Origin: Anaerovoracaceae bacterium
GTDB lineage: Bacteria > Bacillota > Clostridia > Peptostreptococcales > Anaerovoracaceae
Reading direction: 5' to 3'
Length of the DNA: 64,000 nucleotides
Assembly (NCBI GenBank): GCA_040308005.1
Contig: JAWRIG010000024.1
Coordinates: 1,429 to 65,428, forward strand
Made by a program: the position numbers and the translations under genes. Under the pieces are notes generated by a model. That model did not search any database, was not told the DNA's origin, and was given only the letters and a program-made list of their open reading frames with translations. This document shows positions 1 to 64,000 of this stretch, in pieces. How positions within the stretch are numbered: the stretch's first letter is position 1; each line of letters starts with the position of its first letter.

Positions 1-1061
1 ATGTAAAAGGCGATTTCTATATCTTTGAGACTGACGAAAGATATCTGTATCAGATAAGCGAACAGATGCCGGGAAGCAATCTTCTGATCACCAACCTCCA
101 GAAGGACCAGGTGCAGAGGAACGGCGATCCTGACTTCATATACAGAAAGATAGCAAGAGTCGTGGATAAGCACGGCATGAGGCTCTTCCTCAACGGAGAT
201 GAGCCTAGGTCATGCTCCATGGCTGACAGGACGCCTAAGGCCGTATTTTACGGTGCGGAGCGCCACTCACAGGCGTTCAGCAAGGACAATACCTTCGTTA
301 CACTTCCGTGTCCTAAATGTCACAGCAGGATAAGGATAGACTACTTCAACAACGACGGTATGGGCGGCTTTGCCTGCGAGAAATGCGGATATACGAACAA
401 TAACGGCAGTGCTGATGAGAAGCGCGGGGCAGACTATCTCATAACAGATGTCGATTTTGCAGGAAAGAAATACTGCATCAACGGCACTGAGTTTCCGATG
501 CCTTACGATCTTCCGTACATGCTCTACAACTACGCGGCAGCAGTCGCTGTCTGCAAGGAGATGGCGGGCCTGACTGAGGAGCAGTGCGCAGAGGCTCTTA
601 AGAGTTTCGAGCTGCTCGGCGGCAGGATCGATTCGATCGATTACAAGGGCAGACATATCAACTACATGAGGTTCAAGCAGGAGAATCCTGAGACTCTCCA
701 GAACTTCATAAACATGATCGCCGAGGACAAGAAGGAAAAGGTCGTCGTTATAGGCTTCGGAACCATCAACGATTTTGACCCTCACTATATAAACTCCTTC
801 TACGCTTTCGACTGCGACTATTCGGCGCTCATCAAGTCAAACGTAAAGACTTTCATATTCGTTACAGATACAATAGCCTTCGATGCAGCCAACAGTTTCA
901 TCTACGGCGGTGTTGACCCGTCAAGAGTTGAAGTGCTGCCTACGAGTGATGAAGAAGAGATACTGCAGGCTATTCTGGACTGCGGATGCGATAATGTATA
1001 TCTCACCATCGAGCTCCACAGGTTCGAACACATGAAGGAATTCGCTCAGAAGGAGAATTAA
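1..1061 (+). CDS. murT: MurT-like Mur-ligase-family protein (homologue of the lipid II isoglutaminyl synthase ligase subunit); the 5' end lies upstream of the window
   Basis: The frame is open from nt 3 (KGDFYIFETDERYLYQISEQ precedes the first Met at 66). ITNLQKDQVQRNGDPD resembles MurT FTNFFRDQMDRFGE. The Cys4 ribbon CPKCHSRIRIDYFNNDGMGGFACEKCGY is typical of the MurT middle domain. The C-terminal part is DUF1727-like (DPHYINSFYAFDCDY). A CobQ/GatD-type gene follows 2 nt downstream. Confidence 0.8.
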   Translation, partial: VKGDFYIFETDERYLYQISEQMPGSNLLITNLQKDQVQRNGDPDFIYRKIARVVDKHGMRLFLNGDEPRSCSMADRTPKAVFYGAERHSQAFSKDNTFVTLPCPKCHSRIRIDYFNNDGMGGFACEKCGYTNNNGSADEKRGADYLITDVDFAGKKYCINGTEFPMPYDLPYMLYNYAAAVAVCKEMAGLTEEQCAEALKSFELLGGRIDSIDYKGRHINYMRFKQENPETLQNFINMIAEDKKEKVVVIGFGTINDFDPHYINSFYAFDCDYSALIKSNVKTFIFVTDTIAFDAANSFIYGGVDPSRVEVLPTSDEEEILQAILDCGCDNVYLTIELHRFEHMKEFAQKEN

Positions 1062-1063
1062 AG

Positions 1064-2059
1064 ATGGCAGAGAATAGCAAGAAAAAGAACAACGGAAACA
1101 AGACAGGCGAGCGCATGGTCTTAAAGGATACTATCGCGGATCTCAGCAAGGACGCTATCAAGCTCGGCGAGGCTCTGACTGAAGTTGAGCCTGAAGACGA
1201 AGATACGCTTGAAGAAGAGCTCTTAGGTGCTGACAGCGAATCTGAAGAAGAAGCTGCGGGCAAGACGCGCGTAATGAATATATTCAGGCCGGTCGTCAAG
1301 ATAGCATGGATGTATCCTGACACGCTCTACCTTCATGGCGAAAGAGGCAATGTAATGGCTCTTACACGCTATGCACAGGAGCTCGGGCTTGAGCCTAAGA
1401 TATACAAGATTGACCTCGGAAGCGGGGACTTCAATCCTATGAAATACGACATCCTGTTCTTCGGACCGGGCGAGATCAGCTCGTTCCCGTCTGTAATGGA
1501 GGATATCGGAACATTCAAAAGAAGCCTTGCCGAGTATGTCGCTGCGGGCAAAACGATGATCGTTACAGGTACGACAGTGGCTATGTTCGGCGAGAGGATA
1601 AGAAGGTTCGACCCTGATGCGCCTAACGGCCTCGGAGAGATCATGGACGGGCTTTGCCTCATACCGATCATCTCAGAGGAGAGAGAGTACGTTTACGGCG
1701 ATGATGAGGACGTAAGGGCGGAATACGGCGGTTATTCAATGGAGCTCGTCGGAAGCCAGATACATATGGCTGACTATGAATTCCTTGAGAACTCCAGCTT
1801 TACAAGATTCGGCTCTGTGATCTACGGACGCGGCAACAACGGCCATGACGGCATGGAGGGCGTTCTCTATAACAACGCCATCTTCACCAACATGCTCGGA
1901 CCGCTCCTTGTCAACAATCCGTGGCTGACAGTCAGGATCCTCAGGACTGTCGCTGACCGCAAGGGCTATAAAATACAGGCACCTGAACCTAATTACACAA
2001 TGGAGATAAGGTCGCTTGAACTCAAGAAAGAGTTCATAGACGCCAAGGCAGGCGAATGA
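1064..2059 (+). CDS. gatD: GatD/CobQ-type glutamine-amidotransferase-like protein, partner of MurT, with an acidic N-terminal extension of about 85 aa
   Basis: Strong RBS AAGGAGA 6-7 nt upstream of the ATG, which lies 2 nt after the murT stop. KIAWMYPDTLYLHGERGN, GRGNNGHDGMEGVLYNN and MLGPLLVNNPW align with GatD motifs (GYGNN..EG..Y.N, LHGP). The catalytic Cys and His positions appear substituted (see findings). Confidence 0.7.
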   Translation: MAENSKKKNNGNKTGERMVLKDTIADLSKDAIKLGEALTEVEPEDEDTLEEELLGADSESEEEAAGKTRVMNIFRPVVKIAWMYPDTLYLHGERGNVMALTRYAQELGLEPKIYKIDLGSGDFNPMKYDILFFGPGEISSFPSVMEDIGTFKRSLAEYVAAGKTMIVTGTTVAMFGERIRRFDPDAPNGLGEIMDGLCLIPIISEEREYVYGDDEDVRAEYGGYSMELVGSQIHMADYEFLENSSFTRFGSVIYGRGNNGHDGMEGVLYNNAIFTNMLGPLLVNNPWLTVRILRTVADRKGYKIQAPEPNYTMEIRSLELKKEFIDAKAGE

Positions 2060-2063
2060 CAGT

Positions 2064-3299
2064 ATGGATTCGAGAAAGATCGTTAAAAAAGGTCAGAAAA
2101 AGAATTACACTTTGAAGGACCGTATTTTTAATATGGTATCCGTGGGAATTGTCGATGACAAGCTCAATCAGGGATATGATATCCTCAGTACCGCACTGCT
2201 GATACTCAACCTTGTCGTGAGCTTTGCCATGACATTCGAGGATTTCTATAAAGCCCACCACGCAGTCCTGCACTGGATAGAGGCTTTTACTGTTTTCTTC
2301 TTTGCTGTGGACTATTGTCTGAGACTCTACACTTCAGACAGGCTGTACCCGAATAAACCGAAGGGCGAAGCCTGTCTCGCATACATGTTCTCGGGATACG
2401 GCATCATAGACCTGCTGTCATTCCTGCCGTACTATCTGCCGGTGTTCTTCCCGGCCGGTGCCGCAGTGTTCAGGATGTTCAGAGTCGTGAGAATTTTCAG
2501 ACTCTTCAGGATCAACGCCTACTATGACTCGCTCGGTATCATCGGCAAGGTCATTACGGGCAAGAAGACACAGCTCATGGCATCCCTGTTCATAATCATG
2601 CTGCTCATACTGGCATCCAGCCTGTGCATGTACAGCGTTGAACATGATGCGCAGCCTGATGTGTTCAAAAACGCTTTCTCCGGCATGTGGTGGGCGACAT
2701 CAACGCTTCTGACGGTCGGATACGGCGATATATACCCCATCACAACGATGGGCAAAGTGCTCGGCATCATAATAACATTCCTCGGCGTAGGCATGGTTGC
2801 CATCCCTACCGGTATCATATCCGCGGGATTCGTTGAAGAATACCAGAGAGCCAAGAGGATGTCGGATGTACAGAGAGAAGAGGCCATCCACTTCATCGAA
2901 GTTGACATGAAGCCTCGCGACAGATGGGTCGGAAAGCAGATCAAGGATCTCGGCATGCCGAAGTCATCGATCATTGCAGCCATTGTCCGCGCAGGCGAGA
3001 CGATAATCCCGAGAGGAAATATCGAGATACTGCCGGGAGACAAGCTCATCATATGCGCTGAGGCAGCAAGGGATGACTATCTTACCAACTTAAAGGAAAT
3101 CGAGCTCAAGAAGAGCCACAGCTGGAACGGGCAGAAGATCAAAGATCTCGATATGTCAAGGCAGTCATTCATAATACTCGTTGACCGTGGCAGGAAGATG
3201 CTGATCCCTGACGGCGAGCTCGTACTCCGTGCAGGAGACAGAATACTTCTATACTCCAAAGAAAACAGAAATAAGTACATCGAGGATGCAGAATTCTAA
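2064..3299 (+). CDS. Six-TM voltage-gated-type potassium channel with two C-terminal RCK_C (TrkA-C) domains
   Basis: Selectivity filter TVGYGD. S4-like segment FRMFRVVRIFRLFRI with Arg at every third residue. Two TrkA-C-like repeats (IIAAIVRAGETIIPRGNIEILPGDKLII and IILVDRGRKMLIPDGELVLRAGDRILLY). The start codon has a weak RBS, so the start is uncertain. Confidence 0.85.
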   Translation: MDSRKIVKKGQKKNYTLKDRIFNMVSVGIVDDKLNQGYDILSTALLILNLVVSFAMTFEDFYKAHHAVLHWIEAFTVFFFAVDYCLRLYTSDRLYPNKPKGEACLAYMFSGYGIIDLLSFLPYYLPVFFPAGAAVFRMFRVVRIFRLFRINAYYDSLGIIGKVITGKKTQLMASLFIIMLLILASSLCMYSVEHDAQPDVFKNAFSGMWWATSTLLTVGYGDIYPITTMGKVLGIIITFLGVGMVAIPTGIISAGFVEEYQRAKRMSDVQREEAIHFIEVDMKPRDRWVGKQIKDLGMPKSSIIAAIVRAGETIIPRGNIEILPGDKLIICAEAARDDYLTNLKEIELKKSHSWNGQKIKDLDMSRQSFIILVDRGRKMLIPDGELVLRAGDRILLYSKENRNKYIEDAEF

Positions 3300-3300
3300 A

Positions 3301-3331
3301 AAAATCGCCGGACAGACTCAGGCGATTTTTA
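3301..3331. terminator. Bidirectional intrinsic terminator between the convergent channel and trkH genes
   Basis: Stem AAAATCGCC (3301-3309) pairs with GGCGATTTT (3321-3329) around an 11-nt loop. An A-run lies on the left and a T-run on the right. Confidence 0.8.
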
Positions 3332-3378
3332 TATGCTGTTACTGTTACTTTTACTGCCTGCGGACTGCATGCGGTATA

Positions 3379-4854
3379 TTACTTATTACTGTCTGACTTC
3401 CAGAAGCTCTTGAAGAAGAGCATCAGGACAGGATATATCTCGAGCCTGCCGCAGAGCATCTCGAGCGACATTACGATTTTGGACAGAGGCGAGAAATGCG
3501 TAGCCAGCCCCGGAGCGTCGAGCTCGGCGATAGAAGTACCTGTGTTGGTCAGCATGGCCTGTGAGTAGTTGAGAGCATCGAATATGCTCTCGCTTTTATT
3601 GTCCAGAGCCAGAATAAGAGCTGAGAAGATATATATCATCATAAACAGCGAGATGAACAGGTTGGCCTGAACGAGCTGGTCAGACTTGATCGATTCACCG
3701 TTGAACTTTACAGGGCGCACTGCATGAGGGTGTACATGCCTGAAGAGTCCGAAGTTTACTGTCCTGATGCCTATCTCTATACGGGCTATCTTGATGCCGC
3801 CAGCGGTTGAAACAGCGCATCCGCCGATGAACATCTGAAGCAGGATGATAAGCTGCGCTACGAGCGGCCAGTCGTAGCAGTCTGTTACGATATATCCTGA
3901 AGTTGACAGGAATGCGACAGTCTGCATCAGCGCTTTGCCGAATGCACGGAAGATATTCTCGTGGTTCATGATAGCCAAAGCTACAGCTATCGCAATTGCT
4001 GTCAGCAGCATTCTGTCGATGTAAAACCTTACCTCGGTGCGCTTTTCTATCATCCTTGTCTTGTGTATGAATATGAGGATGAAGAAGGAAACGTTGACTG
4101 AGCCCAGGAATGCGAAGATGGTGATGATGATCTTCTGCACTAGAGGCAGCTGAGTTATTACGCCGTTATGGATGTGCTGCATACCTGCTGTGCTGATGTT
4201 GCTCAGAGCTGTCAGCACGGAAGTGAAGACAGGCATTCCGGTGAGGACGAGCAGCACAAAGTGTATGCATGTTAGGAATACGTAGATGAATATGATGTTC
4301 CTGTAGGTGTTTCTGAAAGTGACTGAGGACTTCAGAAATTCAGGGCCCGGTATCTCAACAGAAACAAGGGCATGTCCGCTGAAGCTCCAGTGCGACATGC
4401 AGCTTACGGCGATGAGGATGATGCCGACACCGCCGAGCCAGTTGAGAACAGATCTCCACAGCTGCAGCGAATACGGATATATCCTTACATCAAGGTTGCC
4501 CATACCGGTCGTTGTAAGGCTGGCCGTGGCCTCAAAGAATGAATCGATCCAGGTGAATTCGGCTCTTCCGAAGAAGTAAACGACTGTAGTGACTGCAATT
4601 ACAGCAAGCCAGCTGACTATTGTCGTGAGGTAGTTCATCCTCGGACGCACGTTGTCAGCATCGGTATCGAAGAATATCCGGATAACGATGCCGGCGATGA
4701 TGCATGCAGAAGATGCGACAGCGAGCGGCACCATAGCGGTATCCTCGTTGTAATAGAGCGCAACAAAGACGCTCGGAAGTGCGGATATGCCGTACACTGT
4801 GAGAACCATCGAGAAGATATTAAGGAAGAATTTCTTGTTGTTATTCAGCCTCAT
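3379..4854 (-). CDS. trkH: TrkH-family potassium uptake membrane protein (copy 2)
   Basis: 491-aa polytopic membrane protein with the repeated pore-loop signatures typical of TrkH/KtrB (TTTGMGN, STSGY, STAGG, TNTGTS). Its ATG overlaps the upstream trkH stop (ATGA at 4851-4854). Confidence 0.9.
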   Translation of the reverse strand: MRLNNNKKFFLNIFSMVLTVYGISALPSVFVALYYNEDTAMVPLAVASSACIIAGIVIRIFFDTDADNVRPRMNYLTTIVSWLAVIAVTTVVYFFGRAEFTWIDSFFEATASLTTTGMGNLDVRIYPYSLQLWRSVLNWLGGVGIILIAVSCMSHWSFSGHALVSVEIPGPEFLKSSVTFRNTYRNIIFIYVFLTCIHFVLLVLTGMPVFTSVLTALSNISTAGMQHIHNGVITQLPLVQKIIITIFAFLGSVNVSFFILIFIHKTRMIEKRTEVRFYIDRMLLTAIAIAVALAIMNHENIFRAFGKALMQTVAFLSTSGYIVTDCYDWPLVAQLIILLQMFIGGCAVSTAGGIKIARIEIGIRTVNFGLFRHVHPHAVRPVKFNGESIKSDQLVQANLFISLFMMIYIFSALILALDNKSESIFDALNYSQAMLTNTGTSIAELDAPGLATHFSPLSKIVMSLEMLCGRLEIYPVLMLFFKSFWKSDSNK

Positions 4855-6317
4855 GCTTTGTCAGGCCTCCAGAAATACCTGGTGAAAATAATCATGAATG
4901 TTGACAGCTCAAGCCTTCCTGCGAGCATTACGAAGGAGAGGACAAGCTTGCCGAATCCCGAATAGAAGTGGAAGTTGCACTCAGGGCCTACCATGTCAAG
5001 TCCCGGTCCTACATTGCTGAGGCATGACAGCGTAGCAGTGAAGTAGGATACGAGGTTGCCTTCGCCTGTTACGGATATCAGGAATGTAGACACTATAAGG
5101 GTGATTATATAAGTAGACATGAATGTCATTATGTATGTCAGCGTCTCAGGCATCATCTTCCTGCCGTTGTAGCGTATATCATCTACGATGCTGACATGCA
5201 GGATCCTCTTGATTTCGAACTTTATCATCCTGAAGAATATCAGAACGCGGACCACCTTGATTCCGCCCGAAGTAGATGAGCTGCTTGCTCCTGACAGCAT
5301 CAGGAGGACGAGTATCATCTGGGCAAAAGCAGGCCACTTTATGAAGTTCGCTGTAGCGAATCCTGTTGTTGTCATTATAGTCACTACCTGGAATGCGGAA
5401 TCAGTAAGAGCTGTTCCGAAATCCCTGTAGCCGCCCTCGGTCATAAGAGATACGACAACGAGCACGGTGGAAATAAGCACGATCACGGTGTACCACTTGA
5501 ACTCATCGTCAGCTGCCGCTTTGCGTATGCCCTTATTCATAGCAATGAAAAACAGGTTGAAGTTGGTGCCGGCTATGAACATGAAGATGGTCAGCACCCA
5601 TGAGATGTAGTTGCTGTGAAAATAAGTGATTCCTTCGTTGTGCGTTGAATATCCGCCTGTAGCCATTGCTGTCATGGCGTGGCAGACTGAATCGAATATG
5701 CTCATTCCTCCGAGGAGGAGGAACACAATAAGAGCTGCTGTAAGAACTATGTAAGCTGTATACATCAGCCTTGCAGTCTCTGAAAATCTCGAAGAAACCT
5801 TGGAGGACATAGGGCCCGGTGTCTCGGCTCCGGCTATGTTCTGAGCCTTGATCCCGAAATTAGGGAGAAGGGCAACGAAGAGTACCATGATACCCATGCC
5901 GCCTAGCCACTGCGTCAGGCAGCGCCAGAAAAGAATAGACTTCGGAATGGCTTCAACGTCCTGAAGAATCGTGGAGCCTGTTGTGGAAAATCCGCTGCAG
6001 GTCTCGAAAAGAGCGTCAGCGAATGAAGGAATGCTCCCGGATATCATGAATGGAAGTGAACCTACAAGAGAAGCGATGATCCATGCTGATGTGACTATGA
6101 GATAGCTGTAGCGGATCTTGAGGCTGCTCTCCTGAAAACCGAGACTCCTGCGCCTGTGAAGGATGGCACCCGGCACGAAGCATACAGCCATCGTTATAAG
6201 AAAAGACAGCGCACAGGACATTTCGCCGTACATCAAAGCTACGAGGAGGGGCACCGCAAGGCATCCCGCCAGGAACAGCAGAAAATATCCATAGAATCCC
6301 AGAATGTTTTTTTTCAT
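4851..6317 (-). CDS. trkH: TrkH-family potassium uptake membrane protein (copy 1)
   Basis: 488-aa polytopic membrane protein with pore-loop signatures (FSTTGST, TGGYS, TTTGFA, SGGIK, SNVGPG). It lies immediately downstream of trkA. Confidence 0.9.
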   Translation of the reverse strand: MKKNILGFYGYFLLFLAGCLAVPLLVALMYGEMSCALSFLITMAVCFVPGAILHRRRSLGFQESSLKIRYSYLIVTSAWIIASLVGSLPFMISGSIPSFADALFETCSGFSTTGSTILQDVEAIPKSILFWRCLTQWLGGMGIMVLFVALLPNFGIKAQNIAGAETPGPMSSKVSSRFSETARLMYTAYIVLTAALIVFLLLGGMSIFDSVCHAMTAMATGGYSTHNEGITYFHSNYISWVLTIFMFIAGTNFNLFFIAMNKGIRKAAADDEFKWYTVIVLISTVLVVVSLMTEGGYRDFGTALTDSAFQVVTIMTTTGFATANFIKWPAFAQMILVLLMLSGASSSSTSGGIKVVRVLIFFRMIKFEIKRILHVSIVDDIRYNGRKMMPETLTYIMTFMSTYIITLIVSTFLISVTGEGNLVSYFTATLSCLSNVGPGLDMVGPECNFHFYSGFGKLVLSFVMLAGRLELSTFMIIFTRYFWRPDKA

Positions 6318-6365
6318 CTATTGCTACATGCTGCCGGAATCAGTTAATGCCGGCAGACGGTACAG

Positions 6366-7730
6366 TTATATTTTGTGCAGGAATGATGCAGGCTTGAAGA
6401 GCTTCTCAACATATCCTATGTGGGAAACAAGGCATACGATGACGACTCTGTCTCCCGGGAGCAGCTTTGTATTACCGTCAGGGATGATGGTTTCAAGTCC
6501 GCGGTGTACAGCCGCTACGATGATGTACTCAGGCAGCCTGAAATCTTTCAGCGGAATGTTGGTGCAGTTCATGCCTTTCTCTACTGAGAACTCCATCAGC
6601 TCAGCCTGACCCTGAAGCAGCACGGAAGAGATGACTCTCTTGTTGCCGCGGATGGCCCTGAGCATAGTTGATGCGGTTATATCCAGAGGATTGAGCACCA
6701 TGTCAAGGTCTAGGGTGGAGATGAGGTCATTGTAGCTCTCGTGGCTTATCTTGGATATTACGTCCTCTACACCGTGATTCTTGGCTGTAAGCGCAAGAAG
6801 GATGTTTTCCTCGTCATATCCGGTTGCTGTTACGAAGGCATCCATCTGATCGAAGTTCTCTTCTGAGAGGAGAGCGATGTCAGCTCCGTCGCCGCTAAGC
6901 ACCATAACATTGCGAAGGTGCTCTGACAGGTAGTGGCAGCGCTTTTTGTCCTTCTCGATGATCTTGACCTGCGAGCCGTACTCGGCAAGTCTGCGGGCGA
7001 GATAGTAGCCTGTCTTGCCGCCGCCGATGATCATTATCTTGCGAGCATCGGCTGATCTTAATCTGCCGTGGACTGTTTTGGCAAGAGCGAGCACTTCGCG
7101 CTTGTCACCCATGAGGTATAGAAGATCGCTCGACTTTATCTCATCATTACCATGAGGTATGAGGAGCTTTCCGCCGCGCGAGATAGCTACGACGATCATG
7201 CCCGGCATAACTGAACGGAATCCGATCAGGTTGAGGCCTACTATCTGAGGATAGTGGGATGCTTCGAACTCGATAAGCCCGATGCTCTTTGATGTATATA
7301 TACCGTTACTGAGAGTGTATTTCTCGATCAGATAGCGGTAGATCTCGGATGTAATGAGGATGTCCGGATTGACCAGCATGTCTATGTTAAGCTGATCGCA
7401 TATGAAATCCATCTGGCTCATGTGCTCAGGATCTCTGACCCTGGCTGCGACCTTAGGGCATCCGAGCGACTTGGCGAATGACGCCGCCAGAATGTTGGTG
7501 TCATCGGATGTGGTGCAGCTGAAAAGAAAATCATATGATGCTACATCGATCTGCCTGAGAAGATCGATGGTCTTGGCATCTCCTGTGACAGTCAGCACAT
7601 CATACTGCTGTGAAAGAGAGTTCAGCTTGTCTTCATTGGTGTCGACAAGAGTGATCTCGTAATCTCCGTCAAGGAGAGCTTCTGTAATTCTGATGCCGAG
7701 CTTGCCCGCTCCGAGTATTGCAACTTTCAT
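6366..7730 (-). CDS. trkA: TrkA, Trk system potassium uptake protein (two RCK_N plus two RCK_C domains)
   Basis: Two Rossmann motifs (MKVAILGAGKLG and IMIIGGGKTGYYLA), each followed by a TrkA-C-like domain. 454 aa, the classical TrkA size. Confidence 0.9.
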   Translation of the reverse strand: MKVAILGAGKLGIRITEALLDGDYEITLVDTNEDKLNSLSQQYDVLTVTGDAKTIDLLRQIDVASYDFLFSCTTSDDTNILAASFAKSLGCPKVAARVRDPEHMSQMDFICDQLNIDMLVNPDILITSEIYRYLIEKYTLSNGIYTSKSIGLIEFEASHYPQIVGLNLIGFRSVMPGMIVVAISRGGKLLIPHGNDEIKSSDLLYLMGDKREVLALAKTVHGRLRSADARKIMIIGGGKTGYYLARRLAEYGSQVKIIEKDKKRCHYLSEHLRNVMVLSGDGADIALLSEENFDQMDAFVTATGYDEENILLALTAKNHGVEDVISKISHESYNDLISTLDLDMVLNPLDITASTMLRAIRGNKRVISSVLLQGQAELMEFSVEKGMNCTNIPLKDFRLPEYIIVAAVHRGLETIIPDGNTKLLPGDRVVIVCLVSHIGYVEKLFKPASFLHKI

Positions 7731-7941
7731 GTATTTCTCCTATAATTTGCCTGGCTGATGCACTTCATGCCATATACAGGCAGCATCACAAATAATGAAC
7801 AGCGCGACAAATTCACCATTGCGCTGATGCACCCAATGATTGTAATACTATAGAAGATGATTTTCAATCAAAATCATAACTTCATCGATAATGCGTTATC
7901 TTTGCAACAATTGGCCTAAGATACGCTGGAGGGGAAAACAC

Positions 7942-8766
7942 ATGAGCATAAAAATGATCGCACTCGATCTTGACGGAACAACACTCAACAGCGCCAGAGA
8001 GGTAACAGAGCGCACTCTTGAAGCATTCAGGCGCGCGGCCGAGAAGGGCGTGCACATAGTAGTGAGCACGGGAAGACCTTTCACATCACTTCCTGATAAT
8101 GTCACATGCATTCCGTCGATAGAATATGCCATCACTTCAAACGGAGCTCATATCAACCTCGTCAGAACAGGCGAATCGGTCTACGATTCATATCTGTCAG
8201 AGGCAGCCATCCTGAGGATCGTTGAACTCTTCGAGCAGCTCGATGTCCAGCTCGAGGTATTCTTCGACGGCCAGGCATATATGGATGCTGACTTCTACGA
8301 ATACATAAAGAAATACGGCTGCGAATACAGGAGCGCAGAGTACCTCCTCTGGAGCCGCAAGCCTCTCCATAACATCGCAGAAGTCCTGCTCGAGAACAAA
8401 GACCACATCGAGAATGTAAACTTCAGCTTCAGGACGGTGGAAATGCTCGAGGAAGCAAGAGACCTTATAGAAGCGATCCCTGAAGCCAACATTACCTCGT
8501 CATTTCCTAACAACCTCGAGATCGGCGGACCTCACACCAGCAAGAGATCGGCACTTGAGCAGCTCACAAAGATGCTCGGCGTAGACCGCACCGAGCTCAT
8601 GTGCTGCGGAGATGCTCCTAACGACATCGGCATGATAGAATATGCTGGCCTCGGAGTAGCAGTAGGAAACGCATGGGGCGGAACCAAGGGCCACGCCGAC
8701 TACATCACCGCCACCAATGACGAAGACGGAGTCGCACAGGCAATAGAGAAGTTCGTGCTGCAGTAA
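7942..8766 (+). CDS. Cof-type HAD-IIB family hydrolase (sugar-phosphate phosphatase-like)
   Basis: N-terminal IALDLDGTTLN (DxDGT nucleophile motif), VSTGRP, and C-terminal GDAPNDIGMIEYAG. The start is moved to the ATG at 7942 because of the GGAGGGG RBS. The longer ORF from 7891 has no RBS. Confidence 0.85.
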   Translation: MSIKMIALDLDGTTLNSAREVTERTLEAFRRAAEKGVHIVVSTGRPFTSLPDNVTCIPSIEYAITSNGAHINLVRTGESVYDSYLSEAAILRIVELFEQLDVQLEVFFDGQAYMDADFYEYIKKYGCEYRSAEYLLWSRKPLHNIAEVLLENKDHIENVNFSFRTVEMLEEARDLIEAIPEANITSSFPNNLEIGGPHTSKRSALEQLTKMLGVDRTELMCCGDAPNDIGMIEYAGLGVAVGNAWGGTKGHADYITATNDEDGVAQAIEKFVLQ

Positions 8767-8848
8767 CCGGACGCTTAAATGCATATTCGGGAAACAACAG
8801 CAGCAACCAGACGCTCAACTCATACTTTATAAACAGAATACAGATAAC

Positions 8849-8896
8849 TGCATGGTAACCGCTTAGCGATATAAGCGACGAACCATGCAGTTTTTT
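8849..8896 (+). terminator. Intrinsic terminator downstream of the HAD hydrolase gene
   Basis: CTGCATGGT (8849-8857) pairs with ACCATGCAG (8882-8890), followed by TTTTTT. Confidence 0.7.
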
Positions 8897-9090
8897 AGTG
8901 CCTCTGTCCGGCGTTTTTCAGCGGCTTTTGGCGGTTATCCGGTAGCCAAAATTGCACTTTTTCACATGCGTTGATATTTTGTCGGAACTCGTGTCTTTTT
9001 TGTTCGACAGTTTTTTGATTCAATGCTAGGATTACGTACCTGCAGATATGTGAGTGGGAATGACAGTAAGGAAAGGACGGGAAAGCTGAG

Positions 9091-9426
9091 ATGAGAAGAT
9101 ACTGTAAGAATGTAGGGACTGCCGGCGAGGAGTTCGCGGCAAGGATCCTCGAAGACTCGGGATTCAACGTGATAGAGAAGAATTACAGGACTAAGGTCTG
9201 GGAGATAGACATCATCGCACTTAAGGACGGTGTGATGCATTTTGTAGAAGTCAAAACGCGCACCGAAGATGACTTCGGCTATCCCGCTGATGCTGTCGAT
9301 GAGGCAAAGCAGGAGACCATCAGGCGCTCGGCCGAAATATATCTTTCAAGACGCAGGACCGTCTGGCGCGCAGTCTCTCTTGATGTGGCAGAGGTGACCT
9401 TCAACCTTATAGAGGACTGCTTCTAA
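9091..9426 (+). CDS. yraN: YraN-family (UPF0102) putative endonuclease
   Basis: 111 aa. GEEFAARILEDSGFNVIEKNYR...EIDIIA...HFVEVKTR matches the conserved YraN core (G..gE..A..yL...g..il..N.r...gEiDiia......vFVEVK.R). Confidence 0.8.
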   Translation: MRRYCKNVGTAGEEFAARILEDSGFNVIEKNYRTKVWEIDIIALKDGVMHFVEVKTRTEDDFGYPADAVDEAKQETIRRSAEIYLSRRRTVWRAVSLDVAEVTFNLIEDCF

Positions 9427-9467
9427 CCGGGGCCATACAAATAAGCGTAAACAGAAAGGAGCGAGCA

Positions 9468-10997
9468 ATGTTCAGCAGAATACATACTGCGGTGTGCAGG
9501 GGCATTGAAGGCATGGATGTCTATGTGGAGACGGATATAGCTAGGGGACTTCCCGGCATATACATAGTCGGCCTCGCATCGACAATGGTCATGGAGTCAA
9601 GAGAGCGCATCAAGAGCGCCATACTGAATTCAGACCTTGAATACCCGAGAGGCAGGATAACAGTGAACCTAACGCCGGCAAGCCTCAGAAAGAACGGAAG
9701 CGGCCTTGACCTTCCTATAGCTATAGGCATTCTTTCTTCTTATTTATATGTAGACCAGAACCGAGCAGCAGAGTACGGCATAGTAGGAGAGCTCTCTCTT
9801 GAAGGCGCCGTCCTTGGTATAAGCGGAGTCCTTCCGATGGTCCTGTGCATGAAGAAGTCGGGACTTCGCAAGATGATAATTCCGGCAGACAATGTGATCG
9901 AGGCTTCGCTTGTAAGCGGCGTAGAGCTATACCCGGTAAGGAGCCTCGCCGAATGCGTGAAGCTCATTAACAGCGGCGGCAGTTCAGGCGAGGAGAGGGC
10001 AGCAGTTTACGACTGCCAACCTGTAGAAGACACGGATTACCAAGCAGGCGACTTTGCAGATATCTGCGGTCAGGAGAATGCCAAGAGAGCCCTTACTATA
10101 GCGGTAACAGGACGTCACGGTATACTAATGGTTGGAAGCCCGGGCTGCGGCAAGACTATGCTGGCAAGCAGGCTTCCCGGGATAATGCCTCCCATGACAG
10201 AAGAAGAGCGCATAGAGACCGCAGTGATATATTCAGCTGCGGGAAAGACCAATATCGGCGGGGTAATACCACGCGCAAGGCCTTTTCGCAATCCTCACTG
10301 CACAATAGGAAGAGCAGGGCTTGTCGGAGGAGGCAGCATACCTGTTCCCGGCGAGATAACACTTGCGCATAACGGAGTGCTTTTCATGGACGAAGTGTGC
10401 GAGTACGATACTGCAGCGATCGAAGCACTCAGGACACCTATAGAAGAGAAGAAGAAAGTTCACTTCAGAAAGGGGGACACATATGTTTTTCCCTGCGACT
10501 TTCAGCTCGTGATGGCAGCCAATCCATGCCCGTGCGGATTCTTCGGGGACAGCACAAGGATGTGTAAGTGCACCGAGGCGCAGCTTGACAAATACAGAAA
10601 GAAGCTCAGCGGGCCCATGATGGACAGGATAGATATGCGTATCAGCATGGAGAAGGTTGAATATGAAGAGCTGAGAGCAGCACGGAGTAAAGAGATAAGC
10701 ACCAACGATCTGAAGCGTGACGTGGAGCGCGGACTCAGGTTCTCACACGAACACGGCAGGAATATATACAATGCATGCCTCAGCGAAAGCGAGACAGAGA
10801 AATACTGCGTGCTAGGATATGCCGAAGAGCGGTTTATGAAGAGGGCCTATGACGCGCTCAAGATGACACCGAGATCGTATAAGAAAACACTCAAGGTAGC
10901 CAGGACCATAGCGGACATGGCAGAGAGCGAATATATACATGAAGAGCATCTTGCAGAGGCACTCAGTTACAGGATGCTTGATGTTGTTAACGAATAA
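9468..10997 (+). CDS. comM: YifB/ComM-family Mg-chelatase-like AAA+ ATPase
   Basis: N-terminal Lon-protease-like ChlI domain (GLDLPIAIGIL). Walker A GSPGCGKTMLA, GVLFMDE, and the ANPCPCG motif. The yraN-comM-dprA gene order is typical. Confidence 0.9.
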   Translation: MFSRIHTAVCRGIEGMDVYVETDIARGLPGIYIVGLASTMVMESRERIKSAILNSDLEYPRGRITVNLTPASLRKNGSGLDLPIAIGILSSYLYVDQNRAAEYGIVGELSLEGAVLGISGVLPMVLCMKKSGLRKMIIPADNVIEASLVSGVELYPVRSLAECVKLINSGGSSGEERAAVYDCQPVEDTDYQAGDFADICGQENAKRALTIAVTGRHGILMVGSPGCGKTMLASRLPGIMPPMTEEERIETAVIYSAAGKTNIGGVIPRARPFRNPHCTIGRAGLVGGGSIPVPGEITLAHNGVLFMDEVCEYDTAAIEALRTPIEEKKKVHFRKGDTYVFPCDFQLVMAANPCPCGFFGDSTRMCKCTEAQLDKYRKKLSGPMMDRIDMRISMEKVEYEELRAARSKEISTNDLKRDVERGLRFSHEHGRNIYNACLSESETEKYCVLGYAEERFMKRAYDALKMTPRSYKKTLKVARTIADMAESEYIHEEHLAEALSYRMLDVVNE

Positions 10998-11009
10998 GGT
11001 TCACGCAAA

Positions 11010-11870
11010 ATGTTAAGAAAGATACAACGAATCGACATCAATTCTTCAGAATATCCTGCAAGACTTAGGGATATACCTGATCCGCCGCGGCAGCTTTACT
11101 GCGCAGGCGACATATCTTTACTTCACGATGACTCGGTGGCTGTTGTCGGCTCGAGGAAGTATACGCTCTATGGCAAAACAGTCGCGGGCATGGTAGGCAG
11201 GCGCCTTGGCGAGTGCAAAGTCACGGTAGTGTCCGGACTTGCGTACGGCATCGATGCATTTGCCCATGAGGGTGCGCTGGATGCCGGCGGCAAGGTCATT
11301 GGAGTTCTCGCGAGCGGCCTTAACCGCATGAGCCCGAAGAGGAATTACGGACTTATGAAGAGGGGCCTTGAGATGGGAGGCCTGGTTCTTAGTGAATATG
11401 AGCCTGATGAGCCTGCAGAGAAGTACAAGTATCCTCAGCGTAACAGGATAATAAGCGGCCTTGCAGTATGCACTGCAGTAATTGAGGCTAATGTAAACAG
11501 CGGCTCTCTCATAACCGCTCAGCATGCGACAGAGCAGGGGCGGCCTGTTTATGCAGTGCCCGGGAATATCAACAGCCAGTTCAGCATAGGATGCAACCTC
11601 CTGATAAGAGACGGCGCCTTTCCGCTTGTTGTCATAGATGATCTTGTACGCGCCGCAGGAAAGGACCCGGCATCAAAGGAGGAGACTGAAGGCAGGATGG
11701 GAGCTGACGAGAAGGCTGTATATGATGCCGCCGCAAGGTACAACGGGGCACCACTCGACAGGCTTGCAGAGGACACTAAGATGAGCGCTTCAAGCCTCAA
11801 TGCGATAGTCACGGTGATGGAGATAAAAGGCTTCATCAGCACATACGCAGGCAAGGTATATATTAACTGA
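11010..11870 (+). CDS. dprA: DNA-processing protein DprA (Smf)
   Basis: VAVVGSRKYTLYGK, VVSGLAYGIDAFAHEGAL, NRIISGL, GSLITA, AVPGNI - the canonical DprA Rossmann-fold motifs. It lies upstream of topA, as in many Firmicutes. Confidence 0.9.
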   Translation: MLRKIQRIDINSSEYPARLRDIPDPPRQLYCAGDISLLHDDSVAVVGSRKYTLYGKTVAGMVGRRLGECKVTVVSGLAYGIDAFAHEGALDAGGKVIGVLASGLNRMSPKRNYGLMKRGLEMGGLVLSEYEPDEPAEKYKYPQRNRIISGLAVCTAVIEANVNSGSLITAQHATEQGRPVYAVPGNINSQFSIGCNLLIRDGAFPLVVIDDLVRAAGKDPASKEETEGRMGADEKAVYDAAARYNGAPLDRLAEDTKMSASSLNAIVTVMEIKGFISTYAGKVYIN

Positions 11871-11957
11871 TTGAAATTTTTAGTTGCAAAATGGTATATG
11901 TAATAGTAAAGTAGTTCTCCGAAAGGAAAATTCACATATATATAAGGAAGAAAACAT

Positions 11958-14117
11958 ATGGCAACAGCTGCTAGAGCAACAACAGCAAAGAAAGAAACAG
12001 CGAAAAAGAGTACTTCTGCCAAGAAGACGGCTGCCAAGAAGACTGCAAAGAAAAAGGCGCCTGACAAGACACTTCTCATTGTCGAGTCTCCGTCCAAGGC
12101 CAAGATCATCAGCAAGTACCTCGGCTCGAAATACAAAGTCCTGGCTTCGGTCGGACACGTCAGAGACCTGCCTAAGAGCAGGCTCGGTGTTGACGTAGAG
12201 AATAATTTTGAGCCGGAATATATAAACATCCGCGGCAAGGCGGACACTATCAAGGAACTCAAGAAGGAAGCCCAGTTGGCTAAGAAAGTCCTTCTCGCAA
12301 CCGACCCGGACCGTGAAGGAGAGGCTATTTCATGGCACATCGCATATCTGCTCGGACTCGATGAGAACGCTGACTGCAGAGTCATGTTCAACGAGATCAA
12401 CAAGCAGACCGTGCAGGAGTCCATCAAGGACCCTAAGCCAATAAACCTTGCACTCGTAGATGCCCAGCAGGCGAGAAGAGTCCTTGACAGACTTGTAGGC
12501 TACCAGATTAGCCCGCTCCTGTGGGAGAAGGTATCAAGAGGCCTTTCCGGAGGACGTGTGCAGTCTGCAGCGCTCAAGCTCATCTGCGACAGAGAGAATG
12601 AGATAAACGCATTTGTGCCTGAAGAGTACTGGTACATCGCAGCCGATTTCGGCAAGGGCTTCGTAGCAGAGCTCAGCAAGATAGGCGGCAAGAAGGCCAA
12701 AGTCACTTCGGCTGAGCAGACTGAAGTAATCAAAACTGAACTTGACGGTGGCAGATATACCGTTAAGTCGATCAAGGAAGGCAAGAGGCAGACAAGGCCG
12801 TATGCGCCTTTCACAACTTCAAGCCTCCAGCAGGAAGCTTCCATCAGACTCGGATTCCAGACAGCAAGGACCATGCAGATAGCCCAGCAGCTCTATGAAG
12901 GAGTCAACCTCAAGGGCATCGGAGCAAGAGGTCTTGTCACATACATCCGTACCGACTCAGTCAGAGTATCCGACCAGGCAAGAGGCATGGCGAGAGGATA
13001 CATCAGCGATAAGTACGGAGCAGAGTATACAGCCAACAATAATTTTGCCAACAGAAACAAGGCCATGCAGGATGCACACGAGGCCATCAGACCTTCAGAC
13101 ATCTCGCTTGAGCCTGATATGATCAAGGACTCGCTGACTGCAGAGCAGTTCAAGCTCTATGACCTCATCTGGAGAAGATTCGTCGCTTCACAGATGGCAG
13201 CAGCACAGTTCGATACAGTTACCGTAGACATTGAAAACGGAAAGTACGAATTCAGGGCCAACGGCTCGAGAATGACCTTCGACGGCTGGCGCAAAGTGTA
13301 CAAGAGCCAGGCGAATGATAATGAGGTCACAATACCTAAGATCAGTGAGGGAGACCTGCTTGAACTCGTCAAGCTCATCACTGAGCAGAAGTTCACCCAG
13401 CCTCCTGCAAGATACACCGAGGCAAGCCTTGTCAAGGAGATGGAAGAGAAGAACATCGGAAGGCCGAGTACTTACGCTTCGATTATCTCGGTGCTGATCA
13501 CACGCCGCTACGTCAAGAGGCTCAAGAAGAGCCTCCAGCCAACCAAGCTTGGGTTTGACGTCATCGGCATACTTCAGGAATACTTCTCGGATATCGTGGA
13601 TGTCGAATTCACAGGAGAGATGGAAGACAAGCTCGACAGCATAGAGCTCGGCGACGCTGACTGGAAGAGCATCATCGCAGACTTCTACAAGGGATTCAGC
13701 GAAGAACTCAAGAGAGCAGACGCCGAAGTCGAGAGAGTCGAGAAGGAAGTCGTCCTCTCCGATGAGGTGTGCGAGCTCTGCGGCAGGCCGATGGCCATCA
13801 AAGAGGGAAGGTTCGGAAGCTTCCTCGCATGCACGGGATATCCTGAGTGCAAGAACACCAAGCCGATCATCAGGACAACCGGTGTCAAGTGCCCTAAGTG
13901 CGGAAAAGACATCGTTGAGAAGAGAGGCAGGAAGTCGGGCAAAGTCTTCTACGGCTGCAGCGGCTATCCTGAATGCGACGTCTCTTACTGGGACAAGCCT
14001 GTAGGCAGGATGTGCCCTGACTGCGGCTCGATGCTGGTCGAGAGCAAGGGAAGAAGCGCCGGCGTAAAGTGCTCCAACCCTGAGTGCAAATACAGAGAGA
14101 AAGGACAGAAAGAATGA
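11958..14117 (+). CDS. topA: DNA topoisomerase I (type IA) with a Lys/Ala-rich N-terminal tail and three C-terminal Cys4 zinc ribbons
   Basis: [17 protein letters not shown] and [12 protein letters not shown]. Active-site region [10 protein letters not shown]. Zinc ribbons CELCGRP...[16 protein letters not shown]...CSGYPECD and CPDCGS...[18 protein letters not shown]. Confidence 0.95.
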
Positions 14118-14665
14118 TAGAATTTCATGCAACTACTATCTGCTGCGTCAGAAGGCCGGGCGGTGACATCGCAATCGGCGGCGACGGTCAGGTCACAATG
14201 GGCCAGTCGACCATCATGAAAAACGGCGCCAAGAAGGTCAAGAAGATCTATAAAGACAAAGTCCTTACGGGATTTGCCGGCTCGGTCGCAGATGCCTTCA
14301 ATCTGACAGAAAAATTCGAAAACAAGCTGGGAGAGCACTCCGGCAACCTCAAGAGAGCAGCAGTAGACCTCGCGCAGTACTGGAGAACAGACAAGGCAAT
14401 GAGGAACCTCGAAGCCCTCATGATAGTCGCAGACGCTGAGGATCTGCTTGTAATATCCGGCAACGGAGAAGTAATAGTACCGGACAAGGACGTAGTAGCC
14501 ATCGGATCAGGCGGCAACTACGCATATTCGGCTGCTGTCGCTTTGTACGAAAACACCGACCTCGATGCAGAGTCGATCGTAAGAAAGTCGCTCGAGATCG
14601 CATCGAACATCTGCGTTTTCACCAACAACAACATCTCAGTTGAAAAGCTCGGGGGGGCAGAATAA
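14114..14665 (+). CDS. hslV: ATP-dependent protease subunit HslV
   Basis: [13 protein letters not shown]...GGDGQVT (N-terminal Thr nucleophile context) and GSGGNYA. The start is set to the ATG at 14114, which overlaps the topA stop (ATGA). The longer ORF from 14084 would lie inside topA. Confidence 0.9.
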
Positions 14666-16095
14666 TGGCAGACAACATCAAGAACATGACTCCTAAGCAG
14701 ATCGTTGCGGAGCTTGATAAATACATCATCGGCCAGGACGAGGCCAAGAAGTACGTAGCCATCGCACTTCGCAACCGCTACAGACGAAGCCTTTTGTCCG
14801 AGGAGATGAGAGAAGAGATCTCTCCTAAGAACATCCTCATGATGGGACCTACCGGTGTAGGTAAGACCGAGATAGCAAGAAGGCTGGCAAAGCTCATGGA
14901 TGCTCCTTTCGTCAAGGTGGAGGCGACCAAGTTCACAGAGGTCGGCTATGTTGGCCGTGATGTCGATTCCATGATAAGAGACCTCGTCGAAGCCAGCATG
15001 AGACTCAGCAAGCAGAAGAGGATGGATGAGAATTCCGAGATGGCTGAGAAGATAGCAGAGGACATCATCGTCAAGGCTATCATCCCGGGCGGACCTGAGG
15101 AAAAACAGGGAAGCGGCGTGCAGCTCGGAAACATCTTCGGAAACCTCGGCTACAAGACCCAGAGACAGGAATACGAAGAAAAGCAGAAGGCTCAGTACGA
15201 GCAGAGCCAGGAGTATTCAGACATCCAGATGGCAAGAGAGCAGGTAAGAGCGCAGCTCAAGAGCGGAGCGCTCGAAGAGCAGATCATCGAGATCGAAGTC
15301 GACGACATGCCTAAGACCAACCAGCTCGACATGCAGAACGAAGGCATGATAGCCATCGGCAACATCTTCGACAGCATGATGCCTAAGAAGACCAAGCGCA
15401 AGAAGTGCAAGGTCAAGGACGCAAGACGCATCCTCAAAGAGCAGGAAGCCCAGAAGCTGATCGACATGGATCAGGTAACTGACGAGGCACTCCAGAATGC
15501 TGAGCAGAACGGCATCATCTTCATTGATGAGATAGACAAGATCGCAAGCGGCAGCTCGATGAGATCAGGTGCTGACGTATCAAGAGAGGGCGTCCAGAGA
15601 GATATTCTCCCGATAGTCGAGGGAAGCGTTGTAAACACGAAATACGGCCCTGTGAAGACCGACCACATGCTCTTCATAGGAGCAGGCGCTTTTCACGTGT
15701 CCAAGCCGTCAGACCTCATTCCTGAGCTTCAGGGACGTTTCCCGATCAACGTCGAACTCAAGAACCTCGATAAGGAAGACTTCAAGAAGATCCTGACCGT
15801 TCCGGAGAACGCTGTTACCAAGCAGCAGAAAGCCCTGCTTGAGACAGAAGGCGTGCACGTCGAGTTCACAGAAGACGGAATCGACGAGATCGCACACCTT
15901 GCATACCTCATGAACGAAGAGACCGAAAACATCGGAGCAAGAAGACTTCACACCATCCTTGAGATACTCCTCGAGGACATCAGCTATAACCTGCCAGACC
16001 CTGAACTGACAGAAGTCGTGGTCGACAGAGCGATGGTGCAGGAGAAGCTGCATGAGAAGATCAAGGAAGTAGATGTAGACAGGTATATTCTGTAA
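14665..16095 (+). CDS. hslU: ATP-dependent protease ATPase subunit HslU
   Basis: MTPKQIVAELDKYIIGQDEAK, Walker A GPTGVGKTEIARRLA, Walker B GIIFIDEIDKI, sensor GAGAFH, and a long I-domain. Its start overlaps the hslV stop. Confidence 0.95.
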   Translation: MADNIKNMTPKQIVAELDKYIIGQDEAKKYVAIALRNRYRRSLLSEEMREEISPKNILMMGPTGVGKTEIARRLAKLMDAPFVKVEATKFTEVGYVGRDVDSMIRDLVEASMRLSKQKRMDENSEMAEKIAEDIIVKAIIPGGPEEKQGSGVQLGNIFGNLGYKTQRQEYEEKQKAQYEQSQEYSDIQMAREQVRAQLKSGALEEQIIEIEVDDMPKTNQLDMQNEGMIAIGNIFDSMMPKKTKRKKCKVKDARRILKEQEAQKLIDMDQVTDEALQNAEQNGIIFIDEIDKIASGSSMRSGADVSREGVQRDILPIVEGSVVNTKYGPVKTDHMLFIGAGAFHVSKPSDLIPELQGRFPINVELKNLDKEDFKKILTVPENAVTKQQKALLETEGVHVEFTEDGIDEIAHLAYLMNEETENIGARRLHTILEILLEDISYNLPDPELTEVVVDRAMVQEKLHEKIKEVDVDRYIL

Positions 16096-16103
16096 TTGAT
16101 CAC

Positions 16104-16733
16104 ATGTTACTGTATAAATCAATTTGCGAATATGGCGAAGCTGAATACGTTATAGAGAAGTCCAGGTTCATAGCTCACGCTATGCCTGTGACTTCTTTGG
16201 ATGAGGCTAAGGACTATGTCGCTTCCGTAAAAGAGGAGTACAGGGATGCCACTCACAATGTTCCTGCGATCATCTGCGGTCCCAAGCAGGAGATACAGTG
16301 GGCAAGTGATGACGGGGAGCCTTCGGGCACCTCGGGTCTTCCGATGCTCAAGCTCATAGCCGGCGAAGGACTCACCAATCTCGCTGTAGTGGTAACAAGA
16401 TACTTCGGCGGCATAAAACTCGGCACAGGGGGCCTTGCAAGGGCATATACGGCAGCCTGCAAACTCGGTCTTGATGCAGCCGGCATCTGCGACGTCATGG
16501 AGAGCACTCTCATACGATATGAGTTCGACTATTCATATCTCAGCAAACTGCAGAACCTCGCCTCAGGCGGAAATTTTGAGCTTACAGACCCAGAATACTC
16601 TGATGTGGTCAGAGCAGGGCTGAGATGCCTTTCAGAGGACGAGGGGGAGATTAAGGGTATCATGACCAATCTCACAAGCGGCCAGGCGAAGATCCTGTCA
16701 GAAGAGAAGGGGATAATCAGGGTAAGAATCTGA
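16104..16733 (+). CDS. yigZ: YigZ-family (IMPACT/UPF0029) protein
   Basis: EYVIEKSRFIAHA...ATHNVPA...DDGEPSGTSGLPML...VVVTRYFGGIKLGTGGLARAY matches the conserved YigZ/IMPACT N-terminal domain. A C-terminal DUF1949-like part is also present. Confidence 0.85.
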   Translation: MLLYKSICEYGEAEYVIEKSRFIAHAMPVTSLDEAKDYVASVKEEYRDATHNVPAIICGPKQEIQWASDDGEPSGTSGLPMLKLIAGEGLTNLAVVVTRYFGGIKLGTGGLARAYTAACKLGLDAAGICDVMESTLIRYEFDYSYLSKLQNLASGGNFELTDPEYSDVVRAGLRCLSEDEGEIKGIMTNLTSGQAKILSEEKGIIRVRI

Positions 16734-16985
16734 TTATATTCCAGGCGTTCATAGGCCAAACATTATGATGCAAGGTATTAGTCCTCAAGGAAAAGGGAAG
16801 AATACTATTCTAGAGCTACCACATAATATAGTAATCCCCAATATGGATTGATTATTTTACAGAACTTGATATTATATACATACAAGAGTAGCTCAACCCA
16901 CTGCTGGAATTGGCGGAGGGCCCAGAGCTCATTCTTTTTGTAAATTGGCACAAATATTATCCCTAAAAATTAGTTCAAATTTTGA

Positions 16986-17014
16986 TTGACACGCTAGTAG
17001 TGCTGTGCTAATAT
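16986..17014 (+). promoter_or_regulatory. Sigma-A-type promoter of the tRNA array
   Basis: TTGACA (16986-16991), a 17-nt spacer, then TAATAT (17009-17014) preceded by a TGn extended -10. It sits about 22 nt upstream of the first tRNA. Confidence 0.6.
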
Positions 17015-17036
17015 AATGGGGCGTCAAAAAAGAGAC

Positions 17037-17112
17037 GGACGCATAGCTCAGCTGGGAGAGCACCTGCCTTACAAGCAGGGGGTCATAGGTTCGAGCCCTA
17101 TTGCGTCCACCA
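17037..17112 (+). tRNA. tRNA-Val: tRNA-Val (anticodon UAC)
   Basis: Acceptor stem GGACGCA/TGCGTCC, anticodon loop CTTACAA, T-loop GGTTCGAGCC, encoded CCA. Confidence 0.95.
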
Positions 17113-17118
17113 CATGAT

Positions 17119-17195
17119 GGCCGGGTAGTTCAGCTGGTTAGAATGCCAGCCTGTCACGCTGGAGGTCGACGGTTCGAGCCCGTTCCCGGTCGCCA
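17119..17195 (+). tRNA. tRNA-Asp: tRNA-Asp (anticodon GUC)
   Basis: Acceptor stem GGCCGGG/CCCGGTC, anticodon loop CTGTCAC, T-loop GGTTCGAGCC, encoded CCA. Confidence 0.95.
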
Positions 17196-17198
17196 TTT

Positions 17199-17273
17199 GC
17201 TGATGTGGCTCAACGGTAGAGCAGCTGATTTGTAATCAGCAGGTTGGGGGTTCGATTCCCTCCATCAGCTCCA
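17199..17273 (+). tRNA. tRNA-Thr: tRNA-Thr (anticodon UGU)
   Basis: Acceptor stem GCTGATG/CATCAGC, anticodon stem GCTGA/TCAGC with loop TTTGTAA, encoded CCA. Confidence 0.95.
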
Positions 17274-17311
17274 AGGTATTCGGAAAGATGCAAGTTATTT
17301 TAAAAAAGTAC

Positions 17312-17340
17312 TTGCATCTTCCGAACGAAAATTCCATAAT
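17312..17340 (+). promoter_or_regulatory. Candidate internal promoter inside the tRNA array, preceded by a long hairpin at 17281-17325
   Basis: TTGCAT (17312-17317), a 17-nt spacer, then CATAAT (17335-17340). The -35 lies in the 3' arm of the hairpin GGAAAGATGCAAGT...ACTTGCATCTTCC within the 116-nt Thr-Tyr spacer. Confidence 0.35.
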
Positions 17341-17389
17341 ATGAGTTGTCAGTTTTGCCGGTTCCCAACTCCGGTGAGATATACAATAT

Positions 17390-17474
17390 CGAGGGATTCC
17401 CGAGTGGCCAAAGGGGGCGGACTGTAAATCCGTTAGCTCAGCTTTCGATGGTTCGAATCCATCTCCCTCGACCA
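17390..17474 (+). tRNA. tRNA-Tyr: tRNA-Tyr (anticodon GUA), long variable arm
   Basis: Acceptor stem CGAGGGA/TCCCTCG, anticodon loop CTGTAAA, variable arm, T-loop GGTTCGAATCC, encoded CCA. Confidence 0.9.
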
Positions 17475-17480
17475 ATATGT

Positions 17481-17555
17481 GCGGAAGTGGCTCAGGGGTA
17501 GAGCATCGCCTTGCCAAGGCGAGGGTCGCGAGTTCGAATCTCGTCTTCCGCTCCA
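17481..17555 (+). tRNA. tRNA-Gly: tRNA-Gly (anticodon GCC)
   Basis: Acceptor stem GCGGAAG/CTTCCGC, anticodon loop TTGCCAA, encoded CCA. Confidence 0.95.
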
Positions 17556-17560
17556 CTTAT

Positions 17561-17634
17561 GCGGATGTAGTTCAATGGTAGAACTTCAGCCTTCCAAGCT
17601 GATAGCGTGAGTTCGATTCTCATCATCCGCTCCA
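17561..17634 (+). tRNA. tRNA-Gly: tRNA-Gly (anticodon UCC)
   Basis: Acceptor stem GCGGATG/CATCCGC, anticodon loop CTTCCAA, encoded CCA. Confidence 0.95.
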
Positions 17635-17663
17635 TTTTTTTAAAACACATAGTTGGGCATCGT

Positions 17664-17740
17664 GGGTCCATAGCTCAGTTGGATAGAGCAACGGCCTTCT
17701 AAGCCGTGTGTCCGGGGTTCGAATCCCTGTGGGCTCACCA
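17664..17740 (+). tRNA. tRNA-Arg: tRNA-Arg (anticodon UCU)
   Basis: Acceptor stem GGGTCCA/TGGGCTC (with G-U pairs), anticodon stem ACGGC/GCCGT with loop CTTCTAA, encoded CCA. Confidence 0.9.
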
Positions 17741-17775
17741 TTTTTTTTACTACGGTTTGACGACTATCCTGTTAA

Positions 17776-17850
17776 TGGGGTATAGCCAAGCGGTAAGGCA
17801 ACAGACTTTGACTCTGTCATTCGTAGGTTCGAGTCCTGCTACCCCAGCCA
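17776..17850 (+). tRNA. tRNA-Gln: tRNA-Gln (anticodon UUG)
   Basis: Acceptor stem TGGGGTA/TACCCCA, anticodon loop CTTTGAC, encoded CCA. Confidence 0.9.
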
Positions 17851-17855
17851 GTTGT

Positions 17856-17931
17856 GACCCATTAGCTCAGGCGGTAGAGCACTTGACTTTTAATCAAGGT
17901 GTCCGGAGTTCGAGTCTCCGATGGGTCACCA
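17856..17931 (+). tRNA. tRNA-Lys: tRNA-Lys (anticodon UUU)
   Basis: Acceptor stem GACCCAT/ATGGGTC, anticodon stem CTTGA/TCAAG with loop CTTTTAA, encoded CCA. Confidence 0.95.
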
Positions 17932-17955
17932 ATTCACTTACCTGGCTGACGGTGT

Positions 17956-18044
<89 letters not shown>

Positions 18045-18075
18045 AGATCATTTGGTGAAACGTTTACACAGCTAT

Positions 18076-18167
18076 GGAGAAGTACTCAAGTGGCTGAAGA
18101 GGACGGTTTGCTAAACCGTTAGTGTTCGATAAGGGCAGCATGGGTTCGAATCCCATCTTCTCCGCCA
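18076..18167 (+). tRNA. tRNA-Ser: tRNA-Ser (anticodon GCU), long variable arm
   Basis: Acceptor stem GGAGAAG/CTTCTCC, anticodon stem ACGGT/ACCGT with loop TTGCTAA, long variable arm, encoded CCA. Confidence 0.95.
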
Positions 18168-18174
18168 TCATTAT

Positions 18175-18250
18175 AGGGGTATAGCTCAGTTGGTAGAGCA
18201 GCGGTCTCCAAAACCGCGTGCCGTGGGTTCAAGTCCTACTGCCCCTGCCA
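18175..18250 (+). tRNA. tRNA-Trp: tRNA-Trp (anticodon CCA)
   Basis: Acceptor stem AGGGGTA/TGCCCCT, anticodon stem GCGGT/ACCGC with loop CTCCAAA, encoded CCA. Confidence 0.95.
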
Positions 18251-18275
18251 ATTTACTAGAGATAAGTTAATACTT

Positions 18276-18352
18276 CGGGGTGTAGCGCAGTTTGGTAGCG
18301 CAACTGGTTTGGGACCAGTGGGCCGCGGGTTCAAATCCTGCCACCCCGACCA
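18276..18352 (+). tRNA. tRNA-Pro: tRNA-Pro (anticodon UGG)
   Basis: Acceptor stem CGGGGTG/CACCCCG, anticodon stem ACTGG/CCAGT with loop TTTGGGA, encoded CCA. Confidence 0.95.
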
Positions 18353-18369
18353 TTTTTTCTCAAACTTGT

Positions 18370-18445
18370 GGGCCATTAGCTCAGAGGTTAGAGCAACCGG
18401 CTCATAACCGGTCGGTCCTTGGTTCGACCCCAAGATGGCCCACCA
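18370..18445 (+). tRNA. tRNA-Ile2/Met: tRNA with a CAU anticodon: probably lysidine-type tRNA-Ile2, alternatively elongator tRNA-Met
   Basis: Acceptor stem GGGCCAT/ATGGCCC, anticodon stem ACCGG/CCGGT with loop CTCATAA. It is not an initiator, because the anticodon stem has no three consecutive G-C pairs and positions 1:72 are paired. The loop context CTCATAA and the D-arm TTAGCTCAG..GGTTAGAGCA resemble Bacillus tRNA-Ile2(CAT). Confidence 0.85.
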
Positions 18446-18453
18446 TCATATAT

Positions 18454-18529
18454 GCCCAGATAGCTCAGTTGGTAGAGCAGGAGACTGAAAATCTCCGTGT
18501 CCTTGGTTCAATTCCGAGTCTGGGCACCA
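18454..18529 (+). tRNA. tRNA-Phe: tRNA-Phe (anticodon GAA)
   Basis: Acceptor stem GCCCAGA/TCTGGGC, anticodon stem GGAGA/TCTCC with loop CTGAAAA, encoded CCA. Confidence 0.95.
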
Positions 18530-18530
18530 C

Positions 18531-18563
18531 CTAAGATCCTGATAGAAGTTAGGATCTTTTTTC
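18531..18563 (+). terminator. Intrinsic terminator closing the tRNA array
   Basis: AAGATCC (18533-18539) pairs with GGATCTT (18552-18558), followed by a T-run. Confidence 0.8.
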
Positions 18564-18573
18564 ATGTCTTATG

Positions 18574-18940
18574 AATTCACTCCCGGTTAACGAAAGATCA
18601 AGGCCTACAGGCTGCGAGGGAGTGAGCCTGTCAGAGATATCCCGCTTACAATTCACTCCCACCTAACGAAGAATCAACGTTTCTAGGCTGCATGGGAGTG
18701 AGTCTGCCAGAGATATCCCGCTCACAAATCACTCCCGGTTAACGAAGAATCAACGTTTCCAGGCTGCATGGGAGTGAGTCTGCCAGAGATATCCCGCTCA
18801 TAATTCACTCCCGCCTAACGAAGAATCAAGGCTTTCAAGCTTCATGGGAGTGAATCTACAAGAGATATTCCGTTCACAATTCACTCCCACTTAACGAAGA
18901 ATCAAGGCTTCCAGACTGCATGGGAGTGAGACTTATTCTC
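18574..18940. repeat. Tandem array of a 76-bp noncoding repeat (4 full copies plus 1 partial); each unit contains the inverted repeat TCACTCCC...GGGAGTGA
   Basis: Unit starts (AATTCAC/AAATCAC) are at 18574, 18650, 18726, 18802 and 18878, an exact 76-bp period. No ORF of 60 aa or more crosses the array. Units are about 80-95% identical by eye and are not separated by unique spacers. Confidence 0.9.
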
Positions 18941-19000
18941 GAAAATGTAAAGCTAACTTTAAATCCTGTTAAGGTATCCCTTAATACATGTAAAGTTTCG

Positions 19001-19029
19001 TTGACGTTAAATATTCCCAAGCCTAAAAT
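19001..19029 (+). promoter_or_regulatory. Candidate sigma-A promoter of the XRE regulator gene
   Basis: TTGACG (19001-19006), a 17-nt spacer, then TAAAAT (19024-19029). This would give a leader of about 170 nt before the ATG at 19203. Confidence 0.45.
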
Positions 19030-19202
19030 GTCGATAACACTTGATCCCGGGGCAGGCTATGCACCCCGAGGCTGTGCCTCATATGCAGCTCTCCGGAATC
19101 ACTCAGAAGACTGCCTGCGCTTCAGGTAAGGGTGCAGCCCTGAAAGGGACTACGCCTGACGGCAGGTTTTCAGTCAAGTTAAATGGGAAATGGGTTGGTA
19201 AT

Positions 19203-19415
19203 ATGGAAAACAAACTCGCACAGATCCGAAGAGAGAAGAAGATCGGGCAGGGCTACTTAGTAGATATGCTCGGCGTCAGCAGGCAGACGATCAGTTCCAT
19301 TGAGAACGGACGCTGCACACCTTCTCTGGAACTCGCTCTAGACCTGGCAGACCTTCTGGGACTGCCGCTGGAAGAACTATTCATCCACGAAAACAGATTC
19401 CTGCAGCAGAGCTGA
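19203..19415 (+). CDS. XRE-family helix-turn-helix transcriptional regulator (70 aa)
   Basis: MENKLAQIRREKKIGQGYLVDMLGVSRQTISSIENGRCTPSLELALDLADLLGLPLEELF is a canonical HTH_3/Cro-C1 domain. The upstream extension to 19041 starts at TTG and has no similarity to HTH proteins. Confidence 0.75.
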   Translation: MENKLAQIRREKKIGQGYLVDMLGVSRQTISSIENGRCTPSLELALDLADLLGLPLEELFIHENRFLQQS

Positions 19416-19639
19416 TATAGCGCAAGGGCTGACAGGGATTCCCGGAAAAACACAAAGCGAAACGGGATCCTGAAAGGGAAGCTGTAAAGTAAACCCGGTG
19501 GCTGGGCTGCTGAAGCCATAAGGCTCGGTTTCAGCAACTCAGTTGCTGCAGGCACCATGGATGAAACCTGCACCTGATGCAGGTTCGGAGAACAGAAAGA
19601 AAACTGCAGTGGAATGCAGACTTGCAAGAGGTAAACGAA

Positions 19640-20881
19640 ATGAAAAATAAGACTTTTTCCTACGATATCAAAAATACGGCTCTGCACGCAGCGATTGCTG
19701 CTGTTCTGCTTGCCGGCCTGATGCTGATCCTGACAATGCACGTAAGTGCTGACACAGGCGCATATGGTACGGGCAAAGTGGATGCAGAAAACGGAGCATA
19801 CCTCAGAAAGTCTGCTACCACTTTCTCCGGAAAGGTTGATGTGCTGGAGTACAACACCGACGTCACCATTTATAAGGAAGTGTTCAAAAGCAGAACAAGC
19901 ACAGACGCTGACCATGTATGGCTCTACGTCAAGGCTGGGGACAAGAGCGGATATATCCGTTCAGACCTTGTAAGAGATGTCAAGTACAACAGCGTTCAGG
20001 GCTACATCAAGAACAGAGCTAACTACAGAACAGGCGCAGGAATCATGATGGACAAGATCGGCCAGTTCAAGAAGAACACCGGAATCACCATCTGCCTGGA
20101 AGCTGCACCTGTAAAGGGAACAGAGGGCAGCAATGAACTCTGGTACAAGATCAGTAAAGACGGCAAGTATTACTACTTATGCTCACGCAATGCAAAGATA
20201 GGCGCAGTACCTGCCAAGGCAGCCAAGGCAGCACCTGCAGCTGAAAAGAAGGCAGAGGCAGCCAAGGCAGCTCCTGCAGCTCAGACACCGGCACCTGCTC
20301 CTGCAGCACCGGCACAGACTCAGCCTGCTGCAGAAGAGACAGTCACAGATGCAGTTCCTGCGGTAAGCGCAGAGAGCGCAGCAGCATTCGCACAGGTCAA
20401 GAGCGCACTTGCAGCAGCCAAAGCAGTAAAGGGCACTGTAACACCTGACACCATCACAGTACTGAAGTCTGCAAGCATCAGCGGCGAGGTGATGGTAGAA
20501 CTCAACCAGAATGCAGTTGTTACAGTCAAGGAAGCAAAGACAACACAGGAAAAGGATGAAGACGGCGAGACAGTCGCAATGAACTGGTATCTTGTCGAAT
20601 TCGATAAATCACAGGTTATAGTCATCGGCGATCCGGAGGCAGAAACACAGACCTCAAGACCTGCATACATGGCAGAGAACCAGGATTCAGATAAAGAGCT
20701 TGAGGCACTCAACACCAAGGCTGAACAGGACCTTCTGGCAGGCGAGGAAGATCCGGACGACGGACTTGAGGACGGAGATGAAGGTTCTTATACAGGAACC
20801 GCTGCAGACGGCCTTGCAGATGCCAACGGCATCGTAAGAGGATATGTTACTGCAGAAGATATTGCAGCGATTATAGGGTAG
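19640..20881 (+). CDS. Membrane-anchored protein with tandem bacterial SH3 (SH3b) domains, an Ala/Pro-rich linker and an acidic C-terminus
   Basis: N-terminal TM segment HAAIAAVLLAGLMLILTM. SH3b signatures GAYLRKSAT...WLYVKAGDKSGYIRSDLV and NYRTGAG...LWYKISKDGKYYYLCSRN. RBS AGAGGT before the ATG at 19640. Confidence 0.7.
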   Translation: MKNKTFSYDIKNTALHAAIAAVLLAGLMLILTMHVSADTGAYGTGKVDAENGAYLRKSATTFSGKVDVLEYNTDVTIYKEVFKSRTSTDADHVWLYVKAGDKSGYIRSDLVRDVKYNSVQGYIKNRANYRTGAGIMMDKIGQFKKNTGITICLEAAPVKGTEGSNELWYKISKDGKYYYLCSRNAKIGAVPAKAAKAAPAAEKKAEAAKAAPAAQTPAPAPAAPAQTQPAAEETVTDAVPAVSAESAAAFAQVKSALAAAKAVKGTVTPDTITVLKSASISGEVMVELNQNAVVTVKEAKTTQEKDEDGETVAMNWYLVEFDKSQVIVIGDPEAETQTSRPAYMAENQDSDKELEALNTKAEQDLLAGEEDPDDGLEDGDEGSYTGTAADGLADANGIVRGYVTAEDIAAIIG

Positions 20882-20885
20882 AAAA

Positions 20886-22448
20886 ATGAAAAAGACCGCT
20901 ATATTAAAACAGAAGAAAACAGTACTGCACCTGGCTATAGTGCTGGTACTTCTCACAGCTGGACTGCTGCTGATCTCAGCGCAGTCTTTTGCTGCGTCAA
21001 GCCCTCAGGCTACAGGACAGGTAAATGCGCGTGCAGGTGCTTATCTGAGAAAGTCCACGAGCACCTCGTCCAAGAAGGTGGCTATTCTTAACGATAACAC
21101 CAGCGTTGTCATCTACAGAGAAGTGTTCAAGAGCAAGAAGAGCACATCCGCCAAGAAGATCTGGTACTATGTAAATGCCAACGGGATCAAGGGCTATATC
21201 CGTTCTGATCTTGTCGACAATGTCCGGTATACACTGCTTTCGGGTACGATCAAGAAGAAGAACACAGTCAGGTATGGAGCAGGAACCAAGATGGCCAAGG
21301 CGGGCACTCTCAAGAAGGGTGCCAAGGTAACTGTCTACCTCGATGCTAGGCCTGTTAAGAAGACCAAGGGCAAAAGCAAAGTGTGGTACAGAATACTATA
21401 TAAAGGAAAGTACTGCTACGTATGCTCAGCTTATGTCAAGATCACCGGCAGTGCAGGCCAGACCCCGGCACCATCAGCATCGAAACCTGCACCGGCTCCG
21501 GCCGCACAGCCTACACAGACTCAGGTCCAGCAGGTTGTCAGCACAGTGACCAACTCCTTCGCTAAGATGACGGATTCAGCCTTCGAGTCTTATCTCAGCA
21601 AGCAGGGATTCCCGGAGGCATACAAGAAGAACCTCAGGACTCTCCACAAGGCGCATCCTAACTGGGTATTCTCGGCATACAATACCGGACTCAAGTGGAA
21701 CGATGTCCTGAACAGGCAGACCAAAGCAGGAGTGTCGCTCGTGCATAAGAGCTACCCGAAATCCTACAGGTCATCCAGCAAGCAGGCGGAGCCGGGCTGG
21801 TACAATGCCTCATCCAAAGTAGTCGCATACTACATGGACCCTAGGAACTTCCTGAATGAAGACAGGATATACATGTTCGAGGATCTAAATTACAAGAAGG
21901 ACTACCAGACGACTGCTGTTGTCAACAAGATCATAAGCGGCACCAAGCTGGCAAGCTATGGATTCAATGCGAACATATTCATGAACGCAGGCTCCGCTTA
22001 CAACGTAAGCCCTGTATTCCTCGCAGCAAGAGTAAGGCAGGAGACAGGGGGCGACAGCATTTCTGTAAACGGAACCAAGTCAGGCGGCACAGTCGTCTAC
22101 AATCCGTTCAACATCGGAGCGACAGGAAAAGACCCTGCAACCAACGGACTCAAATACGCCAAGAAGCAGGGCTGGACCACACCGGCCAAAGCAGTCAACG
22201 GCGGCACACAGTTCATAGCCAGCGGATACATCAGCAAGAAGCAGAACTCCATCTACTTCCAGAGATTCAATGTATGCAATGGATTAAGCAAAGCGGGGAC
22301 ACATCAGTACATGACCAACATCATGGCTCCGTACAGCGAGGCATATATAACCAAGACATCATATGCCAAGTACGGTATCACCAATGAGGCGATCACGTTC
22401 CTGATCCCGCTGTATAACAGCATGCCGGGCAGCACCAAACTGCCGTAA
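20886..22448 (+). CDS. Secreted peptidoglycan hydrolase: two SH3b domains plus a C-terminal glucosaminidase (mannosyl-glycoprotein endo-beta-N-acetylglucosaminidase-like) domain
   Basis: Signal peptide ending SFAAS. SH3b signatures (GAYLRKSTS...WYYVNANGIKGYIRSDLV). The C-terminal motifs VSPVFLAARVRQETGG and YNPFNIGA are typical of the Glucosaminidase/LytD family. Confidence 0.8.
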   Translation: MKKTAILKQKKTVLHLAIVLVLLTAGLLLISAQSFAASSPQATGQVNARAGAYLRKSTSTSSKKVAILNDNTSVVIYREVFKSKKSTSAKKIWYYVNANGIKGYIRSDLVDNVRYTLLSGTIKKKNTVRYGAGTKMAKAGTLKKGAKVTVYLDARPVKKTKGKSKVWYRILYKGKYCYVCSAYVKITGSAGQTPAPSASKPAPAPAAQPTQTQVQQVVSTVTNSFAKMTDSAFESYLSKQGFPEAYKKNLRTLHKAHPNWVFSAYNTGLKWNDVLNRQTKAGVSLVHKSYPKSYRSSSKQAEPGWYNASSKVVAYYMDPRNFLNEDRIYMFEDLNYKKDYQTTAVVNKIISGTKLASYGFNANIFMNAGSAYNVSPVFLAARVRQETGGDSISVNGTKSGGTVVYNPFNIGATGKDPATNGLKYAKKQGWTTPAKAVNGGTQFIASGYISKKQNSIYFQRFNVCNGLSKAGTHQYMTNIMAPYSEAYITKTSYAKYGITNEAITFLIPLYNSMPGSTKLP

Positions 22449-22496
22449 TCATGATGCCATAATGACGGCATATATTATCAGAATATGAGCGAATCA

Positions 22497-22520
22497 AACC
22501 GGTCGAAAGGCCGGTTTTTT
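22497..22520 (+). terminator. Intrinsic terminator after the glucosaminidase gene
   Basis: AACCGGTC-GAAA-GGCCGGTT followed by TTTTT. Confidence 0.8.
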
Positions 22521-22737
22521 GGTTATCAGTCAGTTAGCAAAACATTACGAAAACACGTTTTCGCACTTTTCGCAACTTTTCGCTGAAAATGTAAAATTGT
22601 GTATATATTTCGTCTCAAAACACAATATATAGTGGCAATTCCAAGAATATCCGTCCGAATTTCGAATCCGATTTCGTAAATGTTTTAAAAAAGTACAAAA
22701 AAAGTTGTGAATGTATGTATATTTGAACAAATTATGT

Positions 22738-22766
22738 TTGACCCTTTCCAATGATTACTTTAAAAT
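22738..22766 (+). promoter_or_regulatory. Candidate sigma-A promoter for surface-locus A
   Basis: TTGACC (22738-22743), a 17-nt spacer, then TAAAAT (22761-22766), inside an AT-rich 460-bp intergenic region. It sits about 147 nt upstream of the ATG at 22913. Confidence 0.4.
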
Positions 22767-22912
22767 AGACTTATCGTAGGAAAAGTCTATTTTTCGCATA
22801 TTTGCGCTATTTTGTTCAGAGCCTTATGCGGACATTTATCCGCAGTTTAAAGCGCAGACGGGGGTGACTTGTTCCTCTTTTTTGCTGTTGTCTAAAGGAA
22901 AATACGTAAAAA

Positions 22913-23311
22913 ATGAAACTGAATTTCGGTAAGAAAAATGATGTAGAAACAGCTGCTCAGGCAGGCCTCGAAGGTGCACATGCAGCTTCAGAAAATGCAG
23001 CAGAATTTGCGGCTGAAGTAAAGGGCGCTGCAGCAGCTAATAAGGAAGAAGAACTTGATCTGACCAAGCTCAAGAAGAAAGACCTTCTTGAGATCATGCT
23101 GAGGCAGGGTGAAGAGATCGATGCTCTGAGAGCTCAGGTTGAAGACCTTCAGGCCAGACTCGACAATAAAGAATTCGAACTCAGCAAGGTAGGCTCTATA
23201 GCTGAGGCATCGCTCGCAGTCACAGAGATATTCAAGGAAGCCGACAAGGCCGCCATGATATACCTTACCAACCTTAAGCGTATGGCTGAGGAGGGCATGA
23301 AGAATGAGTGA
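22913..23311 (+). CDS. Small coiled-coil protein of unknown function (132 aa, no signal peptide)
   Basis: ORF with heptad-like charged helices (LDLTKLKKKDLLEIMLRQGEEIDALRAQVEDLQARLDNKEFEL). It overlaps the following signal peptidase gene by 8 nt, which suggests translational coupling. I recognise no family. Confidence 0.5.
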   Translation: MKLNFGKKNDVETAAQAGLEGAHAASENAAEFAAEVKGAAAANKEEELDLTKLKKKDLLEIMLRQGEEIDALRAQVEDLQARLDNKEFELSKVGSIAEASLAVTEIFKEADKAAMIYLTNLKRMAEEGMKNE

Positions 23312-23930
23312 GCAGGATCTTCAGATGACTCCTGACATCATCGAGGCTCCGGAAGTCCCGGCGGTGCCGCTGCCGGACACCGAGACCATCAGGGCAGCAT
23401 ATGAGAAAGTCTCGTATGCCGACAAGCTCAGGAAGTCCATCATCAGCACGACCAACATCCTTATAGTAGTAGCTGCCGTAGCGATACTCGTGGCTATGCT
23501 CTTCCTGCCTGTACTCAGGATATACGGCAACTCGATGAACTCGACCCTCAACTCAGGCGAGCTCGTGGTATCCGTCAAGGGATCAAGCTTCAGGACAGGC
23601 GACATCATCGCTTTCTACTATAACAACAACATCCTGGTAAAGCGTGTAATGGCTAATCCTGGCGACTGGGTGGACATGGACCTCGACGGCAACGTCTACG
23701 TCAACCAGCAGCTGGTCGAAGAGCCTTACCTGACGGAGAAGGCCTTCGGCGAGCCGGACATCGACTTCCCGTACCAGGTGCCGGATGACAGAGTGTTCGT
23801 CCTCGGTGACAACAGAGATGTCTCGATAGACTCGAGATACAAGTCGGTAGGATGCGTTTCATCAGAACAGATAGTTGGCAAAATAGTCTTCCGCGTCTGG
23901 CCGCTCAATCGCATCGGACCGATACATTAA
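23304..23930 (+). CDS. Signal peptidase I (S26 family, bacterial P-type Ser/Lys dyad)
   Basis: N-terminal TM segment. Box B YGNSMNSTL (Ser nucleophile), box D ILVKRVMANPGD (Lys), box E VLGDNRDVSIDSRY. Confidence 0.9.
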   Translation: MSEQDLQMTPDIIEAPEVPAVPLPDTETIRAAYEKVSYADKLRKSIISTTNILIVVAAVAILVAMLFLPVLRIYGNSMNSTLNSGELVVSVKGSSFRTGDIIAFYYNNNILVKRVMANPGDWVDMDLDGNVYVNQQLVEEPYLTEKAFGEPDIDFPYQVPDDRVFVLGDNRDVSIDSRYKSVGCVSSEQIVGKIVFRVWPLNRIGPIH

Positions 23931-23985
23931 CTACATTATGATTATTGCTTTGCAGACTCCGAGGGGAGGTTAGCAAAGTTGTAAT

Positions 23986-24071
23986 AGCTGCCTGTCGGGG
24001 GAAAGGCAGCGCAAACCGCGCAAGCGGACCTAAAGGTGCCCTCCGGGGCAAAACTATGGCCGGGAGGCCAT
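23986..24071 (+). promoter_or_regulatory. Structured 5' leader of the pilin gene; candidate riboswitch (possibly c-di-GMP class I-like), class unverified
   Basis: 204-nt GC-rich noncoding leader. It contains hairpin CTGCC...GGCAG, GCAAACC (24011-24017), the GNRA-capped hairpin CCGC-GCAA-GCGG (24016-24027), helix CCCTCCGG (24039-24046)/CCGGGAGG (24060-24067), and the mutually exclusive helix ATGGCC-GGGA-GGCCAT (24056-24071). Confidence 0.3.
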
Positions 24072-24134
24072 GAATAAAGTGGACCGAGGGGTCATAGTAA
24101 AATATGCCTAAGAGGGCAAGAAAGGAAGGTAAAA

Positions 24135-25826
24135 ATGAAGAAAACAAAACGTATTTTTGCGATCTTCATGACATTGACACTCGCAATGTCAATGCTGATC
24201 GCAAGCAGCGCAGTGTCATTCGCAGCTGAAGGTGATGGCTATACTGTTACTATTACTGGGAATCCTCAGGATAAAGGAACACATAGCTACGAAGCTTACC
24301 AGATATTCAAAGGCAATCTAAATGAAACTACTGGTGCTTTAGGCAATTTACAGTGGGGCTCTGGTATATCTGAAGCAGGCAAAACGGCTCTTGGTGATGC
24401 AAAAACATACGCAGAGTCTATGACAGAAGAAAATGCTGCAGAAAAAGCTGCTGAGCTCGCACAGTATCTTACTTCTCCTGAAAAGACCGGTACAACTTCA
24501 ATCACAGGCCTTGAGGGGGGATATTATCTGATTCAGGATGCAACTTCTTCACCAACTGGTGATAGTGCTGCCAAGACAAAGTTCATCCTCAAGGTAATAA
24601 AAGATGAAACTGTAAATGTAAAATCATCAGTTCCGACTGTTGAAAAGAAAGTACAGGATATTAATGATTCGGATACAACTCCGACTCTTTCATCTTTACA
24701 GGATTCTGCAGACTATGATATTGGAGATAAGATTCCTTATACTGTAACAGCAACTATAGGAACCGGTATTGATTATTTCGAATCCTACAGCATGCAGTTT
24801 GCAGATAAAATGAGCAAGGGACTTTCTTTAATAGAGGACACCACCGGCGCTGATGCATGGTCAATTAAACTGATCAGAACTACCACGTCCGGAGAAGGGG
24901 ATGAAGCTACCACTACTGACACTGAAGTTGCAGATTTAACCTCTCTCTTCACAATAACATCAGCTGCTTCAACCTCTGATAAAACATGGACCTGGACAGC
25001 TACTAATATCATGAAGAATGGTGATACAGCTATCGATGTTCAGGCTGGTGATAAAGTAGTACTTACCTATAAGTGCATTTTAAATAAAGATGCTGTTATA
25101 GGTTCGGCAGGAAACCCGAATGAAGTTCAACTTAAGTTCGACAATAATCCGAATAAATCGGGCGAAGGTAAACCTGCTGGTACTACTCCATGGGATAAAA
25201 ACATAGTGTTTACTTACAAAACTGTGTTTAACAAAGTTGAGAATGTAGAAGAAACACTTACAGCTGAGCAGTATGCGGCTCTATCTGAGGCTGAGAAGGC
25301 AAAATGTACTGAAGTAACTGCTGACGACGGTACTAAAACTTATAAGAGAATGGTTGAACAGCCACTTGTAGGTGCTGACTTTAAACTTGAAAAGAAAGTG
25401 AATGGTGAATGGACCGATGTAACTACTTTAGGATCGGGTCAGAATAAGCCTTCGAAGACAGGCGATGCTTCTGGTTCAACTTTCGAGTTTAAAGGACTCG
25501 ATGATGGTGACTATAGACTTACAGAGACAACGACTCCTCCTGGATATAATACTATTGATCCTATCGTATTCACAATAACTGCAACTCATGATATCGAAAG
25601 TGCTAATCCTGCGCTTACAGCTTTATCAGGAACAGATGGCAAAGAATTTGTTATGACTTCTAATCTGCAGGCTGGATCACTTACAGCTGCTATTGTGAAC
25701 GAAGAAGGCGCTGTTCTTCCGGCTACCGGTGGTATCGGTACTATCATCTTCTACGTACTCGGTACTCTGCTCGTAGTTGGATGCGGCGTTGTTCTGATCT
25801 CGAAGAAGAGAATGGAGAACAAGTAG
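24135..25826 (+). CDS. LPxTG-type (LPATGG) sortase-dependent pilin / isopeptide-domain fimbrial subunit
   Basis: Signal peptide (AVSFAAEG). The SpaA-type N-terminal motif YEAYQIFKG. The E-box-like motif YRLTETTTPPGYN. C-terminal LPATGGIGTIIFYVLGTLLVVGCGVVLISKKRMENK (sorting motif, TM segment, basic tail). A class C sortase gene follows. Confidence 0.85.
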   Translation: MKKTKRIFAIFMTLTLAMSMLIASSAVSFAAEGDGYTVTITGNPQDKGTHSYEAYQIFKGNLNETTGALGNLQWGSGISEAGKTALGDAKTYAESMTEENAAEKAAELAQYLTSPEKTGTTSITGLEGGYYLIQDATSSPTGDSAAKTKFILKVIKDETVNVKSSVPTVEKKVQDINDSDTTPTLSSLQDSADYDIGDKIPYTVTATIGTGIDYFESYSMQFADKMSKGLSLIEDTTGADAWSIKLIRTTTSGEGDEATTTDTEVADLTSLFTITSAASTSDKTWTWTATNIMKNGDTAIDVQAGDKVVLTYKCILNKDAVIGSAGNPNEVQLKFDNNPNKSGEGKPAGTTPWDKNIVFTYKTVFNKVENVEETLTAEQYAALSEAEKAKCTEVTADDGTKTYKRMVEQPLVGADFKLEKKVNGEWTDVTTLGSGQNKPSKTGDASGSTFEFKGLDDGDYRLTETTTPPGYNTIDPIVFTITATHDIESANPALTALSGTDGKEFVMTSNLQAGSLTAAIVNEEGAVLPATGGIGTIIFYVLGTLLVVGCGVVLISKKRMENK

Positions 25827-25870
25827 CCAGTTTACTGACTCACACACAATGTATTGAGACTATATTTAAC

Positions 25871-25908
25871 CGGCGCGGGGTCTTACCCGTTAAGGCCCCG
25901 CTAGCCGG
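25871..25908 (+). other. GC-rich hairpin between the pilin and sortase genes (no U-tract)
   Basis: CCGGCGCGGGG...CCCCGC(TA)GCCGG forms an 11-bp stem with a 2-nt bulge in a 253-nt intergenic spacer. Confidence 0.4.
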
Positions 25909-26079
25909 ACAACGTGCACCAGGCTGATGCACGCAGCAAGGGATTATCCCCTCACAATACTTTATCCCTTGACAGGAATCTGCCCAGCAGGTGTTACGGG
26001 CCTGCGGCAACGGATCATGTTGCAAGCGATATGATCTGCTTCCGGAAGCCCGTAGCGGATAGGTACAGGTGATTAATAA

Positions 26080-26961
26080 ATGAAGGATTGGATAAAACGG
26101 AATCTGCTGACAGTGATAATGGCGGTCGGAATGTTCGTCGGGGTCGTACTTCTCCTGTATCCATCGGTGTCTAACTACTGGAACTCATTTCACCAGACAA
26201 GGGCTATCGCGGGATACACAGAAGCTGTAAGCAAAATGAGTAAAGAAGACTACTCAGCTATACTCGATTCTGCCCATGAGTACAATGAGCGTCTTGCCGA
26301 GACAGGGATGCGGTGGCACATGGACGATGTGCAAAGGGAGGAGTATAATAAGCAGCTTAGTATTAGCGACTCCCAGATAATGGCTTACGTGAGCATGCCG
26401 AAGTTCCACATCAAGTGCCCTATATACCATGGCACCGATGAAGCCATTCTGCAGGTAGCGGTCGGACATCTCGAAGCATCATCGCTTCCGGTCGGAGGAG
26501 AGAGCACACATACACTCATCTCCGGACACCGCGGACTTCCGTCAGCAAGGCTGTTCACAGATATAGCCAAAATGAAAGAGGGCGACACGTGGACGATCAC
26601 GGTGCTTAACGAGACTTTGACATATGAATGCGATCAGATAAGAGTAGTCCTGCCTGACGACCTGTCGGATTTGCAGATAGAAGAAGGCAAAGACCTCTGT
26701 ACACTGATCACATGTACACCATACGGTATCAACACACACAGGCTGCTGGTAAGAGGACACAGGATACCTAATGTAGACGGTATCGCAGACCTCACGGCAG
26801 ACGGCATCCAGATAGAGCCGGTGTTCATAGCACCGTTCCTGGCAGTGCCGATACTGATACTGTTGATCATAATGATGCTGATCACCTCCAGACGTGTAAA
26901 ACGGATGGGGTCAGAAGAATATAAATCTATATACCTCGAGAAGAAGGGGCTGAAGAAATGA
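26080..26961 (+). CDS. srtC: Class C (pilin-polymerising) sortase
   Basis: N-terminal TM segment. LISGHRGLPSARLF (catalytic His), TLITCTPYGINTHRLLVRG (TLxTC Cys and conserved Arg), and a C-terminal TM segment with a basic tail, typical of class C enzymes. Confidence 0.9.
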   Translation: MKDWIKRNLLTVIMAVGMFVGVVLLLYPSVSNYWNSFHQTRAIAGYTEAVSKMSKEDYSAILDSAHEYNERLAETGMRWHMDDVQREEYNKQLSISDSQIMAYVSMPKFHIKCPIYHGTDEAILQVAVGHLEASSLPVGGESTHTLISGHRGLPSARLFTDIAKMKEGDTWTITVLNETLTYECDQIRVVLPDDLSDLQIEEGKDLCTLITCTPYGINTHRLLVRGHRIPNVDGIADLTADGIQIEPVFIAPFLAVPILILLIIMMLITSRRVKRMGSEEYKSIYLEKKGLKK

Positions 26962-28502
26962 AGACTAAGAGACTAACAAAAGGCAAAGCAATACTCGCAT
27001 TCGTGCTGATGCTTATTCTTGCTTCCGGTTTTTACTTGCTGGGAGAGAAAGCATACGCTGATGAAGGCGGAACTGTAACAGTCAAAGTTGGTAATGTGGT
27101 TGGCGACAATGTTGGCTCTTTACCAGCAGGCACTACTTTTACATATAAAGTGTACAAAGTAGGTGATTATGACCGAAGCACAGACGGTACAGTTGTATAT
27201 AAACTGGATCCTGATCTTGGTGAAGCTTCGGGTGTAGCTCAGTTTGTGTCCCAGCCGTCAAGCTTTGATCCAGAGCAGGATGATTGGGCAAAGACATGGG
27301 TTGCACAAGCGAATACATTAGCTACATATATCAATTCTCTTGATGACAAGCCAGACGTTGTAGGTAATCCATACACAGTCACTCTTACTAAGGAAGGAAC
27401 TGAAGAAGGTGCTGCAAGTTTTGATGTAAATCTTCCAACTAACGGCCTTTATCTTCTCTTTGGTGAACCTGTTCAGGTGGGAGATTATCTGTGGACGCCG
27501 CAGCCTGTATTTCTCAGCGCTCTGAATGGGTCTGAAAGGAATTTCGACTACAGCAATTCAGTTGCCAAGAAGATGATATCAAGAAAAGTTGTATTTAATC
27601 ACAACGTCGCAAAGAACTGGATTGGAGATGAAGATATCTCTGACTATGTTCGTCCGAGTAAAATCGCTGTCAAAATCATGTACGGAACAACCTTGGTAGA
27701 TACTGTGATTCTTGAGCGCGACAAGGGATATACATTCTCATGGAAGCATAAAAAACTTGAGGAACATGCGACACAGATTACATACTATCCTGAAGGAGAT
27801 ACTACGGGAAGAGTAATACCTGTTAAATCTACTGACGCAGGATGGTCCGTAGTTGAACTTAGAGAAGCAGATGCTGCAGGTACTGAAGCAGAAGCTGAAG
27901 CCCCACTTCTTCGTTACTATACAACTGAATATGAGCCACTTTCTGTAGACGATGCTACAGAATCCTTAACAATTAAGAACACTTTCACATGTAAGTATCT
28001 GAAGTTACGGAAATCCATTGATGGGTTCGACGGTAACGGTCAGAACATGACATTCTCCTTCAAGGTTGAAGGCCTGAATTCTTCCGGAACTGTCATATAT
28101 ACCAATCACGTAGGTGTCTCCTTCACACAGGAGGATGGTTTGACCAAAGAGGTTGTCCTGAACTACATACCGGGAGCTGTAGAGTCGATAAGAGTCTCAG
28201 AGGAATATTCAGGTAATTATAATCCTGTAGGTGATATCGAGATCTCAGAACTGTATGAAGAAAAAGATTCACCTAAAGCCGCAGACAATGCTGATGCTGC
28301 AGGAACTGATGATGAAACAGCGACAGCAGAAACTACTGAGAAGAAGGTCGTAGGCTGGGAAGCTGAAGCAAACAACGAACATGGCAATCACGGCCCTAAG
28401 GGTGGAATCGTCAACAGATATAACCACGGAGAGGACCCTGTAAAGGATCCTGGCAGTGACCCGGATGCACCGGCTCCTGTAGTACCAGACTCGCCTAGAT
28501 AA
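26958..28502 (+). CDS. Secreted Cna-B-type surface protein without a sorting signal (514 aa); first gene of cassette copy A
   Basis: Signal peptide ending AYADE. Cna-B-like segment KNWIGDEDISDYVRPSKIAVKIMYG. The C-terminal module LKLRKSIDGF...EEYSGNYNP is shared with the 1847-aa protein. The protein ends in a Pro/Asp-rich tail with no LPxTG. Its ATG overlaps the sortase stop (ATGA). Confidence 0.7.
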   Translation: MKTKRLTKGKAILAFVLMLILASGFYLLGEKAYADEGGTVTVKVGNVVGDNVGSLPAGTTFTYKVYKVGDYDRSTDGTVVYKLDPDLGEASGVAQFVSQPSSFDPEQDDWAKTWVAQANTLATYINSLDDKPDVVGNPYTVTLTKEGTEEGAASFDVNLPTNGLYLLFGEPVQVGDYLWTPQPVFLSALNGSERNFDYSNSVAKKMISRKVVFNHNVAKNWIGDEDISDYVRPSKIAVKIMYGTTLVDTVILERDKGYTFSWKHKKLEEHATQITYYPEGDTTGRVIPVKSTDAGWSVVELREADAAGTEAEAEAPLLRYYTTEYEPLSVDDATESLTIKNTFTCKYLKLRKSIDGFDGNGQNMTFSFKVEGLNSSGTVIYTNHVGVSFTQEDGLTKEVVLNYIPGAVESIRVSEEYSGNYNPVGDIEISELYEEKDSPKAADNADAAGTDDETATAETTEKKVVGWEAEANNEHGNHGPKGGIVNRYNHGEDPVKDPGSDPDAPAPVVPDSPR

Positions 28503-28522
28503 GAAAAGGAGGATGATGCGAT

Positions 28523-29035
28523 ATGAAAAAGAATAAGTTACTGATCATGGCGCTCAGCCTCACACTGTGTCTGACAGTGAGCATCGGACTTGCCGTAGCT
28601 TACTTCACAGACTACGAAGATGCTAAGGGCGGAGCGGTCCTTCACCTCTCGGGAAGAACCGAGATTGAGGAAGATTTCGCTGGCAACGATAAGCTTGTCA
28701 CGATAAAAAATGTCAGCGAGGATGATGTTGACATGGTAGTCAGGGTGCTCGCATATGGAGAGAATCTCCAGTACAGCACAAAGACAGAAGGCGACTGGAT
28801 CAAAGATTCTAAAGAGGACAACATCTGGTACTTCCATAAGGTACTTAAGAAGGGTGATTCCACCAGTGTACTGAGAGTTCATGTTGAAGGCCGTGTAGAT
28901 CCTGAAGACCCAATCGACTTCGAGGTCACTGTTGTACATGAGTCTGAGAGAGTCACATATACTCAGGACTCAGCAGGCAACAATATAGTAAAGATTCCTG
29001 ATGGATGGAATGTATCCTCCATCAGTGCAGAGTAG
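28523..29035 (+). CDS. Small TasA/camelysin-like protein with a SipW-cognate-type signal peptide (170 aa)
   Basis: N-terminus MKKNKLLIMALSLTLCLTVSIGLAVAYFTDYEDAKGG matches the TasA-class signal and cleavage region (xAxF[TSN]D). The C-terminal beta-strand FEVTVVHESERV resembles the TasA FSFEATQ strand. Strong RBS AAAGGAGG. Confidence 0.7.
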   Translation: MKKNKLLIMALSLTLCLTVSIGLAVAYFTDYEDAKGGAVLHLSGRTEIEEDFAGNDKLVTIKNVSEDDVDMVVRVLAYGENLQYSTKTEGDWIKDSKEDNIWYFHKVLKKGDSTSVLRVHVEGRVDPEDPIDFEVTVVHESERVTYTQDSAGNNIVKIPDGWNVSSISAE

Positions 29036-29046
29036 GAGGTGCGGAA

Positions 29047-29889
29047 ATGAAAAAGACTAAACTTTCAAAACGCACTATGGCTCTGCTGGTCGCAGCAGGA
29101 CTCCTGTTCACAGGCGGCGCAGTCACCGGCACAAGAGCAGCTCTGAACATCCAGAGTGAATACTACCGCGCACACTTCTATCTGAATCACCTGCAGGTGC
29201 ACCTGATCGAGAATGGCGAGGATGTCTGCGACAGAGCAGGCCATGCCAATGACCTGAACGGCGACGCCAAGACAACAGGTGAGCTCGCAACCGATCTCAA
29301 GTATGAGCACAAGGTAGATGGCGATGAAGTCCTCGGATCAGTCGAGCCGGGCAAAACATACAGAGAAGAGATCGCAGCACAGAACGGCAGCGACATCGAC
29401 GAGTTCGTAAGACTCACCGTACGCAAGTACTGGATGGAGCCTGCTGAAGACGGCAGCATGGTCAAGTCATCAACACTCAGCCCTGACCGAATCCAGCTGA
29501 TGTACGGCGGCAAGGTCGGATGCAACACTGGAGCATGGGCAGAGAACTCAGCTGAAAAGACCGCAGAGAGCAGCACTTATTACTATAAGTCAGACCTCAG
29601 CAGCGGAGAGACATCAGCATTGCTCTTCGACAAGATCAAGATCGACGCAGACCTTGCAGACCTCGGACAGATGACAACTACCGAGACGCAGGAAGGAAAC
29701 AAGAAGGTCTACACATACACATACCAGTATGACGGAGCTACCTTCTACATCGAGGCTGACGTACAGGCTATCCAGACCCACAATGTCAATGAGGCCATCA
29801 AGAGCCAGTGGGGCGTCAGCAACGTAACAGCTAATTACAGTGATCCACAGAACAACGGACAGGGCAGCGGAACGCTGTCAGTCAACTAG
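29047..29889 (+). CDS. TasA/camelysin-like secreted protein (280 aa)
   Basis: Signal LLVAAGLLFTGGAVTGTRAALN. The paralogue in copy B reads GTRAALTYFSEDY. The C-terminal FYIEADVQAIQTHNV resembles the terminal TasA strand (F.F.A.Q). RBS AGGAGG before the ATG at 29047. Confidence 0.65.
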   Translation: MKKTKLSKRTMALLVAAGLLFTGGAVTGTRAALNIQSEYYRAHFYLNHLQVHLIENGEDVCDRAGHANDLNGDAKTTGELATDLKYEHKVDGDEVLGSVEPGKTYREEIAAQNGSDIDEFVRLTVRKYWMEPAEDGSMVKSSTLSPDRIQLMYGGKVGCNTGAWAENSAEKTAESSTYYYKSDLSSGETSALLFDKIKIDADLADLGQMTTTETQEGNKKVYTYTYQYDGATFYIEADVQAIQTHNVNEAIKSQWGVSNVTANYSDPQNNGQGSGTLSVN

Positions 29890-29900
29890 GAGGTGCCGGA

Positions 29901-30686
29901 ATGATCAAGAGAATGATTAAGATCCTGCCGGTCCTCGCACTGGCACTGATGATGGTCATGAGCATGTCCTCAGCGGTACTCGCTGAGAGCACAAGCTATG
30001 ACGGCATATGCACATTCACAGGCAGCAAGATGGTATCGAGTTTCGACTCAGCCCAGCTTGCAAGCGCAGTCTCAGGACTGCAGCCTGGTGATGATGTCAC
30101 ATTCACAGTAGAGTACAAGAACAGATACGACGGCGCTACAGACTGGTACATGGAGAACAGCATCGTACAGACGCTGGAGAAAGCCAACGCCAAGAAGAGA
30201 GTAAGCGGCACCGGCCAGGCAGAGAACGGCGGTTACACATACGAGCTGACACTTCACAAGTCTGACGGTACGACAAGCGTGCTCTTCAGCAATGCCACAG
30301 TCGGCGGCGAAGCTGTAGTAAATAACAGAGAAGGTCTCGAGCCTGCAACCAACGCACTCGAAGACTGGTTCTACATTGACACACTGAAGAAGAACGGAGA
30401 CTCCGGCACAGTAGTACTTCACGTAGCATTCGACGGAGAGACCGAAGTAAACGACTACATGGATACAGACGGTGAACTTAACGTAAGGTTCGCTGTAGAG
30501 CTGCCGCCGGAAGGAACCCCGCCTGAAGAGACCGAGGTAATCAAGAAGGTAGTCAAAACAGGAGACCAGAGCAGACTCCTCATGTGGGCGTCGATCGGCC
30601 TCGTAGCAGGCCTCCTGATGTTCGTGCTCGCATTCCTCAGCAGGAAGAAAGATGAGAAAGCAGACGGCAAAGGAGGTAGAGCGTGA
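29901..30686 (+). CDS. TasA-like beta-sandwich protein with a C-terminal VKTGD sorting-signal-like anchor (261 aa)
   Basis: Signal peptide ending VLAES. GETEVNDYMDTDGELNVRFAVE resembles the TasA NKYQG...F.F.A.Q region. The C-terminus is KKVVKTGDQSRLLMWASIGLVAGLLMFVLAFLSRKKDEK (motif, TM segment, basic tail). Confidence 0.65.
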   Translation: MIKRMIKILPVLALALMMVMSMSSAVLAESTSYDGICTFTGSKMVSSFDSAQLASAVSGLQPGDDVTFTVEYKNRYDGATDWYMENSIVQTLEKANAKKRVSGTGQAENGGYTYELTLHKSDGTTSVLFSNATVGGEAVVNNREGLEPATNALEDWFYIDTLKKNGDSGTVVLHVAFDGETEVNDYMDTDGELNVRFAVELPPEGTPPEETEVIKKVVKTGDQSRLLMWASIGLVAGLLMFVLAFLSRKKDEKADGKGGRA

Positions 30687-31708
30687 TGAAGACTTACAGA
30701 AGAATTCTTACGATCGTCCTCAGCCTGATGCTGACACTGAGCCTCAGCGGCATAGCAGCATTCGCAGCTGAGGGAGACAACCTGGACAACGCCGGCCTGA
30801 CATACACAGTCACCATCTACTCAGGTGACTCGGGCACATTCAAGGACGGAAGCACAGTAAAGAAGATCACCGGCCTTTCATACGGAGATACAGTCAAGCT
30901 GAGCATCAACTCAGAGGACTATGCTCCGGTACTGAACAAAGACGCCGAGAAGTACTATGCACGCGGCTTCAAGATCGCAGGACACGATAACGACGAGATC
31001 AGCCGTCTGCAACTGGTTGACTACAACTACCAGGTAACAGGCGATGAGTCCTTCACAGTCGCATACGGCATGAAGGGCGGCATGGTCAAGTACACAGTCA
31101 ACTATGTTGACGAGAACGGCAACACACTCCATCCGTCAGCAGAATACTACGGAATGGCAGGAGACTATCCGGTAGTTTCGTACCAGTATGTCGAGGGATT
31201 CGCACCTAATGCGTATAACCTCGGTAAGACACTTACAGCCAACGAGGCAGACAACGTATTCACCTTCACATATGCTCCGAGTACTCTGACTGCTGAAGAG
31301 CAGGCAGCAGCCGCAACACAGGTAGTTACAGTCGTAGCTGCCGGCGGTAACGCAGGAGCTGGTGCCGGAGCAGGAGCTGGTGCGGGTGCAGGCGGCGCCG
31401 GAGCTGCAGGAGCAGGCGGAGTCAACATTGGAGACAATGCTACACCGGCAGCAGGAGCACCTAACGTAGTCGACCTCGACAACGGAGATGTACCGCAGGC
31501 AGAACCTGATACCGACGAGAAGGAAGGCGAGCTTGCAGGACAGAAGACAAGAGGCATCATCATCGCAGGAGCATGCGCAGTGCTGCTCGCAGCAATAGCT
31601 GCTTTCGCACTCGCAAAGCGCAAGAGCGAAGAAGATGAAGACGAAGAAGACGAGGATGAAGACGAGGTCGAGAACAAGACCGAGACCGAGTCTGAACCAA
31701 AACACTAA
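30686..31708 (+). CDS. Type I membrane protein with a MucBP-like ectodomain, a Gly/Ala-rich linker and a poly-acidic cytoplasmic tail (340 aa)
   Basis: Signal peptide (AAFAAEG). The MucBP-like segment is VKYTVNYVDENGNTLHPSAEYYGMAGDYPVVSYQYVEGFAPNAYNL...NVFTFTY. The linker is GAGAGAGAGAGAGGAGAAGAGG. TM segment IIIAGACAVLLAAIAAFALA, then EEDEDEEDEDEDE. RBS AAAGGAGG lies 8 nt upstream of the ATG at 30686. Confidence 0.65.
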   Translation: MKTYRRILTIVLSLMLTLSLSGIAAFAAEGDNLDNAGLTYTVTIYSGDSGTFKDGSTVKKITGLSYGDTVKLSINSEDYAPVLNKDAEKYYARGFKIAGHDNDEISRLQLVDYNYQVTGDESFTVAYGMKGGMVKYTVNYVDENGNTLHPSAEYYGMAGDYPVVSYQYVEGFAPNAYNLGKTLTANEADNVFTFTYAPSTLTAEEQAAAATQVVTVVAAGGNAGAGAGAGAGAGAGGAGAAGAGGVNIGDNATPAAGAPNVVDLDNGDVPQAEPDTDEKEGELAGQKTRGIIIAGACAVLLAAIAAFALAKRKSEEDEDEEDEDEDEVENKTETESEPKH

Positions 31709-31745
31709 TTAACACTACACCGGGACGCAGGGACACGAGAAGTTA

Positions 31746-32312
31746 ATGAAAACCAGCAGCAGTAAGAGAGTCATTAAATGGATCATCGCTTTGCTTATAG
31801 CAACTATGATCGGATATGGCGGATACAGCTACTGGCAGATAAGCAAATCGATGCGCCATGCTAATGAGGTCATCGAGGTCATGAAGACACTCGTACCGAA
31901 CCTCGGAGTAGATACTGGGATATCGACAGGACAGGGCCGTGATCCGCTCGCGGCACTATCCATCGACCAGAAAGACATAGTGGGCTGTATAGAAGCACCT
32001 TCCATCGACCTGATGGCACCTGTAACGGCCTCAGGCTACGAGGAAGAGGGTTTTGCCACTATAGTCAGCGGATCGCCTGTTAAAGGAAATCTGCGCATCA
32101 TAGGGGGGCGCAAAGACGTTTTCAGAAAGATAGCAAAGGCAAAGCCGGGCGATATCGTGGCTTTCACGGATATCGACGGTGTGAGGTACAACTATCAGGT
32201 CACGACCCAGTTCCACCTCAAGGACTGGGACGAGGCCGACCATGACCTCATGCTCTGCTATGAAACAGACGACGATACGCAGTTCGTACTGGGCTGCAAG
32301 AGTGAACGGTAA
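31746..32312 (+). CDS. Small sortase-like protein with a degenerate active site (188 aa)
   Basis: N-terminal TM segment. Sortase-like strand order: VGCIEAPSIDLMAPV (cf. G.I.IP.I.L..PV), NLRIIGGRKDVFRKI in place of the (L/I)AGHR..(F) His motif, PGDIVAFTDIDGVRYNYQV, and DLMLCYETD in place of TLxTC. Confidence 0.5.
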   Translation: MKTSSSKRVIKWIIALLIATMIGYGGYSYWQISKSMRHANEVIEVMKTLVPNLGVDTGISTGQGRDPLAALSIDQKDIVGCIEAPSIDLMAPVTASGYEEEGFATIVSGSPVKGNLRIIGGRKDVFRKIAKAKPGDIVAFTDIDGVRYNYQVTTQFHLKDWDEADHDLMLCYETDDDTQFVLGCKSER

Positions 32313-32328
32313 AGGGATAGGTTTCGAA

Positions 32329-35300
32329 ATGAATACGCTTGACCAGATCGTAACAATGATCCGCGCCAAAGCGGAGATCCTCTATAAACAGAAGAATCAT
32401 CTTCTTTTGCTATCATGTATTGTTGTGTTTATTACAACATATATGCTTATTTTTCCTGCGCGTACTCTTGATGCTACGGAAGCATCTGAACAGGGTGGCA
32501 TCGATGTTCCAGTTAGTCTTGAGGCATTAGAGCCGGAGACAAACATCAATGAATCTGTTAATACAGAAAATAGTGATCAGTCATCAAGCGAGACACTTGA
32601 TGAAATACATGAGGATTATAACTCCAAAGAAGATATCGGCCCATCTGACGAATCAAAAGTCTCAGATATCGTAGATGATGCAACTGAAACAATAGATGCT
32701 GATAAGCAATCAGAAACTGAGGATGTTCCATCCGAAGACAGTGGAGCTGTAGATGTAAAGAGTGCTGATTCAATTGATGACAGCAGTGCAGCAAGAGATA
32801 ACGCAGTACATGAACTAACTTACAACAGCAGGAACTGTACTATCACAGTTTCATATAATGATGAAGCATGCATACCTGACGGAGCCAGCCTTAAAGTTTC
32901 GGAAATTCTTCCGAAGAATAAAGATTATCAGGAGTACTACAATCAGACCCTTGATGCGGCTGGGCTTGCTCAGGATACTGATAAATCAGCAGAACCTGAA
33001 CTTATCCGAGTATTTGACATAGAAATATGGGCAAACGGAAACAAGATAGAACCAAAAGATGAAGTTACTGTCAGCATTAAGATGACTGATACTCCAGAAA
33101 ATAAAGATGCAAAACCTACTGTTGTACATTTTGCTGAGGAGGGGTCGGAAGTTATACCTGTAACTGAGCCAAAAGATGAAGATGCCGACATCCAGTTTGC
33201 CACAAGTGGATTTTCGGTATATGCAGTAGTTTATTCAGTAGACTTTTCGTATGAAATCAACGGCGAGAAGTTTGAGTTCTCAATGGATGGGGCTGATTCT
33301 GTAAGTCTTAGAGAATTAATTGAAAAACTTCATGTTTATGAAGCCAGCGGTGTTGATGCTGAATCATCATTGAATATGTTCATGGAAGATATTGATTCAG
33401 TTACATTCAGTGATGAATCGCTTCTTGTACCGGTCAAAGTAGAAGAGGATTCTAAAGTAGGGAAAATCAAAACTGATTTGGGGCTCTTTCCGACTTATCC
33501 GCTTGGTCTCAGCCAGAAAGAAGTACTTGCTCTCAATGCTGTTGAATACATGGCAGGAGACTGGGTGCTTATAAGCATGAAAGCATTTGATACTGTGGAA
33601 ACCCTTACTGTCGAAATGAAAACGGGGGAGAGTTTCTCAATAAATGTTACTGATGCTCAGGATGCTCAGATGGTTGGAGATGAAGTCTTAACGGTTACAA
33701 ATCCGGCAGGAACGACTATAGATCTGTTTGACTACTGGATCATCGATCAGGAAACTGTTGGCAGAGATGCATGGGGAGATCTCAACCAGGGTTGGGGCGG
33801 ACATGGTGACGAAGATGGACTTAACGGCACCGGTAATAATAAAGGAATAAATTCAAGTACATCAGATGCTGAACATGGTCATGCACTTAAGTTCTCTCCT
33901 GCCTGGGAAGGAACTGTGTTCAACGGTTCTAAGGATGGCTATTATGGCCCTTGGTCTAGCCTGAATTCAAATGGCAGAGATGGTCTGAACAGCTATACAG
34001 GCAGCGGCGATCCATTCCAGGGTATCGTACAGGGAACTCTGTCGAATGGATACCCTATATTGACCAATAATGACACTATCGGTTCTACAGGTGAATCACT
34101 TGCATACCTGTTCGACCCGGAGATAAACCATACGGGTAAAGCGAGTTATCCTGGCGCAGACAGGCTCCTGTACGTGGATAAAGATGGTTATTATACATAC
34201 GACAGCCGTGATTATAAAGCCGATTATAAGAGTGACGGAACCTTTAGACTTACAGAACAGACTTCTGACGATGGAGAGATAAGGGGTTTCTGGCCGTTTG
34301 GAACCCAAAATTTCTGGGTCGGTATGCATGTCAACACACAGTTCTCGATTCCTGTTAACGGACAGGTTCTTAACCCTCGTGGTGAGTATAAAGACATGCA
34401 GTTCGAATTCTCAGGAGATGACGATACATGGCTTTACATTGACGGGATTCTAGTAGGAGACGGAGGTGGTATTCATAATCGTACTGAGATTGATATCAAC
34501 TTCGCCGAGGGAAAAGCAACGGTAACCGGAGAGAAGGCCGGAGGTCATTCTGGGCATTTCGAAGTAGTTCAATACCTGGATGATTTATTCAAGGCTGCTG
34601 GAAAATATAACGATGATGATTGGGAAGATATAGGTGACGGAAGCGGCCATAAGCGTTTTAAAGCAGGAACTTATCATACATTTGATATGTTCTATCTTGA
34701 ACGCGGAGGCGGTGAATCTAACTTATATATTCACTACAATCTGGTATCGACTGCAGACTTCACAGCTCATAAGTCCTACAAGGGATATGATGACGAAGAT
34801 GTTCTACAGAGAAACGAGTTCAGATTCGAGCTTGTTGGACTTGATGGCAAGTATCGCTCTGTGTGGAGTGAAGAAGCAGGTGACTATGTTCTGGTCAAAG
34901 AGGACGATACTTCAAGGGCAGTAATGCCGCATGCATCCAGTTCAGGTGCAGGTACAACCGTATCTCCATACTACAATGATAATACATCGACGGGAATGAG
35001 TGATGGCTCGACGGTCCGTTCTCAGACGTATATAACCGGAAACGTAGAAGACGGCAATGTCAACTTCGGTACCGCAGAGATATCCGAACAGGATATGCAT
35101 GACTGTGATGAGAAGAACCCACCTGTATACAGGTACATCGTTCGTGAGATCGTGCCGGATGATGCTGTAAACGGTGATGGTGTAACATGGGAAGATGCTA
35201 CTGATGAACAGAAAGCTGCAGGCGGATTTGTCAAGGATTCAGTCATATATGATGGTACGATTTATTATATGACCGGCCGCATCACATCATGGACTGAGAC

Positions 35301-37011
35301 CGATGCGAGCGGAAGAGAATTCACACGCTACGGATTAAGTAAAACATATTACACAGATGATACATACACTACTAAGAAAGCAGATATAACATTTATAGAT
35401 TTCAGAAACGAATATACTCCAGATGTATCTGATTTTGACTTCAATAAAGTCAATGTGAATGAGGAACCAGTTGAAGGTGCGGTCTTCCAGCTGTTCAGGG
35501 ATTCAGCATGCAAGATACCTGCTAAGAACAGTAACAATGAGAATATAACCGCAACTTCGGATGGACAGGGAAAAGTCTTTTTCACAAACGTAAGAACAGG
35601 CATCTATTTTATGAAAGAAGTATCCGCTCCTGATCCATATGAAGTCAATCCAACTGTTTATAGAGTAACCGTCTCAAAACAGGGATCGCATATGTCGGTT
35701 AATTCTGATCAAAACAATACACCTGTTACTGAAGTCGTAAACACAAAACCAGGAGACATCACGGTCACAAAAAAATGGCTCGATGCAAACGGAAATGAGT
35801 TCAGTGGCGCGGGATATCCTGCAACTATTCAGTTAAGAAGGTATAAAACTGTAAGAACAGGTCCGGAACCTGAGACACATAATGTAACATTGCACTTTCA
35901 TTTCCCATATGCTCATTGGTTGCCTGATAAACAACATCAGACATTTGGTCCATATGTGATTACAGGTAACTCTGTAATAATCCACTGGACTGTAGGAGGT
36001 TGCCAATTCTTCTGGGAGGGAGATCCGGATACTGGAACATATTCTAGACAGATTACAGATTCCAGTGGCGATAATCTTGTGCAACTACCGTTAGATCAGG
36101 ATTTGGATTTACATTTTTATGGAAATCAGAATTGGGCAGCTGCCAATCTGAATGAACCATCCGTTGATGGGGCTTTTGATGACAGTAAAGAACTGATAAT
36201 TGATACAGATTTTCCTTCTTCTTCTGAAGAGGCTAAAGCTACTCAGACTCTTACTGCTGCAAGCCACATGCACGCATGGTCTATAGGGGCAGGAAGTGAA
36301 TACGATTTCCCAGCATTTAATGATGTTGGTGACTATCTATATTATGTGGTCGAACTTAATGAAGACGGAGAACCAGTGGAGATAAATGAGGATACAGGCA
36401 GTGGAATGACTCTTGTGTCGATAGAGTATAAACCAGAGAAGATTGAGGACAAAGGTATCACTCATGGTCTGGTAACTGTAACAAATAAATTATCAGCTCC
36501 ACAAAGCATTAAACTTGATATAAGAAAAACAGATGATGCCAAAGATAGTACAAATTACCTTGCAGGAGCTGTGTTTGCACTCGAATATAAAGTGAATGGC
36601 ACTACATGGGTAAAGGCTAATAGTGTTGAAGGAATAGAGATACCTCAACTTGATAACAATGGACAGTTTACTGTTCCGGAGTCCGGTATAAAACTTGAAG
36701 GCCTTATTGATGGTCAGTACAGGCTAAAAGAAATATCAGCTCCTCAAGACTATGTAATTATTGAGCCGTATCCAGTGCAGTTCACAGTTTCCGCTGGTAC
36801 TATATCAAACACTGATGGAACAATTGATGGCGTTAGATATACAGCTGCAACCGATACTGAAGATGCAGTGTTTATCATACCAAATACACCTGGCGTCGAG
36901 CTCCCTATTACGGGCGGCATCGGCACCACCATATTCTATGTACTCGGATCGATCCTCGTGATCAGCGGCGCGATATACTTTGTCAGCCGCAGACGGGTTG
37001 CTAACAAATAG
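32329..37011 (+). CDS. Giant LPxTG-type (LPITGG) surface adhesin, 1560 aa, with a PA14/fibro-slime-like domain and SpaA/Cna-B-type domains
   Basis: The start is set at MNTLDQIV (32329) by homology to the N-terminus of the next gene, plus an RBS. It has an N-terminal TM/leader, an acidic Ser/Asp-rich region, and the shared stalk motif FSVYAVVYSVDFSYE. The PA14-like core is GFWPFG...FSGDDDTWLYIDGILVGDGGGIHN...FYLERGGGESNLYIHYNL (about 34280-34750). The SpaA-like fold is VEGAVFQLFRD...GIYFMKEVSAPDPYEV. The C-terminus is LPITGGIGTTIFYVLGSILVISGAIYFVSRRRVANK. Confidence 0.85.
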   Translation: MNTLDQIVTMIRAKAEILYKQKNHLLLLSCIVVFITTYMLIFPARTLDATEASEQGGIDVPVSLEALEPETNINESVNTENSDQSSSETLDEIHEDYNSKEDIGPSDESKVSDIVDDATETIDADKQSETEDVPSEDSGAVDVKSADSIDDSSAARDNAVHELTYNSRNCTITVSYNDEACIPDGASLKVSEILPKNKDYQEYYNQTLDAAGLAQDTDKSAEPELIRVFDIEIWANGNKIEPKDEVTVSIKMTDTPENKDAKPTVVHFAEEGSEVIPVTEPKDEDADIQFATSGFSVYAVVYSVDFSYEINGEKFEFSMDGADSVSLRELIEKLHVYEASGVDAESSLNMFMEDIDSVTFSDESLLVPVKVEEDSKVGKIKTDLGLFPTYPLGLSQKEVLALNAVEYMAGDWVLISMKAFDTVETLTVEMKTGESFSINVTDAQDAQMVGDEVLTVTNPAGTTIDLFDYWIIDQETVGRDAWGDLNQGWGGHGDEDGLNGTGNNKGINSSTSDAEHGHALKFSPAWEGTVFNGSKDGYYGPWSSLNSNGRDGLNSYTGSGDPFQGIVQGTLSNGYPILTNNDTIGSTGESLAYLFDPEINHTGKASYPGADRLLYVDKDGYYTYDSRDYKADYKSDGTFRLTEQTSDDGEIRGFWPFGTQNFWVGMHVNTQFSIPVNGQVLNPRGEYKDMQFEFSGDDDTWLYIDGILVGDGGGIHNRTEIDINFAEGKATVTGEKAGGHSGHFEVVQYLDDLFKAAGKYNDDDWEDIGDGSGHKRFKAGTYHTFDMFYLERGGGESNLYIHYNLVSTADFTAHKSYKGYDDEDVLQRNEFRFELVGLDGKYRSVWSEEAGDYVLVKEDDTSRAVMPHASSSGAGTTVSPYYNDNTSTGMSDGSTVRSQTYITGNVEDGNVNFGTAEISEQDMHDCDEKNPPVYRYIVREIVPDDAVNGDGVTWEDATDEQKAAGGFVKDSVIYDGTIYYMTGRITSWTETDASGREFTRYGLSKTYYTDDTYTTKKADITFIDFRNEYTPDVSDFDFNKVNVNEEPVEGAVFQLFRDSACKIPAKNSNNENITATSDGQGKVFFTNVRTGIYFMKEVSAPDPYEVNPTVYRVTVSKQGSHMSVNSDQNNTPVTEVVNTKPGDITVTKKWLDANGNEFSGAGYPATIQLRRYKTVRTGPEPETHNVTLHFHFPYAHWLPDKQHQTFGPYVITGNSVIIHWTVGGCQFFWEGDPDTGTYSRQITDSSGDNLVQLPLDQDLDLHFYGNQNWAAANLNEPSVDGAFDDSKELIIDTDFPSSSEEAKATQTLTAASHMHAWSIGAGSEYDFPAFNDVGDYLYYVVELNEDGEPVEINEDTGSGMTLVSIEYKPEKIEDKGITHGLVTVTNKLSAPQSIKLDIRKTDDAKDSTNYLAGAVFALEYKVNGTTWVKANSVEGIEIPQLDNNGQFTVPESGIKLEGLIDGQYRLKEISAPQDYVIIEPYPVQFTVSAGTISNTDGTIDGVRYTAATDTEDAVFIIPNTPGVELPITGGIGTTIFYVLGSILVISGAIYFVSRRRVANK

Positions 37012-37131
37012 AGAGGGGATAAACGCATAGACCGACCACTGCAAGGCTGGGCTGCGCGTGATTACCGCACATTAAAAATGTTTTAGGGCTACAGACTTTT
37101 ACCCCTAAGGACAGAAAGAGAGATTGCAGAA

Positions 37132-40100
37132 ATGAAGTTATTAGAGAGACTGGACAACTTGATCAAACTTCTCGCCGAACACATCCACAACAGGAAACGT
37201 GCAGTGCTAGCGCTCGCGTGCCTGGTAGTGTTCGTAACGACCTACACCCTGATTTTGCCGGCCTTCACACTCGGGAAGACCACAGCGGCACAGCAGGGCG
37301 GCATTGACGTGCCGGGAGTCACCGAGACCACTACGGAAGTGACAGAGGAGACCACTGAAGAGGCCACAGAAGAGGTGCCTGCAGAAGAGACCACAGAGGA
37401 AACTGCAGAAGCTGCCGAGACTGAGGTCACAGAAGAGGCACAGGCTGAGGAGCAGCCGCAGGAAGCAGCAGAGGAAGGCAAAACCGAAGAGCCTGCATCC
37501 GAGGCGGTCACTGAGGAGAAGAACACCGAGAAAGCAGAAGAGCCGGCCACAGACGAGACCGATCCTCTTAAGTTCGAAGGTGAGAAATACACTATCGCGG
37601 TAGTCGATAATGATTCCGTGCTGCCTGAGAATACCAGCATCAAGGTAAAGGAAATCGACAAAAGCGACAATGCCGATGCATACGAGCAGCACTTCAACGA
37701 CGCGCTCGAAGCAGTCCAGAAAGAGAAAGACGGCGAGAACGTCTCAGACTTTGAATTTGCCAGATTCTATGACATTTCTCTCGTGTCAGACGGCAATGAA
37801 GTAAGTCTCTCAGACGGTGACAAAGTCAGCGTCAACATCGAATACGACAAAGAACTCAGAAAAGCCCTGGGTGTCGAAGACAAGAACAACATCAGAATCA
37901 TCCACTTTGCAGAGAACAAGAGCACAGGCGAGGTAACAGCCGAAGTACTTGACAATAAAGATGCAAAGGTAGAGGTGAATACTGACAGCAAAGATCAGCT
38001 CAAAGAAGCGTCATTTGAGGCAGAATCATTCTCTGTATATGCAGTTGTGTATACAGTTGACTTTGAGTATGAAGACGAGGCAACACATGAAGTCTTCACT
38101 TACAGTATGGAAGGTGGCAGCAGCATTACTCTCAAGAAGCTCGCTGTAATCCTCGGAATCACAACAAAAGCAGAAGCAGATGAATTCATCGCAAACGTAG
38201 AAGATGTTAAGTTCAGCGATGAGAAGCTTGTCAAAGTAGAGAAGACTGATGACGGCTGGACACTCAACTCACTCAAGGCATTTGACACAACAGAGACACT
38301 GACCATCACCATGAAGGATGGAAGTGAATATGATGTCAAAGTTACAGACGCTACCGCAGTGCCTGAAACAAATGTTAATATTGCTCCATTTATAACTGAT
38401 GCTACTCTTGATATTGATGGCAAAACATATGGTGCGGGAGAAACCTGGAAAGTTAGGCCAGATGTAGATTACAAACTTACTCTTACATTTACTGAGAAGG
38501 GATCAAGACAGTTGCCTCCTGGAGGTAGCACATTAGTAATGGACCTTCCTGCCGGACTCACATTGGAACCAGGTGCCAGCGGTACTTTTGATATTCCATG
38601 CGGCTTAGCTGGAACAGTAACAGGTAATACTTGGACAGTTGGTTCAGACAATAAACTACATATTCAGCTTGGCGATGATCCTGAAGATCTGATTACCAGA
38701 TCTTCGAACGTTCATATCAATCTTGAGTTAGATGCTAAATTTGATGGAACTCATACGGAATTTGAGTTTAATGATAAAGTAAAAAGAGAAGTAGAGTACG
38801 ATAATTCAGCAAGTGCATCTATCACTAAGAGTGGGCATTATAATGCTTCCACTAATAAGATGGAGTACACATTATCAGTTAAGTCAACAGGAAAGACTGA
38901 GAATGTTAAGATTACTGATGCTATTTCAGGAGATATGTTATCACTGGATGAGAACTCGATAGTAATTGTTCCGGCCAACAAAACTGTAACAAATAAAAGC
39001 ACAAATGCTAAAGGTTTCGAACTTACTATATCTGAGATGTCTCACAATGAAACAGTTACGATAAACTACACAGCCTCTGTCGACCTTTCAAAGGTAGGTC
39101 CAGGAGGAACAGTAACAGCTCAAGATGGCACAAATACGGTAACAGTTAAACCAGGTAATGGCGATGGTGATAACGATACCAATATAGTTAATACTATTAA
39201 GTACTCCAGCATTTCTAAAAGCAGTACTGGACAGTCAGAGGTAGAGGGACAAAAGAAAGTAAAACTTGATTGGACCATAGTTGCTAATAAGGGAAGCCGC
39301 GGATCTCTTGCTGGAAGTAGCATAACAGATAAGATTGATTATAACAGTAAGGATGTTATGAAATATGAGAGTAATCCTCTCAGCCTCGAAATCAAAGTAT
39401 ATGATCAGAATGGTACTTTCATAGAAACACGTACTGCCTCTGTTGATGTGAGTGATAATCAAGGACAAGAATCATGGAAATACGTTATTCCTGAAACTGA
39501 TAAATCTCATAATTACTACTATGAAATCAGTTATAGTACTATAGCTGATCAGCAAAAGGAAAACACAAGTGTTAAGAACAATGCTGAAAATGAGAGTGAT
39601 GGCACTTCTTCGGGTTCAGGAATTGTTCCGGGAACAAATCCTGGAGGCGGTGGAGATGATCCGGTACCAAGTATAGTTACTGAAAAAACTGCGAAAAAAG
39701 TTACAACTGACTATATAGATTGGGATATTGTTATTAATGTACCGGCGGAAGGTTTTCCGGATGGACTCACAGTCGTTGATGATGTCCCTCATTCCGGGAA
39801 ATATGCAGATAGCTTTGACAGTATCCTTAGTGTTACAGGTCTAGTCAATAATGAAACCTATTCTTTCAATCCTGTGTCAACCGATTTAGATGAAAATGGT
39901 AACGTGGATTGGGATCTGAGACATGCTGGGAAAACCAGAGACGTTGTTACTATAGATTTTTTCCAGAATCAGGCAAAGACAGATAAAGGGCTTGATGCAC
40001 AAGCAAGGACCATTACTATTACTATACGTACTTTGAATGATAAAGACTGGATGGCATATGCGGAAAAAAGAGGCGGTGGCGACCCTGCATATTATCATTG

Positions 40101-43100
40101 GAATAATGCAAAGGTCAATGACACCAAAATTAAGAATTACGGCATTCCGCTTAACAGCAGTATAGAAAAGACAAGTGATAATAAGAATTCCGCAACAACA
40201 ATAGAAAAGGATGGTGTTCAGGTACCAGTATATGAATACTCTCTAACTCTAACTAATGTAACAGACCTTCCATTAGTTATTAACGACACCTTTGATACAG
40301 AATTAATGGAGTATTATGGCCCTGGAGATCCTTCGAGTGGACATAACACTATTGCTGCTGCCGAGCAGAAACACGAACTCAACGGTGGTGTTGATGGTTA
40401 TTCCGCTACATTTGAGCAGACAGATAATGGCCTTGTTATTACTGCGAATGATTTACCTAAGAAGCAGGATGGCTCATTCTACGAGTATTACAGACTATAC
40501 TACAAACTTAATGTAAGACCGGATAAGCTTGCTGATCTTAAGAGACTAGCGTATAACAATGGAGGTGTATATAAATTAAGTAATGATGTTATGTGGGATA
40601 CTATCCCAGGACATTACGATATAGAGTATAAGGTACCTGGCTTGACTAAAGAGGGATACTTTAGTAAGGCTGCACCAGATAGGATGTATACCTTCCTTAT
40701 TGATGTGAATCCTGAGAAGTTCGAAATGAATGGCGGTCAACCGATGGAACTGTCCGATTCTCATACAGATAATTTATCAGTAGATTATACTTCAATTAAG
40801 GTCTATAAAATTACAGATGGTAAAATAGAAACAAATCCTAGAAATTATAATCTAAATGATTATGAAGCTGTCACAGGTGAAGTAACTTGGGATTTCAGCG
40901 GAAATACAGGAACCTTTACAGTTCCTGACAATACACACTATCTTATAGTATACAATGCCCTTGTTATAGGAAGTGACAAACAAGATATTTCAAATGTTGC
41001 TGAAATGAAAGGATTCAGCAGTACAAAAACTGACAGCAGAGATTTTGGCAGTGACTCTGGAGCCGGCGGTGATGTAATGCAGGTTAAACTGCTCAAGCAT
41101 ATGGAAGGGCAGACAAGTGAAGGCCTAGAAGGCACTACGTTCCAGCTGTTCAGAGGAACTGGCGAGTATACAAGGAATGAAGATGGTTCTTATAAAGACG
41201 AAATAAAAGAACCGATGAAGTATGGTGACACAAAATATACTCGTGGTGAAGAAGCATATGATAATAGAGAATATAGCTTTGACACTCATGGAGCGAATGT
41301 TGTTGGTCATAACATAACATTTACAACTAATTCAGAAGGCTGGGTTACAATAGCTCTCAACCAGAGTGTACACGGTGAGATGCTCGAGGAAGGAGTTCAT
41401 TACTATCTGAAAGAAATCGACTCCCCGCCAGGATATCAGATTGACAGCTCCGTAGAGTATTGGGAATTTACATTAACTAAAGACCCTGATGGCGTTAGCT
41501 ATGGTACAACCAGAGACCCTGTAACTGGATGGAGACAGTGGATTTATTTCTACTATAACGATATTCTGAAAATGTCAAACACGCCAACTACAAACCCGCT
41601 GGATGTTAATGTTGATAAACAGTGGTTTGATGAGAATGGCGTAGAGATTACAGATGATAGACTCAATGATCTTGAAGCTACCATTCAGTTGATGCGCAAG
41701 AAAAATGACGAGGAGTATAAGAAAGTAAAAGTCACATATGGTGCTGATGGGACACCTGTAATTGAAGAAGTTTCCGATGAAAGCGGTGTAGTTACACTTG
41801 ATAACAGTAATAATTGGGAATATTCGTGGAACGACCTGCCTCGCGTTGACGGAAATGATAAATATGCATACAAAATTGAAGAGGTAAATGTCAGCGGATA
41901 TGTTGTTGATATGACTGAAACTGAGGATGAAACTTCCAAGACATACTCCCTTAAAAACTACAAAGTACCGGAAGATAGGACAACCGATATTTCTGTAGAG
42001 AAAAAGTGGCAGGATTTTGAGGGCAATGATCTGGAAGGAACAGAAGAAAACATTCCTGAAATGATACATTATTATCTGTATCAGGTAGTCAGTTCTACTC
42101 CATTTACGACAGCACCTAAGACAGGTGGTAGCATATATGTAATACCAAATGATGATAGACTTGTAGACAGAACTGCAACCGATGCAGATGACAATTATGG
42201 TATTTACTATATGACAAAGGGGTCAAGTGAACCATATTGGAGTACTACGTTTGAAAATCTGCCGGAAGTTGTTACTGACAGTAGTGGCAATACTCTTTTC
42301 TATGCTTATTATATTAAGGAAGTAAAGGATAATGTCATTAAAGACTATACGACCACGTATGAGCAAAATGGTACAACACGTACTGTAATTAACCGTGAGC
42401 CAAGACCAGAAGGCAATTACATTGATATAGGGCTAGAGAAAAAATGGACCGATGGCACTAGTACAAATCCGCCTGCAGGTGCAAGCGCCACATTTACAGT
42501 GCATCAGCAGAAAGCAGAAAAAGAAGAAGGACCTTCTGGCGATTACGAAGTTGTATTATATGATGCAGATGAAAAAACTATTTTAAGTCAAACAAGAGCT
42601 AATCTTGGTGATTCGGTTACTTTATCCTGCGTGACTAATAGCGAAGCAAGTACTAATATTGATGTTTATCAATATCGACCTGATTGGGGAGATTGGTATG
42701 GATACACATACAAGGATAATATTGGAGGTGCAGGCGAAATAAGTAAATCGATTTCGATTACACAGAGCGATGTTGTTAATAACAAAGTACAATTAAAGAT
42801 TGAGGATAGTAATTTCTGTAATAAGTGTGAACAGGTGCCAACACTGACGGCAGACTCGACTACACCTTCATATTCTGGATATGAAGATACGTCTTTTAGT
42901 AAACAGATTATGCTGCCAATTAATGGTTCTTGGAGTACAACTATTGATAATCTTGTACAACAGGATGCAGAAGGAAATCTCTATCGCTACTACATTACTG
43001 AGGATTCTTCAACACCTTCATCTTCAAATGTTACATTTGTAGATGAAAATGGGGCTGACATCAAGGATTCTTCTGGCAATAGAACTGTACCGATATCTGA

Positions 43101-45129
43101 CAAAGACAAGACTGTTAAGGTGACAAACACTGTTGCCAGCGGTTCATTAAAGGTTAAAAAGGTTGTCACTCTAAATGATGGACCTAACGGTACCAGCACA
43201 TTAACTGACGGAACATATACTTTCCATATCGCTGCAAGTGGTGCTGAAACTACTCCGCTTCATACTGTAACAATTAAGTATGCAGGTGGAACAGTTACTG
43301 AAGCTAAACTTGATGGAAATGATATTTCTCCAGACGATGCAGGTTACTATGAAGTAAGTGGGCTGGCAGCTGGTGATTATGTAATCTCTGAGGATGCTAC
43401 AACTAATGGCACCATCCTCAAATCAATCGATGGCGGTAAATCCAAAGATGTTAATAATAGAAAAGTAACCGTTACAGTTGAAGAAGGTAAATCAGGATCT
43501 ACTGTAGCAGATACAGGCAAAGCCGTATTTACCAATGATATGGCTACTGTAAAGGCTAAGGTTCTGAAAGTATGGGACGATCATAATAACACGGGAACCC
43601 CTGCTAGCTTAACAGTAACATTATCTAATGGACATACTGAAGTTTTGACTGCTGAAAATAATTGGACAGCAACAGTCGATAATCTGCCTAAATATGCACA
43701 TGATGGTACTGAACTTCAGTATGAGTGGACAGAGGGAACCATTACTGGTTATAAATTGCTTAGCAGCGAAACTGAAGTAATTGAAGAAGACGGCTTTACT
43801 ACTTACTTCACAACCCTGACAAACACTAATGAAGAACATTACAATCCTAAGACGTCATTTAGTGGAACTAAGATCTGGAATGACGATGGAAAAGATCGTC
43901 CAGATTCAATTATCGTAGTATTGTATAAGGGAGAAGGAACAAATAAGACAGAGGTAGCTAGAGAGACCATAAATGCTCCGGAATCAGGAAGCGATTCGTG
44001 GCACTATGAATTTACCAACATTCCGATCTTTGATGAAAATGGTAATGCTATTGTTTACAGTGTAGAAGAGATTCTTCCGGCAGGATATGAGGACAAGTAT
44101 CTCAGTACTGTTGATACTGAAAGTCAGCAGATTCCAAGCTATGTTAGAGATCCTGACAATGATACGATTCATGTAAAAGAGGAATGTAGTGATAAAATCA
44201 TTAACACAGGTGTAAACCTTGGATTCATAGTTGTTAAGCAAGGAAATAGTTTTGTTATCTGGACACCTAGAAAAGCATCTCAAGATGAATTGGATACAAT
44301 TGCAAGTAAGGTTGCTAATCAGCACGGTGAAGTAGGTGATAATGAGTTCAGTCAGATTTTGAAGAAGGGATACAGAAATGCGTGGGGTGTTCCTCCAAGC
44401 GAACCTCTTAGCGTTCACAATAATCCAATATATTTAACAATGGATGGTGACAATGTAATTATTACCCTTACAAATTGGTCACAGCTTGCATGGGGACAAC
44501 TGGCATACAACTATACACCAGGAATAACCAATATCATCAACACGCCAATTAAGACTGATTTTGAGTTCTTCAAGGAATGGAAGGATTCTGCAACTAACAT
44601 TGCATGGCCTAAGAATGGTACAGATAATGTGAATATTGAGGTTGAGATAGGTCGTACATATAAACAAAACGGCCAGGATGTCGATGATTCCACATTCAGT
44701 CTCAAATACACAATTGGCACTAACCTCCCAACAAGTGGTTCTGCATCTATAGAGCCTGATGGAACAGCTTCTACACCACTGCTTATAGCTAATGTAGGAA
44801 CAGAAAATCCACCGACCTATGAGTTCAAAATCGAGAACCTTGATAAAATCAGGCACATAGAAGGACAGGAAGATTTAGAGTACACGTACTATGTGAAAGA
44901 GACAAGTGTTCCTGAACCTTACAAACTGTCAGGTTATAAGAAGGGTGAGATGACGGTTGATCCAACAGGAAGCATTGGTGATGGCGGTACTATAATCAAT
45001 ACATCTGATTCGTCATACGAACTTCCACACACTGGCGGTATCGGTACTACGATATTCTACATCCTCGGTTCGATCCTCGTGATCGGCGGCGGCATCTACT
45101 TCGTATCGCGCAGGCGTGTAATGAGGTAG
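37132..45129 (+). CDS. Giant LPxTG-type (LPHTGG) surface adhesin, 2665 aa, with multiple Cna-B-type repeats
   Basis: The N-terminal leader LACLVVFVTTYTLILPAFTL...QQGGIDVPG is homologous to that of the previous gene. A Glu/Thr/Ala-rich acidic region and the stalk motif FSVYAVVYTVDFEYE follow. There are many Cna-B-like modules (DKQWFDENG, VEKKWQDFEG, LEKKWTDG, VLKVWDDHNN, GTKIWNDDGKDRPDSIIVVLYK...VYSVEE) and SpaA-like GTTFQLFRG...YYLKEIDSPPGYQ. The C-terminus is LPHTGGIGTTIFYILGSILVIGGGIYFVSRRRVMR. Confidence 0.9.
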   Translation: MKLLERLDNLIKLLAEHIHNRKRAVLALACLVVFVTTYTLILPAFTLGKTTAAQQGGIDVPGVTETTTEVTEETTEEATEEVPAEETTEETAEAAETEVTEEAQAEEQPQEAAEEGKTEEPASEAVTEEKNTEKAEEPATDETDPLKFEGEKYTIAVVDNDSVLPENTSIKVKEIDKSDNADAYEQHFNDALEAVQKEKDGENVSDFEFARFYDISLVSDGNEVSLSDGDKVSVNIEYDKELRKALGVEDKNNIRIIHFAENKSTGEVTAEVLDNKDAKVEVNTDSKDQLKEASFEAESFSVYAVVYTVDFEYEDEATHEVFTYSMEGGSSITLKKLAVILGITTKAEADEFIANVEDVKFSDEKLVKVEKTDDGWTLNSLKAFDTTETLTITMKDGSEYDVKVTDATAVPETNVNIAPFITDATLDIDGKTYGAGETWKVRPDVDYKLTLTFTEKGSRQLPPGGSTLVMDLPAGLTLEPGASGTFDIPCGLAGTVTGNTWTVGSDNKLHIQLGDDPEDLITRSSNVHINLELDAKFDGTHTEFEFNDKVKREVEYDNSASASITKSGHYNASTNKMEYTLSVKSTGKTENVKITDAISGDMLSLDENSIVIVPANKTVTNKSTNAKGFELTISEMSHNETVTINYTASVDLSKVGPGGTVTAQDGTNTVTVKPGNGDGDNDTNIVNTIKYSSISKSSTGQSEVEGQKKVKLDWTIVANKGSRGSLAGSSITDKIDYNSKDVMKYESNPLSLEIKVYDQNGTFIETRTASVDVSDNQGQESWKYVIPETDKSHNYYYEISYSTIADQQKENTSVKNNAENESDGTSSGSGIVPGTNPGGGGDDPVPSIVTEKTAKKVTTDYIDWDIVINVPAEGFPDGLTVVDDVPHSGKYADSFDSILSVTGLVNNETYSFNPVSTDLDENGNVDWDLRHAGKTRDVVTIDFFQNQAKTDKGLDAQARTITITIRTLNDKDWMAYAEKRGGGDPAYYHWNNAKVNDTKIKNYGIPLNSSIEKTSDNKNSATTIEKDGVQVPVYEYSLTLTNVTDLPLVINDTFDTELMEYYGPGDPSSGHNTIAAAEQKHELNGGVDGYSATFEQTDNGLVITANDLPKKQDGSFYEYYRLYYKLNVRPDKLADLKRLAYNNGGVYKLSNDVMWDTIPGHYDIEYKVPGLTKEGYFSKAAPDRMYTFLIDVNPEKFEMNGGQPMELSDSHTDNLSVDYTSIKVYKITDGKIETNPRNYNLNDYEAVTGEVTWDFSGNTGTFTVPDNTHYLIVYNALVIGSDKQDISNVAEMKGFSSTKTDSRDFGSDSGAGGDVMQVKLLKHMEGQTSEGLEGTTFQLFRGTGEYTRNEDGSYKDEIKEPMKYGDTKYTRGEEAYDNREYSFDTHGANVVGHNITFTTNSEGWVTIALNQSVHGEMLEEGVHYYLKEIDSPPGYQIDSSVEYWEFTLTKDPDGVSYGTTRDPVTGWRQWIYFYYNDILKMSNTPTTNPLDVNVDKQWFDENGVEITDDRLNDLEATIQLMRKKNDEEYKKVKVTYGADGTPVIEEVSDESGVVTLDNSNNWEYSWNDLPRVDGNDKYAYKIEEVNVSGYVVDMTETEDETSKTYSLKNYKVPEDRTTDISVEKKWQDFEGNDLEGTEENIPEMIHYYLYQVVSSTPFTTAPKTGGSIYVIPNDDRLVDRTATDADDNYGIYYMTKGSSEPYWSTTFENLPEVVTDSSGNTLFYAYYIKEVKDNVIKDYTTTYEQNGTTRTVINREPRPEGNYIDIGLEKKWTDGTSTNPPAGASATFTVHQQKAEKEEGPSGDYEVVLYDADEKTILSQTRANLGDSVTLSCVTNSEASTNIDVYQYRPDWGDWYGYTYKDNIGGAGEISKSISITQSDVVNNKVQLKIEDSNFCNKCEQVPTLTADSTTPSYSGYEDTSFSKQIMLPINGSWSTTIDNLVQQDAEGNLYRYYITEDSSTPSSSNVTFVDENGADIKDSSGNRTVPISDKDKTVKVTNTVASGSLKVKKVVTLNDGPNGTSTLTDGTYTFHIAASGAETTPLHTVTIKYAGGTVTEAKLDGNDISPDDAGYYEVSGLAAGDYVISEDATTNGTILKSIDGGKSKDVNNRKVTVTVEEGKSGSTVADTGKAVFTNDMATVKAKVLKVWDDHNNTGTPASLTVTLSNGHTEVLTAENNWTATVDNLPKYAHDGTELQYEWTEGTITGYKLLSSETEVIEEDGFTTYFTTLTNTNEEHYNPKTSFSGTKIWNDDGKDRPDSIIVVLYKGEGTNKTEVARETINAPESGSDSWHYEFTNIPIFDENGNAIVYSVEEILPAGYEDKYLSTVDTESQQIPSYVRDPDNDTIHVKEECSDKIINTGVNLGFIVVKQGNSFVIWTPRKASQDELDTIASKVANQHGEVGDNEFSQILKKGYRNAWGVPPSEPLSVHNNPIYLTMDGDNVIITLTNWSQLAWGQLAYNYTPGITNIINTPIKTDFEFFKEWKDSATNIAWPKNGTDNVNIEVEIGRTYKQNGQDVDDSTFSLKYTIGTNLPTSGSASIEPDGTASTPLLIANVGTENPPTYEFKIENLDKIRHIEGQEDLEYTYYVKETSVPEPYKLSGYKKGEMTVDPTGSIGDGGTIINTSDSSYELPHTGGIGTTIFYILGSILVIGGGIYFVSRRRVMR

Positions 45130-45280
45130 TTGCACAACTGAATAGTTAAATGTCATAATTACAGGGGCTGCTTTTGCGGGGGTAATCAAAGTTTTCTGGG
45201 GTTTCTCCAAAGTTTTCTGGGGGCGAATCCTGGGGGCTACAGCAAAAACTCCAAAGTTTCTTGGGGGCTGAAAATTACCT

Positions 45281-45329
45281 GAAAAAAAGAACAAAATGAG
45301 GGAATCAGACCCAAAAATCTGATTCCCTC
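45281..45329 (-). terminator. Intrinsic terminator downstream of the ISL3 transposase gene (minus strand)
   Basis: GAGGGAATCAGA (45298-45309) pairs with TCTGATTCCCTC (45318-45329). On the minus strand the hairpin is followed by a T-run (the A-run at 45283-45297 on the plus strand). Confidence 0.6.
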
Positions 45330-45338
45330 GTTTTCGTT

Positions 45339-45732
45339 TCACTTATTTTTCTTCTCATAAGGCCCGCGCTTGATCCCGGTCTTCACCAGATATCTTTCGG
45401 GTGGAAGAGGCACAGATAACATCTGAGCATTTGCTCTGTTAGCAAACAGGAATCTGTTTCTCAGGTGTTCAAAGTTTCTGAATCCCCGTCCGTTACGCTT
45501 CATATCTTTAACTATGCGGTTGAGTGACTCGATAGGGCCGTTAGAGAGCCTGCTTTTATGAGTCCCGTCAGCACACATCCTTTCGATCACAATGAATGAG
45601 TTTATGATCGATTCATAGTGATAGTCCAGAACATCCGCGATCTTCCTGAACAACGAGTATCCTGAGAATCTGTAGTCGTGTATAAGTTGACGGAGATGAG
45701 GACGAGCTTTCTTCGGGTCATCTCCATACTCA
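45339..45732 (-). pseudogene. ISL3-family transposase, C-terminal fragment (separated from its N-terminal part by the IS21 insertion)
   Basis: The minus-strand frame is open from the IS21 junction: ...EYGDDPKKARPHLRQLIHDYRFSGYSLFRKIADVLDYHYESIINSF...SNGPIESLNRIVKDMKRNGRGFRNFEHLRNRFLF, which is the conserved ISL3 C-terminus. It continues the sequence that ends ...YIRFNNE at 48361. Confidence 0.8.
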
Positions 45733-45881
45733 TGAGTATTCCGGCGTAGTTTCCCGCACCTGTCCGGCGTGAGGAAATCACCGTTCCGGCAGAATGGAAA
45801 TCATCATTCCAGCCGGGAAATCGACCTCATATAATTGAATTATGCACCTATGGTGTAAATTCAATTAAGGAGGTCACAGTT

Positions 45882-47444
45882 ATGACCAAGTATCGCGAGA
45901 TCCTTCGGCTTACAGCCTTAGGGTTTTCACAGCGAGATATCTGCAGCAGCGCAGGTGTCTCGCAAAAGACCGTTTCTAAAGTTCAGAAGCGAGCCAGAGA
46001 ACTGCAACTGGCATGGCCGTTGGATGAATCCATGACAGACATCGCTCTCAGCAGGAAGTTGTTTCCCCACGAAGCTGTGCGGACCGAAAGACGTATGCCA
46101 GACTTCGAGTATGTCCGCAAAGAGCTGCAACGCAATGGTGTGACCAAGAAACTACTGTGGACAGAGTATCTTGAGGAGTGCCGTCAGACCGGCGATGAGC
46201 CTCTGATGTATTCTCAGTTCTGCCACTACATACAGCAGGATGAAGAAAAACGCCGTGCTACTATGCGTATCCCTCGCAAACCCGGTGAGCAGGTCGAGGT
46301 CGACTGGGCCGGTGATCCGGCTCAGATCATTGATCCGGATACCGGAGAAATCACCAAAGCATGGATCTTCATCGGTGTAATGACGTACAGCCAGTACACA
46401 TATGCTGAGGCGTTCGTCAACCAGCGTGAACCCGCGTGGATAAAAGCGCATGTGCATATGTATGAGTATTTCGGCGGTGTTGCTAAAGCTCTTGTACCGG
46501 ACAACGCCTCTACTGCAGTAGATCACAGGGAATGTGATTGGTATTCACCTAAACTTATTCGTGTCTACCGCGAAATGGCGGAACATTACAACACAGCTAT
46601 AGTTCCAGCCAGAATACGTAAACCCAGAGATAAGCCTAATGCTGAAGGCTCCGTAAATCACGCCTCAACGTGGATCACGGCGGCTCTCAGAAACGAGCAG
46701 TTCTTCTCCATTGAAGAGCTAAATCAAGCTATCAGGAAGAAGTTGAAGCTGCTCAATTCTCATCCTTTCCAGAAAAAGGAAGGCAGCAGGATCAGCTTGT
46801 TTCTTGGGGAAGAAAAGCCATTGCTGATGCCGCTGCCTGCTACCCGATTCGAACTGGCTACCTGGAAACAGGCTACAGTCCAGTTCAATTATCACATCTC
46901 AGTAGACAGGATGTTCTACTCAGTGCCCTTTCAGTATATCAGAGAAAGGGTCGATGTGCGGCTAACAGACACGACTGTTGAAATATTTTATAAAAATGAA
47001 CGTATCGCTTCACACAGACGTCTCACCGGTCGTCCAGGTCAATACGCTACTGTTCAGGCACATATGCCTAAGGAACATCAGCAGTATCTTGAGTGGGATG
47101 GTGACCGTTTCAGGCGCTGGGCAAAGGAGGTCGGCCCTAATACATATCAGGTGATCAACTCAATACTTACCTCAGGCAGGATCGAACAGCAAACCTATCG
47201 CTCTTGCATGGGCGTCATGCGTTTAGCAGACAAACACTCAAAAGCGAAACTTGAAGCTGTATGCACTAAAGCGCTTAAGTTCACTGCCTCTCCGAGCTAC
47301 AAAGGCATCAAAAACCTTTTCACTACGATGAAGCCGGAGGATTTTTCTGCTGCTGATGACTCAAAGCAAGAGTCTTCTAAGAAGAATCCTTACAGTCTCA
47401 CCAGAGGAGCTAAATACTACGGAGGTAAGAACAATGTTGACTAA
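45882..47444 (+). CDS. istA: IS21-family transposase IstA
   Basis: 520 aa. N-terminal HTH (GFSQRDICSSAGVSQKTVSK). DDE/rve core (VEVDWAGD...VPDN...KPNAEGSV). RBS AAGGAGG. Confidence 0.9.
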   Translation: MTKYREILRLTALGFSQRDICSSAGVSQKTVSKVQKRARELQLAWPLDESMTDIALSRKLFPHEAVRTERRMPDFEYVRKELQRNGVTKKLLWTEYLEECRQTGDEPLMYSQFCHYIQQDEEKRRATMRIPRKPGEQVEVDWAGDPAQIIDPDTGEITKAWIFIGVMTYSQYTYAEAFVNQREPAWIKAHVHMYEYFGGVAKALVPDNASTAVDHRECDWYSPKLIRVYREMAEHYNTAIVPARIRKPRDKPNAEGSVNHASTWITAALRNEQFFSIEELNQAIRKKLKLLNSHPFQKKEGSRISLFLGEEKPLLMPLPATRFELATWKQATVQFNYHISVDRMFYSVPFQYIRERVDVRLTDTTVEIFYKNERIASHRRLTGRPGQYATVQAHMPKEHQQYLEWDGDRFRRWAKEVGPNTYQVINSILTSGRIEQQTYRSCMGVMRLADKHSKAKLEAVCTKALKFTASPSYKGIKNLFTTMKPEDFSAADDSKQESSKKNPYSLTRGAKYYGGKNNVD

Positions 47445-48210
47445 CGCGACCATAGATAAACTCATCGAGATGAAACTCACCGCTATGGCTGATGCACTCA
47501 GGATCCAGCTGGAAGATCCTAAGATGAACGAAGTGAACTTCGAGGATCGGTTCAGTATGCTTGTGGACATCGAATACTCGAAGCGCAAGGACAACAGACT
47601 GAAGCGACTGATCAAGAAAGCTGAATTCGAGCAGCCGGATGCTACAATAGCCGGCATCAACTATGGAGCCGGCCGTAAGCTCAACCGGGACCTGATCGAT
47701 CGGCTTTCCACCTGTGAGTACATCTCTGAATATCGCAATATTTTCATTATTGGAGCTGCCGGCAGCGGCAAGACATATCTGGCCTGTGCTTTTGGTCTGG
47801 CAGCGTGTATGCATTATTACAAAGTCAGATTCGTTAGACTCCCTGATCTGCTCATAGAACTGATGCCTCTTGTAGGCACAGATGCCTTTGCTAAGGCGAT
47901 CAAGCAGTACACGAATCCACGGCTGTTGATCATCGATGAATGGCTGCTCACGCCTCTTAACGATGATGAAGCCAAGATCGTTTTCGAGGTCATTCATAAG
48001 CGGAGGAAGAAATCTTCGACCATATTCTGCTCACAGTTCCTCGATGAAGGTTGGTATGAGCGCATTGGCAGTGATGACAATCCTCTTGCTGACTCCATCA
48101 TGGATCGCATCAAGTATGATGCCTACAAGATCAAGATCCAGGCTTTGGATCCTGATCATGACAGATCCATGCGCGAAGTATATGGCCTCAGCCCGGAAGA
48201 AGCCGAGTAA
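47434..48210 (+). CDS. istB: IS21-family helper ATPase IstB
   Basis: MLTNATIDKLIEMKLTAMADAL..., Walker A GAAGSGKTYLA, Walker B LLIIDEW. The ATG at 47434 has a GGAGG RBS and overlaps the end of istA. Confidence 0.9.
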   Translation: MLTNATIDKLIEMKLTAMADALRIQLEDPKMNEVNFEDRFSMLVDIEYSKRKDNRLKRLIKKAEFEQPDATIAGINYGAGRKLNRDLIDRLSTCEYISEYRNIFIIGAAGSGKTYLACAFGLAACMHYYKVRFVRLPDLLIELMPLVGTDAFAKAIKQYTNPRLLIIDEWLLTPLNDDEAKIVFEVIHKRRKKSSTIFCSQFLDEGWYERIGSDDNPLADSIMDRIKYDAYKIKIQALDPDHDRSMREVYGLSPEEAE

Positions 48211-48360
48211 CGCAGGACTGGCGATGCATTTGCCGGGAGGTCCCTGGGACCTTTCGGCGGCTTCGCCGCCCCCAGAAATTATAAAGCGGATGATTTCCTG
48301 TCGTCGGACAGGTGATTTCCGTTTCATCGGACAGGCGCTTTCAGCGCCCCGGAATATTCA

Positions 48361-49407
48361 CTCATTATTGAATCTTATGTACTTCTCTTTTAACCTGCGA
48401 AAGTCTTTGAGATTTGGATCTATCTGAAAAAGCATATACTCCAGTTTATGTATATCTGCATAGAATCCCAGATGAAACTGATAAGATGCCGGGGCGGAAT
48501 ATTTCAGTTCAGCCTGATTCTTCAGAATGATCCATTGATAGTTCTTTACAAGCGTGTATTCTCTGGAAGGCTTGAACTTCAGACTCCTGTGGGCATCCAG
48601 TTCTCTTTCCTGGTGACGTTCAAGGTCACGATCCCTGATCTTTCTTGCAAGTGCAGACATGTACAACCGGATCTGATGATTGATGAATTTTACGACATGA
48701 AAGGAATCTACAACGGAGATAGCGTTAGGGAAATACTTCTCTACATAAGCTATATACGGCCTGTACATGTCGCTGACAAGGTATTTGACTCTGTTCCGTT
48801 CCGCTGCAGGAATAGCAGAAAAGTACGGTTCGGTGATCTCCTGACGTCTGTTCACGACCATATCTATTGGTTCACCGGTCACAAAGTCCTGAATGACAAG
48901 AGCATAATTACACAGTTTCGAAATGTCGACATGGACTTCATCAATGCAAATAGCCTCCGTGAGCTGACGGCGATGCATGTCTACGTATTTCGAGAACGTG
49001 GTCAGCGCATATGTATCTGAAACATTGAATTTCTGAGCTATGCGGGCAGCGGTCATACCTGCATCACGGAAGCCGTTGACGATCAGGATATCTGCGAGTT
49101 TAGTATTACGTTTGTACTTTTCGACGAAGCTGAACTCATCTGTGACGATGTGTCTGCAGGCAGGGTTCGTGCACTGCCATCTTCGTTGTCTGACGATGAG
49201 GACCAGCTGCAGACCGTCCTGCATGACAGGGTGATTGATCGTTCTTGGTGTGATTCCCTTGGAGTGCATCCTGTATGAGCAGACCGGACAGAAGTGTGCG
49301 CCGGGCTTTTTCTGTAGAGTCAGGATCCGCCGGCCATTCTCGACCTTCTGATCCAAAACTTCGAGCCCCTCATCTTCAAAGTTCAAAAACTCTATGATAT
49401 TATCCAT
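48361..49407 (-). pseudogene. ISL3-family transposase, N-terminal fragment (truncated by the IS21 insertion)
   Basis: MDNIIEFLNF..., the zf-ISL3 motif CPVCSYRMHSKG...RRWQCTNPAC, a DDE region with IDEVHV, and VSDMYRPYIAYVEKYFPNAISVVDSFHVVK. The frame runs into the IS21 right end and stops at 48358-48360. RBS AAAGGAG upstream of the ATG at 49407. Confidence 0.85.
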
Positions 49408-49667
49408 CGTAGATGATCTCCTTTCTATTATTGGTATTGAGCACACTAATGATAAGATCGGAGACAAAAAGAGGGCAACACTTTACGTGCTGTCCTCTTA
49501 CTTGTTTTTGTTCGTTTTTACTTTAGTCCCCCAAAGTTAGCCCCCAACTTTAGTGGCTGAAAAAGGGTGCCCCCAAAATTTATTTCATTTTTTGACTGCC
49601 CCCAGAAAACTTTGGATACCCTTTTGCGGCTCCTGTAATCTTATACTCAGAAAATGAGGTGCGCTGT

Positions 49668-50729
49668 ATGGCTGATGCTGCAAAGATGGAATTGAAAGCT
49701 GAGATCAGGGAACTGACTGACAAGTATGCCAGGCTGGAGCCTGTTGTTGACAAGATAATTAAGGACATATTTCCGCGCAGGAACTATCCTATGCTGCATA
49801 TCACGCACAGGCTCAAGACACAGAAGTCGATCATGGGCAAACTCGAGCGGAGAGCGGATGAATATTCGAGCATATACGAGATGAATGACATCCTCGGCTT
49901 TCGCGTCATCTGCTATTTCCCGGAAGACATTGACCTGATAGGTGACATGATCTGCGACAACTTCCGCATCGACAACAGCATGACCCATGACAAGCGCGCG
50001 CTTATAGCCCCGACATCATTCGGATACCTGTCGCTGCACTACACCTGCGCTTTGCCCGAAGACAAGGGATACTCTGAAGAGCTGTGCGGTCTGTGGTTCG
50101 AGGTCCAGATCAGGACAATACTCCAGCACGCCTGGGCGGAGATCGAGCATGATCTCGGGTACAAAACCGAATTCGGCATTCCGAGGGCTATCCGCAGGAA
50201 GTTCTCAAGGGCCGCGAGCCTGCTCGAGACGGCTGACTTTCTGTTCGAAGAGATACGAAACGATACGGCGGAATATACTGCGCATGTCAAGAAGATGATC
50301 GAAAACGACAGCGCCGATGACATGTTCCTCGATAACATCACTATCAGGGAATTCACAGAGAGGAGCCATGCTTATCTGAGCCTCCTCGGCGATATCGCAG
50401 GCATAACGGGCGCTGATATCATACCAGCGGACCCGGAAGGGCAGCTGCCTATGCTTGATTTCCTTGGAGTCAGGACTCTCGGGGATCTCGTCAGCATGAT
50501 TGGCAGGAACCATGAGCTTGCTGTCAGCCTGGCCGAAGAGATACTTAAGGGTTCGGAAATCGACGAATTGGCATCTACGGCTGCATTCTACTATCTGTAC
50601 AGGGCCGAGCTGATCAGCGGCAGTTACAGCAGAGAGAGGATAGGAGAATTCTTCGCGCTGATGACTGATGATCAAGGCAGGATAGAGAGAAATACAGAGA
50701 GCGTAATGAGCAGGCGAACGAAACATTAA
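49668..50729 (+). CDS. Stand-alone RelA/SpoT-domain protein ((p)ppGpp-synthetase-like nucleotidyltransferase) with a C-terminal helical domain of about 170 aa and unknown function
   Basis: The synthetase motifs are HRLKTQKSIMGKLERR, DILGFRVICYF and WFEVQIRTILQHAWAEIEHDLGYK. There is no HD hydrolase, TGS or ACT domain. RBS GAGGTG lies 6 nt before the ATG at 49668. The ISL3 end is only 28 nt upstream. Confidence 0.85.
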   Translation: MADAAKMELKAEIRELTDKYARLEPVVDKIIKDIFPRRNYPMLHITHRLKTQKSIMGKLERRADEYSSIYEMNDILGFRVICYFPEDIDLIGDMICDNFRIDNSMTHDKRALIAPTSFGYLSLHYTCALPEDKGYSEELCGLWFEVQIRTILQHAWAEIEHDLGYKTEFGIPRAIRRKFSRAASLLETADFLFEEIRNDTAEYTAHVKKMIENDSADDMFLDNITIREFTERSHAYLSLLGDIAGITGADIIPADPEGQLPMLDFLGVRTLGDLVSMIGRNHELAVSLAEEILKGSEIDELASTAAFYYLYRAELISGSYSRERIGEFFALMTDDQGRIERNTESVMSRRTKH

Positions 50730-50768
50730 GCGAAAAGTTTCGGAAACGTTTCGTTGACGATAATACTG

Positions 50769-50826
50769 TCTGCGGACACAAGCGTTGGAATTGCTGAGGT
50801 CCGCAGGCTTTTTCTTTGCGCCGATT
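50769..50826 (+). terminator. Intrinsic terminator after the RelA/SpoT-domain gene
   Basis: TCTGCGGAC (50769-50777) pairs with GTCCGCAG (50809-50816), followed by GCTTTTTCTTT. Confidence 0.65.
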
Positions 50827-50909
50827 TCAGGGTCTGAAAAGTTTCGCTTTTGTTCGGGAAATAGTTCATCAACAAGGAAGATATTGTGGATTTTGCCTGT
50901 CGTTAGCTA

Positions 50910-50938
50910 TTGCTAACCACAACATATAGATATAAAAT
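50910..50938 (+). promoter_or_regulatory. Candidate sigma-A promoter of the 1847-aa adhesin gene, overlapped by the palindrome GTTAGC-TATT-GCTAAC
   Basis: TTGCTA (50910-50915), a 17-nt spacer, then TAAAAT (50933-50938). The perfect inverted repeat GTTAGCTATTGCTAAC (50902-50917) covers the -35. Confidence 0.4.
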
Positions 50939-50983
50939 AATACAGATTATAATCGCACATACTATATCGATTGGGGGATTCTT

Positions 50984-53900
50984 ATGGATCACAGACATCT
51001 TAGAAGAACTATATTATGCATGGTGCTCGCTTTTGCGATGACCTTTGCTCCTATATTCAGCAGCTATTCCTTCATTTCCATTGCTCTTGGAAGTGAGGAA
51101 ACGAAAGCCGCTGAGGAGCAGGCTGCAGCGAATGAGGAAGGTCAGCCGGCAGCAGAAGGCCAGCAGGAAGAATCGGCCAAGGGCACAGATGAGGCAGATG
51201 ATAATGCCGAAGCAGGTGAAACAGCCGGAAGCGAGACTGCTGAGACCGCTGATCAGGATGCGGGCAAAACGACTGAGCCTGAGTCTGCAGGTAATGAGCA
51301 GGCGGCAGGGGACACTTCGGGCTTGCCGGCAGATGATGCTGCAAAGCCGAAGACAGAAGAGCCTGCAGAGCCGGAGACTGCTGCCGTGCCTGAAGAAACA
51401 GAAGCAGAAGAGCCTGCCAACGTCAGGACCACATACACCTGGGAGAACACCAAGATGAAAGTCACTGCTGTTCTTGCAGATGCAAATGCAGTCCCTGATG
51501 ATGCAGAGCTTGTAGTCACAATGCTTGACTCAGAGACAGACGGCTACAACTATTCAGCATACATGGAAGCGCTGAAAACACAGGATGCGAACTACACCGA
51601 AGACAACACGATCCTGTATGACGTAGCTATCATCAAAGACGGCAAAGAGATCGAGCCTGAAGAGGGCAAAGTCTCTGTTACTTTTGAGTTCCTTGATTCG
51701 CAGCTCGCCAAGGAAATAGGAGCAGCCAAAGCAGCAGACGTAAGCGTGATCCACCTCCCGCTCAATGAAGATATACGCAATAAATATGACACAACCGCAG
51801 ACGCAGAAGACATTAAGGCAGAAGACATCCGCGTAGAAGAGATCACCGCCAAGGACAACGACCTTAAAGTCAGCGTCAGGAATGAGAAGGTAGTATTCGA
51901 CACAGAGAGCTTCTCAGTAGTAGCCCTTGCAGCACCACTCGCAGCACCGCTGAAGGCAGAAGGCGCTAACAGCAATGCCGATCTGACAAATTTTGTCGTT
52001 AAGGCAGACGTTTCAGCTACCAAGAATGATGAAGGGGAATACGTAATCAGGCCTGGAACAACGTATTCCATTGCATTAACATTCAGTGAGAGAATGGATT
52101 TTCAGTTCCCGAATGACGGAACTGAAATGTTTTATAAATTACCTGAAGGATTTATTGCAGCAGCAGGTGCACAGGATACATTCGTAATCAAAGTTAATGA
52201 TCAGGGAACATACTACACAATCGACGGGAACACTTACCAGGTTGTAAATGATGAGGATGGAAATAATGTTATAAAAGTTAATTTCAACACCCAACACAAA
52301 GATTTTGACAAGCTGGCTGCAGCTGCTAACTTAAGCTTCACTCTTGACTTTGCTGGTGAGTTTACCGGTAGCAAAACAGAGATAAAATTCTCTGATAAAG
52401 TTGAAGTGGATTTTCAAAAAGATGAATCAAGCAAGCTTCAGGCAACTAAAAAGGTTACAAATGAAAATACATATCGGCAGGATGGGTATATCGAATATAC
52501 AATTGAAGTAAAATCAATTGGTAATAATACTAACGTTACAGTCACAGACTCGATGGATAATTATAATGGGGCTATTGTTCTGAATGCGACTCCGATTGAA
52601 ATTAAATCCATCAAAAATGGAGTTACTACTGACGTTATGGATTATAGCGTTGTGCCTGGCGCATTGCCTGGTGATAACTATTCCAGACTTACAATTAATA
52701 AACCTATGGAGGACGGTGAAGTTCTGAGAATAAAGTATAGAGCGGTTATTAATCCAGATCGCATAGAAAAGAATAAAGGTAAGGTTATTCTTACTCCGGA
52801 AAACAGTATCACTGTTAAAAGTGACGAGGTTGATAGGATAACACCACCTTCAGTTAAAACAACTATCGATTATTCTCCATCTCTCACAAAAACCAATGGT
52901 GTTCTGGCAGAAGATGGGAAGACTCTTAACTGGACGATTACATTTGACTCTACGAATAAGGTTCCGATGACAGATAGCGTTATAACTGACACAATTCGTG
53001 CTGCATCACGGAATTATATGAAGTTCTCCGGCACAGGCGTTACAGTTCGTGTTCAGGATGCTGAAGGCAATGATGTGAGACCTGCAGAGAAGATTCCGTG
53101 GAACGAACTTACATCTCATGACGATTATTCATGGGCTTATACAATTAAAGACACAGAAGCCTACAAATATACCTTTACTTATACAACAGAAGTCGACAGG
53201 GACAGAATTTATACTACAACAGAATTATATAACGATGTTGATGTTGACGGAGGTGGCAAGAAAACCGGACACCGTGGAATCGGTCCTTGGACACCCGATT
53301 ATGAGCTGAAAGTTGAAAAGCACCCTATAAAAGTGGATCTTAACAGTGATCCAAAGAAGATTTCATGGGATGTTACGATCACTGTTCCAAAAGATGGACT
53401 TGAAAAAGCATATGTAACAGACACATACCCGCATACTAAAATCAACGGTCAAAATATATATGAGCCTGTTGATATTGATTCGATTAAAGTTATCGGCTTA
53501 AAAGATAAAGAAACATGGAAGGCAGTTGATAATCCTTCTAGCGGGAAATTAACGATCAATTTCTATTACGAAAATGATGAAGGCCAAATAGTTCACGGTC
53601 TTCTTCCATCTGGAACAGGTAAACAGCGCACTATTACCGTGACGATGGATACTGCACTTAATCAGAAATGGCTGGATGAAAGCAAAGCAAATATATCTAT
53701 TGCAAGCCACCAGAATTCAATAGATGTTGATGGTGTTGGTGATCGTAACTCTGTAGTTGTGCTGGAGCCGGGAGTAGAAAAGACGGTTGAACAAGTAGGA
53801 ACCAGGATGACTGAAAAAGGAATCGAGGTTCCGATATACAGGTACGTAGTTTCCTTGAGCCATGTTACATCAGAAGAGAATACTCTTCAGGACGTTTACG

Positions 53901-56527
53901 ATGCAACCAATATGAGGACATATGATCCTGATCCGGAAAGTGATGCATGGTATAAAAAAGATGCATGGCATGTGTATGGCATGGATATACATGAGAAAAA
54001 AGTAGACGGAGGAGAATTCACGCATAAGGAAGATACTCCTGGAACACTGGATTTCAGCACGACAACACTCCCGCGAGATGCATCAAGTTATGATGAGTTC
54101 TATGCTAAATATCTGTTCGTATACTACCTTACTGTAAGGGACGATATGGCAGAAGCAATAAATGATAATGCAATCAAAACTGGAAGCGTCATACTGCACA
54201 ACGAAGTAAAATGGGGAGAGTATACAACCAATAAGGATGTTGAATATGAGTATGATGGTGTTTCTAAAGAACTTCTTACTTCAAAAGATGAATTGAGTAA
54301 ATCGGATGAGGATATCTGGGCTGAATTTAAGATCGTTGCTAATCCGCTCGGAAAGACTCTGAATAATGGTGATCCGATTCCTCTCATTGATACGGCTCAT
54401 AACCTCAGAATTGATGTAGATTCGATCAAGATTAATGGACAGAAAACAGGTCATGGTGTCAGCATTGATTATAATGAGCAGACTAATGTTACGACATATA
54501 CCATTCCGGATAATCAGCGGATAGAAATCACCTACAGAGCAATGGTCATATACTCTAAAACAGGGAATAAAGGCCAGACCATTGATGTAGAGTTTGATAA
54601 TAAAGTCGACATGCTGACATATAAAGATGATACATTCGATGTCTCTCATCGCAAAAACACCGGTGTAGGAGTTGCTTCGATCCCTGCAATCAACCTCCTT
54701 AAATATGAAGCAGGCGATATTACAAAGAAGATAAAAGGTGCAAAGTTTAAACTGTACAAGGGAGATTCCAAAATACCTGTAAAAGACAAGAGCCAGAATG
54801 AGCTTGAATTCACAACAGATGAGGAGGGCGAGATTCATATAAAGGGCGACATGGAACAATATGGCTGGGCTCTTGAAGAAAATGCAGTCTACTATCTTCG
54901 CGAGGTCGAGCAGCCTGGCGGATACTATTTGGCAAACCATGATTTTGAATTCAGGGTATCGGCTGATGGATCCGCAGACTACATCAGACACATATATCAC
55001 ACAAATGACCTGATAAATGCTAAGAACTATCCGGTAAAAAAAGTCGAAGCTGAAAAGCTATGGACAGATGGCAATGACAAGCATGATGGTGAGACCGTCA
55101 CAGTTAAACTTCAGCAGAAAATCGGAACAGAAGGGGAGTGGTCAGACACAATAAGAATCATGAACCCAGATCCGGAATCGAATCGTGAATGGATGGATTA
55201 TCAGGTTGATGATGGTGTTACATTAACTCTTGACAGCAATAATGAATGGAAAGGAACATTCTCTATTGAGAACAATTCAGATTTCCCTGCTATCGTACCA
55301 ACCGGTGACAATTTTGATGGTGAGGATGCCAAGGCAGAGTACCGGATTGTCGAGACTGAGGTCAATGGTGTTTCTGTTGATCAGATTCCTGTTCTCGGCA
55401 CTGTAGCTATCGAGGGCGGTTATGATGCTAATGAAGGGAAATACATTTACACCGCGAAGAACCTTCATTACCAGCCTATAGAAGTGAAATTTGAGGCTGA
55501 GAAGCTGTTCGAGAATGGTGATCTTGATGAGCAGGAGTTCACTTACTCAGTCTACAAGATCAACACAAAAGAAGATGGCACTGAGACTCGTGAACTGCTT
55601 GAGGTAAAAGGCAGTACTAATAGCAATTCTGTTGATCCTGCACCTAAGGCTATCGCTGATGCTGCTAAGAACGCAGCCGATGCTGCACAGTCAGATGGCA
55701 GCGAACCTCAGGCCAAGCAGATCAGACAGCAAGGTGACGTTTACTTCTCACCGATCACATACACACTCGAGGATCTGCGTATAGGTGAAACGGATAAGTT
55801 TGCTACGCGCAAACAATTCGAATATGTCATTGTTGAGGATGTGCCGGACACTGCAGACGAGAACGGTTATGACAGCGAAAACGACATCCGCTACGACAAG
55901 GGCGAGAAACGTGTCTTAGTTACTGTTACACGCACTAAGGACGATGATGGCTATACTATACTTGAAGCCCATGTCGTTTATCCAGACGAAGGCATGCAGT
56001 TCAAGAATACCAAGGAGTATACGAACCTGTATCTGACCAAGTCCATCGACCAGTTCATCGGCGAGGATACTGATGAGGAATACGTCAACTCTACCGTTGT
56101 ATTCAGGATCACCTATGATGACCCTGTAACTGGAGAGACGGGCAAGACAAGAGAGGTCAGCGTACAGTTCGACAAGGACAATGTTGCGGCCCAGACTGTC
56201 GAGATAGAAAAGATACCGTTCGCTCGGTCAGTGGATAACTACAAAGTGGAAGTCAAGGAGATATACAGCAGTAACTACGCTCCTGGCACAACTGTCGAGG
56301 CAGTCAGAGACACAGATGAAAACGGTCGCTCAATCTGGAAGGTATCTATCGACAACACCAAGTCAAGGAATGAAACAGGAAGCGGCGTTATCAACAAGAT
56401 AACCAAGGACGGCAACAACTATAAGATCAATGACCGCCAGTTCAAGCCGGGCGAAGAGCCTCAGCCTGCAGAGGGCGGAGATGATGAACCCGTCGAACCT
56501 GTAGTCATTGAGCCTGAAGTACGTTAG
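50984..56527 (+). CDS. Giant secreted adhesin-like protein, 1847 aa, without a sorting signal; first gene of cassette copy B
   Basis: N-terminal leader ILCMVLAFAMTFAPIFSSYSF and an acidic Glu/Ala/Pro-rich region. The stalk module is shared with the other giants (ILYDVAIIKDGKEIEPEEGKVSVTFEF...VIHLP...FDTESFSVVAL). SpaA/Cna-B-like modules are present (GAKFKLYKGD...YYLREVEQPGGY, AEKLWTDGNDKHDGETVTVKLQQ). The C-terminal module LYLTKSIDQF...KEIYSSNYAP is homologous to the C-terminus of the 514-aa protein. The protein ends in a Pro/Glu-rich tail with no LPxTG or TM segment. Confidence 0.85.
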   Translation: MDHRHLRRTILCMVLAFAMTFAPIFSSYSFISIALGSEETKAAEEQAAANEEGQPAAEGQQEESAKGTDEADDNAEAGETAGSETAETADQDAGKTTEPESAGNEQAAGDTSGLPADDAAKPKTEEPAEPETAAVPEETEAEEPANVRTTYTWENTKMKVTAVLADANAVPDDAELVVTMLDSETDGYNYSAYMEALKTQDANYTEDNTILYDVAIIKDGKEIEPEEGKVSVTFEFLDSQLAKEIGAAKAADVSVIHLPLNEDIRNKYDTTADAEDIKAEDIRVEEITAKDNDLKVSVRNEKVVFDTESFSVVALAAPLAAPLKAEGANSNADLTNFVVKADVSATKNDEGEYVIRPGTTYSIALTFSERMDFQFPNDGTEMFYKLPEGFIAAAGAQDTFVIKVNDQGTYYTIDGNTYQVVNDEDGNNVIKVNFNTQHKDFDKLAAAANLSFTLDFAGEFTGSKTEIKFSDKVEVDFQKDESSKLQATKKVTNENTYRQDGYIEYTIEVKSIGNNTNVTVTDSMDNYNGAIVLNATPIEIKSIKNGVTTDVMDYSVVPGALPGDNYSRLTINKPMEDGEVLRIKYRAVINPDRIEKNKGKVILTPENSITVKSDEVDRITPPSVKTTIDYSPSLTKTNGVLAEDGKTLNWTITFDSTNKVPMTDSVITDTIRAASRNYMKFSGTGVTVRVQDAEGNDVRPAEKIPWNELTSHDDYSWAYTIKDTEAYKYTFTYTTEVDRDRIYTTTELYNDVDVDGGGKKTGHRGIGPWTPDYELKVEKHPIKVDLNSDPKKISWDVTITVPKDGLEKAYVTDTYPHTKINGQNIYEPVDIDSIKVIGLKDKETWKAVDNPSSGKLTINFYYENDEGQIVHGLLPSGTGKQRTITVTMDTALNQKWLDESKANISIASHQNSIDVDGVGDRNSVVVLEPGVEKTVEQVGTRMTEKGIEVPIYRYVVSLSHVTSEENTLQDVYDATNMRTYDPDPESDAWYKKDAWHVYGMDIHEKKVDGGEFTHKEDTPGTLDFSTTTLPRDASSYDEFYAKYLFVYYLTVRDDMAEAINDNAIKTGSVILHNEVKWGEYTTNKDVEYEYDGVSKELLTSKDELSKSDEDIWAEFKIVANPLGKTLNNGDPIPLIDTAHNLRIDVDSIKINGQKTGHGVSIDYNEQTNVTTYTIPDNQRIEITYRAMVIYSKTGNKGQTIDVEFDNKVDMLTYKDDTFDVSHRKNTGVGVASIPAINLLKYEAGDITKKIKGAKFKLYKGDSKIPVKDKSQNELEFTTDEEGEIHIKGDMEQYGWALEENAVYYLREVEQPGGYYLANHDFEFRVSADGSADYIRHIYHTNDLINAKNYPVKKVEAEKLWTDGNDKHDGETVTVKLQQKIGTEGEWSDTIRIMNPDPESNREWMDYQVDDGVTLTLDSNNEWKGTFSIENNSDFPAIVPTGDNFDGEDAKAEYRIVETEVNGVSVDQIPVLGTVAIEGGYDANEGKYIYTAKNLHYQPIEVKFEAEKLFENGDLDEQEFTYSVYKINTKEDGTETRELLEVKGSTNSNSVDPAPKAIADAAKNAADAAQSDGSEPQAKQIRQQGDVYFSPITYTLEDLRIGETDKFATRKQFEYVIVEDVPDTADENGYDSENDIRYDKGEKRVLVTVTRTKDDDGYTILEAHVVYPDEGMQFKNTKEYTNLYLTKSIDQFIGEDTDEEYVNSTVVFRITYDDPVTGETGKTREVSVQFDKDNVAAQTVEIEKIPFARSVDNYKVEVKEIYSSNYAPGTTVEAVRDTDENGRSIWKVSIDNTKSRNETGSGVINKITKDGNNYKINDRQFKPGEEPQPAEGGDDEPVEPVVIEPEVR

Positions 56528-56550
56528 AGACAGGAAAGGAGGACAAAACG

Positions 56551-57090
56551 ATGAAGAAGATCAATAAAGAGATCCTTGCACTGTTCGCTTTGGTACTCAG
56601 CCTGTCGCTGACATTCGGCGTAGTGCTCGGATACTTCAGCGATTTCGAGGAGGCATCCGGCGGAGCATCCATCCATCTCGGAGGCAGGACAGAGATCGAA
56701 GAAGGAAACGATGACGCGAGGAAGGTCATAGTCATAAAGAATACGGGCGAAACCAACATGATCGTACGCGTTGCCATCATGGGAGAAGGCGTCAGATATT
56801 TTGCACAGGGGAACCCGTCATTCGACAGTAAAGACTGGTGGACCTCGGAGGATGACCAGGGTGTTCTGTGGTATTACTACAGGCACATACTTGAGCCGGG
56901 GCAGAATACTTCGAGCATCACAGCCAACATGCAATTCAGCTGGGAAGGCGCTGAAGTACCTGAACACGACTTTGACATTACTGTCGTGCACGAAAGCACG
57001 CAGGCCGTATACGAAGGCACTAAGCTGAAATGCCCTAAGGCATGGGATGCCAGCAGGCTGCCGGATGCAGATGTAAAGGAGGGTGAGTAA
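56551..57090 (+). CDS. Small TasA/camelysin-like protein with a SipW-cognate-type signal peptide (179 aa); paralogue of 28523-29035
   Basis: MKKINKEILALFALVLSLSLTFGVVLGYFSDFEEASGG, GGRTEIEE, VIVIKNTGE and FDITVVHESTQAVY are colinear with the 170-aa protein of copy A. RBS AAAGGAGG. Confidence 0.7.
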   Translation: MKKINKEILALFALVLSLSLTFGVVLGYFSDFEEASGGASIHLGGRTEIEEGNDDARKVIVIKNTGETNMIVRVAIMGEGVRYFAQGNPSFDSKDWWTSEDDQGVLWYYYRHILEPGQNTSSITANMQFSWEGAEVPEHDFDITVVHESTQAVYEGTKLKCPKAWDASRLPDADVKEGE

Positions 57091-57091
57091 T

Positions 57092-57979
57092 ATGAAATTC
57101 AGAAATACGACACTCTCCAGGAGAACACTCGCACTGCTCGCAGCAACAGCACTTCTCTTCGCAGGAGGAGGTTTTGCCGGGACAAGAGCGGCTTTGACCT
57201 ACTTCAGTGAGGACTACACAGCAGCATTCGAGCTCGATCATCTGCACGTTCATCTCATAGAGAACGGCAAAGACGTATGCCATGACAAGAACTCCATGAC
57301 AACAGTTCACAGCCATGACAACGGTGATGCCAAGGATCCAAAATACAGAGGCAACCTGCTTGAGGAATCTCTCGGATATTCCAATCCGGAAGGCGATGAC
57401 TCGCACTACAGCACTAAGGCTGCATACAAACTCGGAACTCCGGGTGAAGCCGAGCCTGGACGTACATATAAGGAAGAAATCAGCGCAAGGAACGGCAGCA
57501 AGGACATCGACCAGTATGTGAGACTGACTATCAGAAAGTACTGGGTCAACAATGCAGGCACTGCCGAAGCATCCAAGAACACCGCGCTGAGCCCTGATCT
57601 TATCAGGCTTAGCTATAACGGCGAGGACTTCAACTCATCAGCATGGGCAGTCAACAAAGACGAGCACAGCGATGAATCGGACACCTATTATCTCAAGACG
57701 AAGCTCGGTGCAGGAAAGGATTCAGCACTCCTCTTCAACGAGCTCACCATCGATGAATCCATCGCTGAAGAAGGCAATATGGATGTCAATGAGTCCGTAA
57801 AGAATGTAGACGGCAGGGAAGTCACGGTATATACGTATACCTACGATTACAACGGCTGCACATTCTACATCGAGGCGGATGTCCAGGCCATCCAGACACA
57901 CAATGTCAACGATGCTATCACAAGCCTGTGGGGCGTCGACAATGTAAGCGCCAGCAACGGCACTGTAACAGTTAAATAG
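57092..57979 (+). CDS. TasA/camelysin-like secreted protein (295 aa); paralogue of 29047-29889
   Basis: LLAATALLFAGGGFAGTRAALTYFSEDYTAAFELDHLHVHLIENGKDVC, VRLTIRKYW and CTFYIEADVQAIQTHNVNDAI are colinear with the copy A protein. RBS AAGGAGGG before the ATG at 57092. Confidence 0.65.
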   Translation: MKFRNTTLSRRTLALLAATALLFAGGGFAGTRAALTYFSEDYTAAFELDHLHVHLIENGKDVCHDKNSMTTVHSHDNGDAKDPKYRGNLLEESLGYSNPEGDDSHYSTKAAYKLGTPGEAEPGRTYKEEISARNGSKDIDQYVRLTIRKYWVNNAGTAEASKNTALSPDLIRLSYNGEDFNSSAWAVNKDEHSDESDTYYLKTKLGAGKDSALLFNELTIDESIAEEGNMDVNESVKNVDGREVTVYTYTYDYNGCTFYIEADVQAIQTHNVNDAITSLWGVDNVSASNGTVTVK

Positions 57980-57990
57980 GAGGTGGGGGA

Positions 57991-58734
57991 ATGAAGACAA
58001 AACGTTTTATGACGATCCTCGCACTGACTATGATTATGGTGCTTGGACTTACGATCAGCGCTTTCGCAGAAAGCGAAGAGGTAACAGGACACTGCTACTT
58101 CAACGGAAAAGAGATAGTATCCGACTTTGACTCGGACGTCGTGGTCAAAACAGTAAGCGGCCTTGAGCCTGGTGACGATGTCACCTTCAAGGTGCAGTTC
58201 GAGAACAGGTACAACGGCCTTACACACTGGTACATGCGTAACGAGGCGCTTGTCACACTCGAAGAGAGCTACGACAGAACTCAGAACGGCGGATACACTT
58301 ACATCCTGACACACGTTGCACCGGACGGCTCAAGACAGGTGCTGTTCGATAACAGCGAGGTCGGCGGAGAGGCAAAGCCGGGCAACATGGAAGGTCTCCA
58401 TCAGGCGACCAACGCTCTTGATGAGTGGTTCTACATCCAGGACCTCAAGAAGGGCCAGTCCGGATACACTGAGCTCTATGTAAAGTTCGACGGTGACTCC
58501 GAAGTCAACGACTACATGGATACAGCAGGTAAGCTGCTCGTAGCGTATGCAGTTGAGCTCGACAAGACCGGAACTACTCACAAGAAGACCGTCAAGACCG
58601 GAGACAGCAGCAATCTGCTGATGTACGTAGCTGTATTGCTGGCAGCACTCCTGATGCTCGTGTTCACTATCATGAGCTACAGGAAAGACCGCAGGGAAGC
58701 ACGTGCAGATCATTACGGAAAGGGGCGTGAATAG
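57991..58734 (+). CDS. TasA-like protein with a C-terminal VKTGD sorting-signal-like anchor (247 aa); paralogue of 29901-30686
   Basis: GLEPGDDVTFKVQFENRYNG.THWYM, NGGYTYILT, ALDEWFYIQDLKK and SEVNDYMDTAGKLLVAYAVEL. The C-terminus is KKTVKTGDSSNLLMYVAVLLAALLMLVFTIMSYRKDRRE. Confidence 0.65.
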   Translation: MKTKRFMTILALTMIMVLGLTISAFAESEEVTGHCYFNGKEIVSDFDSDVVVKTVSGLEPGDDVTFKVQFENRYNGLTHWYMRNEALVTLEESYDRTQNGGYTYILTHVAPDGSRQVLFDNSEVGGEAKPGNMEGLHQATNALDEWFYIQDLKKGQSGYTELYVKFDGDSEVNDYMDTAGKLLVAYAVELDKTGTTHKKTVKTGDSSNLLMYVAVLLAALLMLVFTIMSYRKDRREARADHYGKGRE

Positions 58735-58735
58735 C

Positions 58736-59731
58736 ATGAAGAAAAGATATTTCACGCTGACGATCCTTCTCTCGATGCTTCTGGTGCTCGCAAGTGTAAG
58801 CAGCGCTTTCGCAACAGTGGATCCTTCAAAGACATACGGATATACCGTAAAGGTATACGCAGGTGAGCATGGCGAGTTCGCAGATGGATCGAAGAAGATA
58901 ACAGTATCCGTCAAAGCAGGCGACAAGGTGAATATAGCTGAGATCGCAAGCGAAGCAGGATTCAAGGTAACAGATACCGAGTATTACTGCAGGGGATACA
59001 GAGAGACCGGACACGATAATGACGAGAGCCCTTCACTGGTCGCATTTGATGCAGATGAGGATGTTTCATACGAAGCAGCCTACGGCATCAAGGGAGGCAT
59101 GGTCAAGTATACTGTCATGTACCTCGATGATGACGGAGATCCTGTAAGGGACGCTGACGAATTCTACGGCATGGCAGGGGACAAGCCTGTCGTATCATAC
59201 AAGTATGTCGACGGCTACCAGCCGAACGTTTACAACCTGACCAAGACACTGTCATCTGACGAATCGCAGAACGTATTCGCTTTCTCATATATTAAGAATC
59301 GTGCTGCAGCAGATGACGATGATGATCAGGCAGGCGCAGCCAATGCGGCCAACGGAAATAATGCCAACGCCAATGCTCAGGGCAATGCTGCAAACGGAAA
59401 CAACGCGAACGCAGCAGGAAATGCAGCTGACGGCAATAATGCCAACGGTAATGCTGCCGGAGCAGCGAACGGCAATGGCAATGCACCGGCAGAGATCGTA
59501 GACCTCGATGACAACGCAACACCTCAGGCTGAGAATGCTGGCGATGAAGAAGACGGAATTTCAGTAACAGAAGTAGATGAGTCCGAAACACCTAAGGCAG
59601 GCATCAGCCCTGCAGCCATAGGCGGCGTTGCAGTACTCATCGCAGCAATTGCAGCTGTAGCAGCAGCCCTCGCAAAACGCCGCAAAGATGGCGAAGAAGA
59701 CGAGGATGAGAGCACGGAAAAGAGCGAATAG
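58736..59731 (+). CDS. Type I membrane protein with a MucBP-like ectodomain, an Asn/Ala-rich linker and an acidic tail (331 aa); paralogue of 30686-31708
   Basis: YTVKVYAGEHGEFADGSKK and GIKGGMVKYTVMYLDDDGDPVRDADEFYGMAGDKPVVSYKYVDGYQPNVYNL. The linker is ANAANGNNANANAQGNAANGNNANAAGNA. VDLDDNATPQAEN, TM segment AIGGVAVLIAAIAAVAAALA, then RRKDGEEDEDE. Confidence 0.65.
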   Translation: MKKRYFTLTILLSMLLVLASVSSAFATVDPSKTYGYTVKVYAGEHGEFADGSKKITVSVKAGDKVNIAEIASEAGFKVTDTEYYCRGYRETGHDNDESPSLVAFDADEDVSYEAAYGIKGGMVKYTVMYLDDDGDPVRDADEFYGMAGDKPVVSYKYVDGYQPNVYNLTKTLSSDESQNVFAFSYIKNRAAADDDDDQAGAANAANGNNANANAQGNAANGNNANAAGNAADGNNANGNAAGAANGNGNAPAEIVDLDDNATPQAENAGDEEDGISVTEVDESETPKAGISPAAIGGVAVLIAAIAAVAAALAKRRKDGEEDEDESTEKSE

Positions 59732-60113
59732 TAGCTCCCAGACGGAAATAAGCACAGACGAGCAAAATAAGGCCGGCCATAGGTCTGCCTGACGCAAGCC
59801 CGCAACACAAATGACGCCCCACATGACGCTTTGAAAGCTATCATTTAGACATAAGAAACACACAGTCTCTAGACGATGAATAGCATTATAAAGCGGAATG
59901 TGGGGTGATTTTTGTGCGATAAATATAAGAGATATGTTAAGTTAAACAAAATGCAACAAATTAATGTTTTTTTGCGAATATTTGCGTTGTAGTATTTTCG
60001 AAAATAGTATAAAATCTTTTCGATATAATGCGCGATAACGTTTTCGTATATCATATCGTGCAATTGCTAACTTTAGCTAACGCAAATCATTCATTTAGAG
60101 TGGGGAAAGAATT

Positions 60114-63100
60114 ATGGAAAAGAACAGATTTATCAAAACTGCTCTGAGCCTTGTTCTGGCTTTTGTCATGACGTTCGCGCCGATCTTCAGCAGCTACGCT
60201 ATGATCGCGTCGGCGTTTACCGGCGAAGGACAGGCAACCGAGGAACAGGAGCAGGCTGTCACTGAGGAGGCAGCAACTGCAGAAGCACCAGTGCCCGCTG
60301 AGGCAGCTCCTACAGAGGAGACTGTGCCGGCAGAAGGCACAGCTGAACAGACACAACCGGCAGAGAACGCAGCACCTGCAGAGACTTCCGAAGAGGCAGC
60401 AGCAACTGAAGCACCAGCACAGGCTGAGCCTGAGGCAGTGACCCAAACACCTGCCGAAGAAGCAGCCCCAGCTGAGGAAGAAGCTACCCCTGAGGAAGAG
60501 GCAGCGGAAGAAGAGTCCACCAAGGACGTCTACACCTGGAAAGATGGCAAAGTCAAAGTGACAGCTAAGCTGTCCGATCCGTCGATCATTCCGGATGACG
60601 CCGAGCTCGTAGTAAAAGCCATCAGCAAGGATACTGATGACTACAATTACGATGCTTACATGGACGCCCTGAACAAGGACTCCGAATCCAAGTATGACGA
60701 AAACAACACGCTCCTCTACGATGTCGCATTCATCAAAGACGGAGTAGAACTGCAGCCGGAATCCGGCAAGGTTGCGGTCACTTTTGAGTTCCTCGATAAG
60801 CAGCTCGCTGATTCAATCGGAGCTAAGAAAGCCGCAGACGTAAATGTCATCCACCTCCCACTCACGGATGAAATCAAGGATAAATATGACACCACTGCCG
60901 ATGCCACCGACATCAAAGCGGACGATGTTAAAGTAGAAGCAGTAACAGCAGAAGACAACGACCTGAGAGTCAGCGTCAAGAACGAGAAGGTAATATTCGA
61001 GACAGAGAACTTCTCAGTCTTCGCATACACAGTCGACTTCGAGTACAACGGATACAAGTTCAGCATGCCTGGAGAAGGCGAAATCGAGCTGAGCAAAGTA
61101 TTTAAGCAGCTCAATATAGACAAGAAGGTCGCTGATGTAAAGGATGTAGAGTTTTCAAATCCTAAGCTTGTTGAAGTAACGAAGAACCTGATCGGAAGCG
61201 ACTGGACACTGAAGAGTAAGAAAGCATTCAGTACAGAAGAGACACTTACTGTCAAGATGACTTCCGGTGAGACGATAGTCATTAGTGTAAAAGATGCTCA
61301 GACTTATACAGTTGATTTGGCTTTCAAGTCTGAAGATGGCGCACCTAAATCATTTAAAACATCTAAGAAAGTTTTAGTGCTTGCTTCATTTCAACATGAA
61401 GGCAATATTTACTATGCTTACAATGAAAACGATTATGATTTGAATGACAAGAGTGCAAAATCATTTACTTTTACAACCTTTAAAAATACCAAGGCTAATC
61501 CTAACAGCGTAGAGTATGCTGGTCAGCCAGTTACAGTTAAACTGTATTATGCTGATGATCAAAACGATTTATTTGATCCAAATAACGTAGTTGTAAAGCC
61601 TAAAGCAAAGGAAATAGCCGATGGTGATACTTTTGAAGGTTTCACATTTGCATTTGATAGTTCCGTATCTAATAAAACTACAATTACAGGTACTAGTCCT
61701 GAGTATACTGTTAAGTTTGAGTTTAAAGATGTCAATGGTAATCCTGAGAATCCGTCAGGCATTACCGGCAACTATAAGCTTTACACATCAATTACTGGGC
61801 CTAACGATAAAGGCAAGACGATAACCTGGTATACATTTGAAGATGCTGGCTTAACGTCTGCTGAAGTAATAAAAAAGTATTCCAGTTTTCATTTTAATAA
61901 CGGCGATCCTAGTGATAAACCATACACAGCCGGCGACGAGGTTACGGTTGTTTTTGGTAAAGACCTGGAAGCAGATCAGAATACCGGATCTCTTTCCAAC
62001 AAAGGAACTGTTATAGGCGATGGCGATGTTCTTGGAGATTACGCAGTTTCTGTAAATAAAACTGAAAAAAGCACTACCTATACATTCCAGAAGGTGCCTC
62101 CTTATACGTATTCCATTACTACATCTGATAACAACGATGCTGTAATGGACAATGCTTATTCAGGTAACTGGTATCTCCTTTCCACATTGGTAAAGGGATC
62201 AAATGGTGTTCATTATTATAGTGTTTCGAAGATAGCTGACAGCAACACTATTAGTACAGCCGATAATCAGAGTATTGCTAAATTCTACACTTCCGATAAC
62301 CTTAGCAATATTTCTATCAATAACCCTTCGAGTACTTCCACAAGCGTTTATCAGTCCGGAGATAAAGTAACGAATGTCTTAGTCTATACCGGCAATACCA
62401 CTGCTAATAATTATAATGATGTTATTGAGGGCGGCAGTAACGTACATGAAGTATTTAAAAATGGCGATGTAGTTAATAAATATTCTCTGAGCTCTACAGA
62501 TAGTGAAGGAGTTGGCATAATTTCGTTTACTAAGATTCCGGATCTCAAGCTCAAGACCCAATTTGTTGATAAGGATGACAATCCTATCAATGAAAATCTT
62601 CCAGATGATTATTATCTCCTTATAAAGATGGTGAAGTCCGGAAGAACTTATTATGCTCTTGAAAAAGTAAAAGGAAATAAAACCGGCGACCCGATTAAAT
62701 TCTATGAATTTAAGAATAATACAATTGACAGTACACCACATTACTACGTAGGGGACGGAGAAACTGTTTCCACGCAGGTAGTTACTACTCCGGGAAATCT
62801 GGATGCTGATCTGATCAATCATAAGAGGGGTGTTTTCTACAATGAAAACACTATTGGAGAAAAACAGTTCAGAGATCTTACCAAAGATCTGTATTCTTCA
62901 AAGTCAGAAATATCCAAAGACGGTGATGACAATATTCTTACTACGACATTTAAGGCGCAGCCAAATAATGGAGTAGAGCACAAGATAACTGTTGACTTTT
63001 ACAGTACTGTTACCAGAGATGTAACAGATGCGAATAAACTTAATGAACTGAAGGATCCTGCACTCAGCACAAAACAAAATGCTTATTATTTGATAATTGA

Positions 63101-64000
63101 ACTTCAGAATAATGGCAAGACTGTAGGATACCTGAAAAAAGACGTTACTGCTGAAGATATTAAAAAAGCGAATTCTAACGGAAGCTTTGATGTAACTATC
63201 GGTGCGGATGAGGAATTTACTTTAGTTGATGATGATAAAGTTATCATCAAAGACGGCAAGCTGAAGTTTGACCCTACTGTATATAACAGCAAGGTAACAC
63301 TCTACCACAATCTGACTGACACATCTCCTGCTAGTCTTGTGGATGCAGAAAAGAACGGTTTACGTGATGTCACGGGATATGACTTTGGTTATAACAAAAA
63401 CTGGAACAGCGAGGGCTATTCCAACCTGGCAAAGAAAGATGAGAATGGCAACTTCACTCTGACCGAAACTAAACTTGGCCTTTTCAGTGCTTATAAGAAA
63501 ATTTATCAGATACAGGTAGAGTTTGAAGGTGAGGCACCAGCATCTATTGACGGTAACTACAAATTCCGTGTTACAGCTGACCACGCCACAAGCGGAGCTG
63601 AGAGATACACCGGAGATATTAATGATAATGCTCTTAACGGAATAGTTATCGAGAATCAGCCAGAAAACAACCGCTATTGGTCAGAATACAAGAGTGACAA
63701 TACTTCCAATTGGAGCTCTACGCCGAATACCAATCGTATTTCTGGAAGCGAGACATTCACAATTGAAGTTGGTGAAATGTCAGGATCAAATTTTGCTCCG
63801 CTTTCATCTGGATATCCGGTTGTTATAGGTGGTGAATCATATACCGTTTCCTATGATTTCCATGATATGGAGACTGTTCATAACGTAGTAGTTAGTGACA
63901 ATATTACTACTATTACTGACAAGATTATTCTTAAGAAAGCAGAGTACGATCCGGCTGTTTTGTCACAGAACAGAATTGGAGAGGCTTCTGAATTTGGTAT
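60114..64000 (+). CDS. Giant secreted adhesin-like protein, 3' end outside the window (at least 1295 aa visible)
   Basis: It is absent from the ORF track because it has no stop codon. I translated the frame from the ATG at 60114 to nt 63998 by hand and found no stop. The N-terminus MEKNRFIKTALSLVLAFVMTFAPIFSSYAMI, the acidic region and the stalk module (LLYDVAFIKDGVELQPESGKVAVTFEF...VIHLP...FETENFSVFAYTVDFEYNGYKFSM) are paralogous to the 1847-aa protein. An AT-rich array of divergent modules follows. Confidence 0.85.
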   Translation, partial: MEKNRFIKTALSLVLAFVMTFAPIFSSYAMIASAFTGEGQATEEQEQAVTEEAATAEAPVPAEAAPTEETVPAEGTAEQTQPAENAAPAETSEEAAATEAPAQAEPEAVTQTPAEEAAPAEEEATPEEEAAEEESTKDVYTWKDGKVKVTAKLSDPSIIPDDAELVVKAISKDTDDYNYDAYMDALNKDSESKYDENNTLLYDVAFIKDGVELQPESGKVAVTFEFLDKQLADSIGAKKAADVNVIHLPLTDEIKDKYDTTADATDIKADDVKVEAVTAEDNDLRVSVKNEKVIFETENFSVFAYTVDFEYNGYKFSMPGEGEIELSKVFKQLNIDKKVADVKDVEFSNPKLVEVTKNLIGSDWTLKSKKAFSTEETLTVKMTSGETIVISVKDAQTYTVDLAFKSEDGAPKSFKTSKKVLVLASFQHEGNIYYAYNENDYDLNDKSAKSFTFTTFKNTKANPNSVEYAGQPVTVKLYYADDQNDLFDPNNVVVKPKAKEIADGDTFEGFTFAFDSSVSNKTTITGTSPEYTVKFEFKDVNGNPENPSGITGNYKLYTSITGPNDKGKTITWYTFEDAGLTSAEVIKKYSSFHFNNGDPSDKPYTAGDEVTVVFGKDLEADQNTGSLSNKGTVIGDGDVLGDYAVSVNKTEKSTTYTFQKVPPYTYSITTSDNNDAVMDNAYSGNWYLLSTLVKGSNGVHYYSVSKIADSNTISTADNQSIAKFYTSDNLSNISINNPSSTSTSVYQSGDKVTNVLVYTGNTTANNYNDVIEGGSNVHEVFKNGDVVNKYSLSSTDSEGVGIISFTKIPDLKLKTQFVDKDDNPINENLPDDYYLLIKMVKSGRTYYALEKVKGNKTGDPIKFYEFKNNTIDSTPHYYVGDGETVSTQVVTTPGNLDADLINHKRGVFYNENTIGEKQFRDLTKDLYSSKSEISKDGDDNILTTTFKAQPNNGVEHKITVDFYSTVTRDVTDANKLNELKDPALSTKQNAYYLIIELQNNGKTVGYLKKDVTAEDIKKANSNGSFDVTIGADEEFTLVDDDKVIIKDGKLKFDPTVYNSKVTLYHNLTDTSPASLVDAEKNGLRDVTGYDFGYNKNWNSEGYSNLAKKDENGNFTLTETKLGLFSAYKKIYQIQVEFEGEAPASIDGNYKFRVTADHATSGAERYTGDINDNALNGIVIENQPENNRYWSEYKSDNTSNWSSTPNTNRISGSETFTIEVGEMSGSNFAPLSSGYPVVIGGESYTVSYDFHDMETVHNVVVSDNITTITDKIILKKAEYDPAVLSQNRIGEASEFG

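Follow-up and report, generated by a model that had tools for sequence, protein, structure and literature searches.

The fibres of B. subtilis TasA are built by donor-strand exchange. Streptococcal sortase pilus islands can encode signal-peptidase-I homologues, SipA/LepA, that lack the catalytic Ser and Lys, and the substrates of C. difficile SrtB carry (S/P)PxTG sorting signals. In C. perfringens, the LPXTG-bearing BsaB and an adjacent sortase have been proposed as the anchor for BsaA fibres, and a sortase mutant still makes BsaA oligomers. According to Kivimaki et al. (bioRxiv 10.1101/2024.11.04.621531), putative operons in which BsaA/TasA genes are found often also contain genes for LPxTG and SpaA proteins, signal peptidases and sortases. 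The first-pass annotation of the DNA considered here knew of no described system in which a sortase-assembled pilus and a TasA-like subunit set are encoded as one unit together with multi-thousand-residue adhesins, a view that needs amending, such neighbourhoods being mentioned in passing in that 2025 preprint. The pairing of a sortase pilus with TasA-like genes is neither unique nor wholly unnoticed, yet it has never been characterised experimentally.

Layout of Locus A and its pilus genes

Locus A occupies positions 22913-45129 of the window, by which we mean the whole analysed stretch of 64,000 nucleotides from an Anaerovoracaceae bacterium; all features given below lie on the plus strand. 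ORF calling yields 12 consecutive, tightly packed genes (p1 to p12) and no credible 13th gene within these limits, which corrects an earlier count of thirteen. The list of components proposed at that stage (peptidase, sortase-C pilus, TasA-like genes, pseudo-sortase and LPxTG giants) was right, and so was the description of a same-strand run with short or overlapping junctions: p1 and p2 overlap by 8 nt, p4/p5 and p8/p9 by 4 nt each, and the gaps from p5 to p11 measure 11-37 nt when start codons are chosen by best RBS and orthologue support (29047 for p7, 32329 for p11). Wider gaps separate p2 from p3 (204 nt), p3 from p4 (253 nt) and p11 from p12 (120 nt). The locus, about 22 kb long, is flanked on each side by an intrinsic terminator. 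The 5' boundary, after upstream SH3-protein genes, is a GC-rich hairpin stem of 9 bp with a U-run behind it (22496..22525; folding z-score -3.7), and the 3' end is a 12-bp stem followed by UUUUCGUUU (about 45297..45340; folding z-score -4.5). A promoter-like site 5' of p1, TTGACC-17-TAAAAT (22738..22766), matches the consensus at 10/12 positions in a consensus scan; this is no more than a pattern match, and the region does not contain more sites of this kind than expected from shuffling. A strong stem-loop without a U-tract stands 3' of the pilin gene p3 (25870..25908; folding z-score -4.2), where it could act as an attenuator or mRNA stabiliser.

The first gene, p1 (22913..23311), encodes a 132-aa cytoplasmic coiled-coil protein with no family match in domain and family searches. 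It is translationally coupled to p2, conserved in all loci that share the gene order of Locus A (Type A; 57-72% identity over residues 60-130) and missing from the Lachnospiraceae clusters. Its neighbour p2 (23304..23930) matches the bacterial signal peptidase I model TIGR02227 at 123 bits and the archaeal/SipW model at 26 bits, under cut-off, which rules out a SipW/ER-type identity. When p2 is aligned with S. aureus SpsB, the serine of GNSM and the lysine of VKRV fall on their counterparts, and at 76-85% identity across Type A loci it is the best conserved protein of Locus A; judged by the alignment of the catalytic residues and by the family model, p2 is an active P-type signal peptidase I. 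The first-pass annotation had linked the TasA-like set to its own signal peptidase as in tapA-sipW-tasA or sipW-bsaA, an analogy that fails locally because p2 is P-type and not SipW/ER-type; no SipW-type peptidase was found anywhere in the window. In relatives, the cassette is closed at its 3' end by a true SipW-type gene, and the pseudo-sortase occupies the same slot in the window's lineage.

The pilus module consists of p3, p4, p11 and p12. The backbone pilin p3 (24135..25826) ends in an LPATGG sorting signal and has GramPos_pilinBB, SpaA and Gram_pos_anchor domains, a match to TIGR04226 and SpaH/EbpB-type pilin domains, with the motif YEAYQIFKG, the E-box YRLTETTTPPGY and LPATGGIGTIIFYVLG; it diverges quickly, orthologues being 27-36% identical. 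The class C sortase p4 (26080..26961; NF033745 at 272 bits) carries GHRG, TLITC and VRGHR motifs and is the only catalytic sortase detected in the window by a local HMM scan. Of the two giant adhesins, p11 (32329..37011; the ORF opens at 32242, with a likely start at 32329) has about 1560 aa and combines SpaA domains with a fibro-slime domain and an LPXTG anchor, and p12 (37132..45129) has 2665 aa with Cna_B repeats. Their N-termini parallel each other, and they end in LPITGG (LPITGGIGTTIFYVLG) and LPHTGG (LPHTGGIGTTIFYILG), respectively, within sorting tails nearly identical to that of p3. All the motifs named previously for these proteins, the common tail and the class C sortase were thus recovered.

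The p5-p9 cassette and the pseudo-sortase

Directly after the sortase gene, with its start overlapping the p4 stop (ATGA), comes p5 (26958..28502), which is secreted and pilin-like but has no sorting signal. The C-terminal domain of p5 resembles CnaB/DUF5979 (homologues match DUF5979), has conserved residues K352/E415/N473/N486 and is found in 80/81 ORFs that end just 5' of p6. The following small secreted beta-sandwich protein p6 (28523..29035) has a SipW-type signal peptide, AVAYFTDYEDAKGGA; 44/50 members of its family match TIGR04088, some at or above cut-off, and 48/50 match TIGR04090. Its AF2 model has a pLDDT of 84, and it is paralogous to p7 (hhalign 96%) and p8 (92.5%). The candidate major fibre protein is p7 (29047..29889), a BsaA/TasA-like secreted subunit from a family of 1047 clusters; TIGR04090 spans its whole mature domain in 18/50 close and 31/43 diverse members (best E 7e-10). 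The AF2 model of p7 is a beta-sandwich in which the stretch linking the signal helix to the fold (residues 23-46) has low confidence, and in the model this segment looks like the described BsaA donor strand.

The third paralogous beta-sandwich protein, p8 (29901..30686), ends in VVKTGD, a hydrophobic span and RKKDEK. The TGD is kept in 73/73 distinct homologues, one of which (L044) passes TIGR01167 at 18.5 bits against a cut-off of 15.9; p8 of the window scores 11 bits, below cut-off, and its motif is devoid of the Leu-Pro of LPXTG. The Dorea longicatena homologue is named 'sortase B protein-sorting domain-containing protein' at NCBI. Present in every cassette is p9 (30683..31708), which by its translation is a secreted protein with a C-terminal membrane anchor, an acidic tail and a weak MucBP-like domain (20.6 bits in a homologue, under cut-off); it aligns with p8 at hhalign 94%. 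The 188-aa membrane-anchored p10 (31746..32312) scores 24 bits against the sortase Pfam model, below its cut-off of 26.6. Alignment to SrtC places Gly at the catalytic His and Leu at the Arg, and in the L016 orthologue the catalytic Cys is replaced by Ser. Despite the lost catalytic residues, orthologues remain 58-71% identical. On this alignment p10 is a catalytically dead sortase homologue, in agreement with its earlier designation as a pseudo-sortase.

The label 'TasA-like' stands for a remote, sub-threshold similarity that is consistent across families. None of the cassette proteins of the window reaches a curated family threshold, Pfam Peptidase_M73 has no match among the window proteins, and TasA was not found in PDB sequence searches; Foldseek puts cohesins and generic Ig folds at the top of its ranking and TasA in place 39 (E 0.06). 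What stands of the proposed TasA/camelysin-type set is the consistent matching of the families to the BsaA model and the SipW-type signal peptides, while the kinship is remote and the structural likeness not TasA-specific. The genes of the loose TasA-like set are present, but as a defined five-gene cassette, p5-p9, in which p8 has a sorting-signal-like tail of its own.

Conserved linkage and sortase-free copies

The whole Type A order recurs in five other Anaerovoracaceae lineages (L001, L002, L003, L008 and L016/17). Identities range between 27% for the pilin and 85% for the peptidase, and the orthologous sortase genes likewise overlap the start of p5 with their stop codon. A more distant version, running tip, pilin, sortase(s), p5, p6, p7, p8, p9 and SipW, is found in L018 and 80 metagenome loci and occurs in Lachnospiraceae such as Dorea and Blautia; these clusters contain two LPXTG proteins plus p8 only, with no canonical third basal pilin. 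A sortase lies upstream in 51/58 loci with enough upstream DNA to be informative and in 10/14 p7 clusters, and the gene order is fixed across families at ~32-35% p7 identity. This synteny speaks for one unit, as first supposed, rather than for independently mobile neighbours; by comparison of gene orders, the linkage of the sortase pilus with the TasA-like cassette is not by chance. The pairing extends to rumen and common human-gut Clostridia.

The cassette also occurs by itself. Outside Locus A, the paralogous five-gene Locus B (50984..59731; 36-49% identity to p6-p9) consists of a gene for a 1847-aa non-LPXTG adhesin with a p5-type C-terminal domain, followed by copies of p6, p7, p8 and p9, with neither a sortase nor a peptidase gene. 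Locus C (60114..64000) adds a third giant gene, again of the B5 type, with an open frame of 1300 codons and a B5-like N-terminus, that runs past the window end; the records for the 72-kb contig include three proteins of the p7 family. Judged by these sequences the cassette is autonomous, recurring once more and probably twice in the window without a sortase. In such sortase-free (Type B) loci the p5-type domain ends giant non-LPXTG adhesins whose N-terminal domains are common to the LPXTG giants. Type B loci carry the cassette without a nearby sortase, and a sortase in cis is therefore not needed.

Assembly models and comparison with known systems

How could the two modules work together? We lean towards regarding Locus A as one conserved surface-organelle cluster of two cooperating modules, a cooperation suggested by gene content, homology and linkage. 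The first would be a standard sortase pilus, in which p4 polymerises p3 and joins p11 and p12, bearing the sorting tail of p3, as tips. In the second, the cassette p5-p9, p6 and p7 would be exported via their SipW-type signal peptides and form a short stalk by donor-strand exchange; p8 with its xxTGD tail would be a sortase-processed base fixed to the wall, and p9 a membrane-anchored assembly partner. The cargo would be the upstream-encoded protein, the short p5 in Locus A and the giant adhesins in Loci B and C, docking through the conserved C-terminal CnaB/DUF5979 domain. We propose that the modules stay linked because p8 needs a sortase and because p5 has a pilin fold but no sorting signal, its gene being fused to that of the sortase. 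The ancestral layout would have had a SipW-type peptidase at the end of the cassette; in the window lineage this slot is taken by p10, a dead sortase that probably helps by binding substrates, and the operon is headed by the active peptidase p2, of putative role, with its coiled-coil partner p1. Against this reading count the sub-threshold family scores of the cassette proteins, the PDB sequence searches without TasA and its low Foldseek rank, the p8 motif devoid of Leu-Pro, the sortase-free Type B loci and the lack of a SipW-type peptidase in the window.

A rather unlikely alternative is a single hybrid organelle, in which a sortase-built shaft (p11/p12 tip, p3 polymer) would be ended by transfer to a lysine of p5 as basal pilin, with p5 putatively held by a p6/p7/p8/p9 base, non-covalently or isopeptide-locked, instead of by LPXTG anchoring. 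This would suit the invariable position of p5 after the sortase gene, often overlapping it, and the clusters that possess two LPXTG proteins and p8 and lack a third basal pilin. In Loci B and C the adhesin, with N-domains as in the LPXTG giants, would be fused straight to the p5 docking domain and therefore need no sortase. The best PDB matches of the p5 profile are all pilins, and the match to SpaA (3hr6, E 0.05) covers, in our own reading of the alignment, the pilin-motif lysine region. These matches are, however, weak throughout (E 0.05-0.09), p5 has no BLASTP match to p3, the lysine of its N-domain 'YKV' is not invariant, and p5 of the window is without the aromatic C-terminal tail of its Lachnospiraceae homologues.

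Locus A could also encode two independent co-regulated fibres, one a sortase pilus and the other a TasA/BsaA-like matrix fibre, which have no assembly step in common and stay neighbours in an adhesion island because of their joint use. The autonomy of the cassette in Type B loci, including its further copies in the window, agrees with this, as do the wider gaps and hairpins around the pilin gene, which permit separate transcript dosage, and the BsaA oligomers of the C. perfringens sortase mutant. We nevertheless consider it unlikely in view of the fixed order across divergent families, the start-stop overlap of sortase and p5, the invariant TGD tail of p8, the pilin-like fold signal in p5 and the pseudo-sortase directly 3' of the cassette. 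It is highly improbable that p6-p9, instead of being fibre subunits, serve pilus or giant-adhesin biogenesis as accessory factors for export, chaperoning or anchoring, in a role like that of streptococcal SipA/LepA, even though two of the four are membrane-tethered, p2 and the inactive p10 are further likely helpers in the locus and a large secreted protein directly precedes every cassette, since the BsaA fibre-subunit model covers the whole mature p7 domain, the SipW-type signal of p6 is typical of secreted fibre subunits, and four paralogous beta-sandwich proteins suit a heteropolymer better than a chaperone set.

The sipW-bsaA-bsaB-bsaC and srtB genes of C. perfringens resemble Locus A in their secreted BsaA/TasA-family subunits, SipW-type signals and several paralogues per operon, and in most strains one BsaB paralogue bears LPXTG and has a sortase gene beside it. 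The BsaA model also matches the p7 family, in Locus A below the curated cut-off. The peptidase of Locus A, however, is P-type and not SipW, and its fixed five-gene cassette, with a pilin-like or giant-adhesin gene first and a membrane-anchored fourth paralogue, is part of a complete pilus operon that has a class C sortase and also a pseudo-sortase; the vWA protein BsaC and a link to type IV pili are absent. Like B. subtilis tapA-sipW-tasA, Locus A would be a dedicated operon for a donor-strand-exchange fibre with an accessory anchoring or initiating subunit; the two share a signal peptidase and the same type of N-terminal signal motif. It departs from that system in having no Peptidase_M73 or PDB TasA match and only a weak Foldseek match, in its P-type p2 as against the ER-type SipW, and in its sortase, LPXTG proteins and adhesins, which the B. 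subtilis operon lacks.

The tail SPKTGD of Lachnospiraceae p8 homologues recalls the substrates of C. difficile SrtB, whereas VVKTGD of the window p8, a candidate sorting signal only, has no Pro, and the nearby sortases are all of class C. SpaA-type pili (C. diphtheriae SpaABC, E. faecalis Ebp, S. pneumoniae RrgABC) have in common with Locus A a class C sortase, an E-box/LPXTG backbone pilin and large LPXTG tip adhesins. Unlike them, Locus A has no canonical small LPXTG basal pilin, and inspection of p3 by eye showed no YPKN pilin motif; the locus places five non-pilus genes between the sortase and tip-adhesin genes and encodes two giants that resemble tips (1560 and 2665 aa). As in the S. pyogenes FCT and S. 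pneumoniae PI-2 islands with SipA/LepA, a signal-peptidase-I homologue heads the sortase pilus locus, and p2 aligns at E 2e-12 to the SipA/LepA chains of known structure and slightly better to active SpsB. In contrast to SipA/LepA, p2 keeps its Ser and Lys, and the inactive homologue of Locus A is the sortase-like p10.

Layout of Locus A and its pilus module

Locus A (window 22913-45129) comprises twelve successive genes, p1 to p12, all called as ORFs on the plus strand. The first-pass annotation had counted thirteen, and a credible thirteenth gene was searched for within these limits without being found. Neighbouring genes overlap at p1/p2 (8 nt), p4/p5 (4 nt) and p8/p9 (4 nt), and the spacing otherwise runs from 11 to 37 nt between p5 and p11, given starts at 29047 for p7 and 32329 for p11, which were chosen by the best ribosome-binding site together with orthologue support. 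Only three gaps exceed this range: 204 nt between p2 and p3, 253 nt between p3 and p4, and 120 nt between p11 and p12. The pilin gene p3 is followed by a stable hairpin lacking a U-tract, and strong terminators lie on the 5' side (22496-22525) and the 3' side (about 45297-45340) of the unit. Because comM, dprA, topA, hslVU and genes for two SH3-domain proteins are located upstream, we consider Locus A chromosomal; with these neighbours, and with insertion-sequence genes present only between Loci A and B, an origin from a plasmid, phage or conjugative element is unlikely.

The SH3_3-domain proteins (434 and 520 aa; window 19577-22448) directly precede the operon. In a sister contig (L012) an HTH regulator stands ahead of the pair, which is not kept beside the orthologous loci. 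Base composition drops to a G+C of 0.38-0.40 in the giant adhesin genes (window 38001-44000, 52001-54000 and 62001-64000) versus 0.47-0.53 elsewhere in the window, and GC skew is positive throughout.

The pilus module of Locus A is of a standard kind. Its sortase, p4, belongs to class C (NF033745 score 272 bits, cut-off 160) and displays GHRG, TLITC and VRGHR in alignment, so that the catalytic His, Cys and Arg are all in place; no second catalytic sortase is encoded in the 64-kb window. The pilin p3 scores above the cut-offs of GramPos_pilinBB, SpaA, TIGR04226 and TIGR01167 and is a backbone pilin of the SpaH/EbpB type, with LPATGG and the E-box YRLTETTTPPGY in its translation. A YPK motif (the YPKN-type pilin lysine) was not seen by eye in that translation, and YEAYQIFKG may contain a functional lysine. 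Giant SpaA/Cna_B adhesins are encoded by p11 and p12; the first terminates in LPITGG, the second in LPHTGG, and the tails of both are nearly the same as the p3 tail. Both adhesins begin with an unusually long leader (32329-32520 in p11, 37132-37320 in p12), in which a charged helix some 25 residues long is followed by a hydrophobic span with LI(F/L)PA(R/F)TL at its end and then by QGGIDVP, unlike p3, p5, p8 and p9, which have ordinary signal peptides. The presence of a dedicated peptidase in Locus A could be a consequence of this leader.

The five-gene cassette and its remote kinship to TasA and BsaA

Together the TasA-like genes make up a cassette of five, p5-p9, which is repeated within the window and whose proteins all carry a "hypothetical" annotation. 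The presence of a TasA-like gene set had been recognized correctly at first pass, whereas its size and autonomy had not: it spans five genes, and the copy in Locus B stands without a sortase. Locus B (window 50984-59731) encodes a 1847-aa adhesin devoid of LPXTG and, behind it, p6, p7, p8 and p9 paralogues of 36-49% identity; sortase, pilin and peptidase genes are absent from it. The final domain of the adhesin matches the one at the p5 C-terminus. In Locus C a giant adhesin gene (window 60114-64000), whose product resembles the Locus B adhesin at its N-terminus, continues past the window end. A third cassette probably lies behind it, given that the records for this 72-kb contig list three proteins of the p7 family.

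Loci A and B are separated by transposase-like ORFs (window 45339-49467): fragments at 45339-45880, a pair at 45882-48210 resembling IS21 istA/istB and a minus-strand ORF at 48358-49467 resembling ISL3, the families being judged from translations. Just 5' of Locus B, at window 49659-50729, a gene encodes a protein of 356 aa that contains a RelA_SpoT domain (80 bits) and has the size of a small alarmone synthetase; through it the expression of adhesins might be tied to (p)ppGpp signalling.

By sequence profile, the kinship of p6 and p7 to TasA/BsaA is real yet remote. None of the cassette proteins of the window has a Pfam match, and none matches Peptidase_M73 or TIGR04090 at the curated threshold; window p7 reaches 13.9 bits (E 0.03) against TIGR04090, the NCBIfam model of BsaA, whose cut-off is 60. 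The signal is carried by the families. Among p7 proteins, TIGR04090 aligns over the full mature domain in 18 of the 50 close members and 31 of the 43 diverse ones (best E 7e-10, all sub-threshold), and it matches 48 of 50 members of the p6 family, while the SipW-type signal model TIGR04088 matches 44 of 50 p6 members, several at or above its 19-bit cut-off. Window p6 has the AYFTD motif yet no TIGR04088 match, and no SipW-type signal was detected by this model at the p7 N-terminus (GTRAAL). Sequence-profile searches of the PDB with p6, p7, p8 and a diverse p7 alignment did not find TasA. The TasA-like label given at first pass survives as a statement of remote kinship, through the family-wide sub-threshold TIGR04090 matches; the evidence for it is weak.

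Structure prediction gives a similar picture. The AF2 models of p7 (pLDDT 79) and p6 (pLDDT 84) are beta-sandwiches, for which Foldseek places cohesins and generic Ig folds on top and the TasA fibre 8aur at rank 39, with a TM of about 0.2. Residues 23-46 of the p7 model, between the signal helix and the fold, are of low confidence, as is the donor strand in monomer models of BsaA, and this stretch is the sole hint of donor-strand exchange that the models offer. The p7 family amounts to 1047 clusters at 50% identity.

Profile-profile comparison of non-redundant sets connects p6 with p7 (96% probability), p6 with p8 (92.5%) and p8 with p9 (94%), and on such grounds p6, p7 and p8 are paralogues. 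To the description of p8 a sorting-signal-like tail has to be added: all 73 distinct full-length p8 homologues close with x-x-[KRYQNS]-T-G-D, after which come a hydrophobic span and basic residues. Window p8 (VVKTGD) scores 11.1 bits with the LPXTG-anchor model TIGR01167, below the cut-off of 15.9, which a Lachnospiraceae homologue from locus L044 (SPKTGD) passes at 18.5 bits; the homologue in Dorea longicatena is named a sortase B sorting-domain protein by NCBI. A role of p8 as a lysine-bearing basal pilin is disfavoured because its ectodomain has no conserved lysine. The remaining member, p9, bears a signal peptide, is anchored in the membrane by its C-terminus and contains a weakly MucBP-like domain.

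At the head of the cassette, the C-terminal domain of p5 recurs in 80 ORFs ending just 5' of a p6 gene in the 81 loci surveyed. Its homologues match Pfam DUF5979, and it has the conserved Lys/Glu/Asn set typical of CnaB-type domains. In Lachnospiraceae (loci L022-L100) the p5 C-terminus bears, some 10 residues past this domain, a short alternating aromatic motif such as EWSWEQQ or QYQYTEP, which could be a strand-like docking peptide and is absent from window p5.

Conserved linkage and the accessory proteins p2 and p10

Could the two gene sets be chance neighbours? A scan of one genome per species returned eight related loci in Anaerovoracaceae MAGs from the rumen. The entire order (p1, p2, pilin, sortase, p5-p9, p10 and giant LPXTG genes) occurs in four of the eight and in loci L016/L017; among these full-order loci identity ranges from 27% for the pilin to 85% for the peptidase, and the stop codon of the sortase gene overlaps the start of p5. 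The other scan loci, together with L009, L013 and L015, hold the five-gene cassette alone, behind a giant or a short non-LPXTG protein. Farther away, locus L018, found through a p7 relative of 32% identity, encodes an LPETG tip, an LPETG pilin, a sortase, a p5-like protein, p6, p7, p8 and p9, and then a true SipW-type peptidase. Distant p7 sequences, used in an alignment narrower than the most diverse p7 set, retrieved more than 572 relatives from metagenomes, of which 80 loci, mostly of human gut origin, were kept. In a local profile survey the L018 order reappears in these wherever enough flanking DNA is present, as a rule with two sortases of class C.

Across the 100 loci, a same-strand sortase is present in 51 of the 58 with at least 4 kb of upstream sequence (10 of 14 p7 sequence clusters), and a SipW-type peptidase in 40 of the 54 with enough downstream DNA (9 of 17 clusters). 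The first-pass annotation had taken the sortase pilus and the TasA-like genes for one unit, a reading staked on conserved linkage between them; the linkage was checked and the synteny is conserved, which rules out chance adjacency and independently mobile neighbours. Source-named members of the clusters are Dorea longicatena and Blautia stercoris, and the protein clusters hold hundreds to thousands of members.

The SipW-type signal peptidase was seen in L018, L013, L015 and L021-L100. The clusters with a sortase and without a SipW-type gene are the full-order loci of Anaerovoracaceae, which have p1-p2 at the head and p10 after p9. In L013 and L015 the SipW-type gene (17953-18453 and 16315-16815, minus strand) is some 5 kb downstream of the cassette, in opposite orientation to it and past unrelated genes, and in the Mogibacterium-like L009 the gene directly behind the cassette encodes a P-type peptidase with only 34% identity to p2. 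A SARP-like regulator (Trans_reg_C and BTAD) adjoins the SipW-type gene in clusters of the Lachnospiraceae type (L044, 12939-13871; L018, 13409-14653) and has no equivalent in the window's locus.

The peptidase of Locus A, p2, had been linked to the SipW-like enzymes, and its class needs correction. With 123 bits against TIGR02227 versus 26 bits, below the cut-off, against the archaeal/SipW model, it is a bacterial P-type signal peptidase I, which rules out SipW orthology; the window contains no SipW-type peptidase gene. The S26 fold (E 2e-12 to 4n31) is common to p2 and SipA/LepA of the streptococcal pilus islands. The latter, however, lack the catalytic Ser and Lys, whereas p2 retains both (GNSM and VKRV, aligned with the catalytic residues of Staphylococcus aureus SpsB), and since these are intact p2 is not an inactive SipA-like chaperone.

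The pseudo-sortase proposed at first pass was rightly identified. A sortase fold is discernible in p10 below threshold (24.1 bits against Pfam Sortase, cut-off 26.6), its catalytic His and Arg are replaced by Gly and Leu, and in the L016 orthologue the Cys has become Ser. Judged by these substitutions p10 is a pseudo-enzyme, and its orthologues are 58-71% identical.

Proposed readings: cooperating modules or a hybrid organelle

We lean, by a little, towards Locus A encoding two cooperating modules, a sortase pilus and a cassette stalk, with p2 and p10 replacing SipW. The pilin p3 would be polymerized by p4, with p11 and p12 as tips, while p6 and p7 would build a donor-strand stalk on a base of sortase-processed p8 and membrane-bound p9. 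The protein encoded upstream would ride on this stalk via its DUF5979-type domain, and the lineage-specific helpers p2 and p10 would stand in for SipW.

A less probable reading places p5 at the junction of a single structure. If p5, a pilin without sorting signal, were the basal subunit that receives the covalent shaft, which seems rather unlikely to us, one hybrid organelle would follow. Its support is circumstantial: the p5 gene is fused to the sortase gene, the canonical basal pilin is missing (LPXTG signals in the cluster are limited to p3, p11 and p12, p8 has xxTGD and p5 no sorting signal), and the best PDB matches of the p5 profile are all pilins, if at E about 0.05; BLASTP of p5 against p3, on the other hand, gives no match. 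Only tentatively can the sortase pilus be pictured as mounted through the p5 pilin domain onto a TasA/BsaA-like donor-strand base of p6 and p7, and it is similarly doubtful that p8 and p9 tie this base to the envelope. For Loci B and C the same scheme, held with equal reserve, has a giant adhesin fused to the docking domain take the place of the pilus on the p6/p7 base. If true, Gram-positive pili and adhesins would be anchored by a new route that bypasses LPXTG attachment of the cargo and would be widespread in rumen and human-gut Clostridia. That the locus makes two independent, co-regulated fibres is improbable; even then the cassette would be a well-defined new target in biofilm formation and host attachment of anaerobes. 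A pure chaperone role is hardly credible.

Cooperation of the two modules, the reading we prefer, would give major gut commensals an as yet unstudied organelle of adhesion, possibly with sortase-independent display of multi-thousand-residue adhesins, a natural pseudo-sortase with a testable role and a P-type peptidase that may have taken over from SipW. We found in the literature no experimental study of a cluster of the Locus A type, no characterized pilus cluster combining a sortase with SipW and no characterized pseudo-sortase of the p10 kind.

In teaching, sortase pili and fibres of the TasA type count as two separate solutions of Gram-positive bacteria. The feature at Locus A is real and conserved, an uncharacterized arrangement of known kinds of parts, and its pilus and TasA-like gene order is kept from rumen Anaerovoracaceae to abundant human-gut Lachnospiraceae. 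The arrangement, widespread in important gut anaerobes, poses a sharp, testable question about the anchoring of Gram-positive adhesins. The initial statement that no described system of this kind was known needs correction in the light of a preprint on BsaA/TasA gene neighbourhoods, which reports that such genes are often found in putative operons beside LPxTG, SpaA, signal-peptidase and sortase genes and proposes that an LPXTG-bearing BsaB anchors BsaA fibres in Clostridium perfringens (Kivimaki et al., bioRxiv 10.1101/2024.11.04.621531).

Follow-up and report, generated by a model that had tools for sequence, protein, structure and literature searches.

Organization of the locus

The window, that is, the whole 64,000-nucleotide stretch of DNA analysed here, contains two old, diverged copies of one conserved five-gene operon, the genes of which we call X1-X2-X3-X4-X5. 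In copy A these are A1 (26958-28502, 514 aa), a short form of X1, followed by A2 (28523-29035, 170 aa), A3 (29047-29889, 280 aa), A4 (29901-30686, 261 aa), and A5 (30686-31708, 340 aa). Copy B starts with B1 (50984-56527, 1847 aa), a giant form of X1, and continues with the paralogues of the other four genes, namely B2 (56551-57090, 179 aa), B3 (57092-57979, 295 aa), B4 (57991-58734, 247 aa), and B5 (58736-59731, 331 aa). All ten genes lie on the + strand. The open reading frames agree in size and position with the twin five-gene units described in the initial annotation, and its impression of strong ribosome-binding sites and tight or overlapping junctions is borne out by GGAGG-type sites and intergenic gaps of -4 to +23 nt.

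The genes downstream of X1 had also been regarded as colinear paralogues with recognizable but incomplete identity, to which BLASTP of copy A against copy B now gives figures: 36% for A2/B2 (E 9e-33), 49% for A3/B3 (E 3e-77), 46% for A4/B4 (E 9e-73), and 47% for A5/B5 over the N-terminal ~199 aa (E 3e-47). A1 and B1 align in a C-terminal stretch alone (31% over 99 aa, E 1.5e-4). The shared motifs quoted earlier were all found, except that B4 reads LEPGDDVTF, not LQPGDDVTF. At the DNA level the likeness between the copies is limited to patches of 63-72% identity, which argues for an old paralogy and not a recent duplication. None of the cassette proteins lies above any model threshold in Pfam or NCBIfam; Pfam Peptidase_M73, suggested earlier as a check, scores none of them.

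Genes flanking copy A

As read here, the transcription unit of copy A starts with a gene for a 132-aa coiled-coil protein (22913..23311, +) with no Pfam match on record. This gene overlaps the start of a signal peptidase I gene (23304..23930, +), and its orthologues (cluster c7) lie immediately 5' of the peptidase in six related loci. The peptidase is of the bacterial type (TIGR02227, 123.5 bits; cut-off 47) and is probably active, with both the Ser (GNSM) and the Lys (VKRV) boxes found; its PDB relatives are SpsB and the Streptococcus pyogenes pilus factors SipA/LepA. It is not SipW (25.7 bits with TIGR02228, the SipW/archaeal model; cut-off 51.85), and SipW is absent from the window. A bacterial-type signal peptidase I is kept upstream in six type A loci and is linked also in locus L014.

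Between the peptidase and A1 lie the genes of a sortase-dependent pilus. The first encodes an LPXTG backbone pilin (24135..25826, +; Pfam GramPos_pilinBB, SpaA, and Gram_pos_anchor; NCBIfam RrgB_K2N_iso_D2 and LPXTG_anchor), and the second a class C (pilus) sortase (26080..26961, +; NCBIfam class_C_sortase, 271.9 bits), the stop codon of which overlaps the start of A1 by 4 nt, an srtC/X1 overlap that is repeated in seven related loci. On the other side of copy A is a gene for a 188-aa sortase-like protein (31746..32312, +; Pfam Sortase, 24.1 bits; cut-off 26.6), which compared with S. aureus SrtA has Gly in place of His120 and no equivalent of Arg197; the Cys is retained in 8/9 homologues. This gene comes after X5 in eight related loci and occupies the slot in which distant relatives have a SipW-type (ER/archaeal) peptidase. 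The latter directly follows X5 in loci L030 and L032 and adjoins it in L005.

Conservation of the five-gene unit

The initial annotation suggested a survey of other genomes for the five-gene unit, and the order X1-X5 is unbroken in all 22 of the 22 related loci that cover it, a count that leaves out four loci (three ended by contig ends and L024 by a probable assembly chimera). These loci come from metagenome-assembled genomes of Anaerovoracaceae, Mogibacterium, Eubacterium, and related rumen and gut organisms, and not from Lachnospiraceae, which the suggested survey had named. The same order occurs in a locus found independently via the X1 module and in two distant genomes, in which X3 identity is ~32%. 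Such strict synteny over large distances suggests that the five products form one complex. In the distant loci L030 and L032, a pilin and a sortase precede X1-X5, whereas in the majority of loci (type B, including copy B) X1 is giant and neither a pilin nor a sortase lies near the five genes.

The anchor-less adhesin X1

A1 is a secreted protein in which both an LPXTG motif and a transmembrane (TM) anchor are absent. B1 is a secreted adhesin with a single SpaA-type domain at residues 1246-1330 (Pfam); it too has no LPXTG motif, and the Pfam search gave no anchor match. The two proteins are unalike apart from a C-terminal module of ~100-140 aa, so that the earlier description of a first gene product with no anchor of its own but with a conserved C-terminal module holds in both respects. 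In A1 this module (~140 aa) has an invariant K/E/N/N pattern and a final strand G-[SG]-G-[VI]-[VI]-N. Its weak matches are to DUF5979 (5/17 members) and DUF7601 (4/17), and DUF5979 is present in the X1 orthologues of L030 and L032. A1 itself has no Pfam or NCBIfam match at all, and the label "Cna-B" once given to it finds no support in Pfam. Across loci the length of X1 varies from 430 to >3100 aa, while the signal peptide, the lack of an anchor, the C-terminal module, and the position of X2 as the next gene are constant.

The setting of copy A raises the question of whether the cassette serves the neighbouring SpaA-type pilus as an accessory or hybrid module. For example, the class C sortase could load the pilin polymer onto a short X1 as its terminal acceptor, and X2-X4 would then tether that pilus to the membrane rather than to the wall. 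The 4-nt srtC/X1 overlap in the window and seven related loci, the recurrence of pilin, sortase, and X1-X5 in L030 and L032, the pilus factors among the relatives of the upstream peptidase, and the Lys among the invariant residues of the X1 module are all consistent with such a role. But we consider it very unlikely, as most loci combine a giant X1 with no pilin or sortase in the vicinity, and a pilin-motif Lys was not identified in X1.

X2 and X3, remote relatives of the BsaA family

Profile matches make X2 and X3 remote, sub-threshold relatives of the BsaA/TasA superfamily. In the X2 family, 41/45 members match TIGR04090 (the NCBIfam model of the BsaA family), and 33/45 match TIGR04088, the model of SipW-type signals that had been named as a check; in both cases the matches are sub-threshold or marginal. 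For the window proteins, B2 gives E 0.037 with TIGR04088 and E 0.06 with TIGR04090, and the NCBIfam search gave no TIGR04090 match for A2 itself. X3, a family of 974 representative clusters at 50% identity, matches TIGR04090 in 15/36 family members and 29/52 distant relatives (best E 7e-10). X2 and X3 are also homologous to each other, with hhalign values of 96.7% (E 4e-10) and 95.2% (E 3e-8). Of the "three TasA-like subunits" proposed earlier, these two thus stand as remote superfamily members, but X4 is unrelated to them in sequence. TasA was not found by profile searches against PDB sequences, and Foldseek with the X2 model returned generic beta-sandwiches only.

Both proteins have cleavable signal peptides. 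That of A2 is of the SipW type, with cleavage between …AVA and YFTDYEDAKGGAVLHLSG, and the N-terminus of B3 (RAALTYFSEDY) resembles the X2 motif YFTDYE. Conservation in X2 is concentrated near the N-terminus, where residues 22-44 hold 14/29 of the invariant or near-invariant positions. The AF2 model of X2 is an otherwise confident beta-sandwich (pLDDT 88) in which this N-terminal region is unstructured at residues 35-45, with pLDDT ~60 at residues 31-40. Residues 28-38 of BsaA are likewise unstructured in monomer models (PMC11580942). A stretch that is conserved and yet modelled as unstructured may be a hint of a donor strand.

X4, the proposed anchor subunit

X4 consists of a beta-sandwich domain, a disordered linker, the motif x[V/I]KTGD, a TM helix, and a basic tail. 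The tripartite tail resembles a sorting signal, in agreement with the anchor signal previously noted on one subunit, and its TGD (T220, G221, D222) is invariant over 43 aligned sequences and the distant loci; in B4 it reads TVKTGD, followed by the TM helix and basic tail. All HMM matches of X4 are to models of the LPXTG-anchor type and sub-threshold (for B4, LPXTG_anchor 14.4 bits against a cut-off of 15.9, and srtB_target E 0.098), and the motif does not have the Pro of known sorting signals. Since the sortase-like protein beside copy A has no catalytic His and Arg, wall anchoring via VKTGD is unproven.

The proposal that X4 is a third TasA-like subunit is not upheld: no sequence relation to X2 or X3 was detected, and the fold match to TasA is weak. 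The AF2 model of A4 (pLDDT 71.7; helix at residues 224-255) gave in Foldseek top matches that include the Sulfolobus 0406 thread, an archaeal donor-strand subunit, at rank 1 and TasA (5of1) at rank 4, with TM ~0.3 for each from this pLDDT 72 model. In one locus, with the order X2, X3X4, X5, and sortase-like gene, X3 and X4 are naturally fused (X3::X4, P0366); this points to a physical link between X3 and X4 and, at least in the fusion organism, disfavours a long X3 homopolymer.

These features bear on the possibility that the cassette is a biofilm matrix operon, in which X2 and/or X3 would be secreted BsaA/TasA-like matrix fibres as in Clostridium perfringens and Bacillus subtilis, X1 an independently secreted matrix adhesin like BsaC, and X4 and X5 separate envelope proteins. 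The kinship of X2 and X3 with the BsaA family, the lack of a recognizable anchor in X1, and the presence of a large secreted non-TasA protein, BsaC, in the C. perfringens bsa operon (PMC11580942) speak in its favour. We regard it as unlikely, however, because an independent X1 does not agree with a C-terminal module that is constant at any length and a gene that is always immediately 5' of X2, nor separate envelope proteins with an anchor-type tail on X4 that is also found fused to X3, and the synteny suggests a single complex.

X5, a membrane protein

X5 has the topology of a type I membrane protein. Behind the signal peptide come a beta domain at the N-terminus, a MucBP-like domain, and a low-complexity linker, then the motif DLDDxxTPxA, the TM helix, and a tail of acidic character. 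Pfam MucBP is matched by 10/21 members of the family (best E 9.7e-5), but A5, earlier designated a MucBP protein, stays below the Pfam cut-off (15.9 bits against 23). B5 has a weak match to DUF7601 at residues 31-96.

The position of X5 immediately 5' of the SipW-type peptidase in L030 and L032 invites a different view, in which X2-X5 would be non-structural and make up a complex at the membrane, with a chaperone, peptidase-accessory, or export function, that the large X1 adhesin needs for its folding or release. TasA-like loci are known to include membrane proteins accessory to the peptidase (DUF5305; 10.64898/2026.01.04.697558), and the catalytically degenerate sortase-like protein might be a chaperone. 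We think this quite unlikely: X5 has no match to DUF5305, the cleavable signal peptides and BsaA-type features of X2 and X3 are typical of fibre subunits, and three different secreted beta-sandwich proteins exceed the needs of a chaperone role.

Proposed assembly

The explanation that we favour, with a probability of roughly 55%, is that the cassette encodes a chaperone-free TasA/BsaA-type structure at the cell surface, a fibre or stalk in which donor strands link the subunits and which holds the anchor-less adhesin on the cell. Its donor-strand linkage, subunit order, polarity, and type of anchoring, as well as any polymerization of X3, are inferred. The order from tip to cell would be the same as the gene order. 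X1 would be the Sec-secreted tip adhesin with its C-terminal K/E/N domain as connector, X2 a small BsaA-like adaptor, and X3 a larger BsaA-like shaft subunit present in one or many copies. X4 would form the base, anchored either through its C-terminal TM helix or by transfer to the wall at x[V/I]KTGD, and X5, a single-pass membrane protein with a MucBP-like ectodomain, may be an assembly platform, another anchor, or a partner of the peptidase. Cleavage by a dedicated signal peptidase (the upstream bacterial-type enzyme here, the SipW-type enzyme downstream of X5 in distant relatives) would lay bare the invariant strands at the N-termini of X2 and X3, with which the fold of the adjacent subunit would then be completed.

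Comparison with known systems

The cassette had been put forward as an undescribed system, which is overstated, as proposals already exist for TasA/BsaA operons that are anchored, contain multiple paralogues, and supply tip, minor, and LPXTG-anchor subunits (PMC11580942; bioRxiv 10.64898/2026.01.04.697558), and archaeal tafi have been given a tip-adapter-core-anchor model (PMC11821415). The kind of system is sketched in recent preprints, whereas the present architecture is undescribed.

In B. subtilis tapA-sipW-tasA, a dedicated signal peptidase processes a fibre subunit and an accessory/anchoring subunit, and in the TasA fibre each subunit inserts its N-terminal strand into the following one. 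The cassette differs in having an adhesin partner and five genes instead of three, in its lack of matches to Pfam Peptidase_M73 or PDB TasA, and in an anchor that is a C-terminal TM or sorting signal and not TapA.

The bsa operon of C. perfringens has the order sipW-bsaA-bsaB(-like)-bsaC with srtB adjacent (PMC11580942, PMC7395162). Like the cassette, it brings together several diverged TasA-superfamily paralogues and a large secreted non-TasA protein, its subunits have SipW-type signal peptides, and in most strains one paralogue has a sortase-type signal with a sortase gene adjoining; TIGR04090, weakly matched by X2 and X3, is the BsaA family itself. The differences lie in gene set and order (the cassette has X1 with its K/E/N connector domain and the MucBP-like membrane protein X5), in an anchored subunit X4 that is not recognizably BsaA-like, in the motif xVKTGD as opposed to LPXTG, and in the window having no SipW and a neighbouring sortase-like protein without His and Arg. 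The N35-E56-K74 isopeptide triad of BsaA was not located in the cassette proteins.

Bacterial AbpX-type loci of the TasA superfamily encode a fibril subunit along with minor subunits, a protein predicted to sit at the tip, a signal peptidase, and a protein anchored in the wall for which donor-strand complementation with the fibril is predicted (bioRxiv 10.64898/2026.01.04.697558). The subunit, tip, peptidase, and anchor roles are those proposed here for the cassette, but these loci belong to another clade, are tied to c-di-GMP and two-component regulators, and use canonical LPXTG or SLH anchors; no giant adhesin that lacks an anchor but has a connector module is described for them.

Haloarchaeal Tat-fimbriae (tafi) consist of the tip TafC, the adapter TafE, the core TafA, and the anchor TafF (PMC11821415, PMC12337348). 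They share with the proposed assembly the four-part linear logic of tip adhesin, adapter, core, and base with a C-terminal membrane span, as well as beta-sandwich proteins joined by donor strands without chaperone or usher, which the cassette would have by inference. They are, however, archaeal and Tat-exported, with no sequence relation to the cassette shown, and the strand donated by their tip is N-terminal, whereas in the proposed tip protein of the cassette it is the C-terminal part that is conserved.

Finally, sortase-dependent SpaA-type pili are the genomic neighbours of the cassette (pilin, class C sortase, and LPXTG adhesins), and X1 shares with them Ig-like domains of the SpaA or DUF5979 type that show a K/E/N pattern. 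A sorting signal is absent from X1-X3 and X5, and the sorting-like motif of X4 has no Pro; SpaA-type pili are joined by transpeptidation, whereas the cassette would rely on non-covalent or autocatalytic strand insertion.

Two copies of the cassette

The duplication of the five-gene cassette is confirmed and lies far beyond chance. The five protein families are referred to here as X1 to X5, and their members in the window as A1 to A5 (copy A, 26958-31708) and B1 to B5 (copy B, 50984-59731); the proposed roles are adhesin (X1), adaptor (X2), shaft subunit (X3), base or anchor (X4) and MucBP-like membrane protein (X5). Each region holds five same-strand open reading frames (ORFs) of the sizes claimed in the initial annotation, with the starts of A3 (280 aa), B3 (295 aa), A5 (340 aa) and B5 (331 aa) set by homologues. 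The strong ribosome-binding sites and tight junctions noted there are likewise found, as GGAGG-type sites and intergenic gaps of -4 to +23 nt. BLASTP of copy A against copy B bears out colinear paralogy of the four downstream proteins: identity is 36% for A2/B2 (E 9e-33), 49% for A3/B3 (E 3e-77), 46% for A4/B4 (E 9e-73) and 47% for A5/B5 across the N-terminal ~199 aa (E 3e-47). The alignment of A1 with B1 is limited to a C-terminal stretch (31% over 99 aa, E 1.5e-4). At the DNA level, identity is confined to patches of 63-72%, and the copies are therefore old paralogues rather than the product of a recent duplication. Promoter and terminator scans gave results at chance level.

Two SH3_3-domain proteins (19577-22448), with an XRE-type HTH regulator further upstream, precede the copy A operon, and a good terminator-like hairpin (22496-22517) parts their genes from it. 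The gene of a 132-aa coiled-coil protein without family assignment (22913-23311) runs into the start of the signal peptidase gene, and the protein is conserved at the same position in six related loci. Directly after A5 comes the gene of a 188-aa sortase-like protein (31746-32312, +), followed by two giant LPXTG adhesins, one with SpaA domains (32422-37011, ~1530-1590 aa) and one with Cna_B and SpaA domains (37132-45129, 2665 aa); since these two trail the sortase-like gene, one operon holds canonical anchored adhesins as well as the anchor-less X1. The stretch between the cassettes contains mobile elements: an IS21-type pair, namely a Mu-transposase C-terminal-domain protein and an IstB ATPase (45882-48210), and a minus-strand ORF (48358-49467) that, judging from its sequence, is presumably transposase-like. 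Cassette B is immediately preceded by the gene of a RelA/SpoT-domain protein of the small alarmone synthetase type (49659-50729, 356 aa). A third giant adhesin gene (60114-64000, +), whose product resembles B1 at the N-terminus, starts about 380 nt past the end of B5 and runs off the window after at least 1295 codons; it might belong to a further cassette as its X1.

Conservation and genomic context

At E <= 1e-3 in a collection clustered at 90%, X3 has 295 members, X2 103 and X4 241, none of which carries a Pfam domain and for which the sole recorded name is 'hypothetical protein'; the X3 profile search reached 974 clusters at 50% identity. A genome scan yielded 26 loci, mostly, by their titles, from rumen and gut MAGs, labeled Anaerovoracaceae, Mogibacterium, Lentihominibacter, Eubacterium sp., Ca. 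Copromorpha or 'Clostridiales'. Each of the 22 loci spanning the region shows the order X1-X2-X3-X4-X5. Three of the remaining four end at contig edges, and in the fourth (L024:9902-11230) X3 reads in frame into a multi-pass membrane protein, which we judged most likely to be a MAG assembly chimera and not a real fusion. A metagenome scan with the B-type subset of the X1-module alignment added one locus with the same order. The MAG loci are incomplete, and the statements below on SipW-type peptidases and sortases refer to the loci rather than to whole genomes.

Two contexts can be distinguished. In type A (copy A and seven loci), the upstream order is a small coiled-coil protein, a bacterial-type signal peptidase I, an LPXTG pilin and a class C sortase, whose stop overlaps the start of a short X1 (430-494 aa); downstream follow X2-X5, the 188-aa sortase-like gene and then giant LPXTG adhesins. 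In one related locus (L019), sortase, cassette and 188-aa gene are present, and peptidase and pilin have no match. Type B, to which copy B and about 15 loci belong, has X2-X5 after a giant X1 (1300 to >3100 aa), and no neighbor beyond X1-X5 recurs across the loci. Two distant genomes (L030 and L032), in which X3 is ~32% identical, keep the series pilin, sortase, (peptidase,) X1 (DUF5979), X2, X3, X4 (VKTGD) and X5.

The adhesin X1 and the membrane protein X5

X1 has a signal peptide, carries neither LPXTG nor a transmembrane (TM) anchor, and varies greatly in length. Its C-terminal ~140 residues make up a conserved module, here called the K/E/N module or connector, with invariant K31, E94, N152 and N165 and a terminal strand G-[SG]-G-[VI]-[VI]-N. 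The module weakly resembles DUF5979 and DUF7601; both domains are on record for X1 of L030, and DUF5979, weakly, for X1 of L032. As to the description of X1 as a Cna-B adhesin, B1 contains one SpaA domain (1246-1330) and A1 has no Pfam match. These anchor-less adhesins, which reach ~3100 aa, invariably come with the same four small proteins.

For the MucBP assignment of X5, A5 scores 15.9 bits against PF06458, where the cut-off is 23, and 10 of 21 family members match at E <= 1 (best 9.7e-5); because the score lies below the gathering cut-off, we call the domain MucBP-like rather than a member of the family. The layout of X5 comprises a signal peptide, two beta domains (the second MucBP-like), a low-complexity linker, the motif DLDDxxTPxA, one TM helix and an acidic tail. 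The juxtamembrane motif D-L-D-D-x-x-T-P-x-A (31480-31560 and 59470-59560) is conserved just outside the TM helix and might be a processing or recognition site. In A5, a similar copy, IGDNATPAA, stands ahead of it.

Relation of X2 and X3 to the BsaA/TasA superfamily

The initial annotation had read all three small proteins as TasA-like. Scores above the cut-offs were not obtained: the ten cassette proteins gave nothing above threshold in Pfam and NCBIfam, and no Pfam family, Peptidase_M73 included, matches X2 or X3. Against TIGR04090, the NCBIfam model of BsaA-family SipW-dependent biofilm matrix proteins (cut-off 60 bits), A3 reached 13.9 bits and B2 13.1 bits, and A2 had no match. After these single-protein scans, whole-family HMM scans were adopted, and they gave consistent sub-threshold BsaA matches for X2 and X3 only. 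Such TIGR04090 matches occur in 41 of 45 X2 proteins, 15 of 36 X3 proteins and 29 of 52 distant X3 relatives, with best E-values of 8e-7 to 7e-10; for X3 and its distant relatives the best is 7e-10. The SipW-type signal peptide model TIGR04088 (…A-x-A|x-F-[TN]-D; cut-off 19 bits) is matched by 33 of 45 X2-family members (best E 8e-6), below or near the cut-off; B2 scores 14.2 bits and A2 has no match. The family-level HMM evidence is thus sub-threshold yet consistent, and suggests a distant relationship.

Profile-profile comparison shows X2 and X3 to be homologous to each other. The first hhalign comparisons among the X2, X3 and X4 families were weak or driven by signal peptides; for X2 and X3, significance came only with a more diverse X3 profile, with an hhalign value of 96.7% (E 4e-10), and with mature regions trimmed of their signal peptides, with 95.2% (E 3e-8). 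In the X2 alignment the motif AYFTDYE is invariant, within an invariant N-terminus …A|YFTDYE.A.GGA.L.L.G, and TYFSEDY is found in B3. The AF2 model of X2 is a confident beta-sandwich (pLDDT 88.3) in which residues 35-45, just past the predicted cleavage site, are unstructured (pLDDT ~60 for residues 31-40). An N-terminus that is invariant and yet modeled as unstructured may be an indirect sign of N-terminal donor-strand exchange.

The X2 model retrieved only generic beta-sandwiches in Foldseek, none at E <= 1e-3. PDB-sequence profile searches with the X2 and X3 alignments gave chance matches and did not reach TasA, and those with the X4, X1-module and X5 alignments likewise gave chance matches. 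A BsaA-like N-E-K isopeptide triad was sought by eye in the donor regions of X2 and X3; since the candidate Asn positions vary in the alignments and are not conserved, we make no claim of a triad there.

X4 and the X3::X4 fusion

For X4, the reading as a third TasA-like subunit is not borne out by sequence: hhalign probability against X2 and X3 is <= 1%, none of 43 family members matches TIGR04090, and the signal peptide has an ordinary AxA site. A 100% hhalign match of the X3 profile to X4 proved to be an artefact, as a fusion protein (P0366, described below) sat in the alignment. In the X4 model (pLDDT 71.7), a disordered linker connects a beta-sandwich to a TM helix (224-255). Foldseek with this model ranked the Sulfolobus 0406 thread (7pnb) first at TM ~0.3 and TasA (5of1) fourth (prob 0.97, TM 0.28-0.34).

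In the X4 tail, x-[V/I]-K-T-G-D is followed by a hydrophobic helix and basic terminal residues (RKK), an arrangement that resembles a sorting signal. The T, G and D of the motif do not change across 43 sequences and the distant loci, and the other positions vary (x-[V/I/A/T…]-[K…]-T-G-D); the family does not fit the LPXTG-like pentapeptide that has Pro (or Ala) as its second residue. The only models that X4 matches are of the LPXTG-anchor type, all below threshold; for TIGR01167, B4 scores 14.4 bits against a cut-off of 15.9, and 23 of 43 members match at E <= 1. For Val in place of the Pro there is one disputed precedent: C. difficile CbpA carries NVQTG, and SrtB did not cleave it in vitro (PMC4155245). 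X4 may stay in the membrane or be moved to the wall. Oligomers of C. perfringens BsaA have been reported to be membrane-anchored (PMC11580942).

A natural in-frame X3::X4 fusion, P0366 (L028:564-1997, 477 aa), gives a handle on subunit order. Its X4 part lacks the signal peptide and keeps SVKTGD and the TM tail, ~20 residues separate the two domains, and the locus reads X2, X3X4, X5, sortase-like gene, adhesin on a contig present in two samples. P0366 supports direct X3-X4 contact in the assembly and also speaks for caution over a long X3 homopolymer. A defined X1-X2-X3-X4 stalk and an X3 homopolymer are equally compatible with the data.

Signal peptidases and sortases

The signal peptidase upstream of copy A, the sole peptidase of the window, is of bacterial type, with 123.5 bits to TIGR02227, both Ser and Lys boxes, and PDB relatives that include the S. 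pyogenes pilus factors SipA/LepA. Its score against the SipW model TIGR02228 (25.7 bits) is below the cut-off of 51.85, which rules it out as a SipW, and tblastn found no SipW-like gene within the 64-kb window. In relatives, ER/archaeal (SipW)-type peptidases lie directly after X5 at L030:10827-11351 (best PDB matches SEC11A/C, E 1.6e-5) and at L032:11013-11564 (a homologue of the L030 protein, 60-62% identity), and a SipW-type peptidase adjoins X5 at L005:12498-12998 (-). Of type B like L005, the locus L014 has a bacterial-type signal peptidase after X5. The recurrence of a SipW-type peptidase beside X5 supports the TasA-type reading.

In the window and eight related Anaerovoracaceae loci, the slot after X5 is taken by the 188-aa sortase-like protein in place of a SipW-type peptidase. 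This protein scores 24.1 bits against Pfam Sortase, below the 26.6 cut-off. In alignment with S. aureus SrtA, His120 is replaced by Gly in 9/9 homologues, Arg197 has no equivalent, and the Cys is retained in 8/9. We considered it as the cognate active sortase for VKTGD and rejected this as unsupported; with the catalytic His and Arg absent, a conventional transpeptidase role on VKTGD appears unlikely. A 275-aa sortase with typical His/Cys motifs (…IIYGH…, …LSTCAY…) follows the SipW-type peptidase at L032:11602-12429, and may act on the VKTGD signal in L032.

Proposed assembly and its significance

From the observed homology, synteny, topology and X3::X4 fusion, we infer, by analogy with three systems, a linear assembly that would be joined by donor strands and run from tip to base in gene order. 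TasA/TapA is an analogue for such donor-strand linear assembly. BsaA combines donor-strand exchange with an N35-K74 isopeptide lock (PMC11580942), and archaeal tafi comprise a TafC tip, TafE adapter, TafA core and TafF anchor (PMC11821415). Polarity could take either of two forms. Each of X4, X3 and X2 might insert its N-terminal strand into the next subunit toward the tip, the last strand being received by the X1 module; alternatively, as in tafi, the strands would point cellward, and the C-terminal strand of X1 would be the first donor.

The cassette may represent a sortase-independent display of giant adhesins in Gram-positive bacteria, in which an adhesin ending in the K/E/N module is plugged onto a TasA/BsaA-like X2-X3-X4 stalk; we regard this as a tentative proposal with a probability of roughly 0.3. 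Under it, any adhesin with the connector would join the short stalk by strand complementation, the link would possibly be isopeptide-locked, and the stalk base would be held by the unusual xVKTGD/TM signal. Where the loci are sortase-linked, a pilus built by sortase might even be joined to the stalk through the short X1; this, if true, would be a hybrid of both Gram-positive fiber-building principles.

TasA-superfamily fibers are an emerging and widespread class of chaperone-free filaments in bacteria and archaea. The cassette offers a compact, strongly syntenic case for how the bacterial fibers may be anchored and what they may carry. If the display model is true, LPXTG-based searches under-predict the surface proteomes of Anaerovoracaceae from rumen and gut, and of Clostridia related to them, and the connector/stalk pair could serve as a protein-display tool.

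Comparison with known systems

Genes of the BsaA/TasA family often neighbor LPXTG, SpaA-domain, sortase and signal-peptidase genes, multiple paralogues per operon suggest heteropolymers, and a bsaB-like paralogue with LPXTG adjoins srtB in most C. perfringens strains (PMC11580942). Minor subunits and tip proteins have been described for bacterial AbpX loci, along with an LPXTG anchor protein for which attachment to the fibril is predicted (bioRxiv 10.64898/2026.01.04.697558). As these two reports already propose such loci, the concept of an anchored TasA-family heteropolymer is not new. Our literature search found no paper describing the five-gene cassette. What is new is its specific architecture, built from protein families without Pfam or NCBIfam models; the anchor-less adhesins that share one connector module; the KTGD signal, which lacks Pro; the occupation of the SipW slot by a degenerate sortase-like gene; and the tight coupling of the cassette to the pilus operon of a class C sortase.
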